From: an uncultured Gammaproteobacteria bacterium
GTDB lineage: Bacteria; Pseudomonadota; Gammaproteobacteria; JAURND01
Assembly: GCA_963813895.1 (NCBI GenBank)
Contig: CAWFAS010000003.1
Span: forward strand, 543,914 to 607,913
Length of the DNA: 64,000 nucleotides
Direction: 5' to 3'
Shown here piece after piece: positions 1 to 64,000 of the stretch. Within the stretch, counting starts at the first letter, position 1. Each line of letters begins with the position of its first letter. Below the pieces are notes generated by a model. That model did no database searches and was not told the origin of the DNA. It saw only the letters and a program-made list of their open reading frames with translations. The position numbers were made by a program, and so were the translations under genes.

Positions 1-419
1 TGCTGTCTAATTTGTTCTATTGGGTCTGTCATAACGAATTCCTGATTTGTCAATTATTCAGATGGCAACAGCTCCTGCTGCCGATCGCAATGGATGTCAT
101 AAGGGAATCACCCATTTTTTCATTCGGGGAGATTTCTTCTGACAAGAAGAAAAAAATTTGCTTGTTGCCACTTGCAAATGCTATTCACAAAGACTATTGC
201 CTAATTCTAAATTATGCACTATAACCCTCTTCTCTCCTTGCGAGAGATAGGGTAGTTGCGTCATACATCAGTTGAATTAAGGTGTAAATGCTTAATATTG
301 CCTTCTCCCGCAAAGGGAGAGGAATCATAGAATAACTCATAATTTGGAACATGAATTATTTCAGCGAAACAAGATTCAATTTTTTTCCTATTTTGTCATA
401 TACACCAAAATATCTCTAA

Positions 420-821
420 TCACTCTTGAAAAGCATCCTTAATCCAAGAGATTTGCATCTCGCACCCTCCCGACATTATAGCTACAACATCAAATCGACA
501 AGCTTTATCTGCAGACAAGCCATACTCTCTTAGATAACACATAGCCGCCTTAATGAGCTTATGCTGCTTTGTTCGCGTCACCGTTTCTGCCGCGGTGCCA
601 AATATTGAAGGTTTACGACACCTGACCTCAACGAAAACCAGATTTAGACCATCCTGCATCACTAAATCAATCTCACCAAATCGGCACAGGTAATTACGCT
701 TTATCAGGCGTAACCCCTGTCTTTCCAAGTAAATACACGCCTTATCCTCCGCCTGCTGCCCAATAAGCTTCCTATTTTTTAATGTAGCAGTTGCGGTACT
801 CCATCCTGTATTTTTGCCCAT
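420..821 (-). CDS. yraN: YraN-family (UPF0102) putative endonuclease
   Basis: 133-aa ORF of YraN size. Conserved GE.AA..YL...G..I..RN and FGEIDLV..D....VFVEVR motifs. Sits next to an lpoA-like gene as in gammaproteobacterial rsmI-lpoA-yraN loci. Confidence 0.8.
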   Translation of the reverse strand: MGKNTGWSTATATLKNRKLIGQQAEDKACIYLERQGLRLIKRNYLCRFGEIDLVMQDGLNLVFVEVRCRKPSIFGTAAETVTRTKQHKLIKAAMCYLREYGLSADKACRFDVVAIMSGGCEMQISWIKDAFQE

Positions 822-1933
822 CGCAGCTGACGCCTTATATGCTGATCAGAGTCTAAAGAAAGAGTTCCCGTTGCGCCCTTAATAGTAGAACCTAATCGAT
901 AAGTTAGGTGATATGCATCGATACCCATAGCATACAACCTCGGAGAACGGCTATAGGACCCCCCCCATAAGCTCATAATATGCGTGCGCATCTCACTCCA
1001 CTGCGGCGTATCCGGACCCAAAATCCAAGGCATATCACTAAACTGAATACCATCCAAATCACGATCATTTTGTGGATCAGAATTGCCATCAAACACTAGT
1101 GAAGGTGCATAAACTGGAACCTTCCCCCCCGTGTAAAAAGTTAAAAGTGGCATGATTTGCCGCGCCTGTTGCGGGAACCCTACCAAATAGATCACATCCA
1201 TATCCTGACGCGATTTAGGCTGAGAACGCGCAGAACCACCCTTCACCTGCTCGCTGCCCATCACACCAGCCACCCAACTCGTCAAATTAGTCTTCGACTG
1301 ATAGCCATAATTGCCAACAATGCTACCCCCCTGACTTTGCCAATTCTGCACAAATGCTTGATCAATTCCTTGTCCAAAAGCATTGGCGGGATAAATCACC
1401 AAAGCCCGCTGATGTCCATCCTGCCTAGCTCGCAAAGCCCCCTGGTCCGCATCATCTTTTGGAGATAAACCAAACTGATACAGATTTTTAATCCTGCCGC
1501 CATTATCCAATGTGTTTAAAGCTAACGTTGGCACCGGCAGCTGACCCTGAGCCGCCAAAGCCTGCAGATTTTCCTTAGTCAAGGGTCCCACCACAAAATT
1601 AGCCCCCTGCGCAACCGCCTGTTGATACAGGGCGACAATATTTCCACCACTGGTATCCACCACATCCACCGTAGGCGCATTCGCTTGATTTTGTTTAGCA
1701 TAGTAATAAGCCGTCAAAAACCCATTCCGTATCGCCTGCCCACTCGCTCCCACCTGCCCCTGCAACGGCAATAAAAGCGCAATCTTAGTGGGCTTCTGCC
1801 CTGAAGACACACCGCCATTCCCTCCACCCAAGGGAGTATAACTACACGCAGCCAACCAAGCTGTAGTAAATAACAGAAATAAATAACCCAAAATTTTATA
1901 GTTTCGTGTATGCATATAAATTATTTTACTCAA
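779..1933 (-). CDS. LpoA/YraM-like lipoprotein (penicillin-binding-protein activator family, short form)
   Basis: N-terminal signal peptide with lipobox LAAC, periplasmic-binding-protein-like body, synteny with yraN. An alternative start at the Met near 1915 is possible. Family call rests on position and composition, not alignment. Confidence 0.5.
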   Translation of the reverse strand: MSKIIYMHTRNYKILGYLFLLFTTAWLAACSYTPLGGGNGGVSSGQKPTKIALLLPLQGQVGASGQAIRNGFLTAYYYAKQNQANAPTVDVVDTSGGNIVALYQQAVAQGANFVVGPLTKENLQALAAQGQLPVPTLALNTLDNGGRIKNLYQFGLSPKDDADQGALRARQDGHQRALVIYPANAFGQGIDQAFVQNWQSQGGSIVGNYGYQSKTNLTSWVAGVMGSEQVKGGSARSQPKSRQDMDVIYLVGFPQQARQIMPLLTFYTGGKVPVYAPSLVFDGNSDPQNDRDLDGIQFSDMPWILGPDTPQWSEMRTHIMSLWGGSYSRSPRLYAMGIDAYHLTYRLGSTIKGATGTLSLDSDQHIRRQLRWAKIQDGVPQLLH

Positions 1934-2165
1934 GAATTTTTGGAAATAACATTACCGTAATGACCACTATCTAGTCATTCCAATGGCAGGTACTTAAATT
2001 ACGAAGCAGTTTTAACAACTTTGAGAAAGTTTAGAATTTCACTTCCCTTTTTGCCCATTCCTCTTATACAATTCCACACCGCTTGGCAGGATAGCTTATA
2101 CAGGGTGTATAAAATACCATAAAATTATCCCCCAAGCTTTTCTTCTTAGCAGTCCTCATATCAAA

Positions 2166-2242
2166 AGCTGGCATAGCTCAGTCGGTAGAGCAACTGATTT
2201 GTAATCAGTAGGTCCCGGGTTCGACTCCTGGTGCCAGCACCA
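2166..2242 (+). tRNA. tRNA-Thr (anticodon UGU)
   Basis: Cloverleaf readable by eye: acceptor GCTGGCA/TGCCAGC, D-arm GCTC-AGTCGGTA-GAGC, anticodon stem ACTGA/TCAGT with loop TTTGTAA (U33, anticodon TGT, A37), T-arm CCGGG/CCTGG with TTCGA, discriminator A, encoded CCA. The T-loop appears one base longer than canonical in my reading, so the count may be off by one. Confidence 0.85.
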
Positions 2243-2248
2243 GTTAAA

Positions 2249-3424
2249 TCAATGGGTTACAGCAACATCACCCCTCATTACACAAATCCCTGCGGGACTT
2301 TTGCGGGAGCTGTCATTTTTCATCAATGAATTAGCACCTGAATTAACCTCATAAAATCCTCTGATAACACTCAATGCCGGGCCATTCTGCTGCACACACA
2401 CCTTGTTAACCGCTTCAATCAGCTGAGACAATTCTGCTGCAGAATAGTGCGTCGTAATTCTTCCTGACTTATGACCCAGCAAGTCCTGACGATCCTCAAA
2501 ACTGACTCCCGCCGCACGCAATCTGCGACCAAAAGTGTGCTTGAGATCATGAACTCGCATATGCGGCAACTCTGCCCTAACCCGCGCCTTTCTCCACGCG
2601 GAGCGCAGCATCCTGTCTACTGGTTTACCTTTATAAGTAAATACATACTCAGGGTGTGTGCCACGCACTTCCTCAATCACGGATTTAGCAATACTGTTCA
2701 ATACTACTAAACGGTCATCACGATTCTTAACAACTTTACCGGGTATAAGAAATACTGAGCAATTAGGTATTTCAGGAACAGACACCTCCCACTCCCATTT
2801 AAGCAAACAGACTTCTCTATCACGGCAGCCTGTATTTACTGCAAATAAAGCCATATGCCGGAGGTGAAGCGGTAATTCCTGAAAAAACTGAGTCTGTTCT
2901 TCCCAATTAAGTGGAAAAGGCTTACGCGCATCAGGTTCTGGTAGCAACTTGATCTTAGGCGCAACCTGTAACCAGGTAAGTCCATGTTCATCCAGCCATA
3001 CACCAGCTGCCAAGTTGAGGATATGCCGAACCACTTGCAATCCATGGTTGATGGTACGCATTTTTACACCATCTTTTTTCCTGGCACTAATAAATGACTG
3101 CAAAGTCCCGATATGAACAGCCTCCAGAGTCAAATCACCTATATGCTCGTCCAACACTTTGAGATGACCTGCATCATCTCCAATGCTCGCTTTATGCTGA
3201 TTTTCCAGCAAAAATTTAGTAGCTGCCTCCCGGAATATCCGCTTGGGCCTGACTCCATAAACTTTAGCCTGCCTTATTTGCTCGATCCTTCGCGCAAGGT
3301 ACTGCTCCGCTTCTGCGAGGTCGAAAGTGCCAGTGCTCTCGCAAAGTCTGCGCCCGTGTATTTGTTTGTCGATGTGCCATAAGTCTTTACGTTTGTAGAG
3401 ACCTGGCGTTCTTTTGCGTCCCAT
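2249..3424 (-). CDS. int: P4-type tyrosine integrase (site-specific recombinase) of the genomic island
   Basis: 391 aa. C-terminal catalytic region shows R...HxxR...Y (HDLKHTFGRRL ... LLGHKSGRITTHYSAAEL). Lies 7 bp from the 3' end of tRNA-Thr, the classic island-integration arrangement. Confidence 0.9.
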   Translation of the reverse strand: MGRKRTPGLYKRKDLWHIDKQIHGRRLCESTGTFDLAEAEQYLARRIEQIRQAKVYGVRPKRIFREAATKFLLENQHKASIGDDAGHLKVLDEHIGDLTLEAVHIGTLQSFISARKKDGVKMRTINHGLQVVRHILNLAAGVWLDEHGLTWLQVAPKIKLLPEPDARKPFPLNWEEQTQFFQELPLHLRHMALFAVNTGCRDREVCLLKWEWEVSVPEIPNCSVFLIPGKVVKNRDDRLVVLNSIAKSVIEEVRGTHPEYVFTYKGKPVDRMLRSAWRKARVRAELPHMRVHDLKHTFGRRLRAAGVSFEDRQDLLGHKSGRITTHYSAAELSQLIEAVNKVCVQQNGPALSVIRGFYEVNSGANSLMKNDSSRKSPAGICVMRGDVAVTH

Positions 3425-3645
3425 AATTTTTTCCTCTCTTCAGGGGGACGCCCACTACAGGACTTATGATGATCTGCCCAGACGTCTAAATCAAGTCTGT
3501 CAAAAGCAATTGACTGCTTACCTATAGGTATCTCCGTTAAAAGCGGTCGAACTTCAGCATTAAACCGCTTTTTACTCATAGCCAAATAGGCAGGGCAATC
3601 GGGCAAGCGTATATATCGCAATGCCATTAATTCGCTAAAGCGCAT
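3274..3645 (-). CDS. possible AlpA/Xis-like HTH excisionase (prophage CP4-57 AlpA family)
   Basis: Segment ALRYIRLPDCPAYLAMSKKRF...PIGKQSIAFDRLDLDVWAD resembles the AlpA pattern (RLP...G.S..Y.......G.....W...E.D.W). The ORF overlaps the integrase 5' end by ~150 nt in another frame, so the 3' part may be spurious. Confidence 0.35.
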   Translation of the reverse strand: MRFSELMALRYIRLPDCPAYLAMSKKRFNAEVRPLLTEIPIGKQSIAFDRLDLDVWADHHKSCSGRPPEERKKLWDAKERQVSTNVKTYGTSTNKYTGADFARALALSTSQKRSSTLREGSSK

Positions 3646-4097
3646 GAAAATTCCCCATGATGATTTTTTAAAATACAAATTGTGAGTGACATTTCTGCAT
3701 ATGTGTGTGAAACAAAAATCTCACTCTCAAACCATACAAATTTATAGATGTATATTGCATTCCATAAGCTGAACATCACATTTCTTTTATTTTTAAATGG
3801 GATAAAAGTAAAAAATATTTTTATCCCACTCAAAGCTTTGCCCTTCATAAATATACTGCAATCAACTCAGCAATAACGGGAATTAATCTAAAGCATAAAC
3901 TCACTACATTTGTAGCGAATTTCTCACCTAATTTATTGTTTGGTAGGAGTCTGTTCATATTTACAAATTAAATTTGCCCGATATCATTAATAGGCGGGTA
4001 GTGGTAACAATGTTAATTGAAGCACTGCCAATTAGTGAGTGGCCATTGATTTGGCTATAGAGCGTGAACTTGGTAATTGAAAGGGGAAAGAACAGAT

Positions 4098-4121
4098 TTG
4101 GAACTTCCGCAGGAAGCTGCG
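4098..4121. other. perfect 10-bp-stem hairpin ACTTCCGCAG-GAAG-CTGCGGAAGT in the int-proximal non-coding region
   Basis: Read directly. No T-run, so not an obvious terminator. Confidence 0.4.
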
Positions 4122-4279
4122 GAAGTCATAACTCTTAGCAATTGTTAGCTCTAAGGACAGCCATTTGTTAAAAATTACACCTAGAATCCGCCGTTTCCTC
4201 AACTCCTTTGCTGTCTAGCTGTTCTTAATTTCTGATGTACACCTTAATTTGTGCCTAAGCACATTATCTGATGCACTAT

Positions 4280-4330
4280 AAAAGAATAATGGCTAGCATG
4301 GCTGACATTTTTAACAGATTGGGTGGATAC
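4280..4330 (+). repeat. ~47-bp sequence (ATAATGGCTAGCATGGCTGACATTTTTAACAGATTGGGTGGATA) repeated imperfectly at 38437-38483
   Basis: Direct comparison of the two stretches shows ~80% identity. Here it is the start of a 70-aa ORF (MASMADIFNRLGGYP...); the second copy is truncated after 13 codons. Confidence 0.6.
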
Positions 4331-5515
4331 CCCCCCCAAAGTGAAGATGCGCAAAGGTTATGGATGCTTAATATATCTTTGATAAGCAAAAAAAACAGGG
4401 ATGGACGAGGAAGAATGATGCAGCAATGGGCAGATTATTTGGATGGATTGAAATTTCAACTAAAGGAGTCATCCTCTGTCTGACCAAATAAAATAGAGCT
4501 CTATAATAGACGCCTAACTTTTTGGTCGGCACTTGAGAATTGCAGCGAAGACCAATAAGATTTAAAACCAACGAATACAACGCGCATTCTGCCGCCAAAA
4601 TTTCCAATTTATCGACCATCGTTAATAAGATTTGTGAACAAAATCAATTGCCCGCTTTGATTAATTGTGAAGATAATCTAATTATTTTGATATCTGCTGT
4701 CCCACCAACCAATTCCGTACTTTAGCAACGGTTTGTTTTTCAGTGTAATTACCAGGTTAAGGAAAAAATTATTCCTAAGGTTATTCACGCAATCTGTAGA
4801 CAACATCAAAATATTTCATAACCTGCCAAAAGCGAGTCTCAAGTTAGTAACTTAATCTTCAGGCTTATGAAGTTCTTTCCTATATATCGGTATGGCGGGA
4901 GGAGCTTGGATTGCTAATTTTATTATAGAGCCAACTATTGTTACCACAATCACCTCAATACAACCATTGATAATAATAACTTCTTTTAATTTTGTTGTTG
5001 TCAAAACCATCATTAAGTCACCAAAATAGTTTTTAATTTCATTATTTTTTTACTTCCAGTGAGGCAAATCGCTCTGGTGATATTGAATCGTCTAAAAGTG
5101 GTTGCCAGAGACTTCCAGATTTTTTATCGAAATTTTCATCAATAATAATATCGCCATCTTGTTTTTCTTGATTATCTTCTTCAGATTTATCTATTTTCAT
5201 CAGCTTAATAATAAAATTCTCTAAACATTAATTAACCATAATCTTTTATTTTGTCATGGCTAATTAAAAATAAAAATGTAATTTTTGGGAAAAATTACCT
5301 TATTTTTCTGAAAAATATTTGCACACAGTGACAAAATCATCGATCGTTAAATTATTTTTATAGTTACAGAGTAAAAAATCAGAGTTAGAAAAATTTTTAA
5401 ATATAAAGGAGATAATTATTAATAGTTATTGAGAAATAAACGATGAAATAATGCTTGTGGGGAGTATTTGGTTGATGAAATGATTTTGGGATTTTTATTG
5501 TGAGAGAGGGTGAAT

Positions 5516-6172
5516 TTATTCACTATCCAATAGAGGAATCAATCCTAATGGCCCTTTTTCAGAGTCAAAAAGAATGTCAATAAGCCGTTCAATTTTTTTA
5601 ACTCCTAATTTTTTCATGCCATGATATTTTTTGTTTGCAACTGTTTTAGGGCTGATGCATAAACCTTCTGAAATTTCTTCGTGTGTTTTACCCTGAGAAA
5701 CCATTAAAAGTACTTGATGCTCAATTTCTGTTATATTACGAAGATGGCCGGAAATATTTTTATCCATAAGATATTGCAATAATTGATAGGCCAAATCTGG
5801 TTGCACATAAACGTTTCCATGATACACATTTTTAACGGCTTCCGTCCCAGAAAAATTGGAATTTTTACTCATGATTCCTTTGGCGGGCGTGTTAAGCAGG
5901 CGACTCAAAGAAAATAAGTGGCGACTTGCTGATATGAAAATAATTTTAGAATCTGGAGCTTTTCTGCAGATAGAACGACATACTTGGATTCCTGGCATGT
6001 CGGGCAAATATAGATCAAGAATAATAACATCAGGCTGTGTTTCAAGCACCAACTTGATTCCGCTGGCGCCATCGCATGCTTCGCCAATGATTTCAATTTC
6101 ATCATCAGCCAAAAAACTTCTAACACCGAGGCGGGATATTTTATCATCATCTATAATTACTACTTTTATCAT
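5516..6172 (-). CDS. response regulator, receiver domain + LuxR/GerE-type HTH (NarL/FixJ family), orphan
   Basis: N-terminal VVIIDDD...ILDLYLPDM receiver motifs. C-terminal LuxR-type HTH (EISEGLCISPKTVANKKYHGMKKLGV). No adjacent kinase. Confidence 0.7.
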   Translation of the reverse strand: MIKVVIIDDDKISRLGVRSFLADDEIEIIGEACDGASGIKLVLETQPDVIILDLYLPDMPGIQVCRSICRKAPDSKIIFISASRHLFSLSRLLNTPAKGIMSKNSNFSGTEAVKNVYHGNVYVQPDLAYQLLQYLMDKNISGHLRNITEIEHQVLLMVSQGKTHEEISEGLCISPKTVANKKYHGMKKLGVKKIERLIDILFDSEKGPLGLIPLLDSE

Positions 6173-6214
6173 TGTTTATACTACGCTATAAATTTAATAA
6201 CTTAATATTTGGTT

Positions 6215-6529
6215 TTATTTAATTTCACACCTATTATCAACTTTTTTGTTTCTTCGACTGTGGCGTTTTATAAATAATTCTGTAAAGTCTATCATTTCTT
6301 GACTAGGGCTATCATTGCCTAGTTCTTCTAACAATTGAATTGCAAGATAATTAAAGTATTGCGATTTTGACATATTAACTGGCCTAGGAGCATTTTGTTG
6401 CGCTACGCCATAGTATTTAATAAATTTTAGCTCTATATTGCGCTTATCCGCTATCTCGGGCATTAAATTTCTGGTTATTTCCGCTATATTTTTTTCCTTA
6501 GAGTTAATAAATAAATATGTCTCTGGCAT
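6215..6529 (-). CDS. small hypothetical protein, paralog of 6587-6907
   Basis: 104-aa ORF. Shares a ~40-aa C-terminal block with the neighbouring 106-aa ORF (..NMSKS.YF...AI..LE..GN..PSQ.EID..EL.IKR.S.R), i.e. a tandem duplication. Confidence 0.45.
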   Translation of the reverse strand: MPETYLFINSKEKNIAEITRNLMPEIADKRNIELKFIKYYGVAQQNAPRPVNMSKSQYFNYLAIQLLEELGNDSPSQEMIDFTELFIKRHSRRNKKVDNRCEIK

Positions 6530-6586
6530 CTAACGCAATACACTCATATAATTTTGCAAAGGCTTTAAGATAATTAATGATAAATT

Positions 6587-6907
6587 CTAGGCAGCTTTAG
6601 AAACCGCACTAATGCCCGATGCTGTCCGGCATGCCTGCATAAAAATAGGTTTAGTTGACTTTCGCAGGCTATAGCGCTTAATGTTCAATTCGACCATATC
6701 AATTTCAACTTGCGATGGAAACTTGTTGCCCATTTGTTCTAATATCGAAATAGCTGTACAAGTAAAATAAATTGATTTACTCATATTCTGCGGTTTTGGT
6801 TGCTGCTGTAGAATATTTAAGAAATGCTTCATTAATACACTTTCGAATTCCGCAGAATTTTTAGTTATTGCTCCAATTTGCTTGGCTTGTAGATTCAGAC
6901 TTTTCAT
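6587..6907 (-). CDS. small hypothetical protein, paralog of 6215-6529
   Basis: See 6215-6529. Confidence 0.45.
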   Translation of the reverse strand: MKSLNLQAKQIGAITKNSAEFESVLMKHFLNILQQQPKPQNMSKSIYFTCTAISILEQMGNKFPSQVEIDMVELNIKRYSLRKSTKPIFMQACRTASGISAVSKAA

Positions 6908-7105
6908 AATGACCTCTTAACTAATTTTGCTAATTTTCCAGGATTGTAAAACTCAAGAAACATCCTTACTTCTGGCTTAAGATAGCCTTAAGTGCTGATA
7001 TGATCGCTTATATTTGGTTAGAAAAAAATTAAGAGATTTGCCTGATTTTAAAACATTCTTTTTTTGCGCATAAAAAAATTAGGATTTTATGGAGAAAGGA
7101 AGCCC

Positions 7106-8539
7106 ATGATTAATAACAAAAAACAGCCGCGCGGCTTATATCTATTATCTTTTTTAGAGATATGGGATAGGTTTGGATATTATGGCATTCAGTCGATATT
7201 GGTTCTTTTTTTGACTAAAACCATGCTAATGGCTGATGATTCTGCTTATGCTCTGTATGGTATTTATACAGCATTGGCGTTCAGCACACCTTTATTAGGC
7301 GGATACATTGCAGACCGTTTTTTGGGGTACCGAAAGGCAGTAGCATATGGATTGACATTGCTAACTATTGGTAATGCCTTATTATTTATCGAAGGAGCGC
7401 ATACTTTTTATATAGGGTTGTCTCTGGTTATCTGTGGCATAGGTCTTTTTAAAGCCAATAATGCCACACTTCTCGGTTCTCTTTATGAAGCGGGCGATAT
7501 CAAAAAAGAAAAAGGTTTTACTTTGTTTTATATGGGAATGAATATAGGAGCTACATTAGGTCCTGTTGTTTTTGGATTAGCTGCACTTTATTTTAACTGG
7601 AAATATGGCTTCATGCTAAGCGCTTTGGCTAGCGGCTGCAGTCTTGTTTTGTTTGTATTCTTTCGTCAGCTATACAATTCCATTAAACCAAAGACATCTA
7701 AAAAATATCCATTACGATTCTGCGTGGCTTTAATTTGTGCTGTCTTGGGTATATCAGGCCTATTCTATTTTCCGGAGGTATTCAAAGATATACTCTGGCT
7801 CATAGGCATTGTTAGTTTAATTTACTTATTTACAGCTGCGGCAAAACACAGCAAATTTGAAAGAAAATGTATACTGCTGCTGGTTATTTTAGATCTGTTT
7901 GCAATTTTCTTTTTCGCTTGCCAGATACAGATAGGCAGCTCATTAACACTTTTTATAGATCGCCTGGTGAATAAACAGGTATTTGCCTGGACTATTCCCA
8001 CGGCAGCGTTCTCTGCCTTACAACCGATATGTGTTATTATTTCTGCTCCCCTACTGGAACCCATTTGGAATTCTTTGGGACGTTTATTACCTATTTATTC
8101 AGTTATATTACGAGTATTCTTAGGACTGGCATTAGGCGGTCTTAGCTTTGTTTTATTTGCATTATCCGCCGATAGTACTGCATGGCACACTACTATCAAT
8201 TATCCATTAATTGGTGTAGTGGCAGGGAATTTTGTTTTAGGCGCTGGAGAATTATGCATAGGTCCCATTATTATGGCAGCTGTATCTCGCTTTGCCCCTG
8301 AAAGATTACGAGGGCAGCTAATGGGATTCTGGTTTTTATCAATAGCTTTTGCCAGCTATCTGGGCAGTATACTTGCCCAATTTGCAGGGACAGCCAACAT
8401 CAAGTTGACCAACAATAGTACCATTTATTTTCACTCATTCTTAAAAACTAGCCTTGTTACGCTGAGCACCGCATTACTTCTGCTTATTTTCCTGGCTGTA
8501 GTGCGCCGTTTTCCGCTTGCTCAGATAACATCGAAATAA
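7106..8539 (+). CDS. POT/PTR2-family proton-dependent di/tripeptide transporter (MFS)
   Basis: POT signature FLEIWDRFGYYGIQSILVLFLT near the N-terminus and about 12-14 hydrophobic segments. A Shine-Dalgarno GGAGAAAGGAAG lies before the ATG at 7106 (ORF track gives 7064). Confidence 0.85.
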   Translation: MINNKKQPRGLYLLSFLEIWDRFGYYGIQSILVLFLTKTMLMADDSAYALYGIYTALAFSTPLLGGYIADRFLGYRKAVAYGLTLLTIGNALLFIEGAHTFYIGLSLVICGIGLFKANNATLLGSLYEAGDIKKEKGFTLFYMGMNIGATLGPVVFGLAALYFNWKYGFMLSALASGCSLVLFVFFRQLYNSIKPKTSKKYPLRFCVALICAVLGISGLFYFPEVFKDILWLIGIVSLIYLFTAAAKHSKFERKCILLLVILDLFAIFFFACQIQIGSSLTLFIDRLVNKQVFAWTIPTAAFSALQPICVIISAPLLEPIWNSLGRLLPIYSVILRVFLGLALGGLSFVLFALSADSTAWHTTINYPLIGVVAGNFVLGAGELCIGPIIMAAVSRFAPERLRGQLMGFWFLSIAFASYLGSILAQFAGTANIKLTNNSTIYFHSFLKTSLVTLSTALLLLIFLAVVRRFPLAQITSK

Positions 8540-10172
8540 AGCGATTTAATTCCGCTTCCCCCTGCTCAAAACCATGATAACTTGCATATTCATGGGTATT
8601 AATATTCAATTTACTCCATTCAGTCAAAAAAAGCGTCATTGCTTTTGGCTCTATATATAAGCGTTTTGCTTTTTGATAAAGACCAGTTAAACGTAAGGCA
8701 TCTAAAAACCACCAAATATCTTGACTAGATGGATAAGCACCAATGGCGTCAGCATTGTTATTGACCACCAAAAAATCAAATCGTATAGCTAAATCCATTA
8801 ATGCTAAGAATGCCTCCAGTGATGAATCATTTTCTTGCAGCCAAGTTTCCATAGCTTGAGTGCTTAATAATTTATGATTAAAACGAAATTTATTAGCATA
8901 ATGTGCGACTTCAATCTGGTCAGGGATCAAGCCAATTTGCGTGGCTTTTAGATCAATTCTATGAAAAAGAGTAGCAATGGTATACATAATATTATATTTA
9001 TCAATATCTGACTGTTTAAATGCGCTACATACGACAGATTTATTTTTTTCAGGAGAATACTGTAAGCCAATGCGTTTTTTGTAGTAGCTATAATAACCTG
9101 ATAATTGCATCAGATAGACCAAGTAATCCATGCTACTTTTTTCATTATCGCTATAATTTAAACAATTAAGTCGTGTGATAAATTGCTTTAGATCTTTATC
9201 AAAACAATCATTTTCCATTTGCCAGCTTTGCTGTGTGACAATATCTCCCAAACCAAATATACCCTCTGATTGATTTCTTTCTCTTTGAGCAATATTGTAG
9301 GTTATCGTCAATAGGTAGGCCAAACGTTGTGTAAGTAGGTAATTTTTTCCAAATAATCGCGCAATCAAAGCGACTTTTTCTTGAATAGGCAACCAATCCT
9401 TATAAACGATAAAAGGCTGGCACTGCATTGATCGTTGTAGAGTACGAAAATAAATAGTGCGCTCAAGATGGGGTTTATTTTGAGATGGAACAACAGCAGT
9501 ATTTGAATTTCTGATTAACTCCAATAATTCGGCTGCATCCAAAGCTTTTTGATCTATGTAACCTCCCTGAGCTAGCCAGGTTATTAAGCGTTTAATCTCT
9601 TCTTCCTTGAATTTATCAATGTTGCTTAAACAAATTTCTTTCAATGTACGTCGTTGATAAAATGTTTGTTTGGTTAGGTAAATTAAGGTATCTACTGTTT
9701 CCTGATTGACAATAGACTGAGCAAGTGCCGACTCCAGTGTCGCTCGTATATTTACCATAGGGTCTGTAATAACTTGGTAACCTGTAGCTTCAGTACCATG
9801 TAATATAGCCACTTCATCATCATCCGTAAGCTTGCCTGACGCATAATCATAAAAAACTTTTCCAACTCCCCGCATACCATAGCGCTCTAATTCCGCAGCT
9901 CTTAATGCACCCATGCTGGAAGCACCGAATACTTTAATACCTTGTTCCAACGCATATAATATTTCTTTATGCCAGACCGCTGCTGTTTTTTCAAACACGC
10001 CATCAATAATTAAGATGACCTCCGGTTTTAATCGCATGACACGCAAAATATCGCCACATTTTACTGGGGGCAAATAAAACGCTTCAGGCAATATCTCTTG
10101 AGCTTTAGTTAATGGTAACGATGGGCCTAGGAAGACGAATATATTGCAGCTAGGAGGATTTTTAGTATTCAC
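8484..10172 (-). CDS. TfuA-like domain protein with ~330-aa C-terminal extension of unknown function
   Basis: N-terminal ~230 aa match the TfuA core (IFVFLGPSLP...CGDILR...LIIDGVFEKTAAVWHKEILYALEQGIKVFGASSMGALRAAEL..YGM.GVG). It is immediately downstream of, and overlaps by 4 nt, a YcaO gene. Confidence 0.75.
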   Translation of the reverse strand: MNTKNPPSCNIFVFLGPSLPLTKAQEILPEAFYLPPVKCGDILRVMRLKPEVILIIDGVFEKTAAVWHKEILYALEQGIKVFGASSMGALRAAELERYGMRGVGKVFYDYASGKLTDDDEVAILHGTEATGYQVITDPMVNIRATLESALAQSIVNQETVDTLIYLTKQTFYQRRTLKEICLSNIDKFKEEEIKRLITWLAQGGYIDQKALDAAELLELIRNSNTAVVPSQNKPHLERTIYFRTLQRSMQCQPFIVYKDWLPIQEKVALIARLFGKNYLLTQRLAYLLTITYNIAQRERNQSEGIFGLGDIVTQQSWQMENDCFDKDLKQFITRLNCLNYSDNEKSSMDYLVYLMQLSGYYSYYKKRIGLQYSPEKNKSVVCSAFKQSDIDKYNIMYTIATLFHRIDLKATQIGLIPDQIEVAHYANKFRFNHKLLSTQAMETWLQENDSSLEAFLALMDLAIRFDFLVVNNNADAIGAYPSSQDIWWFLDALRLTGLYQKAKRLYIEPKAMTLFLTEWSKLNINTHEYASYHGFEQGEAELNRFISMLSEQAENGALQPGK

Positions 10173-11341
10173 ATTCTGGCCCCATTGAACTTTAAACCTG
10201 GAACCAATACTTGCACTACGGGGATGCCAATCTCCTTTTTAGTATGATTTACTAGCAACACATGTCGATAGTCCTTCCTATAGAGTAAGACGATTATTTG
10301 TTTTATATTTTCAGCAAAAGAAGATTGATATTCTGGCTGCACCCCTTTTGCATAGTCATGCATGCCATCTTTGAGCCAGTCTTCCTCCAATAGTTGATTA
10401 AGCATTCTTTGCCGCTGATAGTATTCAGGGAATACATCATCCCGGTTGCCGCTGATTAATGTTAATCTTGCCTGTGCTGCTTCGGTTAATGCCCGAGACA
10501 AGGCAACTTCTTTTGATAAATGAGCCCCAGTTCCTGTGAATAATCCCAAACTTCTAAATAAATTGATGTCGTAGATTGCACAATGAAATGCTGGAATTCC
10601 CAAGGGCGAAGCAATGTCCCAAATTTTTACCCGTAACCCCGCCAGATGCAAGTGCGTCAATAACTGAATGTTACTGTCCTGAATACTCGCCTGCGATAGT
10701 AGTTTTTTATTCTTGATTTCCTGATCCAGTTGTTGCCATTGATAAAGCGAATCACGCTCTATCAATTCATATAATGCATGACAGATCGCTTCTTCATGGG
10801 TATTGCCTGCCGCCAAACCGTTCGTACTGACAGATAAAAAACTATATTCAGGGTGAGGTTGGGTAGAGTCTAAACAGGTAAGAATATGAGGAATATAAAA
10901 ATTAGTATTGGTAGGTAAATCTAAAGCAGACACCCATCCCAACTCCAGAGTATCTAATTTTTTCTGAGTAAATTGAGTCCTATTAAAAAAATCAGGATTT
11001 ATCAGCTTGTGAATATTGCAAAGTGCAGCATAGGAGCCAGCAAGCGCAGGGCCGAGTGCATTTTCCATATGATAGGCTTCTAGTGCCTCCATAATTGCAG
11101 AAATTTCTGCTAACTGTTGGGACAAGCCTTTGCCTTGTGATACTGAAAGATGCTTCGCATTGGGGCGTATGCAGGTAGCAACAGCGATACCGACGGAATC
11201 GAGTCCTGTAATATTGGCTACTCGAGTAATACCCACATTGGGCAAAATTGGCTTTAATCGTTGTAGAGTCTTATCAGTGAAATCGGCACGAATTGTACCT
11301 TGCAGAGGATAATAATTGTCCAAGCACACCACATTAACCAC
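10169..11341 (-). CDS. YcaO-domain protein (ATP-dependent amide-backbone activating enzyme family)
   Basis: Hallmark YcaO motifs GITRVANITGLD..GI.V......RP ... SQGKG and SVSTNGLAAGNTHEEAICHALYELIERD. Confidence 0.85.
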   Translation of the reverse strand: MVNVVCLDNYYPLQGTIRADFTDKTLQRLKPILPNVGITRVANITGLDSVGIAVATCIRPNAKHLSVSQGKGLSQQLAEISAIMEALEAYHMENALGPALAGSYAALCNIHKLINPDFFNRTQFTQKKLDTLELGWVSALDLPTNTNFYIPHILTCLDSTQPHPEYSFLSVSTNGLAAGNTHEEAICHALYELIERDSLYQWQQLDQEIKNKKLLSQASIQDSNIQLLTHLHLAGLRVKIWDIASPLGIPAFHCAIYDINLFRSLGLFTGTGAHLSKEVALSRALTEAAQARLTLISGNRDDVFPEYYQRQRMLNQLLEEDWLKDGMHDYAKGVQPEYQSSFAENIKQIIVLLYRKDYRHVLLVNHTKKEIGIPVVQVLVPGLKFNGARM

Positions 11342-11606
11342 CCACCAGGGGTAAAAACAAGGTTATAACATCATCGCTTTCGAGAAAAAGTTCTTGTTGG
11401 GATGAAGGATGTATTTGCTTGCCATTTAAATAGATGCTTATAAAAGGGCGTATATTGTGCTTGTCATCAAAAAGATACTGCTCTATTTCAGGAAAATCCT
11501 TAATTAAAGCAGCTCTAACATCTTTTAAGTGATCACAATTAACAATAATCTTAGATTGATGGTTAGTAAACTTAGTTAATACATCTGGTATAAGAATTGT
11601 CGGCAT
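11334..11606 (-). CDS. ThiS/MoaD-like ubiquitin-fold sulfur-carrier protein ending in Gly-Gly
   Basis: 90-aa ORF with C-terminus ...ITLFLPLVGG-stop. Beta-grasp-like length. Overlaps the YcaO start by 8 nt. Confidence 0.65.
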   Translation of the reverse strand: MPTILIPDVLTKFTNHQSKIIVNCDHLKDVRAALIKDFPEIEQYLFDDKHNIRPFISIYLNGKQIHPSSQQELFLESDDVITLFLPLVGG

Positions 11607-11765
11607 AAGTGAGGCAATATTCTGTTGATAAACCTAAAATTAAATCAGGTCTAACAATTGGAACTAAGCGGGCGATACCGAGTAATTTGTTAAAAAAATC
11701 CTTTGATGACCTTGTCATTTCACAAGATGGCTGCCTTGCCGAACAAAAACTCGTTACAAGCCAAC

Positions 11766-11972
11766 TTAATTTAATAAGCTAATACCTGATTCGCATTCTA
11801 CATTCGAAAATAGTGGCCCTGAGAGACCTAACAAACTTTCATAAAAAATCATTATTTGCACGTTATCAAGTTCTTGAGCAGAAATACCGCTCTTTGGTTC
11901 AAAGTCATTAATCATGGTTAATCCCGGATAATTTATATTATTTAGTGAAACACTAAACGTTTTAGTTCTCAC
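11766..11972 (-). CDS. 68-aa ORF between the ThiS-like gene and the 443-aa gene; candidate small peptide (speculative)
   Basis: Same strand, inside the operon and fills the gap. No homology recognised. Could equally be non-coding. Confidence 0.2.
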   Translation of the reverse strand: MRTKTFSVSLNNINYPGLTMINDFEPKSGISAQELDNVQIMIFYESLLGLSGPLFSNVECESGISLLN

Positions 11973-12004
11973 AACCCTGAGAGTAAATTAATCCTTTGAT
12001 CTTA

Positions 12005-13336
12005 TTATACATCAGATTTTCTTGAGATTCGAATACAACCTCTTAAAAATGGACTCGATGCGCAGAATGACTTCTCAGGATATTTCTTTAATTCAGAGAC
12101 TAGCATGGAATCACCCATTGTGATTTCAGAAGAATTTAATATCAGTTCTCTGCTATCCATTTCAGAATGAAAATAAGAATAATCAATATTTTTTGCCCAT
12201 TTATAAATAGGAGTATTTACCAATTTTAACTTGTCCTCCAATAAATAAGTAGATATTCCATTCATTACATGTTTGATTTCTCGTAAGTCTTCGAGCTTAC
12301 TAGTGATTTTTTTTGATTTTGGTGAAAATACTACCAAGGTCGGTACTGCTAGAGAGTAATAGCAGGGTCTTTGGGGATCTTCTGCAGAAAAGTATCCAGG
12401 ATGTAACATCGTGGGAGAGTATTTTAAGCTATAGATATTATTAAAAACAGTTTGTAGTGCTCTGATAGGACCTGCACTCTCGTCGTGGGCCACTATAAAA
12501 GCTGGGTAAGTACCAGTTCCAATAGAATATAAATGCTTTACAGTGTCAGTAAGATATGGATTAGGTTTCAGATTTTTGGCTTCTAACGCGCAGGAAAAAG
12601 CAAAATCAAGCACGACCTGATTACGTAAATATGCGGTTTCGTGCCAAGCAGTTTCCATAAGATAGGATCGAAGAAGTCGCCATTTGGGGTCTTTCTGATT
12701 TTCTAACCATTTGCCTGAAAAAAATAAAACTTCTACTGACCACGGTTCAGGGAAAGTAGCGCATTGTGCCAATTCCTTAAAGACTTCCCATTCATCAAGA
12801 AAATCTTTGGGCACAGAAGAAAATAGGTTGAATTCACGTTTTAGCTTTTTGTAATAGGTGACATCCGAAATTTTAGGTAGCATTATAAGTGAACGTGCGC
12901 CAGCGGTAATGCTCCAGATATGGCCGAGATGCGCCGACTGCATAATTTCTAATACAGTCCAAAGTGCAAAGATTTTGCCAGTTCGCATTAAACTGAATGG
13001 CACTACACGCCTGCCTTCCAACAAAAATAGTTCAATTGAATTATTAAGTACTACTCCCATTGGCATAGTCTGCGCATAGGTTAATGATTCTCTTATTTCA
13101 GGGTCAAGGTCAGGATTATCAATGGATAATAATTGCTGATTATCTGTGGGGAGATGAAGCACACCCTTATCTAAAATGGTAGCCCCAAAGGGATAGCGAG
13201 CCTTAATTAAAAGGAAATCATTTCCCGGATCAATTTTATCTATTTCGTTAGCAAGCTGGGGATTAGCCTTAACTACATCGTCTCTTGCCTGCTTCCAGGT
13301 CAATTTTTCAATTGCAGGTCTATTGTCTTTCCCCAT
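12005..13336 (-). CDS. hypothetical protein (443 aa), first gene of the YcaO/TfuA operon
   Basis: Long uninterrupted ORF, co-directional and tightly spaced with the downstream genes. No family recognised by eye. Confidence 0.6.
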   Translation of the reverse strand: MGKDNRPAIEKLTWKQARDDVVKANPQLANEIDKIDPGNDFLLIKARYPFGATILDKGVLHLPTDNQQLLSIDNPDLDPEIRESLTYAQTMPMGVVLNNSIELFLLEGRRVVPFSLMRTGKIFALWTVLEIMQSAHLGHIWSITAGARSLIMLPKISDVTYYKKLKREFNLFSSVPKDFLDEWEVFKELAQCATFPEPWSVEVLFFSGKWLENQKDPKWRLLRSYLMETAWHETAYLRNQVVLDFAFSCALEAKNLKPNPYLTDTVKHLYSIGTGTYPAFIVAHDESAGPIRALQTVFNNIYSLKYSPTMLHPGYFSAEDPQRPCYYSLAVPTLVVFSPKSKKITSKLEDLREIKHVMNGISTYLLEDKLKLVNTPIYKWAKNIDYSYFHSEMDSRELILNSSEITMGDSMLVSELKKYPEKSFCASSPFLRGCIRISRKSDV

Positions 13337-13756
13337 AATAATTTTCCCTTTGATGAATGAACATTTTGTTTCATCGTAATATGTATTTTAAACCGATTTC
13401 CTTTTTGCACCTGGTCTAGCATACACATTTCCAATAATTAAATTACCAGTTTTATGCAAACATTAGTTCTTATTGCTGATAATACGATTAAGTATAGTAG
13501 ATGGGAATTACTAAGTGAGCCACATCAGGGGATTACCGAGGTTTTTAATCTCTTTAACCATAAATCTTAAACTTATTGGATATACCCAAATTCTTTCCAT
13601 CATGATTTTTAAGTTGATTATTTTCAAAAAAAGATCGTAAGCCACCAATATTCACTTTGCTTTCATTGTACTAATCATAGCAACATAAACTGGAGGTTTC
13701 CATGAGTAACTTCATCGTACCTGATCGCTAGTTTTGCTTGAAAGATTGGCCAGAAA

Positions 13757-13972
13757 ATGGCACAGGAATGCGGGTGCTATGCTTGCTATAGACTTTCAGA
13801 TAATTTCTTTGGAACTCCCCATCTTGAAAAAATGGGGAGCGAGGATTTTTTCAAAAATCATTATCTGAAAAACCAGTTGGGCAAAAAATATCAAAAAAAC
13901 TCCAAAGAATGTACAATTAAAAATTCTTATGCCTATTTTGAGAAAAACCATTCTTTTGATATTTATTTATGA
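13757..13972 (+). CDS. 71-aa Cys-rich small ORF translationally coupled (ATGA overlap) to the E1/rhodanese gene
   Basis: MAQECGCYACYRLSD... Its stop overlaps the start codon of the following gene. Confidence 0.3.
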   Translation: MAQECGCYACYRLSDNFFGTPHLEKMGSEDFFKNHYLKNQLGKKYQKNSKECTIKNSYAYFEKNHSFDIYL

Positions 13973-15087
13973 AGCTAACCCCAACTGAAATTCTACGCTA
14001 TTCGCGCCATTTCCCGATCATTAATCAGACTGGCCAAGAGCAACTAAAAAACGCAGCTGTGCTATGTGTGGGCGCGGGTGGTTTAGGTTCTCCTGCTCTG
14101 TTATATCTGGCAGCAGCAGGTATAGGAAAACTCGGGATCATAGATCATGATCGCGTAGAAATCAGCAACCTACAACGACAGATATTATTTACCAATGCTG
14201 ATATCGGGCAGCTCAAAGTTGATTGCGCGCGACAACACCTTGTTGCACAAAATCCCGATATCGAGATCAAAACTTATCCGCTGCGCTTGATTAGCAGCAA
14301 TGCGCAACAGCTAGTTGCTAATTACGATATCGTACTGGATGGCAGCGATAACTATGAAACACGCTATCTGATTAACGATGTGTGTCACAGTGCCGGTAAA
14401 CCAATGGTCTCCGCGAGTATTTTTCAGTTTCAAGGTCAAATCAGTGTCTTCAATGTCGATGATGGTCCGTGTTATCGCTGCTTATATCGCGCTCCACCGC
14501 CCGCTGAGTTAATGCCGGATTGCGCTGCCGGCGGTGTATTAGGAGTGTTACCTGGCATTATGGGCACAATCCAGGCAACAGAAACCATTAAACTAATCCT
14601 CAAAAAGGGGCAATCCTTGGGTGGGCGCTTATTGATCTTTGATGCTCTCTGCATGAGTTTTAATGAGTATACTATTCATTCTGATCCGCAGTGTCCGCTT
14701 TGCCAGTATAGCCAGCTATCTGATGATCTATTCACTCAACCTTCGCGGGAATGTAATTCTGATGGAACGGTACCTGAAATCCAGCCTTCAGAGTTGGCCA
14801 GTTGGTTACGGGATTCAGCAGCATCAGTGCAACTATTGGATGTACGTGAACCCTATGAGCGCGCAATTTGTCACATTGGTGGAGCATTTCTACCACTTTC
14901 CCAATACAATCCTTCCCACTTAAAACTTAATAAGCAAATACCAACTGTTGTTTATTGCAAGCATGGTAATCGGAGTCAAATAGCCGCCAAATTGTTGCAG
15001 GCAGAAGGTTACCAACGGGTTTTCACTCTAAAAGGTGGAATTATAGCTTGGGCGGAACAGATTGACTCATCCATTGTAATATATTGA
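13969..15087 (+). CDS. MoeZ/MoeB-like E1 adenylyltransferase with C-terminal rhodanese domain (sulfur-carrier activating enzyme)
   Basis: ThiF/MoeB nucleotide-binding motif VLCVGAGGLGSPALLYLAAAGIGKLGIIDHDRVEISNLQRQ. CxxC pairs (CYRC, CPLC). C-terminal rhodanese-like block (VVYCKHGNRSQIAAKLL..GY..VF.L.GGI..W). Confidence 0.85.
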   Translation: MKLTPTEILRYSRHFPIINQTGQEQLKNAAVLCVGAGGLGSPALLYLAAAGIGKLGIIDHDRVEISNLQRQILFTNADIGQLKVDCARQHLVAQNPDIEIKTYPLRLISSNAQQLVANYDIVLDGSDNYETRYLINDVCHSAGKPMVSASIFQFQGQISVFNVDDGPCYRCLYRAPPPAELMPDCAAGGVLGVLPGIMGTIQATETIKLILKKGQSLGGRLLIFDALCMSFNEYTIHSDPQCPLCQYSQLSDDLFTQPSRECNSDGTVPEIQPSELASWLRDSAASVQLLDVREPYERAICHIGGAFLPLSQYNPSHLKLNKQIPTVVYCKHGNRSQIAAKLLQAEGYQRVFTLKGGIIAWAEQIDSSIVIY

Positions 15088-15321
15088 GGATTGTAGTTGT
15101 CTTGGATATTTTCAATATGCTGTTCAAATATTTGGAGGCTGAGTCTTCTTTCTTGACAGGATAAAAGTGCCTATAAAAATGGAGCAAGATCACCATTAGG
15201 GAAATTATTTTTAAAATAAGATTCCTTAGAATCTAAAAAAAATGTGAATTGCATGGGGAAGAGCTTTTTGACAATATTATACTTGATATCTTAATTGGAT
15301 TAAATTTTGGCCGGAAATGCT

Positions 15322-15966
15322 CTAATCGACCCCATTGATCAAACCACTTTCTATCACCATACGCACCGCTTCTGCATCCGTTTTAACCCCCAGTTTCTTT
15401 AATACATTAGCTATATATCCGCTAATCGTTTTCTTACTGAGATACAAACTCTTTGCAATGTCGCCTCTTTTCATACCACTCACAATCAGGAGAAGAATTT
15501 GCAACTCACGCTCATTCAACTGCAGTAACGGTGATGGATTATTCTGTGCAGCCATATGGAATGAAGCAATGACTTCAGCCATCGCTGGGTCAATATAGCG
15601 ACTGCCCGCATAAACAGCCTGAATTGCCTGCAGCATTTCTTCCCGGCTGGCGCGCTTACTTAAATAACCCGCAGCGCCCATGTCAAGTAAGCGAGCAGGC
15701 ACAAGTCCACTGGTATACGCACTAAGAATTAATATCTTCAGCGCAGGTTTATGCCGCAACAGACGAGCAATCGCTTCAAAGCCGCCCATGCCTGGCATAT
15801 TAAGGTCTATCAGAATAATGTCTGGATTGAGCTCGCGAGCAGCGCGAATGGCGTCTTCGCCGCTTTCTGCTTCGCCAATCACTTGGAGGGTGTCAGTATC
15901 ATTCAACATCAATTTTAGGCTACTCCGTACCAATTCGTGGTCGTCGACAAGTAAAATCCTGATCAC
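15322..15966 (-). CDS. GacA/UvrY (LetA-like) response regulator, NarL/FixJ family
   Basis: MIRILLVDDHELVR...IILIDLNMPGMGG...LILSAY receiver domain plus LuxR HTH (LNERELQILLLIVSGMKRGDIAKSLYLSKKTISGYIANVLKKLGV). Confidence 0.8.
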   Translation of the reverse strand: MIRILLVDDHELVRSSLKLMLNDTDTLQVIGEAESGEDAIRAARELNPDIILIDLNMPGMGGFEAIARLLRHKPALKILILSAYTSGLVPARLLDMGAAGYLSKRASREEMLQAIQAVYAGSRYIDPAMAEVIASFHMAAQNNPSPLLQLNERELQILLLIVSGMKRGDIAKSLYLSKKTISGYIANVLKKLGVKTDAEAVRMVIESGLINGVD

Positions 15967-16359
15967 TCAAAGCCCTCCTGGTATTTCACAAAGAATTTGA
16001 TGCTTGCGCCCCATTAAGGAAAGCATATTCTTCCTATTGGACATAGTTGTTAATTCTCGTACTGATATCATCCCTCAGGAAAAAATAAAGTATTCAAAAA
16101 ATGCTTGTCCTGTCGCAATAAAATCCTGTGCCGGACAAATAGAAAGTTCGTATTTTTCCCAACTTTCCCTTAAAGGCCCTTATCAAAGCATACGGGTGGG
16201 ACTTCCCTGTTCATTAAAGAAACCTTAATAGGGTGTTGCTTTCGAAAAGTATTAGTCAGATAATGTATGTAGCTTATTAAAAAATAATAAGCGCAACCCC
16301 CAAGTGGCGCTAACCACAAGGGGGTCACTTCCCGACAAACCTTACTTCACGAGGTTCAT

Positions 16360-18913
16360 ATAGGGTAGGAAGCGAGATTCCCCGAAGGGTAATCCGTCAA
16401 CCCCCCTCCGAACCGGACTTGAACCTTTCAGCTCATCCGGCTCTCCACTTGCTTTTCTTTAGCTCTTCTTAAGTCAGGAAGTTTTCCAGCATGTAACAAA
16501 TCATGACATGAGACACAGAGAACTAATGTTTTCCTTTGTCTTCTTGCCATTATTATTTGCCACAATTTCTTTCCTTCTTTTAAGTCACTCAACTTTCGGA
16601 TGTGATGCACTTCGAATGGTCCCGTTTGTCCCTTACAGTATTCGCACTGACGTGCATTTAATCGTTGAACAAGCTCCGTTCGACTTAAAGTAAATTGCCA
16701 GGTATTAGGCATATCATCGATATGTTTATATGTGGCTTCTTTACGCTTCACATCCTTCAATTTGAATATCTTAAAAATGTGTATATTCGTTTTGCTGCGA
16801 ACAGTTAGCATTAGCCCTTGCGGAGTTTGGAGCCTTTTGGTGATTTTGCCTATCGTAGTTTTGTGCTTGCCTGCTAATGTTTTAAGCAAGCTTGTTTGCC
16901 ATACCCACGCTAGTTTTCCCAAGCTCCAAAAGTTCTGGGCTAACCCATAATAATTAGCTAACCCACGCATTTCCGCGTTATAGGTTTTAATAATCTCTGC
17001 GTCGCTGAGATTGAACAACTCCGCTCGATGAACTGTTTTGAGAGTTGCATAATTTCCGTATTTTTTGTTTTTACAGAATTGACTCAGCTTTTCTTGGGGT
17101 ATATATAATTGCATACGTTCTGCCATAGTTCTTTCGCGCGTATGGCATTTTCCCCTGACAGTCCTAACTGTCTTATTGCCAGAGTAAATAGCTATATTAT
17201 AACCCAAGAATCGTGCACCTTTCGACCCACTTACTATATGAGATTTTTCATGAGCTATTTCGAGCTGTAGATTGATCTCGATAAATTTCTGTATTTTATC
17301 GCGCACAGTAATTGCATCATATTTGGAACCGATAATGCCAATTACAAAATCATCTGCATATCGACAGTAGCGCAATCTCTTATAATTCGGGTCTAACGGT
17401 TCAAGAGTTTTATTTGTTTTCCGTTGTATATCCAGGATTTTTATTTGTTGCTTGAGAGCATGAATCTGCTCAGCAGTGTTTTGCTGTTGATTCAAACTGT
17501 CAATTTTCTTCCGTAATCCATAGATAGAAGCACTGATACGGTCATACTCCGCCTTACTTGCTCTCCTCTTACCTCGGTTAAACTCCGTTTTCAATGTTTC
17601 AACGAATATATCGAGTTCGTGAAGATAAATATTTGCTAGAAGCGGTGAAACAATATTTCCTTGCGGTGTTCCGCTAAATGTTTTGTGGAATTTCCAGTCT
17701 TCGACATATCCGGCTGTTAACATCAGTTCAATAAGGTGAATGAATTTATTATCTTCAATCTTTTCCTTAAGGAGCTTGATGAGGATAGCATGATGGATAT
17801 TATCGAAGTAACCTCTGATATCCATGTCAATGATCCACTTTAGACCGTGCCATCGATTTTTAATTTCATTTAATGCGGTATGACAAGATTTTCCTGGCCT
17901 AAATCCATGGGCATTTTTATGAAAAATTGGCTCATAGATCTTTTCCAGTATCATCCTGACTACTTCAGAAATTAATTTATCGTCTCCAGACGGAATACCT
18001 AATGGACGCTGCTTCCCATTCGCTTTGGGAATATACACTCTTTTTACTGGGTTGAAACGATAATGGTCTTCTTTGATTTCTTTAATCAATCTTTGGACTC
18101 GTTCCATAGAGAATCTGTCCAATGATTTACCATCTGTTCCAGGTGTCGTTGCTCCCTTATTGGCATATATATTTATATATGCCTGCAGCCACAACATCGG
18201 ATTCTCTAAAAGTCTAAAAAGACCATTAATACGTTTTCCTTTCTTAGATAGCTCTCCAAGTGCATCTAATCTCTTAATCGTAGTATCGGTTAGCATCAGC
18301 ACAACCTCTCTTAAGATTTTAGTTGCATAAGCAAGCTGCTTTCCTTCCCCCCAGACAGAGAGTTTTTCATTGATATTACTATCAACTTATGACTGTGTCG
18401 GTATCGCTTACTTTTAGGCGATCAGCCATTTCCATTACAGAAATGACATCGGGTAATACGAAAGCTCTGTTGCCTTATTGGTCGTAGTCTGAATAGACCA
18501 ACTTAGGCAATCCCATGTTTACGACAAACCAAAGTTACAACGTGGTTAGGCCTCCTTTTCGTCTCGACGATCCCTTTTATGAGGGCATGTCTAAACAACT
18601 GGACAATGTAACACGCCCGATAAGTTACCTTGTGTTTAGAACAGATGTTACAGTTATCTTTCATCAGTGCCTGTCAAAAAGCCATGGAGACTGGGATTCA
18701 GGTAGTATAACTTTGACCATACACGTTTTATCCTTACCCCTTCAGCTATAGATAACTTTCAGCATTGGGGCATTTTCCCAACATGCTACACTCCCTCTTC
18801 CCTTTCGGGATTCAAGCCTGTTACCAAGCAGAGATAAGTTGGGTGGATATAAGATTTTCCAGTAATCTTAGCGACTGTTAGTCGCGCTCCTGTTTGACGC
18901 CGACACGGCGCAC
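16360..18913 (-). mobile_element. group II intron (apparently intact), minus strand
   Basis: RT/maturase/endonuclease ORF inside. Domain V (GAGCCGGATGAGCTGAAAGGTTCAAGTCCGGTTC) read as the reverse complement of 16408-16443, overlapping the ORF stop. A GTGCGCC 5' end lies at plus 18913. The 3' end is placed approximately (+/-20 nt) after a domain VI-like hairpin. Confidence 0.75.
16428..18302 (-). CDS. group II intron-encoded protein: reverse transcriptase + maturase (X) + HNH endonuclease
   Basis: RT blocks (RPLGIPSGDDKLISEV, GFRPGKSCHTAL, DIRGYFDNIHH, GTPQGNIVSPLLANIYL, YADDFVIG). C-terminal Cys/His HNH region (CEYCKG...HHIRKLSDL...CVSCHDLLH). Confidence 0.9.
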   Translation of the reverse strand: MLMLTDTTIKRLDALGELSKKGKRINGLFRLLENPMLWLQAYINIYANKGATTPGTDGKSLDRFSMERVQRLIKEIKEDHYRFNPVKRVYIPKANGKQRPLGIPSGDDKLISEVVRMILEKIYEPIFHKNAHGFRPGKSCHTALNEIKNRWHGLKWIIDMDIRGYFDNIHHAILIKLLKEKIEDNKFIHLIELMLTAGYVEDWKFHKTFSGTPQGNIVSPLLANIYLHELDIFVETLKTEFNRGKRRASKAEYDRISASIYGLRKKIDSLNQQQNTAEQIHALKQQIKILDIQRKTNKTLEPLDPNYKRLRYCRYADDFVIGIIGSKYDAITVRDKIQKFIEINLQLEIAHEKSHIVSGSKGARFLGYNIAIYSGNKTVRTVRGKCHTRERTMAERMQLYIPQEKLSQFCKNKKYGNYATLKTVHRAELFNLSDAEIIKTYNAEMRGLANYYGLAQNFWSLGKLAWVWQTSLLKTLAGKHKTTIGKITKRLQTPQGLMLTVRSKTNIHIFKIFKLKDVKRKEATYKHIDDMPNTWQFTLSRTELVQRLNARQCEYCKGQTGPFEVHHIRKLSDLKEGKKLWQIIMARRQRKTLVLCVSCHDLLHAGKLPDLRRAKEKQVESRMS

Positions 18914-19143
18914 CAGACGATGAGATTTTACACCATTGCGCTTCAGCGCTGTATTCCTTTTTTCACCTTTTCCCCCTTTTCGCAAGCCCGATCTTGCCGT
19001 GGCTATATGCCCGCGGCAAAACAACGCACTGCCCTGAGTCAACCCTCAACGCCTGATGTATTCGGGAGGCGGGGCCGCGCGTTGCCGAGCTTAAGAAAAG
19101 CGGTTCTAGGTGCAACAAGCGGGGTAAACTAGCAGAGGGTGGA

Positions 19144-20022
19144 TTGATAGCGGGGCGTCACGCCCTCAAAGCAATACGCCTCGCTGTTCGTCTTACCCCC
19201 GCCAGTTTGCCCCTCTGGCTGAATTTTGTTCAGAAGAGGATACACGTGGAAAATAAATTATCAACCATCATTACCATCACCCAACCGCTAGTGACTGCCA
19301 TTAACGGGCATAAGATTTATCAAGCCATCAATTCTATTGAACGATTGCGCCGCTTCGCTGAGGTTCACGTTTTTGCAGTGTGGGATTTCATGGTGCTACT
19401 GCAAAGCTTACAGCGCAAACTGACCAGCAACTCACCATTATGGTTACCACCAGTGACCCATCTCGGTTGTCACTTAGTCAATACCATGCTGGCTGAAGAA
19501 GAAAGCGACGCGCTACCAGATGGTCGCTATTCAAGTCATTTTGAACTGTATCTGGAGGCCATGCACCACAGCGGAACAAATACCCAAAGCATCCAGGCTT
19601 TTATCGAACGTGTGAAACACAATCCCGAATTACTCCAATTGCTGGCGCAGGATTATTTACCCATACCAGCCAAACGATTTCTGGCCGACACTTTTGAAAT
19701 CATCGACAAAGACAGCCATGCGATTGCCGCATCGATCGCCTTTGCGCGCGAACATATTACTTCAAACATGTTCTCTCAAATTTTGCAGCACCTCGCATCC
19801 TTTACCACTGAGAAAAAATATTCACTGCAACCTTTTATTTATTATTTCCAGCGCCATATCGACCTGGATGGCGGCAAGCATAGTGAGCAATCAAAAATCC
19901 TGGTAGCTCATCTCTGTGGTACCGATGCGGCCAAATGGGATGAAGCAATCGAAATTGCGGTTTTCTCGCTTAAAAGTAGACTGCAATTGCTGGATGGAAT
20001 TTATGCTTATATGGTAGCTTAG
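19144..20022 (+). CDS. DUF3050-family (heme-oxygenase-like fold) protein; real start probably downstream (near 19245)
   Basis: Block AEVHVFAVWDFMVLLQSLQRKL resembles the conserved DUF3050 signature. The first ~30 codons run through an atypical GC-rich stretch and are probably not coding. Confidence 0.5.
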   Translation: MIAGRHALKAIRLAVRLTPASLPLWLNFVQKRIHVENKLSTIITITQPLVTAINGHKIYQAINSIERLRRFAEVHVFAVWDFMVLLQSLQRKLTSNSPLWLPPVTHLGCHLVNTMLAEEESDALPDGRYSSHFELYLEAMHHSGTNTQSIQAFIERVKHNPELLQLLAQDYLPIPAKRFLADTFEIIDKDSHAIAASIAFAREHITSNMFSQILQHLASFTTEKKYSLQPFIYYFQRHIDLDGGKHSEQSKILVAHLCGTDAAKWDEAIEIAVFSLKSRLQLLDGIYAYMVA

Positions 20023-20025
20023 GAA

Positions 20026-21186
20026 ATGCACATGGAATCATTCAATCCCCAACAAAAAACTTTGATCGAAACCATTTTCCAACAGATACCCCAATACATT
20101 TTTTGGAAAAATACCCACTCCGTTTATTTGGGTTGTAACCAGCGCTATGCAGAGTTAATTGGTTTAAATAACCCAGAAGAAATCATCGGTAAAACTGATT
20201 ACGAAATTGGCTGGCAACCCGACGGTGACACCGCAGACAAATTCCGCACTGGTGATCAAGAAACGTTAGCAGGCAAATACCTTACCAATGCTGAAGAATG
20301 GTTATCACTCAAAAATGGCTCGAAAATCCTTACTTTGATTAATAAAGTTCCTATCGTCAATCCGCAAGGAATAGTTTTCGGTGTATTAGGCGTCGCCACT
20401 GATATTACCGAGAAAAAACGTATTGAAGAAACGCTGACACAGACCCACCACCAGCTCAAAGGAATGACCCTGGTCAGTGCCAGCATTGCCCATGAATTAC
20501 GCACTCCACTAGCAGCACTTAAAAACGCCGCCAAAGGCATTAGAGAACTGTTGCCTGCCTTAATCGCAGGTTACAAAACTGCCCAGAAAAACCATCTTCA
20601 TGTATCGCCTATTCCTGCCTCTCAATTGAAATTATTAATCGGTGTAATTGATAGCCTGGAAAATAAAGTCGATCAATCAAATGTCATCATTGATATGGTA
20701 TTAACTAACATTCGTGCCCGACAGGAAACCCAGTCAACGCCTGCAAAAAAATGCTCTGCGCGAAAATGCATCAACCAGGCGCTCACGCAATATGTTTTTC
20801 CCGTTCATGGCAAGCCTGAAATAATTTGGGATGATACCCAGGATTTTAATTTTTATGGTCGAGAAATCCTAGTGGTGCATGTATTGTTCAACCTGCTAAA
20901 AAACGCAATTTACTTCATAAGTAAAGCGGGTGAAGGCCATATCCAAATCTGGATTGAAATGACGGATAACTATAATGCCATTCACTTCAAAGATACCGGC
21001 ATGGGTATCGAAGAAAAAAATCTGCCGTATATCTTTGATTTGTTTTTTACCCATGGCACCAACAAAGGCACCGGTGTGGGACTGGCTTTTTGTGACATCA
21101 CCTTGCAAGCGCTGGGTGGCAGCATTAGTTGTGAATCCCGCTGGCACGAGTACACTGAATTTATATTGAAGTTTCCGCAATGTTAA
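20026..21186 (+). CDS. cytoplasmic PAS-domain sensor histidine kinase
   Basis: No TM segments. H-box SIAHELRTPLAAL. ATP-lid G boxes (GTGVGLAFCDITLQALGGSISCES). Stop is 4 nt after the DUF3050 gene, so the two look operonic. Confidence 0.85.
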   Translation: MHMESFNPQQKTLIETIFQQIPQYIFWKNTHSVYLGCNQRYAELIGLNNPEEIIGKTDYEIGWQPDGDTADKFRTGDQETLAGKYLTNAEEWLSLKNGSKILTLINKVPIVNPQGIVFGVLGVATDITEKKRIEETLTQTHHQLKGMTLVSASIAHELRTPLAALKNAAKGIRELLPALIAGYKTAQKNHLHVSPIPASQLKLLIGVIDSLENKVDQSNVIIDMVLTNIRARQETQSTPAKKCSARKCINQALTQYVFPVHGKPEIIWDDTQDFNFYGREILVVHVLFNLLKNAIYFISKAGEGHIQIWIEMTDNYNAIHFKDTGMGIEEKNLPYIFDLFFTHGTNKGTGVGLAFCDITLQALGGSISCESRWHEYTEFILKFPQC

Positions 21187-21312
21187 TCGTAGGAGCGTGA
21201 TCAGCTTCCCTCCACGACTGTCATCCTGAAGGCTTGTCATCCTGACGGCTTTCAGGCGCTTTCAAGGATCAAGTTACAAATTTCCAGCAATCCAACTTCA
21301 TGGAGTATTAAC

Positions 21313-22293
21313 ATGCACCAAATCCCCGTTCTATATCATCCAACCACCCTAACTCTAATAGATGACGATTCTGAATTTTTAAACAGCCTGGCGTTGGCAT
21401 TAAGCAGTCAATTCAAATGCAGATGCTTTACCTATGCGCAACACGCACTAGAATTTCTAACGGCTAATTACTCGCAACAGGACGCATCAAAAATAAAATA
21501 CTTGCAGTTGGAGTATCAGGATATCTGCGATTTTTCAGTGCGGGTGCAGCTATCCGGTTTATACCAGGAAATCTTTAATCCAAAACGCTTTGAAGAAACC
21601 TGCATCCTGGTGGTGGATTACGATATGCCCAGCATGAATGGGTTAGAATTGGCGCGCACCTTAAAATCCAAACTGCCCGTTAAAATAATTATGTTAACCG
21701 GAGAAGCTGACCAGGAAACAGCTATCACTGCCTTTAACAACAAAGAAATCGATCAATTTTTGCTAAAAAGCGCGCCCGATTATCATGAAAAGCTAATACG
21801 ATATATCCAGCAGCTACAGCGGGAACACTTTCTGGAATTATCCAAAGGAATATTGGATCCTCTGAATAGTGTAATCAATCCTCCATTACAAAATAAACAA
21901 TTTATTGAACTGTTTCAAATGGTTTGTTCTGAACATAAAATTATTGAATTTTATCTGCTCGATGAATCAGGCAGTTTTTTAATGCTGGACATAGCAGGTA
22001 AAGAAACCTGGCTTATCGTGCGCACCGCTGCCGATATGGAAACATTTTATGAGTTGGCAGCAGGTGAACCGGATGTGCCGCAAGAGACACTGCAGGCATT
22101 GCATGATAAAACTAAACTGGTATTTTTTCCTAAACGCGCTGAATTTATTCCGCCACAGGAGGATTGGGTAATCGAGGACACTATTCTGTTAAAAAGGAGT
22201 GACATTTATTATTGCCTTTTGCCGGGGAAAGATAAATATCATCTCCAACAGACACCCATCTTCAGTTATAATATGTTTTTAGATCAGGAGTGA
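21313..22293 (+). CDS. atypical response regulator: receiver domain (Asp ~102/104, ILVVDYDMPSMNGLELA...KIIMLTGEAD) with ~190-aa C-terminal output domain of unknown type
   Basis: Receiver-domain motifs seen by eye. Output domain not recognised. The architecture is reminiscent of Legionella LqsR-type regulators, but that was not established. Confidence 0.65.
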   Translation: MHQIPVLYHPTTLTLIDDDSEFLNSLALALSSQFKCRCFTYAQHALEFLTANYSQQDASKIKYLQLEYQDICDFSVRVQLSGLYQEIFNPKRFEETCILVVDYDMPSMNGLELARTLKSKLPVKIIMLTGEADQETAITAFNNKEIDQFLLKSAPDYHEKLIRYIQQLQREHFLELSKGILDPLNSVINPPLQNKQFIELFQMVCSEHKIIEFYLLDESGSFLMLDIAGKETWLIVRTAADMETFYELAAGEPDVPQETLQALHDKTKLVFFPKRAEFIPPQEDWVIEDTILLKRSDIYYCLLPGKDKYHLQQTPIFSYNMFLDQE

Positions 22294-22352
22294 TGTCAAA
22301 TAATTTGATGCTTCCAGAGAGAATTGAATCAATAGGAAATGGATTCTATTGA

Positions 22353-23420
22353 TCAATTATTTCCGATTATCCCACTTGTTTCCAAAACCAAAGCATCCAT
22401 CAATTCACCTGCAGTGATATTTCTACATAAACATGCAGATTGGCCTGCCCACATTGATATAAAATCGATATTATTCTGCTCTTTAGCTGCTTTTCTCATG
22501 CTGGTTGTTAGGGCATTTTGGATCGGATAAGCAAGAATATTTTGCTCTTGGGCCTTCAGATGGTTGATAAATTTGTTGCGTATGCCGCGCGCTAATTTTC
22601 CAGAAAAAGCTCGTGTTAGCACTGTGTTATCTTGCCGCTGGGCCAATAAGGCTTGTTTGTATATAGAAGATATACCTGCTTCCATGCAACTTAAAAACGC
22701 CGTTCCCATTTGTACGCCAGACGCTCCCAAATTCATTGAGGCAACGATACCTCGCCCATCCATAATCCCGCCTGCTGATACAATCGGGATTTTAATTTGA
22801 TCTACCAGTTGTGGTATTAAACTGAATAAACCAATCAGTGCATCCTCAGCCTTACCTAAAAAAGTACCTCGATGTCCACCCGCTTCGCTGCCTTGGGCAA
22901 TGATGATATCGACCCCGCTTTCTTCCAACACATGCGCTTCGGCCAAGGTAGTTGCCGTACCCATTAAAATAGTATGATGCTTTTTAAATGCGGTTATCCA
23001 GGATGAATGCAAGCTGCCAAAGGTATAACTAAAAACAGGCACCTTTTCTTCAAGAATAACGGTTATTTGTTCTTCAAAAGATGGTGTATAAGGTGCGGGA
23101 ACGGGTTTAATTTCCAAATTTAATTCAATGCAGGCTTTATGAATATCCTCACGCGCTTTCTGTATTTGGTTTGGACTTGCATTATGCGTTTCAGGGATAA
23201 AAAGGTTAACAGCAAAAGGATGTTTAGTTAATTGCCGAATTTTTGTTATCGCTTGCCTAATTTCGCTCGGTGTCATATACCCTGCAGCCAAAGAACCTAA
23301 CCCCCCCGAATTAGATACTGCGGAAATGAGTTCTGGCGTAGTGGCCCCGCCTGCCATTGGCGCTTGGATAATTGGAAGTTGTATGCCTATTTTTTTAGTC
23401 AGACTAGTAACTCGCCACAT
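22353..23420 (-). CDS. nitronate monooxygenase (2-nitropropane dioxygenase, NMO/FabK-like FMN enzyme)
   Basis: N-terminal PIIQAPMAGGATTPELISAVSNSGGLGSL motif typical of the NMO family. TIM-barrel length. Confidence 0.8.
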   Translation of the reverse strand: MWRVTSLTKKIGIQLPIIQAPMAGGATTPELISAVSNSGGLGSLAAGYMTPSEIRQAITKIRQLTKHPFAVNLFIPETHNASPNQIQKAREDIHKACIELNLEIKPVPAPYTPSFEEQITVILEEKVPVFSYTFGSLHSSWITAFKKHHTILMGTATTLAEAHVLEESGVDIIIAQGSEAGGHRGTFLGKAEDALIGLFSLIPQLVDQIKIPIVSAGGIMDGRGIVASMNLGASGVQMGTAFLSCMEAGISSIYKQALLAQRQDNTVLTRAFSGKLARGIRNKFINHLKAQEQNILAYPIQNALTTSMRKAAKEQNNIDFISMWAGQSACLCRNITAGELMDALVLETSGIIGNN

Positions 23421-23597
23421 AATAATGCACTCCAGTAAGCCTCTATTTAGACAATTAATTTTAAATTAAGCTAAATGCCTGGGATAGTACGAAATATCCG
23501 AGCTAAAAGCCTCGCATACCAGGCAATATTGCGTTGCTGCATATCACTTTGTATTGGCTAATGCTGGGTGAAGATAATGCCACACCAGCGCAAAAGC

Positions 23598-23640
23598 AGA
23601 GAAGAAAAAATCCCGCCTTGAACCAAACAAAGCGGGATTC
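23598..23640 (-). terminator. rho-independent terminator downstream of 23653-24123
   Basis: Minus-strand hairpin GAATCCCGC-(14 nt)-GCGGGATT followed by a TTTTTTCTTC run. Confidence 0.55.
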
Positions 23641-23652
23641 TCATGAGTGAAT

Positions 23653-24123
23653 TTATTCTGCTTCAACTAGATTTTGCATAAAAGAAGCTTTAGCAATTTT
23701 TGCCTTTGGAACCGATTTTGATAGTTTTCGAGGTTTCTTAGCTGCGCGCGATTTTTTTACCCAGTCTTTCTCAAATTGCTGTAGTATTTTTTTCTGCGCC
23801 AATAATTTTTTATGACTAGAGGTTATGAGCGCTTTTTCCGCTTTTAAACTGTCCAATTTCTTTTTCATGGCCGCCAGATCAGCCGGTTTGATTTTGGCCG
23901 AGCGAGCAGTAGATTTAGTAGCCTTGGTGGTCTTAGATTTTCCTTGAGTTTTTTTCAACTCTTGGACAGCATTTTTTATTGCCTTATCAATGTCAGCCAG
24001 TACTTTCGGATAGATTTTTTCCAATTTTGCCTGATCCTGTGTCCAGCAGGTTTCCAGCTGTTGAATCTGCGCTGAAAATCCACTCGCTTTAGCCTTGGAT
24101 GTAGTTGCACGTTTTGTTGCCAT
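23653..24123 (-). CDS. Lys/Ala-rich histone-H1-like hypothetical protein
   Basis: 156-aa ORF, strongly basic low-complexity C-terminal half (KSKTTKATKSTARSAKIKPADLAAMKKKL...AKKPRKLSKSVPKAKIAKA). Followed by a terminator. Confidence 0.45.
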   Translation of the reverse strand: MATKRATTSKAKASGFSAQIQQLETCWTQDQAKLEKIYPKVLADIDKAIKNAVQELKKTQGKSKTTKATKSTARSAKIKPADLAAMKKKLDSLKAEKALITSSHKKLLAQKKILQQFEKDWVKKSRAAKKPRKLSKSVPKAKIAKASFMQNLVEAE

Positions 24124-24196
24124 ACTTCAACTCCTGTTTGAATGGAAAAAAATGATTAAGTGGTAAAGAATTTTAGTATACACGGTTTGCGGACTA

Positions 24197-24538
24197 CTAT
24201 TCTACAACGCTCTCCAAATGCCCCTTTTGCTTTTCAGTTTTAACTTGGGTAGTTTTTTTATTCTTCGCATTTAGCTGCTCTTTGATTTTGGAACTGATAC
24301 GAGCAAAAGGCACCTGGGCTTCTGGGATATTAATAGTCTTGCCAGTACTGGGATTGCGTCCAGTGCGGGCGGCGCGGGTTTTAACACCAAACGTACCAAA
24401 ACCCGGCAGAATTAAGGTGTCATTATTCTGGAATATCTCGGTGATTGTTTCCAAAACAGCTTCCAGATTGCGGGCAGTTTCTGTTTTAGAAATCTGGGCT
24501 TTGTCCGCGATGGTTTTGATAAAATCTGCTTTGTTCAT
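24197..24538 (-). CDS. HU/IHF-family nucleoid-associated DNA-binding protein with Lys-rich C-terminal tail
   Basis: MNKADFIKTIADKAQISKTETARNLEAVLETITE...GFGTFGVKTRAARTGRNPSTGKTINIPEAQVPFARISSKIKE is a canonical HU fold sequence. Confidence 0.8.
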   Translation of the reverse strand: MNKADFIKTIADKAQISKTETARNLEAVLETITEIFQNNDTLILPGFGTFGVKTRAARTGRNPSTGKTINIPEAQVPFARISSKIKEQLNAKNKKTTQVKTEKQKGHLESVVE

Positions 24539-24770
24539 ATTTGTTTGCTCCGTAGGTGAAATGAGTAAAAATCCTTAGGAAATCAGGGCAAGTTTTGTGG
24601 GGAATAGTCGCTCTTAGTGTCTTTGTAAGTACCGAGTAAGCCAGTTGCATTACTGCAACTGGCTCCTCTAAGAACGCAGCTTGCGACTTTCATCGCACTA
24701 CGCTCAAGCATTTTTTAAGACTGATTTTGTCAGTCCGACCATCTCATCCAGAGGCTCATTAAAACTCCAG

Positions 24771-25517
24771 TTAGCGTTGACCCGTATTTGATCGGACTAG
24801 TTTGCTACGCTTATCGCGGGCTTCAAAATAGTCTTTAAACTTCGGGTTGAATAGACATGCCTCACCGCGAATCTTAATGTAGCGTTCGATCTTCACGCTT
24901 TTAGCTGAGAACAAATCAAGGTGTTTAATTTCTCCTTTCTTGTTCCTGATTTTAGTGGAAAAGATCCAGTTTCTTGTCGACGATATGCGGAAATATTTAG
25001 CACACCATTTTCGCAAACTCCCTTTTGAATGCTTCCGCTTTATCCAGCGCATAATAGCCTGAAAGATGCATCTATCTACATACGAGAAAATTCTTTTAGA
25101 AACCACATGACGATAGTAGTTTGTCCAGCCACGTAAGCGTGCATTCAGCATCGGGATAAACAATTCTCTCGGTGTGTTGCTATGATATTTGATAAATTCT
25201 CGGATACCCTTTAAGAATAAGAGTACGTTTTTCTTGGCTGGTTTTATTAATAATTTCCCGCCATATTTTCGAACGTTAAATCCGAGAAAATCAAAGCCCT
25301 CATCCACGTGCGTGATTTTAGTTTTCTCCGGAGAGAGTTCTAATCCACGTTCTCTGAGAAAGGATTCAATAGCTGGTTTGATTTTATACTCTAGTACTTC
25401 ATATGTGCTTCCGGTCACAATAAAATCGTCAGCATATCGCACAAAATTAATTTTGTCTGGTTGTTTAGTTATTCCTTTTACCAAAGCTTCCATACTATCC
25501 AAAACTATATTCGCCAT
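24771..25517 (-). pseudogene. C-terminal fragment (RT blocks 5-7 + maturase X) of the split group II intron RT
   Basis: Begins ..GGIISPTMANIVLD. Contains YADDFIVTG and the maturase region (RLRGWTNYYR). No endonuclease domain. Confidence 0.8.
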
Positions 25518-25679
25518 GGTTGGGGAAATTATTCCACCTTATGCGAAGAAAGTAATTATGCAAAGTAGTTCTTAAAGTTTCCCATTAATTCAACAACTTC
25601 ATTTCAATTTACTTTGCATAATAGCCTAGAGCGATAATAGAGTCTAGCACTCTAATTATCATTTCTAGGAGATATTTTT

Positions 25680-26915
25680 ATGCAAAATAAACCATTGATT
25701 GATCTGCTCCGTGATTTGGAGCAAGAAATGCTTCGTCTAGGTTACACTGAAGGTTCCATGAAGTTTTATCGTAGACGCTGGCAAATGTTATTAGGATTTG
25801 CACAAGAACGCGATGAACCCTTTTTTTCTGAAAGTTTAGGAATGGATTTTCTCGAAAAGTATTTTCATATTCTTGAAAAAGATTCTAACCGTAAACTTTC
25901 CCAATCAGAAGTTCAAGAACTCCGCATCATACGGGTAATTGGAGACTTTCAACTCCATCATGCCATTTTACGTCGATATTTTAAGCACAAAGAAATTTTA
26001 ACTGAACCCCATTTTTTAACTATCAGTCATCGATTTAAATCCTATTGCGTAGATAATGGCTATTCTGAAGTAACCATTGATCATTATGTTAAACAATCTG
26101 CAAGATTTATGGATTACCTCGCTTCACAGCAAATTATCAGCTGTCAGAAAATTAATCTCGCATTCATTCATAATTATATTAAAACTTTATCTGGTTACGC
26201 CTATAAAACCGTGGAACAAAATATTTGTTCCTTGCGCGCATTTTTTCGTTTCCTTTTAAAAACAGAGGAGGTTGCGATTGATTTTGCAGCAAAAACACCA
26301 ATGGTTCAAGCCAGAAAGCAAACTCGTATTCCATCTGTATGGACAATCGATGAATTGAAAAAATTGATCGCCGCTATTGATAGAGGAAGTCCAAAGGGTA
26401 AACGAGATTATGCCATCATTTTGTTAGCCTGTTGTTTGGGGATGCGATGCCTGGATATTAAACATTTAAAAATGGAAAATTTTAAATGGGAAGAGAAAAA
26501 ATTAATTTTCACTCAATCTAAGACGAAAACCCCTACTGTTCTTCCGTTAACTCCAGAAGTAGGCTGGGCGGTAATTGATTACCTCAAGCACGGTAGACCT
26601 AAAATAGACAGCCCCTTTATTTTTGTCAAGCACATGGCTCCTTTTGGTCCCTTTGCAGAAGACGATCATTTAGCTCAGATCATTAAACATTATATGGAGC
26701 TGGCGCATCTACCTACTTTGAAAAAAAGAAGAGGGATGCATTCCCTTCGACATACGATGGCCAGTCATCTTTTGGAAAAGGACACACCGCTTGCTGTTAT
26801 TTCTGACATTCTCGGTCATATGGATACTGACTCCACGGCAGTTTATTTAAAAGTTGATACGAAGAAACTAAGAGAATGTGCAATGACTTTTGGGGAGGGT
26901 ATTCATCATGAATAA
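25680..26915 (+). CDS. tyrosine recombinase 1 of the RIT trio (RitA position)
   Basis: 411 aa. N-terminal SAM-like domain, catalytic R (MRCLDIKHL region) and HSLRHTMASHLL...LGHMDTDSTAVYLK (H-x-x-R ... Y). Confidence 0.85.
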   Translation: MQNKPLIDLLRDLEQEMLRLGYTEGSMKFYRRRWQMLLGFAQERDEPFFSESLGMDFLEKYFHILEKDSNRKLSQSEVQELRIIRVIGDFQLHHAILRRYFKHKEILTEPHFLTISHRFKSYCVDNGYSEVTIDHYVKQSARFMDYLASQQIISCQKINLAFIHNYIKTLSGYAYKTVEQNICSLRAFFRFLLKTEEVAIDFAAKTPMVQARKQTRIPSVWTIDELKKLIAAIDRGSPKGKRDYAIILLACCLGMRCLDIKHLKMENFKWEEKKLIFTQSKTKTPTVLPLTPEVGWAVIDYLKHGRPKIDSPFIFVKHMAPFGPFAEDDHLAQIIKHYMELAHLPTLKKRRGMHSLRHTMASHLLEKDTPLAVISDILGHMDTDSTAVYLKVDTKKLRECAMTFGEGIHHE

Positions 26916-27894
26916 TTTTAATTATACCGGCCCTTTCAAGGATCATATTCAAAATCATTTAAAATTAAAACAGGCTATTGGATACAAGTATGATACTGAT
27001 GCCGGGCATTTAAAACGTTTCGATCAATTTACATTAGATAAATATCCTCAAGCGACTATTCTGACTAAGGAAATGGTACTTGATTGGTGCAGCAAAAAAA
27101 CTTATGAGGCACAAGCCAACCAAAGCTCGCGTGCTTCTGTCATTCGGCAATTTGGAAAATATCTCGATTCTATCGGAATGAACGCTTATGTCTTAGCCAA
27201 AGGTTATTATCCTAGCGCAAAACAATATATACCGTATATTTATACTATTGAAGAATTGGAAAAATTTTTCTCTGAAACCGACCGATGTCAGTATTGTTGC
27301 GAATGTCCCTATCGGCACCTGATTATGCCTGTGATTTTTCGCATGATCTATCTATGCGGATTGAGATTATCCGAAGCCAGACTGCTTAAAGTTGCAGATG
27401 TTGATCTAAAAGACGGTGTCCTCAGCATCCATCACGCTAAAAAAGATAATTGCCGATTGGTGCCTATGTCCGCCTTTCTAACGGATCTATGTCGAAATTT
27501 CTCAAAAAAAGTGCACCTAAACTCAGCCGAAAGTGATTATTATTTTCCAGCATTGCATGGTAAACCCATGACAAAAACTAATCTTTATCATAACTTCCGC
27601 AGATTTTTATGGCGTGCCAAAATTTCCCATGGCGGCAGAGGACATGGCCCACGCATTTATGACTTTCGACACGTTTATGCCGTGCATTGCTTAAAAAAAT
27701 GGGCTGAAGAAGAAAAAGATCTCACTGTTTACCTGCCTCTGTTAAAAACCTATATGGGACACGACTCATTCAACGAAACTGCCTATTACCTCCGCTTAAC
27801 TGCCGATGTATTCCCTCACATCACGTTAAAAATAGAGACTCAGTATCCAAACATCATCCCCATGCTTGGAGGTGAAACCAATGAAACCCACTGA
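26890..27894 (+). CDS. tyrosine recombinase 2 of the RIT trio (RitB position)
   Basis: 334 aa. GLRLSEARLLKVADVDL..., YDFRHVYAVHCL, MGHDSFNETAYYLR. Overlaps the upstream gene by 26 nt. Confidence 0.85.
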   Translation: MGRVFIMNNFNYTGPFKDHIQNHLKLKQAIGYKYDTDAGHLKRFDQFTLDKYPQATILTKEMVLDWCSKKTYEAQANQSSRASVIRQFGKYLDSIGMNAYVLAKGYYPSAKQYIPYIYTIEELEKFFSETDRCQYCCECPYRHLIMPVIFRMIYLCGLRLSEARLLKVADVDLKDGVLSIHHAKKDNCRLVPMSAFLTDLCRNFSKKVHLNSAESDYYFPALHGKPMTKTNLYHNFRRFLWRAKISHGGRGHGPRIYDFRHVYAVHCLKKWAEEEKDLTVYLPLLKTYMGHDSFNETAYYLRLTADVFPHITLKIETQYPNIIPMLGGETNETH

Positions 27895-28894
27895 TTTTGC
27901 AAAATACCTAACTGAATTTCTTTCCATTTACTTGCCAACGCAGAAAAATGTCAGCAAAAATACTATTCACTCTTATCGAGATACATTTAAATTATTGATT
28001 AATTACTGTCAAGAGATTAAAAAAATTTCGGCAGAAAAAATCACTATTAGTATTCTCTCAAGCCAATGGTTGATTGATTTTTTACAGTGGCTGGAAACAG
28101 ACAGAAAATGTAGCATATCCACTCGAAATCAAAGACTAGCGGCTATTCATTCTTTTTTTAGATATTTACAGGCAGAAGAGCCTGCTGGTATATTTAATTT
28201 TCAAAAGATCACAGCTATCCCCATTAAAAAAGCACAGAAAAAAATTGTGGAATATCTGACTCCAGAAGCTATGAAATTACTTTTGGAGCAGCCCGACAAA
28301 CATACGTTGAGGGGTAGACGTGATTTAACGTTAATGGCGGTCTTATATGATTCTGGAGCACGCGTGCAGGAAGTATGTGATCTGAAGATCGGTGATGTTA
28401 GTTTACAAGAACCCGTTGTTATTACGTTAACTGGCAAAGGAAATAAAATCAGACGGGTACCTATCATGAAAAATACAGCTTCTTTATTAAAAAATTATTT
28501 GTCGGAAAATAACTTAGATAAAACTTGGAAAAATGAAAATCCACTATTCACAAATAACCAACATAGGAAACTGACAAAAGAAGGCGTGTCTTACATAATT
28601 GCAAAGTATGTTGAATCTGCCAGAAAAAAATCAACCATAGTACCTTTAAAAGTACATGCCCATATGCTTCGCCATTCAAAGGCGATGCATTTATTACAAG
28701 CGGGTGTTAATCTCATCTATATCCGTGATTTTCTTGGTCACGTTGACCTGAAGACCACAGAGATATATGCCAGGGCAGATACTGAAACCAAAAGAAAAGC
28801 TGTTGAAAATCTTTATCCTGATTTAATTGAAAGTAATCTGCCTGATTGGAGCAAAGATCAAGCATTGCTTTCGTGGCTGTCTGAGTTAAAATAA
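27866..28894 (+). CDS. tyrosine recombinase 3 of the RIT trio (RitC position)
   Basis: 342 aa. GARVQEVCDLKIGDV, HAHMLRHSKAMHLL, LGHVDLKTTEIYAR. Overlaps the upstream gene by 29 nt. Confidence 0.85.
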   Translation: MEVKPMKPTDFAKYLTEFLSIYLPTQKNVSKNTIHSYRDTFKLLINYCQEIKKISAEKITISILSSQWLIDFLQWLETDRKCSISTRNQRLAAIHSFFRYLQAEEPAGIFNFQKITAIPIKKAQKKIVEYLTPEAMKLLLEQPDKHTLRGRRDLTLMAVLYDSGARVQEVCDLKIGDVSLQEPVVITLTGKGNKIRRVPIMKNTASLLKNYLSENNLDKTWKNENPLFTNNQHRKLTKEGVSYIIAKYVESARKKSTIVPLKVHAHMLRHSKAMHLLQAGVNLIYIRDFLGHVDLKTTEIYARADTETKRKAVENLYPDLIESNLPDWSKDQALLSWLSELK

Positions 28895-28976
28895 ACACCA
28901 TGAGAAATTATGCAAAGTAAATAAAAGTAAAATCATTATTTTTTAATAACCTAAGTAATTTACTTTGCATAATGTC

Positions 28977-29762
28977 CTACTTCGCATAAGGCGGGTTATG
29001 CAAAGCTTTGCATAATCCACCCTGTGGCGTCCCTTCTTCTGTTGGATAAAATGCTTGTTTCTCGATGTAGCCAGATTTCAACCATTTTCGGAGAATTTTT
29101 CTATCTATAAGGATATTATTTTCTAACCATAAATGGTCTATTTTATCGAAGCACGATTTTATATCCCCTTCGAGAATCCACTGGGCAGATGTTCCTTTTG
29201 CAAGGGCATTGAAGCATTGCTCAATGGCGTCAGCACAAGATCTCTTAACCCTAAAACCATATGAGTTTTTATCCGCTTGAGTTTCTGCTACAGGTTCTAA
29301 AGCTAGCAAATGCAATGCTTGCATCGCTCTATCAGCCATCGTAGGGATTCCCAACGGGCGAGTCTGAGTGCTATCATTTTTCTTGGGGATATAAACACGC
29401 CGCAGCGGTTGAGGTTGGTAGCCTCTTTGCTTCAACGCACGTGCTGCTTGCATCTTTTCTTGTGAAGTCTTCCAGATGATACCGTCAACTCCAGCTGTTT
29501 TACTGCCAGAGTTTTCGGCGACTCGTTTTGTCGCTAGTAATTTAGCACAATGCGAGTGAGTTAGGAGATGTTGCAGAGCTTTCGCTTTGCCGCGTTTCCC
29601 TTCTCTAATGGCCTTCGCGATACGCACTTGCAGCCGGTAAACATGCTTGATAACCCTTGACCAATTTATAAAGCCCCAGGTCTTCAAACCTGCCGGAAGG
29701 GCACCCACTGACGATATTGCTGTCGCGGTCATTTGCGTTCTCCCATTATGCCGGTTCTCCAA
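28977..29762 (-). pseudogene. N-terminal fragment (RT blocks 0-4) of the split group II intron RT
   Basis: RPLGIPTMADRAMQ, GFRVKRSCADAI, ILEGDIKSCFDKIDH, ...GTPQGG, then runs into the RIT terminal repeat (LCKALHNPPYAK-stop). Confidence 0.8.
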
Positions 29763-30259
29763 GTTCTCTCACGATAAAACACCAGCTGGATGTGGGCCCG
29801 CTTGCGCGTTGAGTGGTTCAAACCCATATCTCTGTCGTTACAACAGAGCGTTCGCTTTTTCCAGCATCTCAAGCCTGCACTGTTGTAGGCTAGCTTTACA
29901 GTTAGCTTTCCTAAGGAAATCATTAGGGGCAGCACAGGGTTTCCACGTTCCGCTCAAATGAGTATGTCAGGTTAGGTGCCTACTATAGAACGGGAGATTC
30001 GGTGGCCACGAAAGTATATGGAAGAGAAAACTTTCCTATCTCCAGTGCTGATTTTAGCCAAGGCGTGTCAACCACTTTCGCCTTTTTTAAAGTTAACGTT
30101 CTTTGCGTAGATTCACATTACATTCACCATACTGACTTTCTAGCACTCACCCAACTTTGTGGTTGTCAGGAGGGCACGCTTCTTGCGATTTGTGCCCCGT
30201 GCACTAAACTTTGCACTTTGTTACGTTGTCAGGGTCGCTCTTTATTCAGACCCGTAGAA

Positions 30260-30502
30260 TCACCCGGTGGCACGGGTGGTCCCTCGCTCTTTTGAGTGGG
30301 ACAACTTTTTTTGAGCGACTTCGTGTCGCAACTTCCAGTCTTTATCCATCTTTAACAGATATTTAGCAGCCTCCACCAGGAAAAATTCTTTGTCTGCAAC
30401 CCCGGCCCATTGTATGTACTGTTCTATCTCAGCATTCAGGGATTTAGGCAGCTTGGTTCTGACGGCCACTGTTTCCAGATTAACCGGTTTAATTAACGGC
30501 AT
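30260..30502 (-). CDS. small hypothetical protein (possible ribbon-helix-helix type); 3' end overlaps the presumed intron 5' region
   Basis: 80-aa ORF MPLIKPVNLETVAVRTKLPKSLNAEIEQY... No firm homology. Confidence 0.3.
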   Translation of the reverse strand: MPLIKPVNLETVAVRTKLPKSLNAEIEQYIQWAGVADKEFFLVEAAKYLLKMDKDWKLRHEVAQKKLSHSKERGTTRATG

Positions 30503-30881
30503 GATCGACTCCTTTTTTATAAATATATTTTAGATTTTATCTTAAGATAGCATAGGTTTTTTATCCTGGGTTGTCTATGGATTTTTCTGAAAATGCAGCG
30601 CCGTTTCTTATCTGGAGTAGGCCTGTGTTTTATATAAAAATCAACTATGGATAGGAGCTATTTTAGGTGCGTTGTAAGGTGTGCCGCTGCTAATTTGGCT
30701 GGCTGCAAACCACATTAAAACTTGGACCAAAATAAAGTAATTTTCCACACAAAACTTTGCTAAAATAATCGCCAAATTAGCAACAGCACGTGTGTACCCT
30801 GACGGGCTGCGCCCGTCAGGGTACACATTTTTTTGCGCAATATATATTGCTGATTTATAAAAGAAAAGAAAGGATTTTTAT

Positions 30882-31397
30882 ATGAAGAAAGAGACAGTAA
30901 AATTGAGACAGCATTTTGAGACAATAAATACTGATAAATTGGTTAATGGAAGCATCACGAACAGTCACTTATATTGCCACCTGCAACAACTCATGGGGAG
31001 GCTGGCAGATGATGAAATTTCCCATGCTTGCAGAGATCTGATAGGGGCAATGAACACCGCTTTACTCACAGGAGAAAGCCCTGAAAAACTAGTCCGGCGT
31101 ATTGGCAGAAAGCGTTCACCAAAGCTATATAATTTGCACTCCATGACTAGAGAAGAAGCCAAAAAAGAACTGGTAGAAATCAGACGACTGCGCAGATTGG
31201 CCGCAGCACATTCACCTATTCCTGGTGCACGAAAATTGGAACAATACCACCCTGAAATTATCACCCTCTATCAGTCAGATGCCTCTTATCGCGACATCCA
31301 ATTCTGGTTACGCGCCAAGAAAGGATTAGTGGTGTCTCATCATAGCGTACAGCGTTATCTAAAGGCCGTGTTAAATCATGATCCGAAAGAAATCTGA
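30882..31397 (+). CDS. hypothetical protein with C-terminal HTH-like segment, co-operonic with the downstream recombinase
   Basis: 171 aa. Overlaps the next gene by 20 nt. C-terminal ...ASYRDIQFWLRAKKGLVVSHHSVQRYL resembles an HTH. Confidence 0.45.
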   Translation: MKKETVKLRQHFETINTDKLVNGSITNSHLYCHLQQLMGRLADDEISHACRDLIGAMNTALLTGESPEKLVRRIGRKRSPKLYNLHSMTREEAKKELVEIRRLRRLAAAHSPIPGARKLEQYHPEIITLYQSDASYRDIQFWLRAKKGLVVSHHSVQRYLKAVLNHDPKEI

Positions 31398-32340
31398 TGG
31401 AAAAACCAGCGTTCAAGGTCATGCGCGATTCTCATTACGTGAGCAAGCTGAAAAGTATATAGACGCACGTGCTAATCGCGGCAAAAGCAAAGCCAGCGGC
31501 GCTATTTTGCGCAGCGACCGGACAGTGCAACGGTATCAGGGTGACTTGGGCCGAGCAGCTGAAGCCATTCAAAAAATCTACGGCATAATCCGCCTGAAAG
31601 ACATCACCCAACAGCAGGCCCAAGAATATATTGACGGACGTTTACGCGAAAAAATCAGAGTTCGCACGGTGCAGGGATACGCCAAAGCATTAGAAATGTT
31701 ACCTTTAGTTAAAAGTCTGACAGTGCCTTCACGGGCGAGTGATAAGCGGGATAAACCATGCCAGACTAGAGCCTATACCTATGAGCAAATTCAGGCGATC
31801 CAACATCATATTGTGACACCAACTGTGCGCTTGGCCATACAAATTCTGCAGGAATCAGGATGCCGAACCAAGGACTTTGCCTCAATCCGATTAGAAGCTG
31901 AACGGCCAGTTAAAAATGCCCGCTTAAACAAACTACATGCTGATCGATTTGCTGGCCGAGAGAACTGGGTTAAGGTCACTTTTGTCGGCAAGGGAGGCCA
32001 TGAATATATCTCAACCATTTCGCCTAAAACCGCAGAGGAGTTGGCTAAATACCGTCTGCCGCAGCCTCGTGATTTCCGAGAGCGTAACCAGGCTAACGTG
32101 GTGGCTAAACAGTATTATGATTTACCCGCGGGTTTCAATTTATCCAAGATTTGGAGTGAGGCATCCAGGAAAGCTTTATTAAATTCTAAGGGCGCGCACG
32201 GGCTTCGACATTACTTTGCGCAAAGCCGATTGCGGGAGATGTTATGGGCGGGTATGACCTGGGATAAAGCGGTGGAATGTGTTAGTCAGCTCATGGGTCA
32301 CTACCGCGCTTCGGAGGTAATAAACACCTATTTGCGATAG
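31378..32340 (+). CDS. tyrosine recombinase / phage-integrase-family protein (second, internal to the island)
   Basis: SAM-like N-terminal domain. C-terminal KGAHGLRHYFAQ ... LMGHYRASEVINTYLR (H-x-x-R ... Y). Confidence 0.75.
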   Translation: MIRKKSDGKTSVQGHARFSLREQAEKYIDARANRGKSKASGAILRSDRTVQRYQGDLGRAAEAIQKIYGIIRLKDITQQQAQEYIDGRLREKIRVRTVQGYAKALEMLPLVKSLTVPSRASDKRDKPCQTRAYTYEQIQAIQHHIVTPTVRLAIQILQESGCRTKDFASIRLEAERPVKNARLNKLHADRFAGRENWVKVTFVGKGGHEYISTISPKTAEELAKYRLPQPRDFRERNQANVVAKQYYDLPAGFNLSKIWSEASRKALLNSKGAHGLRHYFAQSRLREMLWAGMTWDKAVECVSQLMGHYRASEVINTYLR

Positions 32341-32371
32341 TGCCTGGAAATCAAATTTTAGTTAAGTGACA

Positions 32372-32402
32372 TTTTTCATGAGACATGAAAAATGACGCCT
32401 CC
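32372..32402. terminator. 13-bp perfect palindrome GTCATTTTTCATG-AGA-CATGAAAAATGAC between convergent genes (possible bidirectional terminator)
   Basis: Read directly. AT-rich stem, so terminator function is uncertain. Confidence 0.35.
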
Positions 32403-32596
32403 AAAGAGACGATTTTATGAGCCAATCAAGTGGCTCACTGGTGCCAACTGTCGTGTGGAGTCTATAACACAACAGAAGGATGCAAAGGTATTTTTGTGTT
32501 CAAAAATACCTTTGCAAAGAGGGCAATCTCTGCTCTCAGGCAACCGCGACGAGAAACCCAGAATGGTTTCCCGTTGCGGCAAAGACATTAGTACCA

Positions 32597-33124
32597 TTAA
32601 AGCAAACCTGTTTCAGCAAAACTAAATACTTGCCTGCCTGAGACAATAAAATGGTCCAATACCTTAATATCAAATAACTGCAAAATCTCTACCAACCTTG
32701 TTGTGATAGCCTTATCCGCCGTGCTGGGGTTTGTGCTATCACCCGATGGGTGATTATGTGCCAGGATGAGATTAACCGCGTTTAATTCCAATGCTTTTTT
32801 TGCAACTTCACGCGGATACACATGTGTGTTGCTAACACTACCGCGAAACATGGGTTCAAATGCAATTAACTTATTGCGGCAGTTTAAAAAAGCAACCCCA
32901 AACACTTCATAGGGTAAGGCGGACAAATGCATGATAAAAAAATCTTTGGCAGTACGACAGTCGGTAAAAGACTCTTTTTCAATACCCTGTTGATTTAAAA
33001 TGTTTTTAGCTTGTTCAATAATCTCCGCGCCGGTAACAGGGCGGGTAGCAGTATAAACATTAGAGGTTCCCTCATTAACAAAAGCAACCTCAGTATGTGT
33101 GGATAAATTTTGATGCATCAACAT
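32597..33124 (-). CDS. radC: RadC-like JAB/MPN-domain protein (UPF0758)
   Basis: JAMM motif region LILAHNHPSGDSTNPSTADKAITTRL. Start placed at the Met preceded by AGGAGA at 33124 (the ORF track extends to 33256). Confidence 0.8.
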   Translation of the reverse strand: MLMHQNLSTHTEVAFVNEGTSNVYTATRPVTGAEIIEQAKNILNQQGIEKESFTDCRTAKDFFIMHLSALPYEVFGVAFLNCRNKLIAFEPMFRGSVSNTHVYPREVAKKALELNAVNLILAHNHPSGDSTNPSTADKAITTRLVEILQLFDIKVLDHFIVSGRQVFSFAETGLL

Positions 33125-33149
33125 ATCTCCTGATTGAAAAAAAACCCAC

Positions 33150-33200
33150 AACGGAAATATATCCCCGCAGGGAAATATATTTCCCTGAAGTTGGGGAATT
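33150..33200 (-). repeat. palindromic hairpin element (GGGAAATATaTCCCcGCAGGGAAATATaTTTCCC type) just upstream of the radC start; member of the intergenic hairpin family seen at 40.5-42.9 kb
   Basis: Compare with 42866-42915 (GGGGAAATATTCCCTGCAGGGATATTTCCCC). Confidence 0.55.
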
Positions 33201-33359
33201 TGAAAAATCACCGCATAAGACCATGTTGAGTTGGCGGCAAAAAAGCGCAAACCCACTTAGTTTATGGATGATAGTTGAAATGCAAGCAGAGCAGACTTGC
33301 GATAAATACGGTAATCTGTATGAAAGACAGTAAAGAGTCTAAAGACTACGTTGCGCGAA

Positions 33360-33480
33360 AGAAGAATCCCCGAGGATACGGGTACAACCACAAAACCATT
33401 ATGAAAAAAATGGCGATCAGGGGTTTTCATTGTGGCTACGCCTGATCTTCACTGCGATTTTGAGTCTTGCAGTGTTGGAC
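33360..33480. repeat. ~110-bp diverged repeat (AAGAATCCCC..GGAT.GGGTAC...TGGCGATCAGGG...GCTACGCCTGATCTTCACTGCG.TTT..AGTCTTGCAG) with second copy at 43560-43670
   Basis: The two copies share ~70-75% identity, including a 23-nt perfect block GCTACGCCTGATCTTCACTGCG. Each lies ~250-300 bp upstream (minus sense) of a core operon start: radC and ssb. Confidence 0.6.
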
Positions 33481-34317
33481 TTAAGTTTTCAATATTATAC
33501 CAGCTGATTTGCATGTCAAGCATTTCCAGATTGAGGTTATGCGGTCGCTTTAAAAAGTATTTTTAAAGGATATTTAGGCGGGCATTTCAAGAAGCTGCCA
33601 CGTCTTTCGGTTGGGAGCTGCAATCAATTCTGAATAAGTTTCGGCAGTATAGGGGTAGTGCTGACGGGATACTTAATCTCAAGAGCCAGTGTTTCTGCTC
33701 CATCAATACATCGAGAAGCTCTGTATCGTGCTGGTATCGCAGGCTCGAATATGGGTCGGTGAGGCGCGGCGGATGAAGCACGCAGCCAACTTCTACGCAC
33801 GAGTTTTCGCGCCTGGTTTCTTGGGCAGACTTTCGTGGCGGCTTGGATGCGGCGCTTGCATGGCCTGCTGCGCAGTCCATGCAAGGAGTTCGCTGTACTC
33901 ACATCTTCTCTTTAGGTGCGTCTTGTAATCCCTTGGATGAAAATCCAGGCGATGTGTGGATGATCCCCAATATAAAAGCCAATCATTGCGAGAAAACACT
34001 ATACCCATTTGCTGTGGTGACATGGTGATTCCTATAAACAAAATAATCCATCAAAGGTGATTATTTTGGTTGTATTGAGGAAGTCAAAAAGCGCATTCAA
34101 TTGTATTACGGAAAATGGATCCAATAATTTGGGCACTCAACTAAAACAGATAATAGGCAAACACGCTCCCATGTTGCTGTATGTCAAATCTCAACTCAAG
34201 GCAGCCATATTCGCTGCTGAATCTAAAACTAAAAATGACCATACATAAAATAGCTTAGAAAAACTATTTAATTGATGTTCATGATACGAGTCACCCAAGA
34301 ATCGGTATGACCCCCTT

Positions 34318-34421
34318 TTGATCGTTAGCTCCTAACGATTTTAAGAGGCAATTGCATTACCGTTAGCGCCTAACGATATTGACAAGTAATTATATTATCG
34401 TTAGCATCTAACGAAAATAAG
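34318..34421 (+). promoter_or_regulatory. array of three 18-bp palindromic operator-like sites (TCGTTAGCTCCTAACGAT, CCGTTAGCGCCTAACGAT, TCGTTAGCATCTAACGAA) immediately upstream of ORF 34431
   Basis: Each is CGTTAG-N-CTAACG dyad symmetry, spaced ~43 bp. Related sites occur at 34880-34897 (GCGTTAGGTTCTAACGA) and 38024-38042 (AGCGTTAGGTACTAACGCT). Confidence 0.6.
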
Positions 34422-34430
34422 AGAGATGAC

Positions 34431-34865
34431 ATGGCAAGAGCTAAATTTAAAATTGATTCTGAAAAAACATTCCGAATTATCCGGTATTTCATCGATGGCA
34501 TTGATAAATCTCGATGTTTAAAGCATCTTGAAGGACAAGTTCAGGCTCAAAAAGAGTTAAGGTTACTCTTTGATCGATATTTACAAACCGCCACAAGGGA
34601 TACAGCAAAGGATAGCGCTGAGATAACAGAGGAATTAAAAATTTGGTTGGAAAAATATGCTTCAGATAAGGATTGGACCAATTGCCTTGGGGCAATCCGC
34701 CAACGGTCATTTTGCAGCCTTAAGAAAATGAAAACTATTAAATTTCCCGCCAAAGCATATTACGCTATCTATTATTATGCAAACGATAGGGATTTGCCGA
34801 TGTGGGAAGCTGTTTTTCAACTCGTTGAAAAAGAGGAAAGTTTATTGCGCCAGGCCAGGGATTAA
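34431..34865 (+). CDS. hypothetical 144-aa protein, candidate DNA-binding regulator of the palindromic operators
   Basis: ORF follows three dyad operators, and a fourth lies just after its stop. No recognisable family. Regulator role is inference. Confidence 0.45.
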   Translation: MARAKFKIDSEKTFRIIRYFIDGIDKSRCLKHLEGQVQAQKELRLLFDRYLQTATRDTAKDSAEITEELKIWLEKYASDKDWTNCLGAIRQRSFCSLKKMKTIKFPAKAYYAIYYYANDRDLPMWEAVFQLVEKEESLLRQARD

Positions 34866-35209
34866 AAAATCCTTTGCTGAGCGTTAGGTTCTAACGATTA
34901 AAAGGAAGTCTGGTCGATTTGGGCGGGGGTCAAATCTGTAGGGAAGAGGTCGGCAGGGGGGGCTGTGTTTATTTATGCCTTTGATGGCATAAATAAATAT
35001 AGACCTCCTGCTGATTTTCGGGGGCGATCTTGGAAAGCTCTGACCACTTGTGTCTGTCTAGCCAAGGGCCTAAACAGTTACTAATTCTTTTTACGGACTT
35101 CACTTTCCTTTACAGTAATCAAAATGACCTGGATTGTCCGCTCACTTGATCTAGCCCTATTGTTCAATAAATAATTATTAAACAGCCAGCCTTATACAAC
35201 AAAAGCTAC

Positions 35210-37441
35210 CTAAGCCTCAGCCATTTGAATATTATATCTCTCGCATACATCATATAGTGCTTTAATAGAATATTTTTCTTCAGAATTGAGCTGCAGCCCA
35301 TTAATTATGCCAACATGCCTCATCAGTTGGTGCAGATCAATAATTTTTTTGTCAACAAGTATTGAGTCAATATTTTTTTTCAACCCTGACGTGATACTCT
35401 TGCCATAGAGGGAAATTGCGCAGAGAAACTTTAAAAATCCTTCTCCCGTGCGGATTAAATGATTTATCCATAAATTTTCCCCCTCTAAATCACCGCACTC
35501 AACCCACAATAAAAGAATTAAACCCAAATTTTTTAGCGACTCCAATTTACCGTTGTCCCGAGCTTTATGTATGATTTCTAATCCTAATTTTTGCAACAAT
35601 TCAATGTTTTCTTCTTCAAAGTTAGGATCATTACCGGTAGGACTTTTTATTTTATCTAATTCAGTACCCAACCAATACAAAGGAAGGTACACGCCATTAG
35701 TTTCTTTTAATGATTTCGAAATGCAGGTTAATTTTTTGTTTTTATCTGCTTCCGCTCTTATGATTCTATCAATAATAACGGTAATATATGTTTTTGTAAG
35801 ATCATAGGAGGGTTGAGATTGAGACAAACTATCGCCAAAATCAAACAGAACAATGACAAAATTAGATAAATTTTCCTTTTTAATATCTATAGGTGATTGA
35901 TAAAGTCTATAGATTAGTTTAGTTAAAATGTTATTTTTTTCTAGTACTTCAAAATGTTTCCGCAGTGCCTCAATATCTGCCGAATTAATTATAATTTTTT
36001 CAATTTCTTCTTGAGAAACCTCTCCTTCTGATAGCTGAAGCTGAAAATATCTATCGAAAAAATCAGGATGATATAATCTTAGACTGGATTCACCAATGTA
36101 TGGTTTATTAGTAAGGCGACCCTCAAAATATTTCTTCAAGTTTGGAAATAAATAACGTACAATATCTTTTAAACTCTCGTTTTTAATTATTGAATTAATA
36201 AATTTCCTGTTTTCTTCAAAAAGTTCCGGGCTTGAGGAGAAGTTTTCAATAAAATATTTTTTATATTTATAAATATTTTCGTAAAATTTTGGCTCGTATT
36301 GTCGAATTACCTCTAGTAAAATTAAATCCATAATATTTACTTCCAAGGTATTATTTGTTTTCATCATATTTAGTTGAAATTGAAAAATGGATATAAAGCG
36401 CTTAATATCTCTAAGGTTGTTAAAATATCCATAAAAATTTACCAACAATACTTTTTTCTGATAATAGTCATTCAAGTGAGATAAATTATTGTGAATAATA
36501 ATTTTTTCCATATTTTCATGGAAAAAACTATGAATTGCCTGAATGGATGGCTTTGGTAGCTCAAAAGGAACTTGAATAATTTTTTTTAAATATTCTGAGC
36601 CAGAAATCCCATCTTCATGAAGATGAGCTTCAACGATATCTCGTTGAAAGAAAAGTACATAAATTAAGTTTGGAAAATCTGAGTTTGCTTTAATTATTTG
36701 AAATAATAATTTAGTTTCATTCTTATTGAGCCTATCTATGTCGTCAATCATTGTGACAATAGGATTATCAAGTTCATTAAGTAGCTCAGCAACTTCCTCT
36801 TTTATGGTTTGTAAAGATTTATTTTCTTCAAAACTCAGGCAGTCATGAAGGACATCAAAAAAGTTAGCCAAGTAATCAGATAAACTAACAAATGATAAAA
36901 TAACAACGGGTATTAATAAAAGCCAATGAGAATAACCATTTAATAATTTTAAAAATGGAGTTACTCCAATTGCCCCCAAAATAGTAAAAATCCACTTATT
37001 ACTTTTACCCAATGGACGAAAAATTATAGACGCTATGCGTAAACGAAGAGCATATTTTTTTAGTTTCTTTATTATTTTTTCAATTTTCTTTTTATTTTCT
37101 TTATTCTTGCTAGAATATAATCCAATTTGAACTTGATTAAACAGTTCCTTAGCAATAGCATGTTGTTCTTGCCATTCCCACGGATTAAACTGAACAACTT
37201 TAGCTCTACCTTTCAAACACTCAATTATCATGTTTTTAACCGAGGATTTGCCACTCCCCCACTCACCATACACCCCTATAATCAAATTATCTTTATTTTT
37301 ATATTTAGATATAGTTGTGGCGATATTTTCAGCAAATTTAGCACGATTAAGAAGGTCATCTTTTTTGTTTTCAATGGCTCGGTCATTGAAGAAAGGAGAA
37401 TCTTCAGCATCACTTTTTTCCATTTCAATAGTCCTAATCAA
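35210..37441 (-). CDS. KAP-family P-loop NTPase with membrane-spanning insertion
   Basis: Walker A GVYGEWGSGKSSV near the N-terminus. Two hydrophobic helices inserted after it (IFTILGAIGVTPFL..., LLLIPVVILSFVSL), which is diagnostic of KAP NTPases. Walker B-like IDDIDRL. Confidence 0.8.
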   Translation of the reverse strand: MIRTIEMEKSDAEDSPFFNDRAIENKKDDLLNRAKFAENIATTISKYKNKDNLIIGVYGEWGSGKSSVKNMIIECLKGRAKVVQFNPWEWQEQHAIAKELFNQVQIGLYSSKNKENKKKIEKIIKKLKKYALRLRIASIIFRPLGKSNKWIFTILGAIGVTPFLKLLNGYSHWLLLIPVVILSFVSLSDYLANFFDVLHDCLSFEENKSLQTIKEEVAELLNELDNPIVTMIDDIDRLNKNETKLLFQIIKANSDFPNLIYVLFFQRDIVEAHLHEDGISGSEYLKKIIQVPFELPKPSIQAIHSFFHENMEKIIIHNNLSHLNDYYQKKVLLVNFYGYFNNLRDIKRFISIFQFQLNMMKTNNTLEVNIMDLILLEVIRQYEPKFYENIYKYKKYFIENFSSSPELFEENRKFINSIIKNESLKDIVRYLFPNLKKYFEGRLTNKPYIGESSLRLYHPDFFDRYFQLQLSEGEVSQEEIEKIIINSADIEALRKHFEVLEKNNILTKLIYRLYQSPIDIKKENLSNFVIVLFDFGDSLSQSQPSYDLTKTYITVIIDRIIRAEADKNKKLTCISKSLKETNGVYLPLYWLGTELDKIKSPTGNDPNFEEENIELLQKLGLEIIHKARDNGKLESLKNLGLILLLWVECGDLEGENLWINHLIRTGEGFLKFLCAISLYGKSITSGLKKNIDSILVDKKIIDLHQLMRHVGIINGLQLNSEEKYSIKALYDVCERYNIQMAEA

Positions 37442-37757
37442 AATTAATTAATAACTCAAAAAAAAGAGTACCCAACTGATAACTCAGTTAGGCACTTAAG
37501 CAATTATGCTACTCTTCAATTAATTGCTTGGCCAACGCCACTTCAACATTCTCAGCCTCCATGTTCAACACATCAAGACTGGTCTTGGGCATTGTCCCTG
37601 CGGTTGATTAACTCACCGCAATCTTCTTGGCCATCAGCGAAGGGCACTCTATTTGCGCCGTCCGTTTATAACCCAAAAAATGTACAGCCGCCGGTCGAGT
37701 CTGCCCGATACCCAACTACGTCGCGTCGCTTGCAGCAAAGTATATGGGCAGGGGGTC

Positions 37758-37946
37758 CTATTTGTGGGGAATATAGCTGCACAATAATGTAGCTGTTATG
37801 CGGCCATAAGAATTAATGAGCATAAGCATGCTTTGAAGCAGAATTTTAATCTCACTGCCAATTTTTTTGTTCACTGAGAGATGGTCAAGCTCCGACTTGA
37901 TCCGATCAACCTCTTCGCGCACTGATTGTTTATTAACACTGCTCAT
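37758..37946 (-). CDS. 62-aa hypothetical protein upstream of the KAP NTPase, downstream of operator-like palindrome at 38024
   Basis: Small ORF on the same strand as the KAP gene. Weak. Confidence 0.25.
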   Translation of the reverse strand: MSSVNKQSVREEVDRIKSELDHLSVNKKIGSEIKILLQSMLMLINSYGRITATLLCSYIPHK

Positions 37947-38023
37947 ATTATTCCTAGCGATCTAATTAAACTTTCGCTATTATAACATAGGTTTTTTTGA
38001 CCCTCGCAATTGCGCGCCATTTA

Positions 38024-38042
38024 TTAGCGTTAGGTACTAACG
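38024..38042. promoter_or_regulatory. operator-like palindrome AGCGTTAGGTACTAACGCT (same family as 34318-34421)
   Basis: Perfect dyad, ~80 bp upstream of the minus-strand ORF 37758-37946 and the KAP NTPase gene. Confidence 0.5.
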
Positions 38043-38110
38043 CTTAAAAGAAGTCATACGGATCTGTGCTAGCTCTCCATCGCGTTTAGTGACGCAATAA
38101 CATGCCTTTA

Positions 38111-38422
38111 TTAGAAGCAGTCAAGCGCTCTGCTGTAGCAGGACACGTTTTTAGTTATGCACCTGCCCCCGGGCCGGGCATTATTTGGATTGATCTTAAT
38201 AGCCTGCTCATAGGCCCTTAAAGCGACTTCCAACTTATCTTGTTGGTATAAGGTCAAACCCAAGTCCAGGACGATGCTTATAGTATCGCCTTTGACTTTG
38301 CCCAACTGTTGACCAGTGGGCAATTTGCCTTTGAGTAACTGAGTGGATAGCTCACTCTCGACAGTACCAAATAAACCCAATATTTGTGCGCCTTTGCCCA
38401 GTGTTTGATCTACGAGCAGCAA
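38111..38422 (-). pseudogene. TPR-like gene fragment
   Basis: Only ~25 aa (ALRAYEQAIKINPNNA) look TPR-like. Abuts the truncated copy of the 4.28-kb repeat. Confidence 0.25.
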
Positions 38423-38436
38423 TTATCATGAGCTAA

Positions 38437-38483
38437 AAAATAATGGCTAGCTTGGCCGATATTATTAATGGCTTGAGTGGATA
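38437..38483 (+). repeat. second (truncated) copy of the 4280-4330 repeat
   Basis: ATAATGGCTAGCTTGGCCGATATTATTAATGGCTTGAGTGGATAA versus ATAATGGCTAGCATGGCTGACATTTTTAACAGATTGGGTGGATA. Confidence 0.6.
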
Positions 38484-38916
38484 ATATACAATATCTGCAA
38501 ATTGTCCTTGAAAATTTACTGAATTAACCAATTTAGAATTTTTAAGTTTTCATTAATACAGGAGACTCATATAGTAACTGGCAAGAAACCCGCCTTCTTA
38601 GCAGCCAAAGGATTAAAAAATAAAAAAACGTGCCAAACTCCGAGAATAGTAGATGGAAGCGATTTAGCCCAACTTCAAGGAAGAAAACAACAAAAGCAAA
38701 AAATAGAAAGTAATTGAATTTGGAATAATTTGAGGCCAGTCAATTAGGCCACTCCAAAACGAAAAAAATACTATTTAGTCCGCTATGTGGCATAAATTTA
38801 CAGGCACAAGCTAAGAGAGAATTGCACCTCTATCGGGGAGTTCGATTGCGCTGTTTTCGCTGTAGCTGCGGGTAATCATAGATATCATTATTAACCTTCA
38901 TGGAGTAATTCAGTTA

Positions 38917-40122
38917 ATGAAGAATTTTGCGAATAATACTCGAGGCGATAATTCAATCCCTCAACTTAGAAAATCACGGGATGAAATTAATAAATTTCTT
39001 TCGGATCAGATCAGAGAAGGCAAAGAAAATTTTTTGGTGGTTGAAATTGGCAGCTCAGCCCAATTGGATGAAACACAAAGAGAATACAAAAAATGGAAAT
39101 CATCCAACAAAAACTATTTAACTATAGCATTTAGTAATGATCAATTTTCGAACCAATATGATAATACCTATGTTTCAATGGACATTAGAACTTCTAGAAC
39201 TCCTTTTTCAATGGAGGTAAAATATTTTAAAGATGAAGTACAGTCTAATATTGATAAGCTAATAGAAATTTTAGATACACTACCTCTATGTGAAACGACT
39301 CAATTAGAAAGCTCTGAAATACCTGTGAGTAACCAAGATTTCGACAATGTTGTTCTGGGTTATGTTAATAGTCAATCTCCTTCTCCCGTTAGATTCAATA
39401 TGGCAAAAATTGAAAAATTGACGGGGTTAAAAAATAATACAGAAAATGAAGGCGATCTTATACGATTTTTGCAAACTGTAGATTTTCTTGTGGATGAAGG
39501 TTATTTAAGATGTTCTTCTAAGCACATACGTTATGGCATGAACTATGATCTAATCCTGCAACTCGATCAGCTCGTTACTATTACAGAGAAGGGTAAAGAT
39601 AAAATAAAATCTAATCTTACACAACAGAATATCAAAATTCATGACAATAATAAAAAAGTCTTTATAGTGCACGGGCATGATGATACGGCCAAGCTTCAAG
39701 TGGCTTATTTTCTAAAAACAATTGGATTAGAGCCGATTATTTTACACGAACAACCAAACAAGGGTCGTACAATTATTGAAAAGTTGAATGATCATGCGCA
39801 GGAAGTCGCTTTTGCTGTAATATTACTCACGCCTGATGATATTGGTTGTGCTAAAAAAGAGTTTGATGGTGATGTTCAAAAATTGAAGCCACGCGCCAGG
39901 CAAAACGTGGTTTTGGAGCTTGGTCTTTTTATAGGTCTCTTAGGAGGAAAGAACGTTTGTGCTTTAATGAAAGGCGCTATTGAACAGCCTAGCGATTATA
40001 ATGGAGTACTTTATATCAATATGGATGAATCCGATGGATGGCAGATACGACTTATTAAAGAATTAAACGCGGCTAATTTAGATATTGACCATACAGCTCT
40101 TGTTACTTCCGGTAAAAATTGA
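38917..40122 (+). CDS. TIR-like (Cap12/Pycsar-TIR-type, COG4271) C-terminal domain protein with unknown ~230-aa N-terminal domain
   Basis: C-terminal KKVFIVHGHDDTAKLQVAYFLKTIGLEPIILHEQPNKGRTIIEKLNDHAQEVAFAVILLTPDD matches the TIR-like nucleotide-binding-domain signature. Confidence 0.7.
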   Translation: MKNFANNTRGDNSIPQLRKSRDEINKFLSDQIREGKENFLVVEIGSSAQLDETQREYKKWKSSNKNYLTIAFSNDQFSNQYDNTYVSMDIRTSRTPFSMEVKYFKDEVQSNIDKLIEILDTLPLCETTQLESSEIPVSNQDFDNVVLGYVNSQSPSPVRFNMAKIEKLTGLKNNTENEGDLIRFLQTVDFLVDEGYLRCSSKHIRYGMNYDLILQLDQLVTITEKGKDKIKSNLTQQNIKIHDNNKKVFIVHGHDDTAKLQVAYFLKTIGLEPIILHEQPNKGRTIIEKLNDHAQEVAFAVILLTPDDIGCAKKEFDGDVQKLKPRARQNVVLELGLFIGLLGGKNVCALMKGAIEQPSDYNGVLYINMDESDGWQIRLIKELNAANLDIDHTALVTSGKN

Positions 40123-40139
40123 TTCCGTTTAGTTGTAAA

Positions 40140-40492
40140 CCTGCTTTTTGGTTCTATAGGATCTAAGGCGGATTAAAGAACAACAGACCAAAACACTGCC
40201 TGGTAATGATGCAGTCCATTAAATCACCGTGGATGCAATGATTTAACAGCGATTTGGCGTGCCAGGCGCGTTCTTTATCAATTTCAACCCCATAGGCAGG
40301 GTGCGGGTTTGGACTAAAGGATGTTTGCATTCAGCCAATGCTAAGCCTTTTCCGGCAGTGGGATCAAAGATGGCCAGTTGATCACCACTTTCAGCGGGAA
40401 CTAAGGCATTTAAGATGCGCCCAGTATCTCGCTGTCAGTGGGAAAATAACCGAACTTGATAAAGTTTCGTGCCAGTCGTTGAAATAACATAG
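40140..40492 (-). pseudogene. 5' remnant of an N6-adenine DNA methyltransferase gene (frameshifted and truncated)
   Basis: Translation from the ATG at 40492 gives MLFQRLARNFIKFGYFPTDSEILGAS-stop. The next frame continues LNALVPAESGDQLAIFDPTAGKGLALAE, which is MTase motif X/I style (YFTP...; xLDPxxGxG). The ORF dies at the edge of the inserted TIR gene. Confidence 0.4.
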
Positions 40493-40511
40493 TGGTTTCT
40501 CCTGTGGTTGA

Positions 40512-40565
40512 AAATTAAAAGGAGAAACCATCCCCAGGGAGTTAGTTTCTCCCCGTTTGGGACTC
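40512..40565 (-). repeat. intergenic hairpin element (GGAGAAACCATCCCCAGGGAGTTAGTTTCTCCCC) upstream of the MTase remnant start
   Basis: Stem GGAGAAAC / GTTTCTCC read directly. Confidence 0.55.
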
Positions 40566-40602
40566 TATTTATTGCAGATCACGATACGATCTGCTTTATG
40601 GT

Positions 40603-40938
40603 TTACGCAGCATAGGAATATACATGCGGTTCCACCAATTGTTTAAAAGGTACTTTGAATATACTTCGGTCTCGCTCAATGGTCAGGGCCGATGGGCTAT
40701 GAGCAGACTTTAATTCGGATAAAGCAAAATAGCCTAATTCATTTTCAAAACCCTGCACAAATCCAAAAAATAAAAAATCCTTATCTTCCGGATACCATTC
40801 TCCCTCGAACACATACCATGTCCAGTTAGAATATGGTGAGAAGAATTTACAAATGACGATTCTCTCAGCCAAAGGCAGGTGTTCAGTTGCATACAATTTT
40901 GGTAATGCAGCTTTAATTTTTTGGGTTAATAACATCAT
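40603..40938 (-). CDS. DUF2958-family ICE protein
   Basis: Pattern ...LP.LY..E.....A...KFF.P...WTWY..E......D..FGFV.G.E.ELGYF.LSEL.......L.IERD..F matches DUF2958, common in ICE/plasmid leading regions. Confidence 0.7.
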   Translation of the reverse strand: MMLLTQKIKAALPKLYATEHLPLAERIVICKFFSPYSNWTWYVFEGEWYPEDKDFLFFGFVQGFENELGYFALSELKSAHSPSALTIERDRSIFKVPFKQLVEPHVYSYAA

Positions 40939-40957
40939 GATATTTCTCCTATAAAAA

Positions 40958-41010
40958 AATTTGAATCAGGAGAAATATCCCCGAAGGGAGCTTCTCCCTT
41001 CGGGTGTAGA
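40958..41010 (-). repeat. intergenic hairpin element (GGAGAAATATCCCCGAAGGGAGCTTCTCCCTTCGGG) upstream of DUF2958 gene
   Basis: Nested inverted repeats read directly. Confidence 0.55.
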
Positions 41011-41018
41011 ATATTAGT

Positions 41019-41669
41019 TTAACTATTGATTAACTTTTTTTTTAAAAAAGCTAAACCAGAATCATCTTGTCCTGAATCATCGTTCATGTCCATCGTCCAC
41101 CAGCTTGGCGGATCATCTCCTATCAATAAATAATGCCCATTGACGGAAATGACTGTATTATCATCCAACAAAATATGATCATTATCGATCCAGTTGCCCT
41201 CGCTACAAAACCTATCTTTCCAGCCCACTGCGCCTATAGGAACCTTTGCATTATAATGTAAGTTGCTATAGCTTTTGCGGGTGGCGGAAAAATAGAAAAC
41301 ATAACGAGTAGGCGGGATATTGACTAATGCACCGACTTTATGTTCACCAGATTTATACCCACTGGCGCACCATACCCGATCACCCGGCTGCAACAACCGA
41401 CGTATTTTGTTGTAAGGTACCTTCTCACGCACCTGCTCTACATTATCTTCAGTCACGACATAATGCCAATGCACCTGATAATGTATCTGCTCCAGGGTGA
41501 GCCGTAGCCTGAGTTTATCTTTTAAAAAGCGTGATGACTTCTCCAAGAAAGCGGCTGTTTGACTTAAAACAGCCATACTCAGGATTTTGACCCTCAGATA
41601 GACACGCAGTTTAAATCCAAATAAACCTTGTCTTAGACAATCAATTTTCTTTGAAAGTAAAGTTTTCAT
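41019..41669 (-). CDS. hypothetical ICE core protein (216 aa)
   Basis: ORF preceded by hairpin element + GGAG + ATG. No family recognised. Confidence 0.5.
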   Translation of the reverse strand: MKTLLSKKIDCLRQGLFGFKLRVYLRVKILSMAVLSQTAAFLEKSSRFLKDKLRLRLTLEQIHYQVHWHYVVTEDNVEQVREKVPYNKIRRLLQPGDRVWCASGYKSGEHKVGALVNIPPTRYVFYFSATRKSYSNLHYNAKVPIGAVGWKDRFCSEGNWIDNDHILLDDNTVISVNGHYLLIGDDPPSWWTMDMNDDSGQDDSGLAFLKKKLINS

Positions 41670-41692
41670 AATTTCTCCATAATTTAAAAAAA

Positions 41693-41760
41693 ATAAGGAG
41701 AAACCATCCCAACTGGGAGTTGGTTTCTCCCCAGCTGGGACTTGATTAGTTACAGATCAA
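41693..41760 (-). repeat. intergenic hairpin element (GGAGAAACCAACTCCCAGTTGGGATGGTTTCTCC) upstream of 41019-41669
   Basis: 10-bp stem GGAGAAACCA / TGGTTTCTCC with inner CCCAGTTGGG dyad. Followed (gene sense) by T-run, GGAG, ATG. Confidence 0.6.
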
Positions 41761-42002
41761 ACACAATCTGCTTCATTTCATTCAGAGTTGTTTCCGCCAT
41801 ATCAACCGCAAAACGCAGGAGAGCTGTTGTGATCATTTTTATCGGTAATAAACCCGCAATTTGAATCGCAGGAAAAACTGCCTATCCATAAAGCGACCAT
41901 CATTAAGCACAAAGCGGCCTAAGCTGCAATGTAGTAATGTGCCTTGCGAACTAATGTGAAGTGTACCACTTAAGGTAATCATTGAATTTTCCTCCTGGTT
42001 TA

Positions 42003-42070
42003 AAAATAGATGAGGAGGAAAAGCCCATAACCAGGGAGTTTCCTCCCCAAGGGGTGATTTGAAAATGACG
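42003..42070 (-). repeat. intergenic hairpin element (GGAGGAAAAGCCC...GGGAGTTTCCTCCCCAAGGGG)
   Basis: Followed (gene sense) by AGGAGGAAAATTCA-ATG of a possible 48-aa ORF (41839-41988). Confidence 0.5.
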
Positions 42071-42101
42071 CAGTCAGCTGACTGTTCATTGAACAACAAT
42101 A

Positions 42102-42461
42102 TTAATGTACCAGAGTATGTACTAACACAATGAGTGTAGAAACTGCTGCGGATAGAGCAGCAAGGCCAATCATCCAACCTGCTTTGAACGTGAAATCGAA
42201 CAAACGGGTACGGATTTCACCGCGGACTTGATCGCGTCTGCCTAAGGCGGTTTCGACAGAGGACAGGCGGCTTTCAACTTTCGAAAAACGCTCAATCATG
42301 TCGTGACGAAGACCGCTAATATCACGGTGCATCTCATGCCTGAGTGTAACGATCTGATCAACTACTTGAGTGATGGCTCTGCTCACAGATATCTCCACTT
42401 TTGAATCTACCAGTTCGGTTTGCAACTGGAACAACAATCTTGCTTGATCTTCGTAACGCAT
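42102..42461 (-). CDS. coiled-coil protein with C-terminal transmembrane anchor (ICE core, unknown function)
   Basis: 119 aa. Heptad-like N-terminal region. C-terminal hydrophobic helix GWMIGLAALSAAVSTLIVLV. Confidence 0.5.
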   Translation of the reverse strand: MRYEDQARLLFQLQTELVDSKVEISVSRAITQVVDQIVTLRHEMHRDISGLRHDMIERFSKVESRLSSVETALGRRDQVRGEIRTRLFDFTFKAGWMIGLAALSAAVSTLIVLVHTLVH

Positions 42462-42493
42462 AGTATAACTCCTTTAAAGACAGGTGGCGATGG

Positions 42494-42853
42494 TCAAACT
42501 TCATCAGGCGAAGTAGCGAGATGTTCACTATTTTCAATCCAGCCTTGGAGCGCCATCAGCCTGCCTTTAATTTGGAGCATATCCTTATCCCCTGCTAACC
42601 CTGAGTAGCAATGCCCGAAACTCGAATAATGCACGATAAACTGTAGCAAGATACATTCTCCGTTTCGGCAACGTTCCTTGAGTTCTTGCAGTTGCGTCAG
42701 CAATTGTGGTGTATCCACAATGCAATCAAGCTCAATATTTTCTGACCCATCCGAGTGAACCTTGATTTTAACCATGGTCCCTTGAGGTGTATCAGTAGTT
42801 TCAATCCAATGCCCATAACCGGACATGCAAAGTTTAAAGCTATTTTTAATCAT
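42494..42853 (-). CDS. hypothetical ICE core protein (119 aa)
   Basis: ORF with hairpin element + AAGGAGG + ATG upstream. Confidence 0.5.
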   Translation of the reverse strand: MIKNSFKLCMSGYGHWIETTDTPQGTMVKIKVHSDGSENIELDCIVDTPQLLTQLQELKERCRNGECILLQFIVHYSSFGHCYSGLAGDKDMLQIKGRLMALQGWIENSEHLATSPDEV

Positions 42854-42865
42854 ATTTCCTCCTTA

Positions 42866-42915
42866 AAAAATAAAAGGGGAAATATTCCCTGCAGGGATAT
42901 TTCCCCGCTAGGGTG
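42866..42915 (-). repeat. intergenic hairpin element (GGGGAAATATTCCCTGCAGGGATATTTCCCC) between ssb and the next gene
   Basis: Near-perfect 15-bp dyad, then (gene sense) TTTTATTTTTT, AAGGAGG, ATG. Confidence 0.6.
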
Positions 42916-42952
42916 ATTTTTGTTCGTTACATTCGTAGCGAAAGTTTAGAAA

Positions 42953-43315
42953 TTAATCTGACAATGATTGCGACTCTTGTGCCGGTTTCTGATCCAAAAA
43001 CAGGAGTTTGGAAGCATAGATACCGGTATTAAACTGCCGCTGATTCTCTTTGTTTTGCCATTCGGTAGTACGTAATTCACCGGAAACATAAATGACAGAT
43101 CCTTTATTTAAATGATCTACCACAGATTTTCCCAGCTGATTATTAAAATACACCGTATGCCATTCAGTCACTTCTTCAGATTCCTCTTTGTCATTGGTAA
43201 TCCTTTTGGAAGTAGCCAGTGAGATTCGAACAAAAAGACCATTTTGAGTGGTTTTTAAAACTTCAGGGTCTTTACCTAAACGACCAATCAGTTGCATTAA
43301 ATTAAGTGATAACAT
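42953..43315 (-). CDS. ssb: single-stranded DNA-binding protein (short ICE-type SSB)
   Basis: OB-fold SSB N-terminus MLSLNLMQLIGRLGKDPEV...G......SLA.....W..V.... No long acidic tail. Confidence 0.7.
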   Translation of the reverse strand: MLSLNLMQLIGRLGKDPEVLKTTQNGLFVRISLATSKRITNDKEESEEVTEWHTVYFNNQLGKSVVDHLNKGSVIYVSGELRTTEWQNKENQRQFNTGIYASKLLFLDQKPAQESQSLSD

Positions 43316-43559
43316 GATGTTTTCTCCTTTGATTTAAAAAAATCCTTTGAGTACAAACACACATCTCCTTATGGAGAGGTTGATTTTCCTCGACAGGATG
43401 GGTTGATAAAAGCAAGACGCAACTTATTTCTGGTAATAATTAAACCGGAAGATAAATTTAGTAAAATCATGACAGCAGAATTACAGATAAACTGTAACAG
43501 AACGGCAAGAACCGTATTGAAAGTGGAAATAGCTTAAAGGCTATCGGAGGATACAGAAG

Positions 43560-43670
43560 AATCCCCATTAGGATGGGTACGGCTATGACACCAGGATTAA
43601 ATCTGGCGATCAGGGAATTGCATCATAGCTACGCCTGATCTTCACTGCGGTTTATAGTCTTGCAGAGAGC
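43560..43670. repeat. second copy of the ~110-bp repeat (see 33360-33480)
   Basis: See 33360-33480. Confidence 0.6.
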
Positions 43671-43717
43671 GACTAATACAGATAATTTTACCCCAATTAT
43701 TTGTGGAAGCAATATTC

Positions 43718-44416
43718 TTATGCAGTAGTTTTCGCAGCACCTAACATGCTATCTAGTAAATATACAAATTTTATTTCTTTATTTAATATGGCACTGGGTA
43801 TCGTGCCCATTTTTTCTTTAGCCTGCTGGGCCAGATCATTGTTTTCGCGAATATCCTGACGTGTGACTTGCATTTTCCAGCCTAATGGCAAAGAAAATAG
43901 ATTGCGTATGCTGGATAGAATACGTAATGGCAATTGTTCAGGCTCCAGGAGTTGACCAACATGTCGCAAGGTATAAGCTTGTCGTGATACATAGTCCAAT
44001 TCAGGTAATAACGACGCGCCCATATAGCTAAATGGAATGGCAAATTTTAATGCTAATTGCATAGGTTCTGGATTTTCAAATACTTTGATATTAAAACCAC
44101 GCAATTGAGACAGACGCTGTTGACAATACTGCTCCAGCTCCTGAATTTCACTGCGGATGTTATGGATTTTTTCATCAATTTTCATAAAAAACCAATCAGC
44201 ATAGGGGTCGTCGGCGCGATGGCCTTTCCAGAGATCACGTACCTTGAGGGCATATTGCCATAATCCCAGTTTTCCATTACCCCAATTGCCTTGTAATAAA
44301 GTTTGCGCCAATTTGGTATGTAATGTTAAATCGATTTCGCCCTCCAGATACACTGGAGAACGTATGGGTGGTTTAGGGGTATAACTATCGTTATTGATTA
44401 TGGGTGAAGTCGTCAT
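43718..44416 (-). CDS. hypothetical ICE core protein (232 aa)
   Basis: ORF in the conserved block upstream of traD. Not assigned. Confidence 0.5.
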   Translation of the reverse strand: MTTSPIINNDSYTPKPPIRSPVYLEGEIDLTLHTKLAQTLLQGNWGNGKLGLWQYALKVRDLWKGHRADDPYADWFFMKIDEKIHNIRSEIQELEQYCQQRLSQLRGFNIKVFENPEPMQLALKFAIPFSYMGASLLPELDYVSRQAYTLRHVGQLLEPEQLPLRILSSIRNLFSLPLGWKMQVTRQDIRENNDLAQQAKEKMGTIPSAILNKEIKFVYLLDSMLGAAKTTA

Positions 44417-44427
44417 ATGTATTTCTC

Positions 44428-45552
44428 CTATAGCGGGATGTCGGTTGCGAAGCTGGATTGTAGAGGGAGTGATTTTGCTTGTGGTGGTAAATAGCTAACG
44501 TCCAAAATAATTCCTTCGATTACGAGGCGTTTTTCAAAACGGGCTGAACGATAGCGGTGAATTGTGTTAGTATTTTTTTTGATCAAATAACTATCGAGCA
44601 GTTGCAGTAAATTATCTTGTGGTGCGTATTGGGGATAAAGTTGGAGAAATTCTGCAATACGCTTTATGCCTATGAACAAACCGGCGGGGATGCGTAACAA
44701 TAGAGTATTTTCCACATTAAAATCCGTTGCAGTACATTGGTGATCTATCCATTCATTCAAAATATTTAGGAGCTGCGAAGGATTAGTTTTTTCCTCTTGT
44801 TCATCAGTGGTTGCATGGGGGCTCTGATGCTTTTGTATTATTGGATTGGCATCGTCTGGAGGATCTGTGTCCAAAGGGTAATTAATTTTTTCAGCAGCCT
44901 CACGGATAATTTCTGTCAAAACAGTAGGTGCTGTCGGATTTTCTACTAAAGTTGTCCACCAGACTTGAAAGGCAGTGGGGCAACCAGTTAGCCAACGCAA
45001 TGCAATTGATGGGACTATCCGACCAATGAGGGCAGCGCGGAATACCCATTCGTTGACGATGACGGGGTGAGATTTATTTTCAAGAGAATAAAATGTCGCT
45101 GCTTCGTATAAATTGCCGGCTAATGGATGCCAAAGACCCAATTTATTGCCGCCATTTTTAAATAGCGTGATAGTGCGATCGTGTTGTAGGTGATTTATTT
45201 GCGTGAATAGGCAAGCGGTAAATAATGCGTAGGTCCACAAGGGCTCTTGTTCGGCAATAGTTTCACTTTCTGATTGTAGGGGTAACATTTTGCCCCGCCG
45301 CAATTTTAATGCTGTGATTGCTAAATCCAGTTGCCGCTGTAAGAGGCTATAGGGTTTTGATTGATGATCAAATGACATCGCTTGGCAAAACGCCATAAAG
45401 CGATTTAGGGTTGTGAGATATAATTCCTGATAAATATCGAGCGGTGCACTGACGAGCTGTTTTAACTGAATAAGATGGGGCTGTAATGCTGGGAGCCTGG
45501 CAATTTCTTCCCCAGTCAGGCAGGGCAATAATTCATTGGACTGTTTTTCCAT
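44428..45552 (-). CDS. hypothetical ICE core protein (374 aa)
   Basis: ORF immediately upstream of, and co-directional with, traD. Confidence 0.5.
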   Translation of the reverse strand: MEKQSNELLPCLTGEEIARLPALQPHLIQLKQLVSAPLDIYQELYLTTLNRFMAFCQAMSFDHQSKPYSLLQRQLDLAITALKLRRGKMLPLQSESETIAEQEPLWTYALFTACLFTQINHLQHDRTITLFKNGGNKLGLWHPLAGNLYEAATFYSLENKSHPVIVNEWVFRAALIGRIVPSIALRWLTGCPTAFQVWWTTLVENPTAPTVLTEIIREAAEKINYPLDTDPPDDANPIIQKHQSPHATTDEQEEKTNPSQLLNILNEWIDHQCTATDFNVENTLLLRIPAGLFIGIKRIAEFLQLYPQYAPQDNLLQLLDSYLIKKNTNTIHRYRSARFEKRLVIEGIILDVSYLPPQAKSLPLQSSFATDIPL

Positions 45553-45573
45553 GGTGCTGCTCCGAATAATGGG

Positions 45574-47604
45574 TTAAGCGGCTTTAGCCAAACAGACATA
45601 ATCCTGTCGCATCATACGCAGAATATTGTCTAAATCAGCGGGGATATCTATGTCATCCTGATGTGGCAAAGGCATTCGCAGTTTATGGAGATTCCCACCG
45701 GCAATTAGGCAAAATGCTTGGCCTTTGGGCAGATTTAGTACATCATTTTGTTCAATCAGCCGCTGTTCATTATGAGCAAAACGATCTTCGTTAGATGAGT
45801 GATAGAAAATCCCGTCCTCACCCTGTGCAGTGTCACTACTACTGGAAGCCGGTAAAACTCGTACAATCGGAACTCTGGGTAATTGCTCCAACAGCATCTC
45901 TACCGTGCGGGCCTCTTTGCAGCGGAACATCACCACGGTGCCAAAATTCCCAGCGACTTGACCCGCTTTGGCAGCGGTCTTGAGGCGCGCTTCTACATCA
46001 GACCATGTTTGTGTGTAGGCGATTACGGTAAAACCAGCGCCGCGGCCTTTATTCAGCAAGGGGATAAATTCATCGCCGATGATTTCGTTAAATTCGTCGC
46101 TGTGTACGCAAATGCGTGGGAGATTGTGATTTTGTGTCGCGGATTGATAGAAACCGTCGTACAGGCCATATTTATATATGCGACCTGCCACAGAAACCAA
46201 ATCGGAAAACATGGCGTTGCCTACGGCGGTTGACACTTCCCGGTCAGTCAATGCATCCAGCCCCACGTAGACAATTTGCTTATTACGAATAACCTGTAAC
46301 CAATCCAGTATAGGGCGCTGGTCTTCTGTGTTTTCGTAATCGGGAGATAATAATTCCGCAACTTTACCTGTGGTGAGTTTCTTTAGCAGCGGGCCTAATG
46401 ATGCAGTAATTTTACTGAAATACTCTTTGTCGTATTTACAAGCGTTATGTAAATCATCAAACACTGGATTGTGGAGTAATTCATGGTTTTGTACATAAGC
46501 AATTAAAGCCTCCAAGCGAGCAACCTGTTTTTTTTCTGTACTTTTTTCCGCCATATAGGACTTCACCCATTGTTCTAGCTCTTTATCAATGGAGGGCAAC
46601 CAAAAGTTCAAGTATTTTTCTAGCAGTAAATCCATTTTGGTGATGTAAAATTTCATCTTCTGGTAGTCGGGTTTTTCGCCCATCGACACCAGGGCTAATG
46701 CCATTGAATTGATAAACTGCCAGCCGAAATCTTTAAAAGCTGCGGAATCTCCAGAGCTGGGTAATTGATTGGAAATGCGGTTAGCCACCTCAGTAACACG
46801 GGTGAAATTACCGACGGGATTGTAGCGCGCAGAGATTTGCGGATGCCCTAAATGAATGATAAGTAAATCCTGTTCACGCCCGACTAATTTAGCTTCAGTA
46901 TAAATACGTTTAAGTAAATCAGCATCGCCTTTTGGATCAAGGACAATGACTACATCACCGCGTCGGATATCTTGGGTGATAAGTATTTCGGCAAAGCGAG
47001 TTTTTCCCATGCCTGGTAATCCAACTACCACCATGTGGCTTGCGCGGTCGGCAAGATTAATTGCAATGTCTCCTTCTTTTTCTGAGACTCCATGCAGACA
47101 AGGCTGACCACCGATGTCAGGATAAGGTTTGAAGGGATTCCAGGGGGCATCTTTTGCCAGGCATTTTGCCAATGCTTTGTATAAAGGCTTGTACTCCCAT
47201 TGTAGTTCTTTTCGTCGCGCCCATTGTTTCAGGTTTGAGGGGTTTTTATAGTGGAGATTGTATTGGAGATCCAAGTCACGCAGACGTTGAGTGTGGGTTG
47301 TAGTCCATAGAAATCCCTTGCCTAAAAATAGTTTGCGATCACTGGCTGGAATTTGTTGAGAGTTGATACGGTATGTTGGCATACGCTTCAGATTGCACTG
47401 GTAGCGGAAGACGCGATAGCCTTGCCTTACGCGTATCAGGCTGATGGCAAGCAGAAGAATGGCAGTGGCATATTCCAGGGCATGAGGCATTAAAAAGGCT
47501 TCAGGCCAAGCCAGAAGTAATAAGGCACCTGTGCTGGCTGCCAATGCGCTGTACCACTCCAACGGTGGGCGCAGTAAACCCTCCAGAGGTTTTTGCATCG
47601 ACAT
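45574..47604 (-). CDS. traD: type IV coupling protein (TraD/VirD4 family)
   Basis: Two N-terminal TM helices. Walker A VVGLPGMGKT. Walker B-like hydrophobic run ...IVYVGLDALTD. Typical T4CP size. Confidence 0.85.
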   Translation of the reverse strand: MSMQKPLEGLLRPPLEWYSALAASTGALLLLAWPEAFLMPHALEYATAILLLAISLIRVRQGYRVFRYQCNLKRMPTYRINSQQIPASDRKLFLGKGFLWTTTHTQRLRDLDLQYNLHYKNPSNLKQWARRKELQWEYKPLYKALAKCLAKDAPWNPFKPYPDIGGQPCLHGVSEKEGDIAINLADRASHMVVVGLPGMGKTRFAEILITQDIRRGDVVIVLDPKGDADLLKRIYTEAKLVGREQDLLIIHLGHPQISARYNPVGNFTRVTEVANRISNQLPSSGDSAAFKDFGWQFINSMALALVSMGEKPDYQKMKFYITKMDLLLEKYLNFWLPSIDKELEQWVKSYMAEKSTEKKQVARLEALIAYVQNHELLHNPVFDDLHNACKYDKEYFSKITASLGPLLKKLTTGKVAELLSPDYENTEDQRPILDWLQVIRNKQIVYVGLDALTDREVSTAVGNAMFSDLVSVAGRIYKYGLYDGFYQSATQNHNLPRICVHSDEFNEIIGDEFIPLLNKGRGAGFTVIAYTQTWSDVEARLKTAAKAGQVAGNFGTVVMFRCKEARTVEMLLEQLPRVPIVRVLPASSSSDTAQGEDGIFYHSSNEDRFAHNEQRLIEQNDVLNLPKGQAFCLIAGGNLHKLRMPLPHQDDIDIPADLDNILRMMRQDYVCLAKAA

Positions 47605-47972
47605 TAGTGTCCCTCTAACAGGTGCAGGAGTATTAAAAACAGGTTTTCACAGACGACTAACTCAAATATAATCAGCCAGAGCGTGATTTTTATTCGTTGC
47701 TTTAACCAAAACATGGTTTTTTCAGGTTTCCAATAATGATTTTTAGCCCACCAGCGTATAAAGTGAGGCCAGGCACAAAATAGGACTATTATTATCAGCC
47801 AGCGCATGGCGGTGAAAAATAATTTATTTTGTGAAATAATTCGACTCACGCTCTGCAAGTGGTTGGGGTGAGCGAAATTAAGCCAGACAAATGGCGTCAT
47901 GATAAGAAGCATGAATGCAAGCCATAGTATCAGCTGCAGAAAGGTTTTTTTTAAATGTTTTAATAAAAGCAT
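47604..47972 (-). CDS. small polytopic membrane protein
   Basis: 122 aa, 3-4 hydrophobic helices. Stop overlaps the traD start (ATGA). Confidence 0.45.
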   Translation of the reverse strand: MLLLKHLKKTFLQLILWLAFMLLIMTPFVWLNFAHPNHLQSVSRIISQNKLFFTAMRWLIIIVLFCAWPHFIRWWAKNHYWKPEKTMFWLKQRIKITLWLIIFELVVCENLFLILLHLLEGH

Positions 47973-48196
47973 TTTTTCCTCAAAAAGGATTTAGTTATGA
48001 AAAATAAAGTTATTAGAAAAAATCGTTCACCGGCTTTAAAAGCCGTACTATTTTTAATAAAAATCCCATTACTTATCCTCGGAGCAACTGCTACAGCTCA
48101 TTCAGATGAAGAAGAGCAATCAAATGTAGTAGAGGATTTATATTCACAAAAACCAAGTCTTTTTGATCCTCGATCTCCTAAACATTGAGTGAAATT

Positions 48197-49690
48197 TTAT
48201 ATTTTTTCAGCTAATTTTTTTGCCCCTTCCTTGATTAATTTAGCGCCAACTTTAGCCGAATCTTCAGAAACACTATTCAGCTTATTAAAGGCTAAGGTGA
48301 CAACATCGCCAACTGCAACGCCCATGCTTGCCATAAAACTAAACCAAAACAACGGTGCAACAATAATTAGCGTACCCGTAATCATATCTACTAATGTTGC
48401 ATTGGGAGATTGATGTGAAAACCAGCTATTGCCATACAATGCATTCATCAAAGTGGTATCCGTCCAACTCACTAAATGCCAAATAAAACTCCAGAAAATC
48501 AGCGAGAAGATAATCACTGCGCCCGAAATAAAACTCCCTGGTTTATATCCTGTAAATACCAAAGCCAGTGGTAAAAATGCATAGACCATCAATAACAATA
48601 ATGCCTGTATAATTGGCGCAGCTTGCGCCGCCGCATATAATTTTGGGTAAGTATCCAATTGCTGAAACCATTCGCCCAACCCAGCTGCCAAATTCGAATA
48701 TCCATTATCCCCCACCGTTTCATTGGCCTTGTCATAACCGGTATTGTTAAAAATAATTTCCTTCAACAAATCATCTTTAGTTCGTTCATCTTTTAATTGG
48801 GCAAACTCACTAAAATAGCTAGTCGGCATAACCTTTTCCAGGCGGTTTTTTAAACCATTTTGTGAATCATTCCACCATTGGTCACAGGTGGGGGTTCCAT
48901 AGGCGGGTGGATTATCTTCATTTGTGTCTGCATTAATGTCCTGGCTAGATTCATAAATAAAACCCTTCACAGGTTGTGCTGCTTTTAAATTTTGGTAATA
49001 CGTTTGAGAAAACCCATGCGAACCGGCCCATTCGGTATCATCGCTGCCGTATTCGGATTGGTTAGAGTTAATGACAGGAATAGTTGCAGCGTTAGTGTGA
49101 CTATCTGCCAAATATTGTGTACGTGCCGGTACAAAACAATCCTGTTCGAACTGGGCTACTTCTTGTTTGAGTTCTGGATCAGTGATTCTCGCCATATTGG
49201 CTTGCGTGACCATACTCCTTAAATCGGGTACGCATGAGACCATGGTATTGGCACCGGAAGTGATTCCTTCGGACAGAGCCATCACTGCATACCACCAAAT
49301 AGGGACGCGCGTTTCCGTGGTTGGCAGGGTAAATGCTGAATCGTAGGTAGTCCCGGTATTACCTGGATGTACTGTATTGTTTTGCCCATCTACGGGACAC
49401 AGCGGCGTATAGGAAACGATAGATGGGTCTAATAAAAATGCCGGTGATACGCCAAAAAAGATAAACAATAGCGTTCCAATAAAATCCACTTCCATACGCC
49501 GCAGTGATGTACTGCCCGCATCTTTAGTTTCCTGCGAAGTATAGGGTTGTGCCATATTCCTCAGCACGATACCGATAAACGGTAGATAGGCTAAACCGGA
49601 TTGTGATAATAAATCCCATATCTGATCATAGAGGTTCCAGCCCAGCAACATAGTATAAAGTTCAGGGTAAGATTGAACGCCAATACTCAT
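48197..49690 (-). CDS. TraG-N-terminal-like polytopic membrane protein (position of PFL_4711-family ICE protein)
   Basis: 497 aa. Several TM helices at both ends around a large periplasmic domain. Assigned by architecture and gene order. Confidence 0.55.
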   Translation of the reverse strand: MSIGVQSYPELYTMLLGWNLYDQIWDLLSQSGLAYLPFIGIVLRNMAQPYTSQETKDAGSTSLRRMEVDFIGTLLFIFFGVSPAFLLDPSIVSYTPLCPVDGQNNTVHPGNTGTTYDSAFTLPTTETRVPIWWYAVMALSEGITSGANTMVSCVPDLRSMVTQANMARITDPELKQEVAQFEQDCFVPARTQYLADSHTNAATIPVINSNQSEYGSDDTEWAGSHGFSQTYYQNLKAAQPVKGFIYESSQDINADTNEDNPPAYGTPTCDQWWNDSQNGLKNRLEKVMPTSYFSEFAQLKDERTKDDLLKEIIFNNTGYDKANETVGDNGYSNLAAGLGEWFQQLDTYPKLYAAAQAAPIIQALLLLMVYAFLPLALVFTGYKPGSFISGAVIIFSLIFWSFIWHLVSWTDTTLMNALYGNSWFSHQSPNATLVDMITGTLIIVAPLFWFSFMASMGVAVGDVVTLAFNKLNSVSEDSAKVGAKLIKEGAKKLAEKI

Positions 49691-51129
49691 TTTTTGGCTC
49701 CTGGTGTGCTCGGAATAGCCCCATTTTCCATTACAGATTGTGGCTGGTTCACTTTGCTGACATCAAAGGCTTGCTGTTGTTGCGAATTGGCGTAATTAAC
49801 AATATTGGATAATGTATCCGACATCATTTGCCTGCGTACTTGAGCTGAGAATGTAATCGATTGGATATTTTTATCCAGTTGCACTATCGATTGATGCAAC
49901 AATTTTTGCGCTGGTTCATTGGTGGCAATCACCGGTACTTGACTGCCAGTCTGCAAAAGGTCACGGGCGGTCAAGGCTTTATCCATCAGACGTTGGGCTG
50001 CAACTTCCTGCGCTAGCTTGTTGATAAAAATTCCCTGTTGGCTGGGATCCATCCCTTTCAATGTCGTAATGATCTGAGGGCTGACAACTAAGTTGTCGGC
50101 AGAAACCGCCATTAAATTATCTTTAGTTGCGGCGCTGGTCCCTGTTACTAAATTTTGCAATTTGCTGCGTAGCGTATCGACACAGTCATTATTATTTTGC
50201 GCATTACAAACTGTAGCCCAGGGTAATAAACCCCTTCCCGCTACGCCGCCTTGAGCACTTTTGCAGCTGGTTGCATTGCAGGTGGTGACTACCTGGTCGC
50301 CCAACACATTAGTAATCCAGTTCACAGCATCCTGGGGTGAAGCAAATTGGTTAGCTAAACCACTATTGCTGGGTGCTGCTGCATCCGAGGTTAAATCACG
50401 ATTCAGCATGGCGTTAAAGCCAGCTTTCACTGTATCGGCAATGACATGAATGGGAGGTTGAGATTGGCCACCTGCGCGTAACGTACCGTCGCTAGTGCTT
50501 TTTCCTTGTACCCAGGCAACCCCATCATCACCTGCATGTTCGGTAATATCGGAATTTGCCGTGTTAATATCTTCATCGCCAATGGCGGTGAGTGATAAAT
50601 GTTCTTTCCACATATCACCTACAGAAATCGTGCCCCAATCTTGATACGGATTTTTGCCTTGAGCGATTTGATTTTTAACAGCCTGACAGGATTTTAATGA
50701 GGCATCGATTTGGGTGTGCGCACTGACCAGGGCATTATTCAGCAGGTTATATAATGTAGGGTTGGCTTGAGCTAAAAAATACATCGGCATTTCGGTGATA
50801 CTACCGGTGGCATTACTAATCAGGCTTTGCTCTAAATTATTCACACTATCCTGTAAATTATTTAATGTATTTTGTATCGACACAGCCGGATTGAACATCC
50901 CGCATTGATTACCCAGCCCTAAATCAGCGCCAGCCAATAAATTAATGGTTGAGGTATCTTGCACGGGCGGTAACGCATAGTCGCTCCCACCACCGATCTT
51001 ATAATACAATGCATTATTATTGTTGCCAGTTGGGATAATGGGTGAAGCGAAAATACTTGTTGTTAAAGACAAACATAAACCCAAGAGTATTTGCTTTTTG
51101 TATTGTTTATAAATGTTTATAGCCATCAA
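49687..51129 (-). CDS. secreted ICE mating-pair protein (TraH-like / PFL_4710-family position)
   Basis: Signal peptide. 480 aa. Overlapping stop/start with its neighbours. Confidence 0.45.
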   Translation of the reverse strand: MMAINIYKQYKKQILLGLCLSLTTSIFASPIIPTGNNNNALYYKIGGGSDYALPPVQDTSTINLLAGADLGLGNQCGMFNPAVSIQNTLNNLQDSVNNLEQSLISNATGSITEMPMYFLAQANPTLYNLLNNALVSAHTQIDASLKSCQAVKNQIAQGKNPYQDWGTISVGDMWKEHLSLTAIGDEDINTANSDITEHAGDDGVAWVQGKSTSDGTLRAGGQSQPPIHVIADTVKAGFNAMLNRDLTSDAAAPSNSGLANQFASPQDAVNWITNVLGDQVVTTCNATSCKSAQGGVAGRGLLPWATVCNAQNNNDCVDTLRSKLQNLVTGTSAATKDNLMAVSADNLVVSPQIITTLKGMDPSQQGIFINKLAQEVAAQRLMDKALTARDLLQTGSQVPVIATNEPAQKLLHQSIVQLDKNIQSITFSAQVRRQMMSDTLSNIVNYANSQQQQAFDVSKVNQPQSVMENGAIPSTPGAKK

Positions 51130-52115
51130 TTATTTTCTCCTTTCATCACGGTCTTACCGATATATTTTCCTTCGCCAGGAATGCAACCTTGATAGTGTCG
51201 CCACAAAATCCAGACATATCCGCCATTCGTGTTTTGTTCAAAATTTTCACCATAGCTATTGGATTTACCAAATACTTGGCAACTGGTTTGCTGGATGGGA
51301 TATATCAGCTGAAATTGGGTGTTGTCACTGTCTTCGGAAATGACTGCTGCATCACATTCTTGACCGCAGTGCGTGGATAAAGATTGATAGACATGTGCCC
51401 AAGAATTTGATGCGGTGAGTAAGTTACTTGCGCGCTGGGCAATCACAGCAGCGGCTTTGGCATCGTTGGTGGTTTCAACTTTGCCTTCAAACGGAAAAGC
51501 GCCACCCCAGTTAATTGCACTGCCATTGCTACCTACGTAATGAGTGATATCTTCGATGACAGCATCTGCTTGTTCTGGCTCTGCCTGCGGGGAAAAACCG
51601 CGCCACAGTGCACTATCCAGCATCGATTGAAAATAAGGTTTTAGCGGTGTAGCGCTAGAGGGTAATAACATAGGAGTGCTGGGTAATACGGTTAAGGCTG
51701 GATTGCCGATAATATCAACTTCTTTAAAATACACATTTTGCTGCAGCGGATTTTCAAACCCATGTTGACCGCCACCGGCTTTGGTGTGCGCCAGGGCACT
51801 GATGATTTCTTTTTCTGCGATTACACCTGCTTGGTCTAGCGTTTCATTGATCTCAAACCAAGGATTACCACCATTTTTATCGGTAGGCGGATTAAAACTA
51901 CTAACCACCACATCGGGTAGGAAATGCGCGATATACGGTGTAGTCATTGTGACACCCGCATCGGTGAGCCAATAACAGACGCCTTTTATTTGATAATGTA
52001 GACATTGCGGTAATGCGGCCAAAGTGCTTTCCGTGATTGAGACACTGTTGATACTGCCAGCCAGTGTGGTTAAAGAATATAATGCGAAAAAAGGTAACCA
52101 GAGCAATTTAGACAT
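51126..52115 (-). CDS. secreted ICE mating-pair protein (TraU-like / PFL_4709-family position)
   Basis: Signal peptide. Conserved Cys pair (CLHYQIKGVCYWL). 329 aa. Confidence 0.45.
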   Translation of the reverse strand: MSKLLWLPFFALYSLTTLAGSINSVSITESTLAALPQCLHYQIKGVCYWLTDAGVTMTTPYIAHFLPDVVVSSFNPPTDKNGGNPWFEINETLDQAGVIAEKEIISALAHTKAGGGQHGFENPLQQNVYFKEVDIIGNPALTVLPSTPMLLPSSATPLKPYFQSMLDSALWRGFSPQAEPEQADAVIEDITHYVGSNGSAINWGGAFPFEGKVETTNDAKAAAVIAQRASNLLTASNSWAHVYQSLSTHCGQECDAAVISEDSDNTQFQLIYPIQQTSCQVFGKSNSYGENFEQNTNGGYVWILWRHYQGCIPGEGKYIGKTVMKGENN

Positions 52116-54885
52116 CGCTATATTCCTCCATCGCTCGCAACATCCGTTGTTCAGCTAGATACTGAATCACTTGCAGTTCGGATAAATTTAACTGCTGCAT
52201 CAATTGTCGACGTTGGTGTTTTTCATATTGTTCGGTGGCTGCCATAGCTAGATAAAGCGCAGGCGGTACATTACGAAATAGTCCTTGGATTTTTGGGCTT
52301 AATAATACGCCTTCGGTATATTTGCCTTTTTCTTTGCGCGCGGATAGAAACAAGGTGCCTTGTTCTGCGCTCAAAACTTTAAAACGCTCTATCTGATCAA
52401 TTTCATCGGGAGGGACAGCCAAACACATCCAGGTTTCAAACATCGGCAACATTTTGCGCGCTTCTTCGGCAAAGTCCCTGACGTTTTGCGTAGCAATCCA
52501 GATCCACCAACCTAGTTTGCGGCCCATTTTGGTTCCACGTGTTTCTATGGCGGCTAATAAGGGTAATTTACTGAATATATGGTTCTCATCAAGCACTGAA
52601 ATTAGTGGGCGGTTGCTGTATTGATTGGCTTCAGCCAGGGTCTGAATTTTGCCGAACACACCACAAAAAGCGATGGAGCGCTGCGCCTCATAACCTTCTT
52701 GCGCAAATAACCCAAAATCAACAACAGTGATATCAGCGGTGGGCCAGGGATTGCCGGGGGTATTAAAAAATTCGCTAGAGACAGGATCCCGGATAAAATA
52801 ACGCAGACTGTCTGCCATCTCCCGTCCGCGGCGAATCTTGTCGGCATCGCGCTCTGGATTGAGCTCCAAAATTAACCGTTCAAAAGCAGCGACAATATCT
52901 GAGGCGATCATTTGCGGTCGTCCAGCGGCTTTGACGGTTTCGGCAGCAAGAATGATTGCATCCATAATTAACATTCGATCACTGCGTCTGATGCGGTCTT
53001 CTTCTTTTTTTTCACCACCAGTAATCATGACCAGTGCGGCTAATACCATGTCGCCCAATATGTCGCGGCTATCGTCATCGATTTCGTTGTTTTCCGGCTG
53101 AGTATTTTTTTCTAATTCTTTGGCGATTCTTGCATCCGCTTTCGCTAGCCATTGCTCACGTTGTGTTTTTTCCAATGTAGCAATCTGGTCTAATACTTTT
53201 AATCCTTCGGCAAAAGGGTTGAGGGGTACTGGGTTCTTGGGATCAATTTTGATTTTGTGTACTTGCAAGCCCAGGCTTTGGCAATAATCCGCCAGCAAAT
53301 CAAAAGAACCGCCGGCATCAATGATAAAAAAGCGTGGATTATAAAGCGCCAAATTATGCATGATGAGGTAATTTAGCGTGTTGGATTTACCCGTGCCGGT
53401 TTCACCTAGAAGTAAAAAATGTGCATTCTTGGTTCGATCTTGCAGAATGTCATAAAACCACGGCTCGCCACCACGGTTGAACATCAACATGCCAGGGTTT
53501 TCGCTGCCGCGGCTTCTGCCATACACCGGTAATAATTTGGCGATATCGCTTAATAGTAAATAACGCGAACGATAAGTGTTTTTCTTATCGAAATGAAAAT
53601 CATAGCCCATAGGTAGGTAACGTAAGTAAGCATCTACCGGATAGAGTTCATCGTCAGTAATGACTTTAAAGCCGTTGCTGTTGAGTAATACTTCCGTATG
53701 CGCTTCACGCTCATGCAACTGATCAACAGTTTCGCCTTGGATGTAAACGGCCATCACTGTGGGTAACAGATAATCACCATTAGCAATAGCTTGCTCGGCC
53801 TCTTCTATTTCACCTTTAACTTTCATCGCCAGGGCATGTCTGCCGACGGCGCTATCATGGATCAGCTTTAAATGCAGCTCCACTTCGCTTTGAGCCTGGA
53901 ACACAATGCTGAGGGAAAATACGCTACCCTCTGGCAAGTGATCAATGAGATTGAAAACTTTGTCATCGGTGCCTCTTTTGCGTTCTGCGGTTAAATGGCC
54001 AATGGCAGGTTCGCTGCTTAAATTTTGGATGGTGATGACTTTGTGAGGGCGGTTATCAAACTGCCACCCTTCTTCAAAAGATTCAGGGGCAGAAAAAAAC
54101 AGTTGTTCTGACAGATCCCAGCCGAAGGGTTTTTCTTTATCTTTAGGAAATTCGATCTGTGATAATAATTTGGTTACATTACCTGCCGTTTGTTTGGGGC
54201 ATGGGTTAAACCAAGGCATTAACCAGCGATAAAAAGCTTCACCCGTCAATCGCTTTACACCTAATCCGCAGGCGCGCCATTGTTCGGCGAGTTTGCGCGA
54301 TATGTTCTGAATAGCCTCCAAACCACTGCGGCGTTGATTTTTATCATGGGTAGTATCATTGCGACGATACAGGACGGCATAAACTTTTAGGATCCCACCA
54401 CGGAAAATTTGTTGTGTTACCTGCTGGTCGAAAAACACACCACCGGGGCGGGTGACATAATCAATATGTTTTTGTAGTGTTTCTAAATGGGCCTGTACTA
54501 AGGGTTCCGTGTGTCGCTCCGCGGGAATAGCTTGTTTTATTTTTTCTATGACGGGTGATAAGTCTTGTTCCCGTTGTACGAAGAGTTGCAATATCCAAGG
54601 ATTGGTTTTTTCGCAGGGAATGGCATTTTGCAATGCATCTTGTAATGATTTTGCAATGGCTTCCATCATGGCTTGCGGGCGCGCTTCGCAGGCTATGGGT
54701 GTGATGCGGAAACAGACCGCCAAGCTTTGGTTATCTTCCAGTAAAAAGACTTTGTGCCTTTCATTATAATCACGCCACGGCAGGTAACTCGCGATGGACG
54801 GTCGTTTTTGATAGCCACGTGCAATATCGCTGTTTTTAATAACAGGTGGTGTTGCTATGGATTTTTTACCCCAAAGTCCCATCAT
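52108..54885 (-). CDS. traC: TraC/VirB4-like T4SS ATPase (GI-type, PFL_4706-family)
   Basis: 925 aa. Walker A LLLGETGTGKSN. Walker B-like DE box region (RPLISVLDENHIF). Confidence 0.85.
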   Translation of the reverse strand: MMGLWGKKSIATPPVIKNSDIARGYQKRPSIASYLPWRDYNERHKVFLLEDNQSLAVCFRITPIACEARPQAMMEAIAKSLQDALQNAIPCEKTNPWILQLFVQREQDLSPVIEKIKQAIPAERHTEPLVQAHLETLQKHIDYVTRPGGVFFDQQVTQQIFRGGILKVYAVLYRRNDTTHDKNQRRSGLEAIQNISRKLAEQWRACGLGVKRLTGEAFYRWLMPWFNPCPKQTAGNVTKLLSQIEFPKDKEKPFGWDLSEQLFFSAPESFEEGWQFDNRPHKVITIQNLSSEPAIGHLTAERKRGTDDKVFNLIDHLPEGSVFSLSIVFQAQSEVELHLKLIHDSAVGRHALAMKVKGEIEEAEQAIANGDYLLPTVMAVYIQGETVDQLHEREAHTEVLLNSNGFKVITDDELYPVDAYLRYLPMGYDFHFDKKNTYRSRYLLLSDIAKLLPVYGRSRGSENPGMLMFNRGGEPWFYDILQDRTKNAHFLLLGETGTGKSNTLNYLIMHNLALYNPRFFIIDAGGSFDLLADYCQSLGLQVHKIKIDPKNPVPLNPFAEGLKVLDQIATLEKTQREQWLAKADARIAKELEKNTQPENNEIDDDSRDILGDMVLAALVMITGGEKKEEDRIRRSDRMLIMDAIILAAETVKAAGRPQMIASDIVAAFERLILELNPERDADKIRRGREMADSLRYFIRDPVSSEFFNTPGNPWPTADITVVDFGLFAQEGYEAQRSIAFCGVFGKIQTLAEANQYSNRPLISVLDENHIFSKLPLLAAIETRGTKMGRKLGWWIWIATQNVRDFAEEARKMLPMFETWMCLAVPPDEIDQIERFKVLSAEQGTLFLSARKEKGKYTEGVLLSPKIQGLFRNVPPALYLAMAATEQYEKHQRRQLMQQLNLSELQVIQYLAEQRMLRAMEEYSDV

Positions 54886-55325
54886 GATGATTCTCTTGCA
54901 GTTTCCTGTGGTAATGCGTAGTGGTCGCGGGGGTAAGCGTTAAATACTGTGCTATACCCGGGAATCGGAATTTCAGATTCGCCCGCCAGGTGTGGGTAGA
55001 CGTACATTTTCAATTCTGGGTTGGGCAGTTTTTGAAAAATATTGTCACTCACCTGGGTTTTAGTTTTTCGCGTAGATGGCCTAGTTTGTGCTTTAGCCGT
55101 ACTACGAATATCGGGTAACGCGTCTTCACCGCTGCTATTTGAGCTATCAATCACAGCGGTGGATGTAGCAGTCAACGGAGTATTTGCTTTCGGTTGTGCC
55201 ACGCCCATGCTGTCATACACCTGCTCCATAGTAGGTCCAGTTTGCGGCACCACATTGCCACGCATACTGCTGCAACCGACCAGGTTAATCGAGGCGGTGA
55301 GAAACGTTAGAATCAAAAGGATGCG
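54882..55325 (-). CDS. T4SS lipoprotein (TraV-like)
   Basis: Lipobox INLVGCSS after a hydrophobic signal. The internal Met at 55325 is the likely start. Confidence 0.5.
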   Translation of the reverse strand, partial: RILLILTFLTASINLVGCSSMRGNVVPQTGPTMEQVYDSMGVAQPKANTPLTATSTAVIDSSNSSGEDALPDIRSTAKAQTRPSTRKTKTQVSDNIFQKLPNPELKMYVYPHLAGESEIPIPGYSTVFNAYPRDHYALPQETARESS

Positions 55326-56586
55326 CATAAACAATTTTTCTCCCTTCAGGGTCATAATCAATTTGAATTTGTTTGGCAAAATTCACGACAATCATTTGTG
55401 GCGTGCCATCGGTTTTCACTGTGGGCACAAACACCGCATCAAAACTATTTTCCTCACGGTCATGCCACCATTGCTGAACTTGGCCAGCAGCATTACTCAT
55501 CGCTTGACCGGCCACATAAGCCCCTGGAGATCCCGTGACGCTGGAAGTGTTAGTACCAACAATCGTGCTTTGCGAACTAGTCTGGGATTGGGCATAGGCA
55601 TTGGCGGCTCCTTGAGCCGCCCCGAGTGCGATATTGATGCCTAAATAGGTCGGTGCATTGGTGATGAGTTTGCCGCGAATCGCTGGATTACCGCGTTCGT
55701 CTGATAAATAGCCTAAGGCGTTATTTTTGCTGTAATGGCCGATATCATTATCGTTGGAGCTGGTGGTGGAAATAGTGCCGTCAGCAAATACAAATGTGAG
55801 TGATGTCACCCATCCGCGGGTGCTTTCTAAATTCAGATCGCCTTCGGTGTAGCCGCTGACGATCATTTGTCTTAAGTTCGGCACACGCAAACCGTTAGCA
55901 GCTAACGTATTATCGGAAAATACAATTTTGAATGGATACGGATCTGTCACGACCCCTTTCACAGGAATTCTACCCACCAACGGTGTCATTAGGCGGTCTT
56001 CTACAGCGGTCGCATTGGGTGGGATGGTATAAAAAGGTATGGGTGGGGGTTTTTTATTATTGACTGCTTCAGCATTATTTTTTTCCTTTTCTTGCGCACG
56101 TCGAGCTTGTTCTTTAGGGTCGGTTAAGGTGTCTGCTAATTCCGGTATGGTGGTAATGGGTTGCGGCACATTGTCTGAATTAACCGGATAATTGACACTA
56201 TTTATGGGTTTAATTTTTTGCACTTGGTCTTTGAGTTCAGCCACTTGCTGAGATAAATCGCCAGTTGTTTTATCTTTTTTGCCTTGCAGCTTCGCCAATA
56301 ATTGCTGATTCTGTTGTAGGGTTTCATTGTTTTTGACTACGGAGTTGACCTGTTGTTGTGTTGCCGATAATTGTGCCGTTAGGGTATCTAACGATTCAGC
56401 CGCACTGTCTTGTGATGCAGTGTTTTTTGCATTTTTAGGCGTTGTGATTAATGGAACCGATTTTTTATCGTGATGGCTGACCGAGAAGAAAGCCACTACC
56501 AATAACAAGACAATGATGGGTGCAGCAAATTTTAATAACCCGTTAGTTTTATGCGCTGCCATGACAGACTCCCAACACATCACCAA
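55285..56586 (-). CDS. VirB10/TraB-like bitopic protein (N-terminal TM, coiled coil, Pro-rich linker, C-terminal beta domain)
   Basis: Architecture only: TM helix, QQ-rich coiled coil, KKPPPIPFYTIPP, beta-rich C-terminus. Confidence 0.45.
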   Translation of the reverse strand: MVMCWESVMAAHKTNGLLKFAAPIIVLLLVVAFFSVSHHDKKSVPLITTPKNAKNTASQDSAAESLDTLTAQLSATQQQVNSVVKNNETLQQNQQLLAKLQGKKDKTTGDLSQQVAELKDQVQKIKPINSVNYPVNSDNVPQPITTIPELADTLTDPKEQARRAQEKEKNNAEAVNNKKPPPIPFYTIPPNATAVEDRLMTPLVGRIPVKGVVTDPYPFKIVFSDNTLAANGLRVPNLRQMIVSGYTEGDLNLESTRGWVTSLTFVFADGTISTTSSNDNDIGHYSKNNALGYLSDERGNPAIRGKLITNAPTYLGINIALGAAQGAANAYAQSQTSSQSTIVGTNTSSVTGSPGAYVAGQAMSNAAGQVQQWWHDREENSFDAVFVPTVKTDGTPQMIVVNFAKQIQIDYDPEGRKIVYAHPFDSNVSHRLD

Positions 56587-57448
56587 ATGGTTTAGTGGAA
56601 ATTAAAAATAAAGTGGTACTGTCACCTGGTTTTTGACCGGTAGGTTTTAAATGAATGCGCGGATATAGTGTGGCTGCCTGCCAATCGCCGCAGAAATCAC
56701 TGGCTATTAATGTAGTGTCATGCGGATATTTATTGCGTAGCTCTATTGCCGTAACGTATAACCCATTGAGTAGCCAAGAGGCTTCAGGATGCGCTAATAC
56801 TTTGTCGCCATAGACTAAGTCGGTTACCCACGATGTGGTATGCATCGGCGTGCGGGTAAACTCCAAATCTTGATTTAATAACCGTTGTGGGGCATACAAT
56901 TGTTGCCAGGCAAAACGGACAGCATTGACATAATCATCAGCTGAAATGGTTTGCGTATTGTTACCCGTTGTTGGATTATTTGCCGTACCCTTGATTTGTT
57001 GTTTAGCCACTGCTATTGATGTAGTCTTTTCATTTTTAGGTAAAGAAATCGTGCGTGTATTGACTGATGCTTGATTGTCAGTTGCAATGTCCAGCAAAAT
57101 AATTTGCTGAGAGTTTTTTAAGGTCACATATAAGCGCGTTTTGGCGAATGCTTGATGCGCAGTCAAATATAGATTTTTGTCATTGTTGATAATGCGTAGT
57201 TGATCTGTGGTTAAGCTGCCGTTTAAATCCACTTGTACCGGTTCTGGAAAAAGTAAACGCTTTTCTTTGTCGACAGGTAATTCAATGGTAATAGGATCGC
57301 CTTTCCAAATTAATGGTGCATTGTCATCATCCGTGGGCAAATATTGCTGCAACTTCTGTATCTGATTATCAGACAACGGTAATGTTGTGGCTGAAAACGC
57401 GGACAAACCTACACTAAATATTAATAGAGACATCAATAACCGTTTCAC
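56549..57448 (-). CDS. secreted T4SS protein (VirB9-like position)
   Basis: Signal peptide, 299 aa, placed by gene order. Confidence 0.4.
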   Translation of the reverse strand: MKRLLMSLLIFSVGLSAFSATTLPLSDNQIQKLQQYLPTDDDNAPLIWKGDPITIELPVDKEKRLLFPEPVQVDLNGSLTTDQLRIINNDKNLYLTAHQAFAKTRLYVTLKNSQQIILLDIATDNQASVNTRTISLPKNEKTTSIAVAKQQIKGTANNPTTGNNTQTISADDYVNAVRFAWQQLYAPQRLLNQDLEFTRTPMHTTSWVTDLVYGDKVLAHPEASWLLNGLYVTAIELRNKYPHDTTLIASDFCGDWQAATLYPRIHLKPTGQKPGDSTTLFLISTKPFGDVLGVCHGSA

Positions 57449-57458
57449 TTGCTATCTC

Positions 57459-58085
57459 CTATATGTACGTCTTTAAGCGTTGCGGTGGCGCAATAAATCC
57501 GCTGATTGCTAACCCATAAGGGTTTAAGCTGTTGGATACATCGTGACGAATCACTTTAAGCGGGTATAAAATTTCCACGTCTTTCACTAGCTGATTGTTT
57601 TTGTATTCCATCAATCGGACTTTGAGATCGACTTCCCAAGCATCTCTGCTTAATTTTTTGACAACTGTGGTATCAAAAGCACTGCCCGAGGCACCTTGAA
57701 TAAACCTCTGTCGCTGAATTTGCCCGCCGGTTAATAAATCTTTGTATTCTTGTAAAAGTTCAGCTTGGAACTCGGGTGTTAAATAAGCTGAATAACTATG
57801 AAGATTTTTCTGGTAGTTTTTACTGCCGTCGTCTGGCCAGTAATTCAATTCTTGCCAGACTTCATAAGTAAAACTGTAAATTAAGGGTGCCGGAATTTCG
57901 CTGACATTAATCGTTGCGCCATTAGAAATATCGGGCGGTACATAAATTCGTAATCGTGACGGTGCGGTCATCCATCCGACACAAAACAAGGCACATAACA
58001 GGAATAAGAGAACAATGAATCGGCCTTGCGCATGAATTAACGCTCGGTCACGATCTTCTTTTTTCCAGGCATTAAACAGCATCAC
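57459..58085 (-). CDS. bitopic T4SS inner-membrane protein (208 aa)
   Basis: Single N-terminal TM helix. Order-based. Confidence 0.4.
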   Translation of the reverse strand: MMLFNAWKKEDRDRALIHAQGRFIVLLFLLCALFCVGWMTAPSRLRIYVPPDISNGATINVSEIPAPLIYSFTYEVWQELNYWPDDGSKNYQKNLHSYSAYLTPEFQAELLQEYKDLLTGGQIQRQRFIQGASGSAFDTTVVKKLSRDAWEVDLKVRLMEYKNNQLVKDVEILYPLKVIRHDVSNSLNPYGLAISGFIAPPQRLKTYI

Positions 58086-58447
58086 GATTCTCTCCTAACT
58101 GACCACCGCCCATTGCGGGTAATAAGCCGGGTTTTCCAGATAAAACTTAATATAGAGGTCCCCAGCTTTTTAAAAAATAATTGCCGATAATAACCATAGG
58201 GTTTGCCGTATTTTAGCCGTTGCAAGCGGCCTAATAAAAAACGGGTAGCATGGACTAATGAGATCAGAGTCAACGCACAACCAATGGACGCATACCCTAT
58301 AAACAGCCAGGTTAATAATGAAAATATGAAACCACCCAGCACCAGATACCCACAACTGACTACCAATAACTCGAACAACGTGCAGTCTTTATAAATAGGC
58401 ATTTTGTGATTGACATGGTTGAGCAGCATCTGGATTATTTCCATCAA
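58082..58447 (-). CDS. small 2-TM membrane protein (TraL-like position)
   Basis: 121 aa, two hydrophobic helices. Confidence 0.4.
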   Translation of the reverse strand: MMEIIQMLLNHVNHKMPIYKDCTLFELLVVSCGYLVLGGFIFSLLTWLFIGYASIGCALTLISLVHATRFLLGRLQRLKYGKPYGYYRQLFFKKLGTSILSFIWKTRLITRNGRWSVRRES

Positions 58448-58809
58448 GTTTGTTGTGGAATAATCAGATAACCGCCATACAGTAACCCAGCACCAATAGC
58501 AGCAGCAGCTACCGCAACAGCGGAGTGCTTAAAGAAATGTCCTATATCCTGTCTTTCTTGTGATGTATGATAGGCTTTGAAAATTCCAAACGCAGCTCCC
58601 GCTACGATCATTGTCCCCAGAACAATTAAAGCGTAACTTAATGTCTTGTATGACAGAGTTCCGCCGACATCAATCCAGTCAGTAGTACCATCTTTGGCAA
58701 TGTCACTATCTGGAGGCTTTGGTAAATCAGCCCAAACTGGCAAAGTCACTGCATAAGCAGTAAGTAAATAAAATCCTTGCTTGATTCGATGCAAACTGCG
58801 TTTCAACAT
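58444..58809 (-). CDS. small membrane protein, possible pilin-like subunit
   Basis: 121 aa, signal-like N-terminus and two C-terminal helices. Confidence 0.4.
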   Translation of the reverse strand: MLKRSLHRIKQGFYLLTAYAVTLPVWADLPKPPDSDIAKDGTTDWIDVGGTLSYKTLSYALIVLGTMIVAGAAFGIFKAYHTSQERQDIGHFFKHSAVAVAAAAIGAGLLYGGYLIIPQQT

Positions 58810-58827
58810 ATTTTTCTCCTGTAAAAA

Positions 58828-59070
58828 TTAACTGATAAACACTAACGTCACGGCGATCGCAACGATAAACATAATCCGTAACAACTGGCGGTGTGCATCA
58901 AACATATCCACGTCATGATGGCGAAAATGGTGGATTTTGCTGTAAACACAAGCAGCTGCCCAAATAAAAACCAAAACCAATAAAATACTGCGCACCGTTA
59001 AACTGAGTTCACTGGCTGATACACCGGCAGCTACTTGTAATGCCTCAATTGCGCTGGACGTTGCAGTCAT
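58828..59070 (-). CDS. 80-aa 2-TM membrane protein
   Basis: Two hydrophobic helices. Confidence 0.35.
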   Translation of the reverse strand: MTATSSAIEALQVAAGVSASELSLTVRSILLVLVFIWAAACVYSKIHHFRHHDVDMFDAHRQLLRIMFIVAIAVTLVFIS

Positions 59071-59438
59071 GAATGGGAATCCTGTGAGAGATTATTTTTA
59101 TCAAGATAATCTCCGCGAATCACATTAAATGACCTTGGTTCCACTGCAGCGTGATCTAGCTTTTGTCGGATCCCAGCTTTGATAGTCTGTACATCGTCTA
59201 ATAATCCGTTGTGCAATTGCCCTTTAGCATCGTGCCAAACAGTATAATGAAATTGAATGCGTAAATTTTTCGGCTGCTCTCGCTCTGCTGCTAAAATCAG
59301 CGGGGTCATGGCATTAAGCTGATTGAGCAGTTGCACCAAATAGCTACGTTCTTGTTCTGGTGAGGCAAAAGCACTACTGACCGCACAACACAGAGTGAAT
59401 ACCAGAATTTTGCTGATTTTATTCACAATCCACCTCAA
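59067..59438 (-). CDS. RAQPRD-family-like secreted ICE protein
   Basis: Signal peptide. Motif region LILAAEREQPKNLRIQF is a variant of the RAQPRD signature. Right size (123 aa) and position. Confidence 0.45.
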   Translation of the reverse strand: MRWIVNKISKILVFTLCCAVSSAFASPEQERSYLVQLLNQLNAMTPLILAAEREQPKNLRIQFHYTVWHDAKGQLHNGLLDDVQTIKAGIRQKLDHAAVEPRSFNVIRGDYLDKNNLSQDSHS

Positions 59439-60163
59439 ACATATTTCTTAAAAGACTTAGCACCAAACTGTGTGATCAATCCCAAAATCATCGCTGATGG
59501 CACAAGAAACCATTGCGGTGATACAGGCCAGGGCAATACCAAATACATCAATAGCGGGACGAAAAACCAAAAACTGCTGCCTCTTTTTAATTCGTGGAAT
59601 AACAAAGTGCTTTCACGCGCACCTTGAAATTTACGGATATCGCGCTGCACCAAGCCATCCACTAATCCCAAACCCAAACACAACAGAAAAAGAGGCAGCG
59701 CTAATAAAAACATAAAAACCCTGGTTAGAATGATTCCAGTTACACCCCAAAGCAGCGGCAGAATCTCGCTGCGGATGGTTTGCCAAACCGGTTGCAGCGG
59801 CTTTTTGAGCCGCGGCGTTTGAACATTCAGTCGTTGCATTTCCTGCTGCAGAGAAGCGAAATCCTGGTTTAACTGTGTCTTCGGATTTATCAACTGCAGT
59901 AATTGCTGCAAGCGCGAATAATTATTTTGATTACCAAATAAAGTATGTTGTTTTAATAGGCGGATATTGGTATCCAAAATGGCATTCATTGCTGGATAAC
60001 CCATTTCATTTTTGTGAACGATGCGGTAAATCCCAAAACCTAATAGCAATATCAGCCAAGCAAACACACTCATTAAAATCAGATGCACCCCAATTGAAAG
60101 TAACATCCCTAACAATCCACGGCGTTTGCGCTGAGTTTTTTCCGGGGCTTTGCTGACCGCCAT
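59435..60163 (-). CDS. polytopic membrane ICE protein (242 aa)
   Basis: 4 TM helices. Order-based. Confidence 0.4.
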   Translation of the reverse strand: MAVSKAPEKTQRKRRGLLGMLLSIGVHLILMSVFAWLILLLGFGIYRIVHKNEMGYPAMNAILDTNIRLLKQHTLFGNQNNYSRLQQLLQLINPKTQLNQDFASLQQEMQRLNVQTPRLKKPLQPVWQTIRSEILPLLWGVTGIILTRVFMFLLALPLFLLCLGLGLVDGLVQRDIRKFQGARESTLLFHELKRGSSFWFFVPLLMYLVLPWPVSPQWFLVPSAMILGLITQFGAKSFKKYV

Positions 60164-60951
60164 TACAAATCCCAGACAGAGACAGCTCGAGATTGGCCAT
60201 TCCTTACCAGTAATAAAAAGGGGGGTTTTAAATCCGCCGGTCTATTTTTAAAACGTTCATCGTCATGGTTGAGGGTAATTCGTCCGCTACTTACTAAATT
60301 GCTCGGTACGTTGTTAACCATTGCCCAGTGGCGAATGGCGTTATTATCTGTGCTGCCGGTGCAATAAATATCTAGGCTAATTTGGGTATTGGATTGCAGT
60401 AAACCCAGCAGTTTGGGTAACACTGCCAAATCCAATCCTTGTTGAATATTTTCAAATAAGGCCAGCCGATCACCTGGCTGCAGTGCACTCTGATTTTTAC
60501 TATGCGTGCTCATGGGGTTAAATACCGATTTATCAAAATCTTTAATCATGGGTTCGTCAGGATATAAGCGGCGCATGGCCATAAACACCGCCTGATTGAA
60601 AGCCAATTCACGCGCCACTTTGTCATGCTCTTGCCGGGCAACGATTTCAGCAAAATGTCGTTGCTCTTCTGATGTTTCCGCGCGCATACCTAGTACCGCC
60701 GGTGGCGTCATATGTGCATACCATAGGCCGTCGGCACCCTGCATCCACTGTTTATACTGCTCCCATTCCTGCTCGGTTAATCTCCAATCCTGCGCAGATC
60801 CAGCAGTGGTAGTTTTTTCCTGTGTATTCTCTGTCACGGTGGATTGTTCTTGTGAATTAGCGATATCATCTGCCTGAATCGATGCATTCCAACTCAAAAC
60901 AAAGACAAAAATTCCTGCACACAGATAGATTATTTTTTTACAAGGTTTCAT
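60163..60951 (-). CDS. secreted ICE protein (262 aa)
   Basis: Signal peptide. Conserved among GI-type T4SS clusters by position. Confidence 0.4.
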   Translation of the reverse strand: MKPCKKIIYLCAGIFVFVLSWNASIQADDIANSQEQSTVTENTQEKTTTAGSAQDWRLTEQEWEQYKQWMQGADGLWYAHMTPPAVLGMRAETSEEQRHFAEIVARQEHDKVARELAFNQAVFMAMRRLYPDEPMIKDFDKSVFNPMSTHSKNQSALQPGDRLALFENIQQGLDLAVLPKLLGLLQSNTQISLDIYCTGSTDNNAIRHWAMVNNVPSNLVSSGRITLNHDDERFKNRPADLKPPFLLLVRNGQSRAVSVWDL

Positions 60952-61631
60952 GCCGTCTGCTCTGAGAGTATGATTTTCACGTACTGGCCTCGAGCATTAG
61001 CTAACTCGACAGTTTGCGTATCATAGTCTGCACTGACTATTTTCCAGGTGGCTAAGGAATCACCTATACCTAAAGGCGCGATGTGATGGTTATAGTCAAC
61101 GGAAATAAAAGGCTGTTCGGAGATCATGTCTAACGACACCACATGAAACGGTAATTTTTTAGCATCTATATATTTTTTACTGATTGATTGCGCTGCCATA
61201 GTTTGTGATAGGTCGCCTAAGTTTGTCTGCATATCGGATAATTGAGCTGATAACTTTTGGATGTCGGTATTTTTTGCAGTCTCTGCGACTTCTTTTTCGA
61301 TGTCGGTTAACTCGGCATCTAGACGGCCCAGAGCAGTTTTCAACTCCGATGGGTTAGATGATGTGGAGGAAAGTTGTTGCACTTGATTGTGTAGGTCACT
61401 GAGTTCACTCAAGATCAACAGACTGCGTTTGTTAGTTATACTGGTTGTTTGATCGGCACCGTGGTTCTCATGCATTACGTAAAATAACGTAGTCAAAGAA
61501 AGTAGCGCACTGAAAAGTAATGTGAAAAAAAGTCCATAATTTTTTATTGAATCGCTGCAATGCCATTGTTTGTCTTTCAACAACTGGAGCAGGGATTTTA
61601 TTTTGACTGATTCATTAGCGGGAGAGTTCAT
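60948..61631 (-). CDS. bitopic ICE protein with coiled coil (227 aa)
   Basis: TM helix then a long heptad region. Confidence 0.4.
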   Translation of the reverse strand: MNSPANESVKIKSLLQLLKDKQWHCSDSIKNYGLFFTLLFSALLSLTTLFYVMHENHGADQTTSITNKRSLLILSELSDLHNQVQQLSSTSSNPSELKTALGRLDAELTDIEKEVAETAKNTDIQKLSAQLSDMQTNLGDLSQTMAAQSISKKYIDAKKLPFHVVSLDMISEQPFISVDYNHHIAPLGIGDSLATWKIVSADYDTQTVELANARGQYVKIILSEQTA

Positions 61632-61637
61632 ACGACC

Positions 61638-62072
61638 TTATCCTTTATGCCAGGTAATATCCGGTTTCAGCTTAAAGTTGATTTCACGATTGAGAGGATC
61701 CTGCATCAAAGTAAATGCAGGACCTGCCAGGGTGATTAATCCGTCTTTTAAACTCATGGGGCCAAAATTACGGTCAACTAAGGGCAACGGTTTTCGTAGC
61801 GTATTTTTCATGGCTACGCTTTGTCTGGCATCGTCAACCAGGCTATAGCCGCTATATCGCAACAAGTAATTCATGGCGTCGCCAATGGTTTGAACTGCTT
61901 GGGGAAAACGCACCTGGATGATTTGTGATAACAAATTGACTTGTGCGCTGCTTGGTTTATTATCGACCGAAAGGTAACGTCCTACTGTCATATTACCCGT
62001 TTGTGCAAAGGCAGAAGATGTAACAACAATGAGCATCATGGCTACTATTCCCAATTTATTTTTGTATCGCAT
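61638..62072 (-). CDS. PilL-like ICE lipoprotein/secreted protein
   Basis: Signal peptide. 144 aa. First structural gene after the LuxR-type regulator, as pilL is in PFGI-1-class clusters. Confidence 0.45.
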   Translation of the reverse strand: MRYKNKLGIVAMMLIVVTSSAFAQTGNMTVGRYLSVDNKPSSAQVNLLSQIIQVRFPQAVQTIGDAMNYLLRYSGYSLVDDARQSVAMKNTLRKPLPLVDRNFGPMSLKDGLITLAGPAFTLMQDPLNREINFKLKPDITWHKG

Positions 62073-62195
62073 AAATTTCTCGTTGAAATTTTTTTAGATA
62101 ATTAAAAAATTTAATAAACAAATTTTAAGAGTTATTTTTGATAATGAGAATACCCCAGATCAGGGGACAAGAATGGCCATGAAGAGAAGATCATT

Positions 62196-62585
62196 TTATT
62201 TTTTCTTATCGGAAATTTGTAAATATCCTCGTTGCAAGGAGATAAAAAATGCCTGTGTTCTATTTCTAACCTGTAGCTTTTTATGTATTCGCTTTAAGTA
62301 AGATGATAGGGTATTAGAGGTGATATTTAACAAGGTGGCGCATTGTTCAGGACTTTTACCTGTAGCTAATAAAATCAGGCATAGCATTTCCCTTATACTT
62401 AAAGGATTATTTTTAACTATGCCTGGAATGATACCTAACTCTTCAGCCAGAATGTCCTGCAAAGCAGCTACTGTGTTCTCAGGTAGTAGTTTGTGATGTG
62501 CAACTTCATTACCTCCAAATATGGCAATTATTTTTTGTTCAAAAGTGATGTTATCCTTTGGCGCCTGTATAATAAATTGCTCCAT
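62196..62585 (-). CDS. LuxR/GerE-family HTH transcriptional regulator (no receiver domain)
   Basis: C-terminal LSIREMLCLILLATGKSPEQCATLLNITSNTLSSYLKRIHKKL. Confidence 0.65.
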   Translation of the reverse strand: MEQFIIQAPKDNITFEQKIIAIFGGNEVAHHKLLPENTVAALQDILAEELGIIPGIVKNNPLSIREMLCLILLATGKSPEQCATLLNITSNTLSSYLKRIHKKLQVRNRTQAFFISLQRGYLQISDKKK

Positions 62586-62588
62586 GAT

Positions 62589-63266
62589 TTAACTCTTTTT
62601 TTCAGGTAGGTTAGAAACTTCTTGAGATGACAAATCCTGCAAAGCAGATGAGTCATTTCCCAATAATAAGACATCTCTATGTATCAGCGCATTAGCATCA
62701 GTGCCTAGCTGATACACCTGATGGGCTTTTTTCTTGTCTCCAATCAATACCGGCGGTGGCTCTTCATAACCTTGTAAACTATTTTGCCAAGCTAGACGAC
62801 CACTTAATTTTTTTGGATATTCTGCAGGTGGATGTAGCACATAAGCTGCGTAAAGTTTTTTAAATTCATGGCCTTTAAATTTCAATTCATCCAAGGTCGT
62901 TTCACACAAGCATATCCATCCTCCTAAATCATCAATAACGCGATGCAGAATCGCGTCGTCGAATACTAGGGAATCATAACTGCCTATACACTTTATAATC
63001 TTCAGGACATGGGTCCAGGCTTTCAGAGCTTGGGTTTCAGTGCTGCCCTCGATATAACGCAACACTTCCGTCGCCTGCGGCATGAAATGCCCTTTGTCAG
63101 GATTTTGAGTGGTGCAGGCATACAAGGCTTTTTTCACCTCAGCAAATTCAAACCGTTCCAATGTTTGCCAGTAGCGTTCAATGGCAAACTCATTTAAGGA
63201 TTGGCCATAGGACAGACTTAAAGCCATTAGCAATTCTACAAATTCCGGCATTTCTTCGCTTTGCAT
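62589..63266 (-). CDS. hypothetical ICE protein (225 aa)
   Basis: ORF co-directional with the regulator. Not assigned. Confidence 0.45.
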   Translation of the reverse strand: MQSEEMPEFVELLMALSLSYGQSLNEFAIERYWQTLERFEFAEVKKALYACTTQNPDKGHFMPQATEVLRYIEGSTETQALKAWTHVLKIIKCIGSYDSLVFDDAILHRVIDDLGGWICLCETTLDELKFKGHEFKKLYAAYVLHPPAEYPKKLSGRLAWQNSLQGYEEPPPVLIGDKKKAHQVYQLGTDANALIHRDVLLLGNDSSALQDLSSQEVSNLPEKKS

Positions 63267-64000
63267 CAGGTTTTTTCTCCCGCTATTTTTTTGTTGAGCC
63301 AGTTTTTGCCGGCATTGACGTTTTCTCGCAGCAGCTTGTCGGATGTGTTCGGTGGGCAGGGTGGATTGTGATGATGGCGCATGAACCGTTCAATCTGGTC
63401 GCTATCCCGCAGTATCACATGCAGCCCATCGTATCGTTGGCCACGATCATTATCCCCCATGTTATGCGGAGTTTTAGCGCAACCACTGATGGCATCACAC
63501 AACTGCGCTACGGAGTAGCCGCGTTGCAATGCCTGTGAAATTAAGCGCTGGCGTTTGGCATCCAGTAGCGCTTGTGAATGGTTGAGGGTGGTTTTCCAGA
63601 AATTAAAAACCTGGAAGACCTGGGCAGAACCCACCGGCCTCCGTCGCGCTGGCGCGACAATGTTTCGGTTACTCCCCAGTTCCCCCTGTTTTTCCATTTC
63701 CTTTTCCACATCCAGCTCCAGTTCCACTTCCCGTTCCACTTCCACTTCCACTTCCACTTCCACTTCCAGCGATGCAGGCATCTGCATTTCACGTGCAGGC
63801 ATGTGCATTGCATGTGCTTGCATATGCATTTCAGGGTGGAGCGGACTTAGATCTTTTTGATTGCTTGTATCTTGCTGATTTATTTTGAAATTTTCTGTTA
63901 CCGCAGAGGATTTCATTGAGAGTACGGTTAAAGGTTCAGGTGTTACAGAGTTTGATATTGGCATTGCAGGAGTCTGTTCGTGCAATGCAGAATATTGCAT
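63266..64000 (-). CDS. partial CDS (N-terminus outside window) with acidic (EV)n / His-Met-rich low-complexity repeats and a basic C-terminal domain
   Basis: Open to the window edge. Contains EVEVEVEVEVEREVELELDVEKE encoded by tandem hexamers. Confidence 0.5.
   Translation of the reverse strand: MQYSALHEQTPAMPISNSVTPEPLTVLSMKSSAVTENFKINQQDTSNQKDLSPLHPEMHMQAHAMHMPAREMQMPASLEVEVEVEVEVEREVELELDVEKEMEKQGELGSNRNIVAPARRRPVGSAQVFQVFNFWKTTLNHSQALLDAKRQRLISQALQRGYSVAQLCDAISGCAKTPHNMGDNDRGQRYDGLHVILRDSDQIERFMRHHHNPPCPPNTSDKLLRENVNAGKNWLNKKIAGEKT
63690..63840. repeat. tandem hexanucleotide repeat (CACTTC x ~6, then degenerate TGCATGTGC-type units) inside the partial CDS
   Basis: ccacttccacttccacttccacttccacttcc read directly. 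In-frame, coding (EV)n. Confidence 0.7.

Follow-up and report, generated by a model that had tools for sequence, protein, structure and literature searches.

The 64,000-nt stretch of DNA analyzed here (hereafter, the window) carries an integrative conjugative element (ICE) with a complete GI-type (MPF_G) type IV secretion system (T4SS) near a tRNA-Thr gene. The kind of element is ordinary but its layout is uncommon, and it belongs to a little-described lineage so far known from uncultured Gammaproteobacteria assemblies. In the reading that we consider probable, the window holds a single MPF_G ICE of at least 62 kb, most likely bounded on the left by the tRNA-Thr gene, an integrase and a small xis-like ORF, with an interior that would be inverted relative to this int–xis module when relatives are taken as the reference, and with a right end probably a few kb past position 64000. 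Such an element would have gained defense genes and two group II introns along with some 26 kb of accessory DNA.

A conserved backbone with a complete T4SS

The conserved backbone lies on the minus strand and runs from past 64 kb down to approximately 30.3 kb (Table 1). In order, it comprises a phage O-like replication initiator, a DUF6475 gene, a small LuxR protein, pilL, about 16 mating-pair-formation genes, traG, traD, a short TraI_2 gene, a PFL_4669/AcaB-like gene, ssb, a leading-region-like block with radC, and finally a convergent pair consisting of an HTH protein and a tyrosine recombinase. Read in window order, the mating-pair-formation operon encodes a 122-aa membrane ORF, TraG_N, TIGR03755, TIGR03756 (TraU-like), TraC/VirB4 (TIGR03744), the TIGR03751 lipoprotein, TIGR03752 (VirB10/TraB-like), TIGR03749, TIGR03746, TIGR03750, a 121-aa ORF in a pilin-like position, TIGR03758, RAQPRD, TIGR03747, TIGR03759, a 227-aa ORF, and PilL. 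From 45.6 to 62.1 kb, traD included, fourteen NCBIfam ICE-specific families are represented, in addition to TraG_N (Pfam); ten of them score above their curated cut-offs, with TIGR03750, TIGR03758, RAQPRD, and TIGR03747 below. TraC falls in the PFL_4706 family at 956 bits. The T4SS ORFs are intact and colinear with those of the relatives L004, L005, and L002 at 46–89% identity (67–89% for L004, the closest retrievable relative), and all their lengths agree with those of their homologues, so that no frameshifts are evident. Neighboring ORFs mostly overlap by 1–8 nt or sit less than 25 nt apart, in keeping with an earlier note on this DNA, which had taken stop/start overlaps throughout as the mark of an operon. 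The NCBIfam families and the colinearity likewise bear out its recognition of the island as ICE-type and of the T4SS as MPF_G. That note also proposed a PFL_4711-to-PFL_4693 gene order; the sequence of genes that it listed stands, but the correspondence is only approximate, since traD is displaced to the last place among the T4SS genes, after traG. The window gave no hit to TIGR03757 (the PFL_4711 family), to TIGR03745, or to the SLT gene.

The arrangement of canonical MPF_G elements (the PFGI-1, ICEclc, SPI-7, and ICEHin1056 ICEs) was read from the Pantoea plasmid pROTS050421_D (L086). The window shares with them the TIGR037xx set of T4SS families, a PFGI-1-class TraD, the PFL_4669 family, PilL, and RAQPRD; its T4SS proteins are 25–48% identical to those of the plasmid, and TraI lacks HHH/HD motifs in both. 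However, traD lies between TIGR03759 and TIGR03747 in the plasmid and at the operon end in the window; the canonical TraI has at least 546 aa and is distant from traD, whereas that of the window has 374 aa and is adjacent to it; and PFL_4669, part of the replication module in canonical elements, follows traI in the window. No homologue of the plasmid's SLT, TIGR03757, DnaB-PI, ParB, STY4528, TopoIII, or STY4534 was found in the whole 64 kb, nor was one found of its REase-like gene, DUF2857, or UvrD, and a parA/parB/dnaB/topB module is absent throughout. With traD last and the DnaB-PI/ParB/TopoIII module missing, the layout is not the PFGI-1/ICEclc-class one previously assigned to it.

A closely similar gene order has been described for LGI-1 and LGI-2 of Legionella, genomic islands with a GI-type T4SS (Wee et al. 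2013, PMC3864950), the likeness being one of published gene order rather than of aligned Legionella sequence; none of the homologues found in our searches bears a Legionella name. In these islands, too, pilL comes first and traD (lgiT) last, with traC, a traU-like gene, a TIGR03755 homologue, and traG just before traD; the islands are tRNA-associated (LGI-1 at tRNA-Thr), LGI-1 has ssb, and the canonical parA/dnaB/parB replication module and canonical relaxase are absent (PMC3864950). Unlike the LGIs, the window has an O-like initiator, DUF6475, and a small LuxR gene in place of the lvrRABC operon upstream of pilL, a TraI_2-family gene after traD (none is reported for the LGIs), and about 18 genes as against 20.

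Three backbone genes, encoding DUF3275, a DUF6094 methylase, and an SNF2 helicase, are present as remnants (recovered by tblastn with L002 proteins), and the element may therefore be decaying. Separately, the cargo includes PifA-like and TIR defense genes.

Table 1. Features of the window, with positions counted from its first nucleotide.
Feature	Position	Strand	Basis or remark
tRNA-Thr (anticodon TGT), intact	2167–2242	+	ARAGORN; Rfam tRNA, 74.8 bits
Tyrosine integrase, 391 aa	2249–3424	-	Reads towards tRNA; Pfam PF00589, E 3.5e-17
Small xis-like ORF	3274–3678	-	Overlaps integrase start by ~150 nt; phrog_13517, E 1.6e-23
Frameshifted remnant of 296-aa HTH/ParB-like gene, residues 147–208	3953–4133	+	tblastn with L004 296-aa protein
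Mosaic accessory region	4134–30332		Pfam; Rfam
LuxR-type response regulators	5516–6172, 15322–15966		Accessory region
Two small paralogous ORFs	6215–6907		Accessory region
POT transporter	7064–8539		Accessory region
TfuA-YcaO-ThiS-like cluster	8484–11606		Accessory region
Unknown 443-aa protein	Between TfuA-YcaO-ThiS-like cluster and ThiF-rhodanese		
ThiF-rhodanese	13969–15087		Accessory region
Group II intron 1	About 16360–18900		Accessory region
DUF3050, PAS histidine kinase, response regulator	19144–22293		Accessory region
Nitronate monooxygenase, then HU	Between 22293 and intron 2		Accessory region
Group II intron 2	About 24631–30330		Split by three tandem tyrosine recombinases (25680–28894)
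Conserved module: small ORF, hairpin, HTH protein, tyrosine recombinase	30260–32340	+	
Small ORF of module	30260–30502	-	
Perfect 17-3-17 GC-rich hairpin	30791–30827		
171-aa HTH protein	30882–31397		
320-aa tyrosine recombinase	31378–32340		Pfam Phage_integrase, E 1.3e-3
Leading-region-like block	32597–43680	-	Pfam, PADLOC, tblastn with L002 proteins, repeated element
RadC	32597–33256	-	
~160-nt structured element, two copies	33324–33488, 43520–43680		Upstream of radC and of ssb, respectively
PifA-like KAP NTPase	35210–37441	-	
SNF2 helicase remnant	37512–37744	-	
PDC-S35 TIR protein	38917–40122	+	
DUF6094 methylase remnant	40166–40490	-	
DUF2958	40603–40938	-	Next, a 216-aa ORF
DUF3275 remnant	41884–41982	-	Next, two 119-aa ORFs
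SSB	42953–43315	-	
PFL_4669 family/AcaB-like protein	43718–44416	-	TIGR03761, 115.4 bits (cut-off 110.7); Pfam AcaB, E 1e-38
Short TraI_2 (MOBH-family) protein, 374 aa	44428–45552	-	Directly downstream of traD
Type IV coupling protein TraD	45574–47604	-	TIGR03754, 830.9 bits (cut-off 647.6)
MPF_G mating-pair-formation operon	47604–62072	-	NCBIfam, Pfam, synteny and lengths against L004, L005, L002
Small LuxR/GerE HTH protein	62196–62585	-	NCBIfam, Pfam
DUF6475	62589–63266	-	NCBIfam, Pfam
Phage O-like replication initiator, C-terminal two-thirds	63266 to past 64000	-	

The ends of the element

The tRNA-Thr gene is presumed to be the attachment site, on the attL side, and the integrase does abut its 3′ end, as had been claimed, the stop codon lying 6 nt away. 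This integrase is 64% identical to that of L004, which sits at a tRNA-Lys at the end of a related ICE, and L006 also has a homologue. The xis-like ORF occupies the same position in L004 (48% identity) and L006 (54%), and its candidate role as excisionase or directionality factor comes from this position only. The remnant of the 296-aa gene consists of three pieces that differ in frame and carry in-frame stops (sum E 2e-8 in a 2.6-kb sub-search); in relatives, the intact gene lies between xis–int and the replication initiator. Elsewhere in the window, the tRNA 3′ end has no copy by a 25-mer search that tolerated up to 3 mismatches and no exact match reaching 12 nt, and blastn-short returned chance matches only (at most 11 nt). 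The attR site is not seen within the window, the search shows no smaller element, and the island stays open there, as the earlier note had held.

At the other end, about 384 nt of the initiator gene fall outside the window; the encoded protein is 70% identical to residues 129–377 of a 380-aa protein of L004, which in turn matches phrog_16167 ("replication initiation protein", E 1e-62). The order in L004 is tRNA-Lys, int, xis, 296-aa gene, RepO, DUF6475, GerE, and PilL, with chromosomal-looking genes across the tRNA-Lys from the ICE, and the L006 contig has the same contiguous int–xis/296–RepO–DUF6475 module. Because the replication module abuts xis–int and the tRNA in L004, the right end of the present element probably lies a few kb past 64000. 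A relaxase, topB, and parA/parB had been expected there, but L004 has none of these between pilL and the xis–int–tRNA end, only the 296-aa HTH gene, RepO, DUF6475, and LuxR; on this sequence comparison, a parA/dnaB/parB/topB module is unlikely in the stretch between 64000 and the right end.

The presence of the 296-aa gene remnant beside the tRNA-Thr integrase implies either an inverted interior or the presence of two related elements. Under the second alternative, which we regard as possible but doubtful, the tRNA-Thr, integrase, xis-like ORF, and remnant would be the relic of an older L004-type ICE, and the T4SS ICE would be separate or nested in the opposite orientation, either with its own 296–xis–int set and target tRNA just past 64000, or with integration by the 320-aa recombinase at 31.4 kb and a left end at about 30.3 kb. 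Consistent with this, the T4SS is inverted relative to int–xis in comparison with L004 and L006, and 40 kb away from it; the int–xis/296–RepO–DUF6475 module, contiguous in both relatives, is split in the window; the 296-aa gene beside the integrase is a decayed fragment; backbone nucleotide similarity to L088 stops at 30333, which is an intron insertion point beside the terminal-looking recombinase module; and in both relatives with known pilL-upstream sequence (L004 and L005), an integrase lies upstream of pilL, at a distance of 4–7 kb. On the other side, the integrase and xis-like ORF resemble their L004 counterparts at the identities given above, and the remnant is in the expected place and orientation. 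The window contains no tRNA-Thr att repeat that could serve as attR for a separate tRNA-Thr island, nor any other tRNA-like fragment. Moreover, genes from 6–22 kb, beyond the recombinase, recur beside related ICEs: the small ORFs, 443-aa protein, kinase, and regulator have homologues adjoining such ICEs in L088 and L090. Such gene families as the OTT_1508 deaminase lie on one side of the recombinase in some relatives and on the other side in others, and 3.7–30 kb holds no clearly essential chromosomal gene. We infer that the accessory region is part of the same mobile unit as the ICE.

DNA processing and transfer

For a single element, transfer would begin with excision at the tRNA-Thr att sites by the integrase and xis-like protein. 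The TraI_2-family protein, probably with the PFL_4669/AcaB-like protein, would then process DNA at a putative oriT, TraD would couple the DNA to the MPF_G channel, ssb and radC would be expressed early in the recipient, and the O-like initiator may maintain the circular form.

Although the window had been said to lack a relaxase, the ORF after traD encodes a TraI_2/MobH homologue, albeit of a motif-less type, and its sequence makes it a candidate relaxase or relaxosome protein. It matches Pfam TraI_2 (E 2e-10) and, below curated cut-offs in both cases, TIGR03760 ("ICE relaxase, PFGI-1 class", E 1e-28) and NF041494 ("MobH family relaxase", E 2e-24). PDB 3KQ5 is matched both by sequence (E 4e-6) and, along with 2IPQ, in a Foldseek search with the predicted model (pLDDT 82; E 4e-12 for 3KQ5). 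These two MOBH3-type proteins, from Coxiella burnetii and STY4665 of SPI-7, respectively, share with it a TraI_2 N-terminal domain, by fold a TraI_2_C-like C-terminal domain, and the absence of alt-3H or HD motifs (PMC6736028); unlike them, the window protein has a very short linker and is encoded within a complete T4SS operon, and its identity to 3KQ5 in structural alignment is only 17%. No alt-3H or HD catalytic residue stands at its motif columns, and it has none of the residues on which cleavage by the one characterized MOBH relaxase has been shown to depend (PMC6736028).

It is accordingly worth weighing whether the island is no longer self-transmissible, its T4SS intact but its TraI_2 dead and its backbone decaying, so that it is immobile or depends on a relaxase in trans; we consider this improbable. 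The alt-3H, H117, and HD positions are all non-His/Asp and variable within the short TraI_2 family, motif-less MOBH3 proteins may serve another function (Heilers et al., PMC6736028), the element has three backbone pseudogenes, two introns, and the recombinase-trio insertion, and no relaxase was found in the Legionella LGIs (Wee et al., PMC3864950). Yet the position after traD is kept in L002, L003, and L088, and although copies across elements are only 36–55% identical, both sequence and position are conserved, with invariant Q57, R85, E97, and W106-T-Y108, which argues for selection. In addition, the TraI of the canonical plasmid L086 is also motif-less, Legionella LpcGI-2 conjugates without a recognized relaxase (PMC3864950), and the T4SS ORFs are all intact.

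A further candidate for DNA processing is the module at 30.3–32.3 kb, whose layout is identical in L088, L089, and L090. Its recombinase has complete catalytic residues (as read from the sequence) and belongs to a family with 65–97% identity across 37 proteins, three contigs carrying it alongside the short TraI_2. The hairpin folds with z = -7.0 and is followed by a T-run; its conservation extends to compensatory changes in L087. By analogy, the HTH protein and recombinase could act as the relaxase, with the upstream hairpin as oriT and TraI_2 as an accessory, but we hold this to be quite unlikely. The module sits at the promoter-distal end of the ssb/radC/ArdA block, all of whose genes point towards it, a geometry that would be expected of leading-region genes relative to oriT. 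TcpM of pCW3 is reportedly a tyrosine-recombinase-like atypical relaxase. Another precedent is the mobilization module of SGI1 (MpsA, MpsB, and oriT), where a tyrosine-recombinase-fold protein (MpsA) likewise has a small DNA-binding partner (MpsB), a GC-rich inverted repeat lies nearby, and the element has no conventional relaxase (PMC6414798), whereas the window element adds a T4SS, a T4CP, and a TraI_2 protein of its own. The likeness to MpsA and TcpM is, however, one of analogy only; the hairpin and T-run could simply be a terminator or operator, a resolvase or second integrase is equally possible, and the contigs of L002/L005, L003, and L004 yielded no homologue of the recombinase.

Takeover of the T4SS for protein secretion in place of conjugation is highly improbable. 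In its favor, canonical relaxase motifs are absent, relatives occur in genomes with eukaryote-like LRR, kinase, and ankyrin proteins, and "MOB-less" T4SSs are common in Legionellales (PMC3158045). Against it, the surroundings are in every respect those of an ICE (a tRNA-associated integrase, T4CP, TraI_2, ssb, radC, and replication initiator), and near-identical modules are spread over unrelated contigs.

The T4SS operon, its class and its gene order

The minus strand from 45.6 to 62.1 kb carries a tightly packed T4SS operon. Read from the traD end, it encodes TraD (TIGR03754, 831 bits) and TraG_N (Pfam), after which come products of TIGR03755 and TIGR03756, both above cut-offs; TraC of the PFL_4706 family (TIGR03744, 956 bits); products of TIGR03751, TIGR03752, TIGR03749 and TIGR03746, all above cut-offs; matches to TIGR03750, TIGR03758, RAQPRD and TIGR03747, all four below cut-offs; and TIGR03759 and PilL (TIGR03748, above cut-off), with a small LuxR/GerE protein next. 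The ORFs have the lengths of their homologues in related contigs, and there is thus no sign of frameshifts in the T4SS genes. The MPF_G class is recognized by a PFL_4706-type VirB4/TraC protein accompanied by at least four of p31 (PilL), p35 (TraD), p41, p44, p51 and p52 (Guglielmini 2011, PMC3158045); here, TraC is accompanied by PilL, TraD, TIGR03746, TIGR03751, TIGR03755 and TIGR03756, all above cut-offs, as in MPF_G (GI-type) systems. On the strength of the family matches and the agreement in ORF length, the earlier note's observation of a complete T4SS block in the order that it listed is sound, and its assignment to an MPF_G ICE is broadly right as judged by NCBIfam family scores. The island in the window is genuinely of the ICE type, and its MPF_G T4SS is complete; elements of this kind are ordinary, and as annotation an ICE of a known class is unsurprising in itself. 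No close plasmid relative was found in PLSDB (the best TraD match among plasmids was 48%, in Pantoea, and the best TraI_2 matches about 25%), and proteins P0001 and P0041 are 93-98% identical to window proteins. A sigma-70 promoter and terminator scan of 42.8-48.3 kb yielded no promoter above background.

To define the canonical order we used the annotated Pantoea plasmid pROTS050421_D (L086), which reads TraI ... DnaB-PI, ParB, DUF2857, STY4528, PFL_4669, TopoIII, STY4534, PilL, DUF2275, TIGR03759, SLT, x, REase-like, TraD, and after TraD continues with TIGR03747, RAQPRD, 03758, 03745, 03750, PFL_4703, 03749, 03752, 03751, TraC, ..., 03757, 03756, 03755, x, TraG_N. The window departs from this arrangement, contrary to the suggestion that it follows the PFL_4711-to-PFL_4693 order of GI-type T4SS clusters: traD, which in the plasmid lies between TIGR03759 and TIGR03747, instead comes after traG_N, away from its canonical PFGI-1/ICEclc/SPI-7 position, with TIGR03759 directly next to TIGR03747, and the SLT, REase-like and TIGR03757 genes of the plasmid are missing. 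Searching the 64 kb by tblastn with the plasmid's proteins returned no homologues of DnaB-PI, ParB, DUF2857, STY4528, TopoIII, STY4534 or UvrD. The replication/partition module (ParA, DnaB-PI, ParB, STY4528, TopoIII, STY4534) is absent upstream of pilL in the window as far as 64000, and likewise in the related contigs L004 and L005, although L005 has a ParA-like gene at a distance of 9 kb.

A traD-last order has been described for the T4SS clusters of the Legionella LGIs, in which lgiA is pilL and lgiT is traD; these clusters lack replication and relaxase modules, and LGI-1 is located at a tRNA-Thr (PMC3864950). The window shares the lgiA-T-like order, the terminal traD and the position beside a tRNA, and it too has neither the canonical replication module nor a canonical relaxase, a likeness that is drawn from the published description of these clusters. 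It differs upstream of pilL, where the LGIs have an lvrRABC operon (including the CsrA-like LvrC) and the window instead has GerE, DUF6475 and an O-like initiator.

Features of the window discussed in the text, in window coordinates
Feature	Position	Strand	Details
tRNA-Thr(TGT)	2167-2242	+	ARAGORN and Rfam; one tRNA found by both
Tyrosine recombinase/integrase, 391 aa	2249-3424	-	PF00589; stop codon 6 nt from tRNA 3' end
xis-like ORF (phrog_13517)	3274-3678		overlaps 5' end of integrase gene by ~150 nt in another frame
296-aa gene remnant	3953-4133	+	residues 147-208; frameshifted and stop-containing; sum E 2e-8
Paralogous small ORFs	6215-6529; 6587-6907		104 and 106 aa; adjacent
TfuA-to-ThiF cluster	8484-15087
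Group II intron 1	~16360-18900		intact
Group II intron 2	24631-30330		reverse transcriptase split: N-terminal 28977-29762, C-terminal 24771-25517
Three tandem tyrosine recombinases	25680-28894		'recombinase in trio' type
Hairpin	30791-30827		perfect 17-3-17, GC-rich; T7 after it; 55 nt upstream of HTH-recombinase operon; z = -7.0
HTH protein, 171 aa	30882-31397		precedes recombinase; one operon
Divergent tyrosine recombinase	31378-32340		complete catalytic residues
Structured element, radC copy	33324-33488	-	~77% identity to ssb copy
PifA-like KAP NTPase	35210-37441		PADLOC, E 5e-66
SNF2 helicase remnant	37512-37744		last 78 codons left
DUF6094 methylase remnant	40166-40490		108 codons over three frames
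DUF3275 remnant	41884-41982		first 33 codons left
Structured element, ssb copy	43520-43680	-	~160 nt
Short TraI_2, 374 aa	44428-45552	-	21 nt downstream of traD; three relaxase-family matches
RepO-DUF6475-GerE trio	62196-64000
RepO, last ORF	63266 to beyond 64000		~384 nt outside window; 70% identical to residues 129-377 of L004 380-aa protein

The TraI_2 gene and other candidates for transfer functions

The view that the window lacks a relaxase gene has to be revised. The ORF adjoining traD, short TraI_2, matches Pfam TraI_2 (E 2e-10), TIGR03760 ('ICE relaxase, PFGI-1 class'; E 1e-28, 100.4 bits, below the cut-off of 161.4) and NF041494 ('MobH family relaxase'; E 2e-24). A PFL_4669/AcaB-like gene (TIGR03761, 115.4 bits, cut-off 110.7) and then ssb come after it, and a TraI_2 gene also stands right after traD in the related contigs L002 (49% identity), L003 (36%) and L088 (54%). 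We placed the protein in an alignment with 17 of its homologues and P0040, a canonical 572-aa protein that carries SESHHH...H and VHDAGK. At the alt-3H (HHH), H117 and HD...K positions, the short TraI_2 family has no His or Asp, and these positions are variable; the window protein accordingly lacks the residues of the TraI_2 domain that mark a catalytically typical MOBH1/2 protein. The HHH/HD motifs are essential for cleavage in the sole characterized MOBH relaxase (PMC6736028). By sequence, short TraI_2 resembles PDB 3KQ5 from Coxiella burnetii (E 4e-6); its AlphaFold model (pLDDT 82) matches that structure along its entire length (E 4e-12), and the C-terminal domain of the model resembles 2IPQ, the TraI_2_C domain of SPI-7 STY4665. 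Both structures belong to the motif-less 'MOBH3' clade (Heilers et al., PMC6736028), and the window protein has the features of that type, namely a TraI_2 fold, with or without TraI_2_C, free of the metal-binding motifs. The window therefore holds the family's relaxase-type gene, of the motif-less kind.

We note in addition that the TraI of the Pantoea plasmid (NZ_CP134732.1; 546 aa, 2379-4019) is itself without HHH and HD motifs, and that MOB-suite calls this plasmid 'non-mobilizable' despite its full MPF_G set, which suggests that relaxase typing systematically misses motif-less TraI proteins.

Two further features of the window are conserved in relatives. The hairpin preceding the HTH-recombinase operon is conserved in L088, and the L087 copy has an inner stem with compensatory changes; members of the recombinase family (n = 37 proteins) are 65-97% identical and have three contigs in common with short TraI_2. 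The ssb and radC genes, as well as ardA in L090, are all oriented towards this module, the geometry that would be expected of leading-region genes relative to oriT. It is on this account that the module might, with low probability, be an alternative DNA-processing system like MpsA of SGI1 (PMC6414798); a resolvase or second integrase, accompanied by a terminator or operator, is just as possible. The second feature is a structured, non-coding stretch some 160 nt long upstream of ssb, with another copy upstream of radC; two distant relatives have it in the corresponding position (L002, 12368-12520; L088, 14210-14367). It forms three hairpins, with compensatory changes at 10 predicted pairs, and has no counterpart among the Rfam families. 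Possible roles are an RNA leader or, in the leading region, a promoter that acts on single-stranded DNA.

How islands of the Legionella type transfer without a recognizable relaxase has been an open question since 2013. In the window and its relatives from uncultured Gammaproteobacteria, the traD-last architecture occurs together with a conserved motif-less TraI_2 gene, and the system is accompanied by the conserved recombinase-hairpin module and the structured element upstream of ssb and radC. These are testable candidates for the oriT, the relaxase and the control of early genes. In one conceivable, if quite improbable, scheme, no HD/3H or HUH relaxase would act in the transfer of this lineage or, by the same token, of the 'relaxase-less' Legionella LGIs. 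Transfer would be initiated either by the motif-less TraI_2, through unknown chemistry, or by the HTH-recombinase pair, which would act on the 30.8-kb hairpin as an MpsA/TcpM-like atypical relaxase; early expression from the incoming strand would be driven by the 160-nt elements.

The ends of the element and its continuity

At the left end, the integrase gene does abut the tRNA 3' end, as had been proposed, and the genes to the left of the tRNA (lppC/lpoA-like and yraN-like) are chromosomal in appearance. The tRNA-Thr 3' end reads GGTTCGACTCCTGGTGCCAGCACCA. A repeat of it inside the window, which the earlier note had named as the sign of a smaller element, was sought by three methods, with no copy found within the 64 kb; a generic search of the window for the tRNA T-arm motif hit an intron sequence and, apart from that, just the tRNA. 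Integrase and tRNA are present in the window, and the right end of the element lies outside it. The overlap of the xis-like ORF with the integrase 5' end is seen also in L004 and in the metagenomic contig L006.

The right edge is best read against L004 (GCA_035546635.1), the closest retrievable relative (PilL 84%, T4SS proteins 67-89% identical). In the window, RepO is followed by DUF6475 (phrog_10105) and the small LuxR protein; the 380-aa RepO counterpart in L004 matches PHROG 'replication initiation protein' families, O-like ones included (E 1e-62). A reading of DUF6475, LuxR and the upstream ORF as purely regulators was ruled out, the upstream ORF being a phage O-like replication initiator. 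L004 runs from chromosomal-looking genes through tRNA-Lys(CTT), int (-), xis-like (-), a 296-aa HTH/ParB-like gene (+), RepO, DUF6475, GerE and PilL to the T4SS, and its integrase and xis-like ORF are 64% and 48% identical to those of the window. The int-xis/296-RepO-DUF6475 module is contiguous in L006 as well. The RepO-DUF6475-GerE trio recurs in L004 (7640-9863) and in L001 (8878-11053), and is portable, since L001, in which a 44% relative lies, is another type of conjugative element (VirD4-type T4CP, SLT, KilA-N). Many metagenomes contain relatives of DUF6475 (121 confirmed loci); among the 80 loci returned by a metagenome scan, mostly 32-44% identical, none carried PilL, and L006 alone was informative. 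Judging from these sequences, the element would end a few kb past 64000, and a parA/parB, topB and relaxase set, which had been expected there, finds no support and is unlikely: L004 and L006 have the int-xis/296-RepO-DUF6475 module in that place, followed in L004 by GerE, pilL and then the T4SS. A phage-like initiator module can thus stand in for the usual partition/replication module.

To the right of int-xis, the window retains a remnant of the 296-aa gene in the place that the intact gene occupies in L004 and L006; the RepO-to-T4SS part lies 60 kb away from int-xis and the remnant, in the opposite orientation. We consider it probable that the window holds a single ICE, the interior of which would have been inverted with its breakpoint at the 296/RepO junction. 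The other possibility, to which we give less credence, is a relic at tRNA-Thr accompanied by a second ICE. Nucleotide similarity to L088 ends at 30333, where group II intron 2 is inserted, beside the HTH-recombinase module, and in L004 and L005 an integrase lies upstream of pilL, both as two elements would have it. Yet the window contains no att repeat or tRNA fragment between its ends, homologues of the genes at 6.2-6.9, 12-13.3 and 20-22.3 kb adjoin related ICEs in L088 and L090, and some gene families lie to one side of the recombinase module in one relative and to the other side in another. The 31.4-kb recombinase was rejected as a firm ICE boundary, kinase/regulator and deaminase genes recurring on both its sides in relatives. 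The lineage is a variant that combines an LGI-like traD-last order with a TraI_2 of the motif-less MOBH3 type; a phage-like initiator module takes the place of the replication and partition module of SPI-7 type, and int-xis is inverted when compared with relatives.

Backbone decay and cargo

Many adaptive and defence genes travel on GI-type ICEs, which are major carriers of such genes. Relative to L002, three backbone genes of the window, those for DUF3275, the DUF6094 methylase and the SNF2 helicase, survive as remnants; a PDC-S35 TIR gene (PADLOC, E 3e-72) occupies the gap between remnants and adjoins the PifA-like KAP NTPase. Where the window has 37512-40490, L002 carries an intact DUF6094 methylase, a 200-aa gene and an SNF2 helicase, and the window keeps both ends as pseudogene fragments. 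Besides the two group II introns, the accessory region carries two-component systems, a POT transporter, a nitronate monooxygenase, HU and a TfuA-YcaO-ThiS-like-ThiF/rhodanese cluster. Intron 2 is split by an insert of tandem recombinases, and a plasmid search with intron 1 returned generic reverse-transcriptase matches only.

The cluster consists of TfuA (long, 562 aa), YcaO, a ThiS-like protein, an unknown 443-aa protein and a ThiF-rhodanese E1-like enzyme, and resembles a cargo pathway of the sulfur-relay/thioamidation or RiPP type. A 30% homologue of the 443-aa protein lies beside the related ICE in L088, and the two paralogous small ORFs, of unknown function, have a 45-59% homologue by that same ICE.

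What the first reader, a model, noticed from the sequence alone, without database searches (positions are those of the whole stretch)
8484..15087. Complete YcaO / TfuA / ThiS-GG / E1-rhodanese sulfur-insertion cassette carried as ICE cargo, with no identified substrate
Two divergent operons lie within 6.6 kb. The minus-strand operon (promoter side at 13336) encodes a 443-aa unknown protein, a 68-aa ORF, a ThiS/MoaD-like protein ending Gly-Gly, a YcaO enzyme and a TfuA-domain protein with an extra 330-aa C-terminal domain. The plus-strand operon (from 13757) encodes a 71-aa Cys-rich ORF coupled by an ATGA overlap to a MoeZ-like E1 + rhodanese. From established biochemistry: an E1 plus rhodanese thiocarboxylates the GG tail of ThiS-like carriers; TfuA hydrolyses ThiS-COSH to deliver sulfide; YcaO ATP-activates a peptide amide for thioamidation. 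All four functions are present together here, but no known substrate (McrA, a thiopeptide or thioviridamide precursor) is nearby. The 443-aa protein, the TfuA C-terminal extension and the two small ORFs are unassigned and are the candidate substrate or specificity components. Finding this on a mobile island in a Legionella-like genome is unusual.
Basis: partly seen in the sequence, partly recalled or inferred. Interest (0 to 1): 0.85.

Follow-up and report, generated by a model that had tools for sequence, protein, structure and literature searches.

The report
Mobile thioamide-peptide gene cluster
A conjugative island in a Legionella-like bacterium carries a complete enzyme set for swapping oxygen for sulfur in a peptide backbone, together with a likely 49-residue substrate peptide, a peptide transporter and a large, completely uncharacterised partner protein family; the enzyme chemistry is a known kind, but the product and the partner's role are unknown.

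Summary
All ORFs lie at the stated coordinates, and the TfuA, YcaO, ThiS-like (C-terminal GG) and E1+rhodanese assignments hold at E = 1e-5 to 1e-80. The ICE setting is real: tRNA-Thr, an integrase and a PFL_4669/ICEclc-type transfer backbone.

The interpretation needs correcting in four ways.
- A candidate substrate exists. The '68-aa ORF' is really a 49-aa gene (11766-11915, minus strand). Its C-terminal core (E-x-L-L-G-L-S-x-P-L-x-S-x-I-E) recurs in the same slot in related clusters. A sister cluster carries a curated Nif11-type RiPP precursor in that slot.
- The cluster is larger than reported. A convergent POT peptide permease and a ~100-aa gene family travel with it.
- The 443-aa protein belongs to a family of at least 1,597 sequence clusters in Legionellales-type bacteria. 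It has no Pfam model or solved relative, and it recurs next to peptide transporters with or without YcaO.
- It is not unusual for Legionella. A sister cluster with an ATP-grasp enzyme sits on about 29 Legionella plasmids and was drawn, without a function, in 2011.

The 71-aa ORF is not conserved in any fetched locus.

Verdict: an uncharacterised variant of YcaO-TfuA thioamidated-peptide clusters, of moderate interest.

The parts
6215..6907 (-). Two paralogous ~105-aa ORFs (6215-6529 and 6587-6907) of unknown function, divergent from the POT gene. They are a recurrent accessory of the cluster.
   Evidence: The two are 42% identical to each other. Homologues lie beside the clusters in L007 (E = 6e-17), L096 and L077. 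No Pfam hit.
7064..8539 (+). POT/PTR2 oligopeptide:H+ symporter, convergent with TfuA and overlapping its 3' end by 56 nt.
   Evidence: PF00854 6.2e-47; TIGR00924 247 bits against a cutoff of 130. The same convergent, overlapping arrangement occurs in L001 and L004. POT is present in 7 of 8 genome-derived sister clusters.
8484..10172 (-). Long TfuA: an N-terminal TfuA domain (~1-222) plus a ~340-aa helical C-terminal extension.
   Evidence: PF07812 1.4e-46; NF033432 220.6 bits; PDB 6xp8 5.6e-32. The extension is conserved across the clade, with total lengths of 406-610 aa. It was found only fused to TfuA. The AF2 model is poor, pLDDT 52.
10169..11341 (-). YcaO, the ATP-dependent backbone amide-activating enzyme, of the thioamide-type subfamily.
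   Evidence: PF02624 9.7e-66. Best NCBIfam match is TIGR03266; best PDB match is MJ1094. The ExxE and ExxER motifs are invariant across 9 clade members.
11334..11606 (-). ThiS/MoaD/SAMP-like sulfur-carrier protein ending in Gly-Gly.
   Evidence: PF02597 24.4 bits; SAMP1 5.7e-10. GG-terminated orthologues occur in L007, L009, L012, L014, L053, L077, L090, L091, L094, L096, pLLO and pPC1000_1.
11766..11915 (-). Candidate 49-aa precursor peptide MINDFEPKSGISAQELDNVQIMIFYESLLGLSGPLFSNVECESGISLLN.
   Evidence: A syntenic homologue in L007 scores E = 4.8e-9 with the single sequence as query. A second core copy in L007 was found independently (E = 2e-5 to 2e-4). The best background hit among 60,032 small ORFs is E = 0.38. 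The same core occurs in the slot ORFs of L009, L011, L012 and L092. In the 27-codon core versus L007 there are 9 synonymous and 10 nonsynonymous changes, while the flanking DNA shows no similarity.
12005..13336 (-). 443-aa protein ('P443'), member of a large uncharacterised Legionellales family. First gene of the minus-strand operon.
13337..13968 (.). Divergent intergenic/control region. It contains the non-conserved 71-aa ORF (13757-13972, plus strand) and an 8-bp hairpin with a T-run at about 13816-13852.
   Evidence: No homologue of ORF71 in any locus. No Shine-Dalgarno sequence before the E1 ATG. No Rfam hit. Fold z = -2.2. Promoter-like sites on the minus strand at 13479-13702.
13969..15087 (+). 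MoeZ/Uba4-like E1 adenylyltransferase fused to a rhodanese domain (active-site loop CKHGNRS).
   Evidence: PF00899 2.2e-80; PF00581 1.3e-15; PDB Uba4 3e-53. Below the MoeB/MoeZ equivalog cutoffs. In sister clusters it sits between ThiS and YcaO.
2167..3424 (.). Left end of the island: tRNA-Thr (2167-2242, plus strand) and a tyrosine integrase (2249-3424, minus strand).
   Evidence: ARAGORN and Rfam; PF00589. Chromosomal YraN and LpoA genes lie to the left.
43718..64000 (-). ICE conjugation backbone of the PFL_4669/ICEclc type. It runs off the end of the window.
   Evidence: TIGR03761, TIGR03755, TIGR03752, TIGR03746 and TIGR03759 are all above their curated cutoffs. TraI_2, TraD, TraG_N, TraU and TraC are present.

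Best explanation
This is a mobile biosynthetic cluster for a ribosomal peptide with a thioamide in its backbone.

Inferred from homology, nothing measured:
- The E1-rhodanese adenylates the Gly-Gly tail of the 90-aa ThiS-like carrier and converts it to a thiocarboxylate.
- The TfuA domain hydrolyses that thiocarboxylate to deliver sulfide next to YcaO.
- YcaO uses ATP to activate one backbone amide and replaces O with S.

The substrate is most likely the 49-aa peptide encoded between the 443-aa gene and ThiS, and the site probably lies in its conserved C-terminal core (ESLLGLSGPLFSNVECES). No Cys, Ser or Thr nucleophile is conserved there, which fits thioamidation rather than azoline formation.

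The ~340-aa helical extension on TfuA is specific to this YcaO clade. I infer that it docks the substrate or the carrier; this was not tested.

The 443-aa protein and the POT permease form a separate two-gene module that has joined the thioamidation module repeatedly. My best guess, at low confidence, is that P443 is an enzyme that trims or binds the modified peptide and POT moves the resulting short product, or gives immunity to it.

The cluster travels on an ICE here and on conjugative plasmids in Legionella. That fits a competition or host-interaction factor rather than housekeeping.
For: - Enzyme identities.
- Translational coupling of ThiS, YcaO and TfuA: coordinates.
- Clade definition: YcaOs at 40% identity or more to this one have a long TfuA, and most have ThiS and/or an E1 co-encoded. 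YcaOs below 40% are plain YcaO plus short-TfuA pairs.
- Peptide: a conserved syntenic small ORF. The HMM finds an independent second copy in L007 and nothing elsewhere among 60,032 small ORFs.
- Clade member L098 has a curated Nif11-leader RiPP precursor (TIGR03798, 41.6 bits against a cutoff of 32.3) directly upstream of its YcaO. So this enzyme clade does sit beside ribosomal precursors.
- Clade members L091, L093 and L098 lack P443 within reach, so P443 is not the obligate substrate.
- P443 is linked to POT in 16 loci without YcaO and in most of the 12-13 YcaO loci.
- ICE and plasmid carriage.
- Sulfur-relay biochemistry as stated in PMC8939145 and PMC13063428 (citing Liu et al. 2021). ThiF/ThiS with YcaO/TfuA in thioamitide clusters: PMC9576775.
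Against: - No chemistry was measured, so a thioamide product is inferred only.
- Peptide homology is statistically solid only for window vs L007. L009, L011, L012 and L092 rest on synteny plus a short motif: leave-out E-values were 1.8-9.7 against 60,032 ORFs.
- No matching peptide was recognised in L014, L035, L053 or L077.
- The conserved part is the C-terminal half while the N-terminal half varies. That is the reverse of the usual conserved-leader, variable-core pattern.
- The YcaO and TfuA fall below the only equivalog cutoffs available.
Confidence: 0.6

Rival explanations
1. P443 is a BGC-borne second copy of the product's cellular target, giving self-immunity, and POT exports the product. 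The thioamidated peptide would then be a narrow-spectrum, possibly Trojan-horse, antibiotic aimed at other Legionellales that carry only the 'housekeeping' P443. This rival concerns the role of P443. It is compatible with the 49-aa peptide being the YcaO substrate.
For: - P443 has a large 'solo' clade that looks vertically inherited, including chromosomal copies in L. longbeachae, L. anisa, L. bozemanae and Aquicella. The extra paralogues are the ones found in clusters.
- One MAG has both a cluster copy (L007) and an 87%-identical solo copy (L008).
- Cluster copies keep the invariant polar core, so they are functional proteins. They differ from the solo clade at many subfamily-specific positions.
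- P443+POT pairs without YcaO could be orphan immunity modules.
- Experimentally supported precedent: resistant aaRS copies in tiarin clusters, including one from Legionella birminghamensis, and uptake of the antibiotic through a peptide transporter (bioRxiv 10.64898/2025.12.02.691738).
Against: - The function of P443 is unknown, so 'target' cannot be evaluated.
- The subfamily-specific substitutions are shared with POT-linked copies that have no cluster, as ordinary paralogue divergence would give.
- L007 and L008 are each other's closest relatives, which looks like a recent duplication rather than a housekeeping copy plus an acquired copy.
- Several clade members have no P443 at all.
Confidence: 0.2
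2. P443 itself is the thioamidation substrate. This would be a protein-modifying YcaO system like McrA thioglycine in archaea or uL16 in E. coli, and the small ORF would be irrelevant.
For: - YcaO enzymes do thioamidate folded proteins: McrA (PMC5589413) and uL16 (PMC13063428).
- The YcaO and TfuA score best against the McrA-type families.
- P443 is the first gene of the operon, is a well-folded globular protein (pLDDT 94), and co-occurs with this YcaO clade in 12-13 loci.
Against: - Clade members L091, L093 and L098 have no P443 within 8 kb, and L098 has a Nif11 RiPP precursor instead.
- Most P443 genes (solo and POT-linked) have no YcaO nearby.
- A conserved small ORF occupies the precursor slot.
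- The rich conserved polar core of P443 looks more like an active site.
Confidence: 0.1
3. The substrate is a short non-ribosomal or imported di/tripeptide (or another small amide). POT brings it in or takes it out, and P443 makes or binds it. The plasmid sister clusters would build the peptide with their ATP-grasp ligase.
For: - POT family carriers move di/tripeptides (family annotation).
- POT is a conserved member of the cluster.
- The Legionella plasmid versions add an ATP-grasp 'glutathione synthetase'-like ligase.
- P443 is repeatedly adjacent to POT or MFS transporters.
Against: - All characterised YcaO substrates I know of are ribosomal peptides or proteins (own knowledge, plus the papers cited above).
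- The window cluster has no ligase.
- A conserved precursor-like ORF is present, and pPC1000_1 has an annotated 42-aa ORF in the same slot.
- A graspetide survey reports ATP-grasp enzymes co-occurring with YcaO/TfuA in clusters it treats as RiPP loci (PMC8939145).
Confidence: 0.08
4. This is an ordinary sulfur-carrier locus for molybdopterin, thiamin or tRNA thiolation that happens to lie next to YcaO/TfuA.
For: The E1 scores highly against MoeB/MoeZ models and passes the subfamily-level PRK05690 cutoff (280.6 vs 266). The carrier resembles MoaD/SAMP.
Against: - The E1 is below all MoeB/MoeZ/ThiF equivalog cutoffs.
- No moaE, thiG or other pathway genes are nearby.
- ThiS is translationally coupled to YcaO-TfuA.
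- The E1 and ThiS co-migrate with YcaO/TfuA in sister loci.
- The locus is on an ICE and is patchily distributed.
Confidence: 0.02

Closest known systems
Archaeal McrA thioglycine system (YcaO + TfuA; NCBIfam TIGR03266 / NF033432)
   Same: It gives the best-scoring family models for both enzymes, and the nearest solved structures are MJ1094 (YcaO) and 6xp8 (TfuA). YcaO and TfuA are adjacent, and the presumed ATP-dependent O-to-S exchange with sulfide from a ThiS-type carrier is the same (PMC5589413).
   Different: Scores are below the equivalog cutoffs. There is no McrA in a bacterium. TfuA carries a 340-aa extension. The E1, the carrier, a small precursor-like ORF, P443 and a POT permease are co-encoded, and the cluster is on a mobile element.
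Bacterial thioamidated RiPP clusters (thioamitides such as thioviridamide, thiovarsolins, thioamidated thiopeptides; antiSMASH 'TfuA-related')
   Same: A YcaO-TfuA pair, sometimes with ThiF/ThiS homologues (PMC9576775), next to a short precursor gene. More than 1,000 uncharacterised proteobacterial examples are known (PMC8120280).
   Different: None of the thioamitide tailoring genes are present. The precursor family is unrelated. The long TfuA, P443 and POT are not described in the papers read here. The conserved part of the peptide is C-terminal.
Legionella conjugative-plasmid ycaO/tfu cluster (e.g. pLLO of L. longbeachae NSW150; pPC1000_1)
   Same: POT permease, a P443-family gene (23-25% identity), ThiS ending in GG, ThiF with a weak rhodanese match, YcaO and TfuA, lying next to transfer genes. 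pPC1000_1 has a 42-aa ORF in the precursor slot. Drawn as 'unknown function' in PMC3218107, Fig. 2.
   Different: The plasmid version adds an ATP-grasp ligase. Its TfuA is only ~345 aa. YcaO is 27-30% identical. The small ORF is not recognisably homologous. It is itself uncharacterised.
E. coli YcaO thioamidation of ribosomal protein uL16
   Same: A proteobacterial YcaO making a backbone thioamide (PMC13063428).
   Different: That YcaO is ~590 aa, TfuA-independent, chromosomal, and recognises a folded protein. Here the YcaO_for_S12 model matches only weakly (36.6 bits against a cutoff of 700).
Tiarins / trifolitoxin clusters
   Same: RiPP clusters, some with YcaO and ThiF-like genes, also present in Legionella. 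The logic of peptide-transporter uptake and a resistant second copy of the target is a useful model for POT and P443 (bioRxiv 10.64898/2025.12.02.691738).
   Different: The defining TfxB/TfxC dehydrogenase pair and the conserved-Gln precursor motif are absent here, so this is not a tiarin cluster.

Membership tests
YcaO-TfuA thioamide-forming system (general) | YcaO domain with ATP/Mg-binding acidic motifs | tested here: met
   PF02624 9.7e-66 over 324 of 325 profile positions. E85/E88 and E192/E195-R196 are invariant in 9 clade members. Mapping these to the known ATP-binding residues is from memory.
YcaO-TfuA thioamide-forming system (general) | TfuA protein encoded adjacent to YcaO | tested here: met
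   PF07812 1.4e-46 over the full profile. 4-nt overlap with YcaO. PDB 6xp8 5.6e-32.
YcaO-TfuA thioamide-forming system (general) | Sulfur supplied by a thiocarboxylated ThiS-like carrier made by an E1 (plus rhodanese) | tested here: met
   The genes are present: a GG-terminated ThiS-like protein and a ThiF+Rhodanese protein with a CKHGNRS loop. Their activity could not be tested.
YcaO-TfuA thioamide-forming system (general) | A backbone thioamide in the product | not testable with these tools
   Needs mass spectrometry (+15.98 Da) on the expressed peptide or protein.
RiPP cluster | A genetically encoded precursor peptide next to the modifying enzymes | tested here: inconclusive
   The conserved 49-aa syntenic ORF is significant versus L007 (4.8e-9), a second L007 copy was found independently, and other members are supported by synteny and motif only. 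It matches no curated precursor family. Clade member L098 does have a curated Nif11 precursor.
McrA-glycine thioamidation proteins (TIGR03266 / NF033432 equivalogs) | Score at or above the curated equivalog cutoff | tested here: not met
   210.6 vs 365 for YcaO; 220.6 vs 235.2 for TfuA.
Thioamitides (thioviridamide-like) | Characteristic tailoring genes besides YcaO/TfuA. As I recall the thioviridamide-type clusters (own knowledge, not checked here), these include a decarboxylase for AviMeCys, a phosphotransferase/lyase pair and methyltransferases. | tested here: not met
   Every ORF of 7064-15087 was scanned. Only POT, TfuA, YcaO, ThiS and ThiF-Rhodanese matched Pfam or NCBIfam families; P443 and the two small ORFs gave no hit. 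None matched any other family.
Tiarins | TfxB/TfxC FMN-dehydrogenase pair and a precursor with the conserved Gln motif (definition from bioRxiv 10.64898/2025.12.02.691738) | tested here: not met
   No nitroreductase-like or FMN dehydrogenase domain in the cluster. The peptide core has no conserved Gln.
MoeB/MoeZ molybdopterin-synthase adenylyltransferase (housekeeping) | Equivalog-level score and Moco pathway context | tested here: not met
   405 vs 449 (PRK08762) and 363 vs 647 (MoeZ). Only the subfamily model PRK05690 passes, 280.6 vs 266. No moa genes nearby.
Integrating conjugative element (PFL_4669 / ICEclc type) | Integrase at a tRNA gene plus the family-specific conjugation proteins | tested here: met
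   tRNA-Thr and integrase. TIGR03761, TIGR03755, TIGR03752, TIGR03746 and TIGR03759 are above their cutoffs. TraC, TraU, TraG, TraD and TraI_2 are present. The right-hand attachment repeat was not seen in the window.

The most novel reading that the evidence does not exclude
P443 defines a new enzyme (or target) family specific to intracellular Gammaproteobacteria that works hand in hand with peptide transporters. In this cluster it would convert a thioamidated 49-aa precursor into a short sulfur-containing peptide that POT carriers traffic. That would be a new class of small RiPP-derived metabolite, either an antimetabolite or a Trojan-horse toxin aimed at other Legionellales, or a host-directed signal, spread by ICEs and plasmids. 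The long TfuA extension would be a new substrate- or carrier-docking domain.
Probability: 0.2. Interest if true: 0.8.

Novelty: new variant of a known kind. Interest (0 to 1): 0.55.

Why it matters
No YcaO-TfuA thioamidated peptide from Legionellales turned up in the papers searched here. The only characterised ones named in the papers read are from Actinobacteria, apart from a single heterologously produced thioamidated peptide from a Desulforegula cluster.

This work provides a concrete, testable substrate (a 49-aa peptide with a defined conserved core). It also provides a minimal gene set for heterologous expression, and a clade definition: YcaO at 40% identity or more, plus a long TfuA.

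It also exposes a large 'dark' protein family with these properties:
- at least 1,597 sequence clusters;
- a high-confidence predicted structure with no solved relative;
- confinement to Legionella, Coxiella, Francisella and Aquicella-type bacteria;
- genetic linkage to peptide permeases.

These bacteria live on amino acids and peptides inside host cells (general knowledge), so a peptide-linked family of this size is worth characterising in its own right.

Because the clusters ride on ICEs and conjugative plasmids, the product is a plausible competition or fitness factor for environmental Legionella populations.

Tried and rejected
- **Structure of the TfuA extension.** The word-index searches gave only 5 usable homologues. 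AlphaFold gave pLDDT 52, so all that can be said is 'all-helical'. I did not run a fold search on it because the result would be meaningless.
- **Retrieving the window's own genome or the 95%-identical relative with a truncated TfuA (P0122).** Neither is on record. The host organism therefore remains unnamed, and 'Legionella-like' rests only on the taxonomy of homologues.
- **ORF71 as a gene.** No homologue anywhere. As an RNA element it has no Rfam hit. It stays unresolved.
- **TfuA extension as a fused ATP-grasp.** I tested whether it is homologous to the plasmid ATP-grasp enzymes. There is no BLAST similarity, and it is helical rather than alpha/beta. Rejected.
- **Island DNA against plasmids.** The ICE backbone has no nucleotide match in PLSDB. 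The 6.6-kb cluster itself gave only two ~100-170-nt matches inside the TfuA gene.
- **attR.** No repeat of the tRNA 3' end lies in the window.
- **Tiarin membership.** Rejected because the defining genes are absent.

Full report

Yes. The ORF list reproduces every coordinate in the finding.

Domain matches (Pfam):

| Protein | Match | E-value |
|---|---|---|
| 562-aa protein | TfuA, residues 57-176 | 1.4e-46 |
| 390-aa protein | YcaO, full length | 9.7e-66 |
| 90-aa protein ending LVGG | ThiS | 4.2e-5 (just above the gathering score) |
| 372-aa protein | ThiF plus Rhodanese | 2.2e-80 and 1.3e-15 |

NCBIfam puts the YcaO and TfuA nearest to the McrA-glycine thioamidation families, but below their equivalog cutoffs (210.6 vs 365; 220.6 vs 235.2). 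The E1 is nearest to MoeB/MoeZ, again below the equivalog cutoffs.

The nearest solved structures are:
- TfuA: 6xp8.
- YcaO: the Methanocaldococcus YcaO MJ1094, ahead of the azoline-forming TruD and LynD.
- E1: Uba4 and MoeB.

ThiS, YcaO and TfuA overlap by 8 and 4 nt, so they are translationally coupled. The rhodanese active-site loop (CKHGNRS) and the E1 GxGxxG and CxxC motifs are visible in the sequence. Four functionally linked families at these E-values within 6.6 kb is not chance.

**2. The mobile-element setting**

A tRNA-Thr (2167-2242) is followed by a tyrosine integrase (2249-3424). Chromosomal YraN and LpoA genes lie to the left. From 43.7 kb to the end of the window runs a conjugation backbone. 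Five of its proteins pass the curated cutoffs for 'integrating conjugative element' families (TIGR03761, TIGR03755, TIGR03752, TIGR03746, TIGR03759). TraI_2, TraD, TraG, TraU and TraC are also present.

No repeat of the tRNA end occurs in the window, so the far boundary lies beyond 64 kb. The cluster sits between the integrase and the transfer genes, among other cargo. 'ICE cargo' is therefore supported.

**3. The cluster is a conserved unit, and it is bigger than described**

The 443-aa protein (P443) has 145 homologues in the word-index search. An exhaustive HMMER search finds 1,597 representatives at 50% identity, 890 of them below 1e-30, and nearly all of the top 150 are 430-470 aa. None has a Pfam domain or a name.

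A genome scan returned 80 loci. By their record titles, almost all are from Legionellales, Coxiellaceae, Francisellaceae, Aquicella or unnamed Gammaproteobacteria MAGs.

I searched those loci with tblastn, using the window's proteins as queries. The full set, meaning P443, YcaO, a long TfuA and usually POT, an E1 and ThiS, occurs in eight distinct genomes: L007, L009, L011, L012, L014, L035, L053 and L077. The commonest order is P443, small ORF, ThiS, E1-Rhd, YcaO, long TfuA, then a convergent POT permease. The window is a rearranged version with the E1 moved to the divergent side. L007 (75% P443 identity) has no E1 in the locus at all.

The POT permease overlaps the TfuA 3' end convergently in the window, in L001 and in L004, so it belongs to the unit. 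Two ~105-aa paralogues next to POT (6215-6907) also recur beside the clusters in L007, L077 and L096.

**4. Seen from the YcaO side**

I scanned metagenomes with an alignment of the nine YcaOs.
- Relatives at 40% identity or more carry a long TfuA (406-610 aa; the extension is detectable in all but L094, and two contigs end before it could be seen). ThiS and/or an E1-rhodanese is co-encoded in 11 of the 16 distinct loci, and P443 is often present.
- The ~70 relatives below 40% are plain YcaO plus short-TfuA pairs with none of the extras.

The long TfuA is therefore the hallmark of a discrete clade. The extension has conserved motifs: DQK..DA; C.PF....LP..EK; FR...L....WL..N.L....F; WWF.DAL.L.G.Y. 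It was found only fused to TfuA. Its structure could not be predicted reliably (pLDDT 52).

Some clade members (L091, next to the ATP-synthase operon; L093; L098) have no P443 or POT within 8 kb. P443 and POT therefore form an add-on module, not part of the catalytic core.

**5. A candidate substrate**

Its orthologue in L007 begins with the same MIN... sequence, with a stop codon one codon upstream.

The C-terminal halves align as follows:

| Locus | Core |
|---|---|
| window | ESLLGLSGPLFSNVECES |
| L007 | ESFLGLSGPLIANIERDS |
| L009 | EALISLAGPMCSTIELGS |
| L011 | EVLLGLSPAVFASNEIES |
| L012 | ENLLGVSPPM--NVKLES |
| L092 | LDILSIMGPLLTVIEKAT |

Statistical support:
- An HMM of five of these peptides, run against all 60,032 small ORFs of the ~170 fetched loci, hits only the syntenic ORFs. 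It also hits one ORF not used to build it, a second tandem core copy in L007 (LLGLSSPLIATIEHDSE, E = 1.9e-5). The best background hit is E = 0.38.
- Leave-out tests are more sobering. Window vs L007 is significant alone (4.8e-9), and the extra L007 copy is still recovered (1.7e-4). L009, L011 and L012 are only top-ranked (E = 1.8-9.7), so they rest on position plus motif.
- In the 27-codon core, window and L007 differ at 19 codons, 9 of them synonymously. The surrounding intergenic DNA has no detectable similarity. This is what a translated, constrained peptide looks like.

No Cys, Ser or Thr is conserved in the core in a way that azoline formation would need, which fits thioamidation.

Independent support for a ribosomal substrate comes from clade member L098. 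The ORF directly upstream of its YcaO is a curated Nif11-leader RiPP precursor ending ...LSDAELSAVSGG followed by a core (TIGR03798, 41.6 bits vs 32.3; PF07862, 4.9e-9).

Other clade members have short acidic ORFs in the same slot with no recognisable similarity: L096, L099, L053, L035, and the annotated 42-aa ORF of plasmid pPC1000_1.

**6. What is P443?**

The family has a rich invariant polar set: E102, R148-S149, N255-Y261, D264, H268, Y302, Y326-Y327-S328, H390, D409 and R432-G433-C434. Cluster-linked copies keep it. That looks like an active or ligand-binding site, not a passive substrate.

In an NJ tree of 89 copies, a large 'solo' clade contains the chromosomal copies of several Legionella species and Aquicella and looks vertically inherited. 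The other clades mix copies adjacent to a POT permease only (16 loci) with copies inside YcaO clusters (12-13 loci). Several loci hold two copies. One MAG has a cluster copy (L007) and an 87%-identical solo copy (L008).

So P443 is a general Legionellales protein functionally tied to peptide transport, and it has been recruited to thioamidation clusters repeatedly. Three roles remain open: a peptide-processing or binding enzyme, a resistant second copy of the product's target, or a protein substrate. The substrate role is the weakest, for the reasons given in sections 4 and 5.

**7. Not new to Legionella**

tblastn of P443 against PLSDB finds 23-30%-identical genes on 29 Legionella plasmids and one Francisella plasmid, 27 of them conjugative.

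- On pLLO of L. longbeachae NSW150 the gene lies in the order: POT, wHTH regulator, P443-like, ATP-grasp ('glutathione synthetase'), ThiS (...ISGG), ThiF (weak rhodanese), YcaO, TfuA (344 aa). This block is immediately next to traL.
- pPC1000_1 has the same set with an annotated 42-aa ORF before ThiS, next to ICE-family genes.

These are the 'ycaO' and 'tfu' genes of unknown function drawn on Legionella conjugative elements in 2011 (PMC3218107, Fig. 2).

Other literature context:
- A plasmid survey notes that 34% of Legionellales plasmids carry BGCs (PMC10434180).
- A global survey counted more than 1,000 uncharacterised TfuA clusters in Proteobacteria (PMC8120280).
- ThiF/ThiS homologues alongside YcaO/TfuA are already recognised (PMC9576775).
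- An ATP-grasp/YcaO/TfuA association was noted in PMC8939145.

I found no paper that characterises any of these Legionella clusters, P443, or the long TfuA.

The tiarin preprint (bioRxiv 10.64898/2025.12.02.691738) describes a different Legionella RiPP cluster type, defined by TfxB/TfxC. Its defining genes are absent here. It does offer tested precedents for uptake through a peptide transporter and for immunity by a second target copy.

**8. The 71-aa ORF**

It has no homologue in any fetched locus. In most sister clusters that encode an E1, the gene before it is ThiS. The E1 ATG has no Shine-Dalgarno sequence. The ORF contains a perfect 8-bp hairpin followed by a T-run. Rfam finds nothing, and the region folds slightly better than shuffles (z = -2.2). 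It may be a coupling ORF or an attenuator-like leader. I leave it unresolved and do not count it as a component.

**9. Mechanism, with the status of each step**

- Shown by sequence: the presence, integrity and linkage of the genes; the clade structure; the conserved small ORF; the mobile context.
- Inferred from established family biochemistry: E1/rhodanese makes ThiS-COSH, TfuA hydrolyses it, and YcaO-ATP thioamidates an amide.
- Inferred from comparative genomics: the 49-aa peptide is the substrate (about 0.6), and the P443+POT module acts on or protects against a peptide product.
- Speculative: the function of the TfuA extension, the size and activity of the product, and its biological role.

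**10. Verdict**

This is a real, intact and mobile YcaO-TfuA thioamidation cluster, and a new variant of a known kind. The 'no substrate' and 'unusual for Legionella' points are revised.

The parts worth following up are the candidate precursor family, the long-TfuA clade, and the large dark P443 family linked to peptide permeases.

Interest: moderate (0.55).

Noticed in passing
window 35210-37441 (-) and 38917-40122 (+): Defence-type cargo on the same ICE. One is a PifA-like KAP-family NTPase (PADLOC PifA 5.4e-66). The other is a TIR-domain protein matching candidate system PDC-S35 (3e-72) and Pfam CAP12/Pycsar-effector TIR.
   Followed up: partly
window 16360-18302 (-), 24631-24707 (-), 30143-30279 (-): A group II intron with an intact RT/maturase/HNH ORF lies immediately next to the cluster's flanking response regulator. 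Two further group II intron RNA fragments lie elsewhere in the cargo.
   Followed up: no
window 25606-28979: Three consecutive ORFs (25680-26915, 26890-27894 and 27866-28894), the first confirmed as a tyrosine recombinase and the other two not scanned, are bracketed by 23-nt direct repeats (91% identical). This looks like a nested 'recombinase trio' element inside the ICE.
   Followed up: no
window 13757-13972 (+), hairpin ~13816-13852: The 71-aa ORF upstream of the E1 is not conserved in any fetched locus. It contains a perfect 8-bp hairpin plus a T-run, and the E1 start has no Shine-Dalgarno sequence. It is possibly an attenuator-like leader rather than a gene. No Rfam match.
   Followed up: partly
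window 11600-11775 (-): The 160-nt spacer between the candidate precursor gene and ThiS folds into hairpins, one followed by a U-run (z = -2.25). This could be a partial terminator that raises the precursor-to-enzyme transcript ratio, a device I recall from some other RiPP operons (own knowledge).
   Followed up: no
protein P0122 (another genome, contig of 656,644 bp; not retrievable): A copy 91-95% identical to the long TfuA, but lacking the N-terminal TfuA domain and with an altered C-terminus. This suggests the cluster is decaying in a close relative.
   Followed up: partly
window 5516-6172 (-) and 15322-15966 (-): Two orphan LuxR-type response regulators, 30% identical to each other, flank the cluster. 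The pLLO plasmid cluster has a short LuxR-type HTH gene next to its P443-like gene. These are possibly cluster regulators.
   Followed up: no
L007 11466-11570 (+): A second, tandem copy of the peptide core (LLGLSSPLIATIEHDSE) lies upstream of the main precursor gene. It has no ATG in its open frame, so it is either a degenerate duplicate or uses an alternative start.
   Followed up: partly
L089 (L. pneumophila LPE509 plasmid) 7992-11610; L003 (Aquicella siphonis) 10001-12123: P443-family genes without YcaO also sit next to MFS transporters, and next to a SAM methyltransferase on the LPE509 plasmid. This extends the transporter link beyond POT.
   Followed up: no
window 33406-33481 and 43599-43674: A 76-nt direct repeat (80% identity) lies 10 kb apart, bracketing the defence-gene region just upstream of the ICE transfer genes.
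   Followed up: no

What the first reader, a model, noticed from the sequence alone, without database searches (positions are those of the whole stretch)
11766..13972. Two small ORFs positioned as candidate precursor/carrier peptides of the YcaO system
A 68-aa ORF (11766-11972) sits inside the minus operon between the ThiS-like gene and the 443-aa gene. A 71-aa Cys-rich ORF (13757-13972; ECGCYACY motif) is translationally coupled (ATGA) to the E1/rhodanese gene. Neither resembles known families by eye. RiPP precursors and sulfur-relay partners are often tiny, unannotated and operon-embedded.
Basis: inference. Interest (0 to 1): 0.55.

Follow-up and report, generated by a model that had tools for sequence, protein, structure and literature searches.

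The report
Conserved precursor peptide of thioamide cluster
One of the two small ORFs is a real, conserved 49-residue peptide gene that is most likely the substrate of a sulfur-inserting (thioamide-forming) enzyme set carried on a mobile island, while the other, Cys-rich ORF is most likely a chance reading frame in a promoter region.

Summary
Both ORFs exist as described, but they have different fates.

**ORF68 (11766-11972, minus) is a real gene, though shorter than reported.**
- The conserved gene starts at the internal ATG: 11766-11915, 49 aa.
- Related peptides sit in the same slot in six other clusters. That slot is directly after a ~440-aa gene of unknown family and before ThiS / E1 / YcaO / TfuA. 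One cluster carries three tandem copies.
- All share the motif E-x-h-h-G-[LI]-x-x-P-h-h-x-x-h-E (h = hydrophobic).
- Against the closest relative, the 11-codon core has 8 synonymous and 1 non-synonymous codon differences.
- No Pfam or NCBIfam model matches any member.
- Best reading: a new precursor-peptide family for YcaO-TfuA backbone thioamidation. The 90-aa GG-terminated ThiS-like protein, not the peptide, is the sulfur carrier.

**ORF71 (13757-13972, plus) is not supported.**
- It has no homologue and is not called in the public protein collection.
- No locus fetched matches it.
- Orthologues of the E1 gene (70-73% identity) have stops in all three frames upstream.
- The ATGA "coupling" follows simply from the E1 gene's second codon starting with A.
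- The E1 itself is the housekeeping type. The cluster lies in a low-GC stretch that begins at a tRNA-Thr and an integrase gene, and this stretch abuts the E1.

The parts
11766..11915 (-). Precursor-peptide gene, 49 aa plus stop: MINDFEPKSGISAQELDNVQIMIFYESLLGLSGPLFSNVECESGISLLN. Conserved core runs from E26 to E40. E26, G30 and E40 are invariant; P34 is kept in 8 of 9 family members.
11916..11972 (-). The 5' extension of the 68-aa ORF (GTG start). Not conserved, so probably untranslated leader rather than coding sequence.
   Evidence: no conservation upstream of the ATG; the gene caller used the 49-aa start; no coding signal.
12005..13336 (-). 443-aa protein of an uncharacterised family, the constant upstream neighbour of the peptide gene. 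No Pfam, NCBIfam or PDB sequence match. The confident AF2 model has only a cNMP-binding-like beta-barrel in common with solved structures.
11334..11606 (-). ThiS/MoaD/SAMP1-like sulfur-carrier protein, 90 aa, C-terminal Gly-Gly. Its stop region overlaps the YcaO start.
10169..11341 (-). YcaO. Its closest curated model is the McrA-glycine thioamidation YcaO, scored below that model's cut-off.
8484..10172 (-). TfuA domain (residues ~11-222) followed by a 340-aa C-terminal extension with no known family. Its start overlaps the YcaO stop.
7064..8539 (+). POT/PTR2 peptide:proton transporter, convergent on the operon. Conserved in the L001 and L021 clusters and present in the related cluster on Legionella plasmid pLPL.
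13969..15087 (+). MoeZ/MoeB-type ThiF + rhodanese E1. It is the housekeeping orthologue on backbone DNA (GC about 0.45) and the probable activator of the ThiS-like carrier.
13757..13972 (+). ORF71 (71 aa). Most likely a chance ORF in the AT-rich divergent intergenic region, not a gene.
   Evidence: The codon-usage test was uninformative.
2167..3424 (.). tRNA-Thr (2167-2242, plus) followed immediately by a phage-type integrase (2249-3424, minus). This marks the left side of the low-GC stretch (about 3500-13970) that carries the cluster.
   Evidence: No att repeat was found.
6215..6907 (-). Two paralogous small proteins (104 and 106 aa) next to the transporter. A 107-aa homologue sits at the same place in L001. 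Function unknown.

Best explanation
**The peptide.** Window 11766-11915 (minus) encodes a 49-residue peptide. It is most likely the ribosomally made substrate (RiPP precursor) of the adjacent YcaO-TfuA backbone-thioamidation machinery.

**Proposed pathway.**
1. The operon 443aa - peptide - ThiS - YcaO - TfuA is transcribed from the divergent region near 13337-13700.
2. The ThiS-like protein (C-terminal GG) is adenylated and thiocarboxylated by a ThiF+rhodanese E1. Here that is the neighbouring housekeeping MoeZ-type enzyme.
3. TfuA hydrolyses the thiocarboxylate and hands sulfide to YcaO.
4. YcaO uses ATP to activate a backbone amide in the conserved core E-x-h-h-G-[LI]-x-x-P-h-h-x-x-h-E and replaces O with S. 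The invariant glycine G30 is a guess at the site, by analogy with McrA thioglycine.
5. The 443-aa protein binds, processes or further modifies the peptide.
6. The POT transporter moves the product or a short fragment of it.

**What is shown and what is inferred.** Shown: the gene order, the conservation, purifying selection on the peptide, and the domain identities. Inferred from the published biochemistry of the families: steps 2-4. Speculative: the modification site, and the roles of the 443-aa protein and the transporter.

**ORF71** is a chance ORF.

**Confidence.** About 0.93 that the 49-aa ORF is a real translated gene, and about 0.6 that it is the YcaO-TfuA substrate. The score given is for the second claim.
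For: **Conservation in the closest relative.**
- A syntenic cluster in a gammaproteobacterial MAG (L001; 443-aa protein 75% identical) carries a 48-aa ORF with the same start (MIN...), a GGAGG ribosome-binding site and the same C-terminal core.
- In the core YESxLGLSGPL, 8 codons differ synonymously and 1 non-synonymously. Over the last 26 codons, substitutions by codon position are 7/3/14.

**Recurrence in more distant clusters.**
- Five more clusters have 443-family neighbours 45-50% identical to the window protein by tblastn: L007, L017/18, L020, L021/22 and L024.
- Each has a small ORF with the same motif directly after the 440-aa gene and before ThiS/E1/YcaO/TfuA. L020 has three tandem copies. 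The L024 ORF was not called by the gene caller.
- A profile of the family finds nothing in stand-alone 443-family loci or in Legionella plasmid clusters.
- Shine-Dalgarno-like sequences precede most copies.

**Enzyme and carrier identities.**
- TfuA scores 220.6 bits against the McrA-thioamidation TfuA model, whose cut-off is 235.2. YcaO has E = 3.5e-62 against the matching YcaO model. The ThiS/SAMP1-like protein ends in GG. The E1 has ThiF and rhodanese domains.
- Dedicated ThiS and E1-rhodanese genes are embedded in the L020 and L021 clusters. An E1 is embedded in L007.

**Literature.** Thioamide-forming YcaOs use ThiS-type thiocarboxylates and the TfuA hydrolase (PMC13063428 and PMC9576775, both citing Liu et al. 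2021).

**ORF71.**
- No homologue, and not itself in a 15-billion-protein collection.
- No tblastn hit better than E = 4.5 in any locus.
- Stops in all frames upstream of E1 orthologues.
Against: - There is no biochemical, transcript or proteomic evidence.
- The conserved part is the C-terminal 25 residues and the N-terminus is variable. Many RiPPs show the opposite pattern, with a conserved leader and a variable core.
- No leader-peptidase, RiPP recognition element or double-Gly cleavage motif is recognisable.
- The peptide always adjoins the 443-aa gene, so it could belong functionally to that protein rather than to YcaO.
- The related cluster on Legionella plasmid pLPL has 443-family + ATP-grasp + ThiS + ThiF + YcaO + TfuA + POT. 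No family-type peptide was found there, so the machinery can exist without this peptide.
- Other YcaO-TfuA pairs modify full-size proteins such as McrA.
- For ORF71, the comparison genomes lack the island. The ORF would not be expected there if it were island cargo. The closest strain (E1 98% identical) could not be fetched.
Confidence: 0.6

Rival explanations
1. The peptide is a real gene, but it is a partner, ligand or substrate of the 443-aa protein rather than the YcaO-TfuA substrate. It could be an inhibitor, a chaperoned peptide or a signal. The thioamidation target would then be something else: the 443-aa protein itself, another protein, or a small peptide.
For: - In all seven clusters the peptide gene directly follows the 443-family gene.
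- The 443-aa model has a ligand-binding-type cNMP-binding-like barrel.
- pLPL has the same enzyme set with an ATP-grasp gene and no family-type peptide.
- The best curated matches of this YcaO and TfuA are the protein-modifying McrA type.
Against: - Stand-alone 443-family genes (L008, L011, L015, L019, L023, L025) never have the peptide. It appears only where YcaO-TfuA is also present.
- Tandem triplication (L020) is typical of RiPP precursors.
- In Legionella plasmid pPC1000_1, an annotated 42-aa ORF sits directly upstream of ThiS-YcaO-TfuA. The 443-family gene there is on the far side of the cluster.
Confidence: 0.2
2. The small ORF is a regulatory leader peptide (uORF or attenuator). Its translation would control expression of the downstream ThiS-YcaO-TfuA genes.
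For: - It lies upstream of ThiS-YcaO-TfuA.
- The 159-nt spacer downstream folds somewhat better than shuffles (z = -2.25).
Against: - Amino-acid-level conservation of a 15-residue motif holds across clusters that share only 18-50% peptide identity.
- L020 has three tandem copies.
- In L021 only 15 nt separate the peptide stop from the ThiS start, which leaves no room for an attenuator.
- There is no run of a regulatory amino acid.
Confidence: 0.05
3. ORF71 is a genuine small Cys-rich protein. It would be translationally coupled to the E1 and act in the sulfur relay or as a second precursor.
For: - The ATGA overlap with the E1 start is real.
- An ORF this long in that exact frame arises in only 0.15% of shuffles.
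- Its in-frame codon-usage score (0.232) lies in the range of real genes.
Against: - It has no homologue and was not called as a gene.
- Nothing similar occurs in any related cluster or upstream of any E1 orthologue. Those upstream regions have stops in every frame.
- The +1 frame scores equally well for codon usage (0.219), so that test does not discriminate.
- There is no Shine-Dalgarno sequence.
- The composition is the K/N-rich kind expected of 32% GC DNA.
- The E1 is a housekeeping gene that sits beside hldE in relatives.
- The TGA of the ATGA is an automatic consequence of the E1's second codon being AAG.
Confidence: 0.06
4. The 49-aa ORF is a chance ORF, or a conserved non-coding DNA/RNA element.
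For: It is short, and its own Shine-Dalgarno sequence is weak (GGGA).
Against: - The synonymous-dominated substitution pattern.
- The motif is conserved at the protein level when the DNA is not alignable.
- No Rfam match.
- The in-frame codon score is 0.225, against 0.082 and -0.088 in the other frames.
Confidence: 0.03

Closest known systems
YcaO-TfuA thioamidated RiPP gene clusters (thiovarsolin, thioamitide and thiopeptin type) with ThiS/ThiF sulfur supply
   Same: - Adjacent, overlapping YcaO and TfuA genes.
- A ThiS-like carrier ending in GG.
- A ThiF+rhodanese E1 inside or next to the cluster.
- A small conserved peptide gene in the operon, multi-copy in one relative.
   Different: - The precursor family matches no Pfam or NCBIfam model.
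- The conserved partner is a 440-aa protein of unknown family and largely unmatched fold.
- TfuA carries a 340-aa extension of unknown family.
- A POT/PTR2 transporter replaces the more usual ABC or MFS exporters.
- The hosts are Legionellales-like Gammaproteobacteria and the cluster sits in a mobile island.
- No thioamitide tailoring genes are present.
McrA glycine thioamidation system (YcaO TIGR03266 + TfuA NF033432) of methanogens
   Same: These are the best-scoring curated models for this YcaO and TfuA. TfuA scores 220.6 bits against a cut-off of 235.2. The peptide core contains an invariant glycine.
   Different: Both proteins score below the equivalog cut-offs. The host is bacterial and has no McrA. 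The candidate substrate is a 49-aa peptide, not a 60-kDa enzyme subunit.
YcaO/TfuA clusters on Legionella conjugative plasmids (for example pLPL of L. pneumophila Lens and pPC1000_1; drawn but not analysed in PMC3218107, Fig. 2)
   Same: They share a 443-family protein (22-25% identity), MoaD/ThiS, ThiF-type E1, YcaO and TfuA. pLPL also has an oligopeptide:H+ symporter. All are on mobile DNA.
   Different: pLPL has an ATP-grasp gene and no family-type peptide. pPC1000_1 has two other unknown proteins and an annotated 42-aa ORF (MDDKQEF...ISLNSISLI) that the family profile does not recognise.
Conserved-core precursors of peptide-derived cofactors (PqqA, MftA). This comparison is from my own knowledge and was not tested here.
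   Same: A short peptide whose C-terminal part is strongly conserved, not hypervariable, encoded beside its modifying enzymes.
   Different: No radical-SAM enzyme, PqqD-type or MftB-type partner is present. The chemistry expected here is thioamidation. This is an analogy only.

Membership tests
Precursor peptide of a YcaO-TfuA thioamidated RiPP | Small gene-encoded peptide in the same operon as adjacent YcaO and TfuA genes | tested here: met
   The peptide lies at 11766-11915, and ThiS-YcaO-TfuA follow on the same strand. The arrangement is the same in 6 other clusters.
Precursor peptide of a YcaO-TfuA thioamidated RiPP | The peptide is under protein-level selection and co-occurs with the enzymes | tested here: met
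   The core shows 8 synonymous and 1 non-synonymous codon differences. E26, G30 and E40 are invariant in 9 peptides. The peptide is absent from 443-family loci that lack YcaO.
Precursor peptide of a YcaO-TfuA thioamidated RiPP | The mature peptide carries a backbone thioamide (+15.98 Da) | not testable with these tools
   Needs expression and mass spectrometry.
Precursor peptide of a YcaO-TfuA thioamidated RiPP | Leader/core organisation with a recognisable recognition element or leader peptidase | tested here: inconclusive
   The N-terminus is variable and the C-terminal 25 aa are conserved. No protease or RRE domain was found in the cluster proteins. The roles of the 443-aa protein and the TfuA extension are unknown.
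   The 49-aa peptide ends in SLLN and ORF71 ends in DIYL. Neither matches any model. The 90-aa ORF 11334-11606 does match ThiS/SAMP1 and ends in GG.
Thioamitides (thioviridamide type) | Tailoring genes beyond YcaO/TfuA in the cluster. From my own knowledge these include AviMeCys-forming decarboxylase, phosphotransferase/lyase and methyltransferase. | tested here: not met
   Pfam and NCBIfam scans of all cluster proteins from 6215 to 15087 show none of these.
Tiarins / trifolitoxin-like RiPPs | TfxB/TfxC-type FMN-dependent dehydrogenase pair and a precursor with a conserved Gln motif (bioRxiv 10.64898/2025.12.02.691738) | tested here: not met
   No nitroreductase or FMN-dehydrogenase domain is present in the cluster. 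The peptide core has no such motif.
Translationally coupled upstream gene (ORF71 with the E1) | The ORF and its overlap are conserved upstream of orthologous E1 genes or in homologous clusters | tested here: not met
   E1 orthologues at 70-73% identity have stops in all three upstream frames. There is no tblastn hit in any locus and no homologue in the protein database.

The most novel reading that the evidence does not exclude
The peptide, the 440-aa protein of largely unmatched fold, the extended TfuA and the POT transporter together define a new class of peptide-derived thioamide product. A strongly conserved core would be thioamidated and then cut down to a short fragment of di- or tripeptide size. 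That fragment would be moved by a POT transporter and would act as a signal, cofactor-like molecule or Trojan-horse toxin. The system would spread on mobile islands and conjugative plasmids of Legionella-like intracellular bacteria. The ATP-grasp version on plasmid pLPL would be a non-ribosomal route to a similar product.
Probability: 0.2. Interest if true: 0.75.

Novelty: new variant of a known kind. Interest (0 to 1): 0.5.

Why it matters
**Why it matters.** YcaO-TfuA clusters are abundant in Proteobacteria. One survey (PMC8120280) counted 613 gene-cluster families, of which 70% are proteobacterial. That same paper notes that every characterised TfuA-YcaO thioamidated RiPP comes from Actinobacteria.

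**What this work provides.**
- A concrete candidate substrate with a defined 15-residue motif.
- Nine sequences from seven clusters.
- A constant unknown partner protein with a high-confidence structural model.

**What it makes testable.** This is enough to design a co-expression and mass-spectrometry experiment. Relatives of the enzyme set and of the 440-aa family sit on conjugative plasmids of Legionella pneumophila, L. longbeachae and Francisella. The product may therefore bear on competition or host interaction in these pathogens.

**A practical warning.** A tidy ATGA overlap and a Cys-rich motif (ORF71) are not evidence of a gene in AT-rich intergenic DNA.

Tried and rejected
**Regulatory RNA and island boundary**
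- Rfam, whole window at gathering thresholds and 11500-14100 at permissive E-values: nothing in the region. Riboswitch or leader RNA is rejected for both ORFs.
- Search for an att direct repeat of the tRNA-Thr 3' end, to fix the island boundary: none found. The right boundary therefore rests on the GC step at about 13970 only.

**Tests that did not discriminate**
- Codon-usage scoring could not separate ORF71 from its +1 frame or from antisense ORFs in AT-rich DNA.
- The promoter/terminator scan found fewer promoter-like sites than the shuffles did, so it is uninformative.

**Searches that failed or were limited**
- The 98%-identical E1 relative (P0003) would have been the best test of ORF71, but it could not be fetched.
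- The genome scan with the 443-aa protein found only one locus.
A three-sequence alignment then worked.
- AFDB Foldseek was unavailable.

**The 443-aa protein and other cluster proteins**
- No Pfam match in 40 family members.
- No PADLOC or PHROG match, so an anti-phage defence reading is not supported.
- The TfuA extension shows no similarity to the 443 family or to PDB entries.

**Possible extra copies and related families**
- ORF 11572-11718 contains LLGIA and ILGLS strings and looked like a second peptide copy in the window. The family profile does not detect it, so no claim is made.
- The two unknown proteins of the Legionella plasmid pPC1000_1 cluster are not detectably related to the 443 family.
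- Tiarin/trifolitoxin membership was rejected because there is no TfxB/C pair.
Full report
**1. What is in the window.**

On the minus strand there is a co-directional gene set:
- a 443-aa ORF (12005-13336);
- ORF68 (11766-11972);
- a 90-aa ORF ending in Gly-Gly (11334-11606);
- a 390-aa ORF (10169-11341);
- a 562-aa ORF (8484-10172).

The last three overlap by a few bases. Pfam and NCBIfam identify them as follows.
- The 90-aa ORF is ThiS/SAMP1-like.
- The 390-aa ORF is YcaO. Its best curated model is TIGR03266, the McrA-glycine thioamidation YcaO (E = 3.5e-62, below cut-off).
- The 562-aa ORF is TfuA. It scores 220.6 bits against NF033432, whose cut-off is 235.2. It also has a 340-aa C-terminal extension with no known family.

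A POT/PTR2 transporter (7064-8539) is convergent on the operon. Divergent from the 443-aa gene, across a 632-bp AT-rich spacer, lies a ThiF+rhodanese E1 of the MoeZ/MoeB type (13969-15087). ORF71 (13757-13972) fills the last third of that spacer and ends in the ATGA overlap. The 443-aa protein, ORF68 and ORF71 match nothing in Pfam or NCBIfam.

**2. Genomic setting.**

A tRNA-Thr (2167-2242) is followed at once by a phage-type integrase (2249-3424). After that comes DNA of 0.25-0.40 GC up to about 13970. GC then steps to 0.45-0.46 inside the E1 gene. The cluster therefore looks like cargo of an integrated island, although no att repeat was found.

The E1 groups with housekeeping genes.
- Its closest relatives (70-73% identity) lie beside hldE in ordinary chromosomal neighbourhoods with no YcaO.
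- It is only 31-42% identical to the E1 genes embedded in related clusters.

**3. ORF68 is real, but as a 49-aa gene.**

The only genome locus found with the 443-aa protein is L001, a gammaproteobacterial MAG (75% identity). It has the same order: 443aa - small ORF - ThiS - YcaO - TfuA - POT - 107-aa protein.
- Its small ORF is 48 aa, starts MIN... like the internal ATG of ORF68, and has a GGAGG ribosome-binding site. The DNA upstream of that ATG is not conserved.
- The 49-aa product is the one called in public records (P0001).
- In the core YESxLGLSGPL, 8 codons differ synonymously and 1 non-synonymously. Over the last 26 codons, substitutions by codon position are 7/3/14. This is the signature of selection on the protein.
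- The in-frame codon score is 0.225, typical of real genes. The other two frames score 0.082 and -0.088.

**4. The peptide is a family.**

A full HMMER search with the 443-aa protein gave 1197 cluster representatives. Fetching the neighbourhoods of the closer ones gave five more clusters.

| Locus | Order after the 440-aa gene |
|---|---|
| L007 | (E1 upstream) peptide, YcaO |
| L017/18 | 52-aa peptide, ..., YcaO, TfuA, a second 443-family paralogue |
| L020 | three tandem peptides, ThiS, E1-rhodanese, YcaO |
| L021/22 (TARA) | 38-aa peptide, ThiS, E1-rhodanese, YcaO, TfuA, POT |
| L024 | uncalled 59-aa ORF, YcaO, TfuA, paralogue |

- The nine peptides share E-x-h-h-G-[LI]-x-x-P-h-h-x-x-h-E. 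E26, G30 and E40 are invariant, and P34 is kept in 8 of 9.
- Shine-Dalgarno-like sequences precede most copies.
- L001 also carries a degenerate second copy with no in-frame start codon.
- A profile of the family finds nothing better than E = 3 in the control loci. These were 443-family loci that lack YcaO (L008, L010, L011, L015, L019, L023, L025) and two Legionella plasmid clusters (L026, L027).
- A word-indexed search of 5.8 billion proteins found only the window's peptide and L001's.
- No Pfam or NCBIfam model matches any member.

**5. How it most likely works.**

Published work describes ThiS-type thiocarboxylates and the TfuA hydrolase as the sulfide supply for thioamide-forming YcaOs (PMC13063428; PMC9576775; both cite Liu et al. 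2021). All the parts are present.
- The carrier is the GG-terminated 90-aa protein.
- The E1+rhodanese can load it. It is dedicated in L007, L020 and L021. In the window it is the housekeeping copy next door, and in L001 it is elsewhere in the genome.
- TfuA and YcaO are present.
- The conserved peptide is the candidate substrate.

**6. Caveats and rivals.**

- The conserved region is C-terminal and the N-terminus is variable.
- No leader peptidase or RiPP recognition element is recognisable.
- The peptide always adjoins the 443-aa gene, so it may belong functionally to that protein.
- Related clusters sit on Legionella conjugative plasmids, where 443-family proteins are 22-30% identical (29 Legionella plasmids and 1 Francisella plasmid). 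They show that the enzyme set can occur without this peptide.
  - pLPL has 443-family + ATP-grasp + ThiS + ThiF + YcaO + TfuA + an oligopeptide symporter.
  - pPC1000_1 has an annotated 42-aa ORF just upstream of ThiS, which the family profile does not recognise.
- The leader-peptide and non-coding readings are unlikely, given.

**7. ORF71.**

- It has no homologue, and the ORF itself is absent from the 15-billion-protein collection, whereas the 49-aa peptide is present.
- No tblastn hit better than E = 4.5 was found in any fetched locus, including the regions upstream of 443 homologues.
- E1 orthologues have stops in all three upstream frames.
- There is no Shine-Dalgarno sequence.
- The ATGA overlap follows from the E1's second codon being AAG.
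- Its length is mildly unusual: 0.15% of shuffles for that exact frame, and 9% for any frame in 632 nt. Codon usage cannot decide.
- The weakness of the test is that the comparison genomes lack the island, and the 98%-identical strain could not be fetched.
- I put the chance that ORF71 is a real gene at about 6%.

**8. Comparison with known systems, and novelty.**

The system works like a YcaO-TfuA thioamidated RiPP cluster with a ThiS/ThiF sulfur supply, which is a known kind (PMC8120280, PMC6511847).
- It is not a thioamitide, because there are no tailoring genes.
- It is not a tiarin, because there is no TfxB/C pair.
- It is not an anti-phage defence system in PADLOC.

What is new:
- the precursor family;
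- its constant 440-aa partner of unknown family;
- the extended TfuA;
- the POT transporter;
- the mobile-element setting in Legionellales-like bacteria.

I rate it a new variant of a known kind, with interest 0.5.

Noticed in passing
window 12005-13336; loci L008, L011, L015, L019, L021, L023, L025-L027: The 443-aa protein belongs to a large uncharacterised family. It has 1197 representatives at 50% clustering, no Pfam model and a confident AF2 model with no whole-chain match in the PDB. Members occur alone, as several paralogues around one cluster (L021, L017, L024), and on 29 Legionella and 1 Francisella plasmids, mostly conjugative.
   Followed up: partly
window 8484-9506 (minus): TfuA carries a 340-aa C-terminal extension that is also present in L001, L017, L021 and L024 (482-554 aa proteins). 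It has no Pfam, PDB or 443-family similarity. It may be a substrate-recognition domain.
   Followed up: partly
L027 (pLPL of L. pneumophila Lens) 3036-11821: A related cluster has the order POT symporter, hypothetical, 443-family, ATP-grasp, ThiS, ThiF, YcaO, TfuA. It has no family-type peptide. This could be a non-ribosomal counterpart of the peptide route.
   Followed up: partly
L026 (Legionella sp. PC1000 plasmid) 10555-10683: A PGAP-annotated 42-aa ORF (MDDKQEFNVSLSEQDINLFETDIQEVYDIFENPISLNSISLI) sits directly upstream of ThiS-YcaO-TfuA. Its ending (ISLI) resembles the window peptide's (ISLLN), but the family profile does not detect it.
   Followed up: partly
L001 11466-11570: A degenerate second copy of the peptide core (LLGLSSPLIATIEHDSE) with no in-frame start codon. 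It is either a pseudogene or a homopolymer sequencing error in the MAG.
   Followed up: partly
window 13480-13527 (plus) versus L012 1414-1456: A 48-nt stretch in the spacer between the 443-aa gene and the E1 is 83% identical to sequence just upstream of a 39%-identical 443 homologue in L012. Its orientation relative to the gene is opposite. This is unexplained.
   Followed up: no
window 11572-11718 (minus): A 48-aa ORF in the peptide-ThiS spacer overlaps the ThiS start and contains LLGIA and ILGLS strings reminiscent of the peptide core. It is not significant by the family profile.
   Followed up: yes
window 6215-6529 and 6587-6907 (minus); L001 16771-17094: Two paralogous proteins of about 105 aa and unknown family lie next to the POT transporter. 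One homologue is conserved at the same position in L001.
   Followed up: no
window 16360-18302, 24631-24707, 30143-30279 (minus): Group II intron RNA domains occur at three places (Rfam). At 16428-18302 there is a full intron-encoded protein with reverse transcriptase, maturase and HNH domains.
   Followed up: no
window 5516-6172 and 15322-15966 (minus): Two LuxR/GerE-type response regulators flank the cluster, one inside the low-GC island. GerE-type regulators are also found near the L008 and L024 loci.
   Followed up: no
L002 and L003 (both from run ERR11718638): The same sequencing run contains a contig identical to the window's cluster. It also contains a contig with an E1 only 73% identical to the window's. 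Two related organisms therefore share that sample.
   Followed up: no
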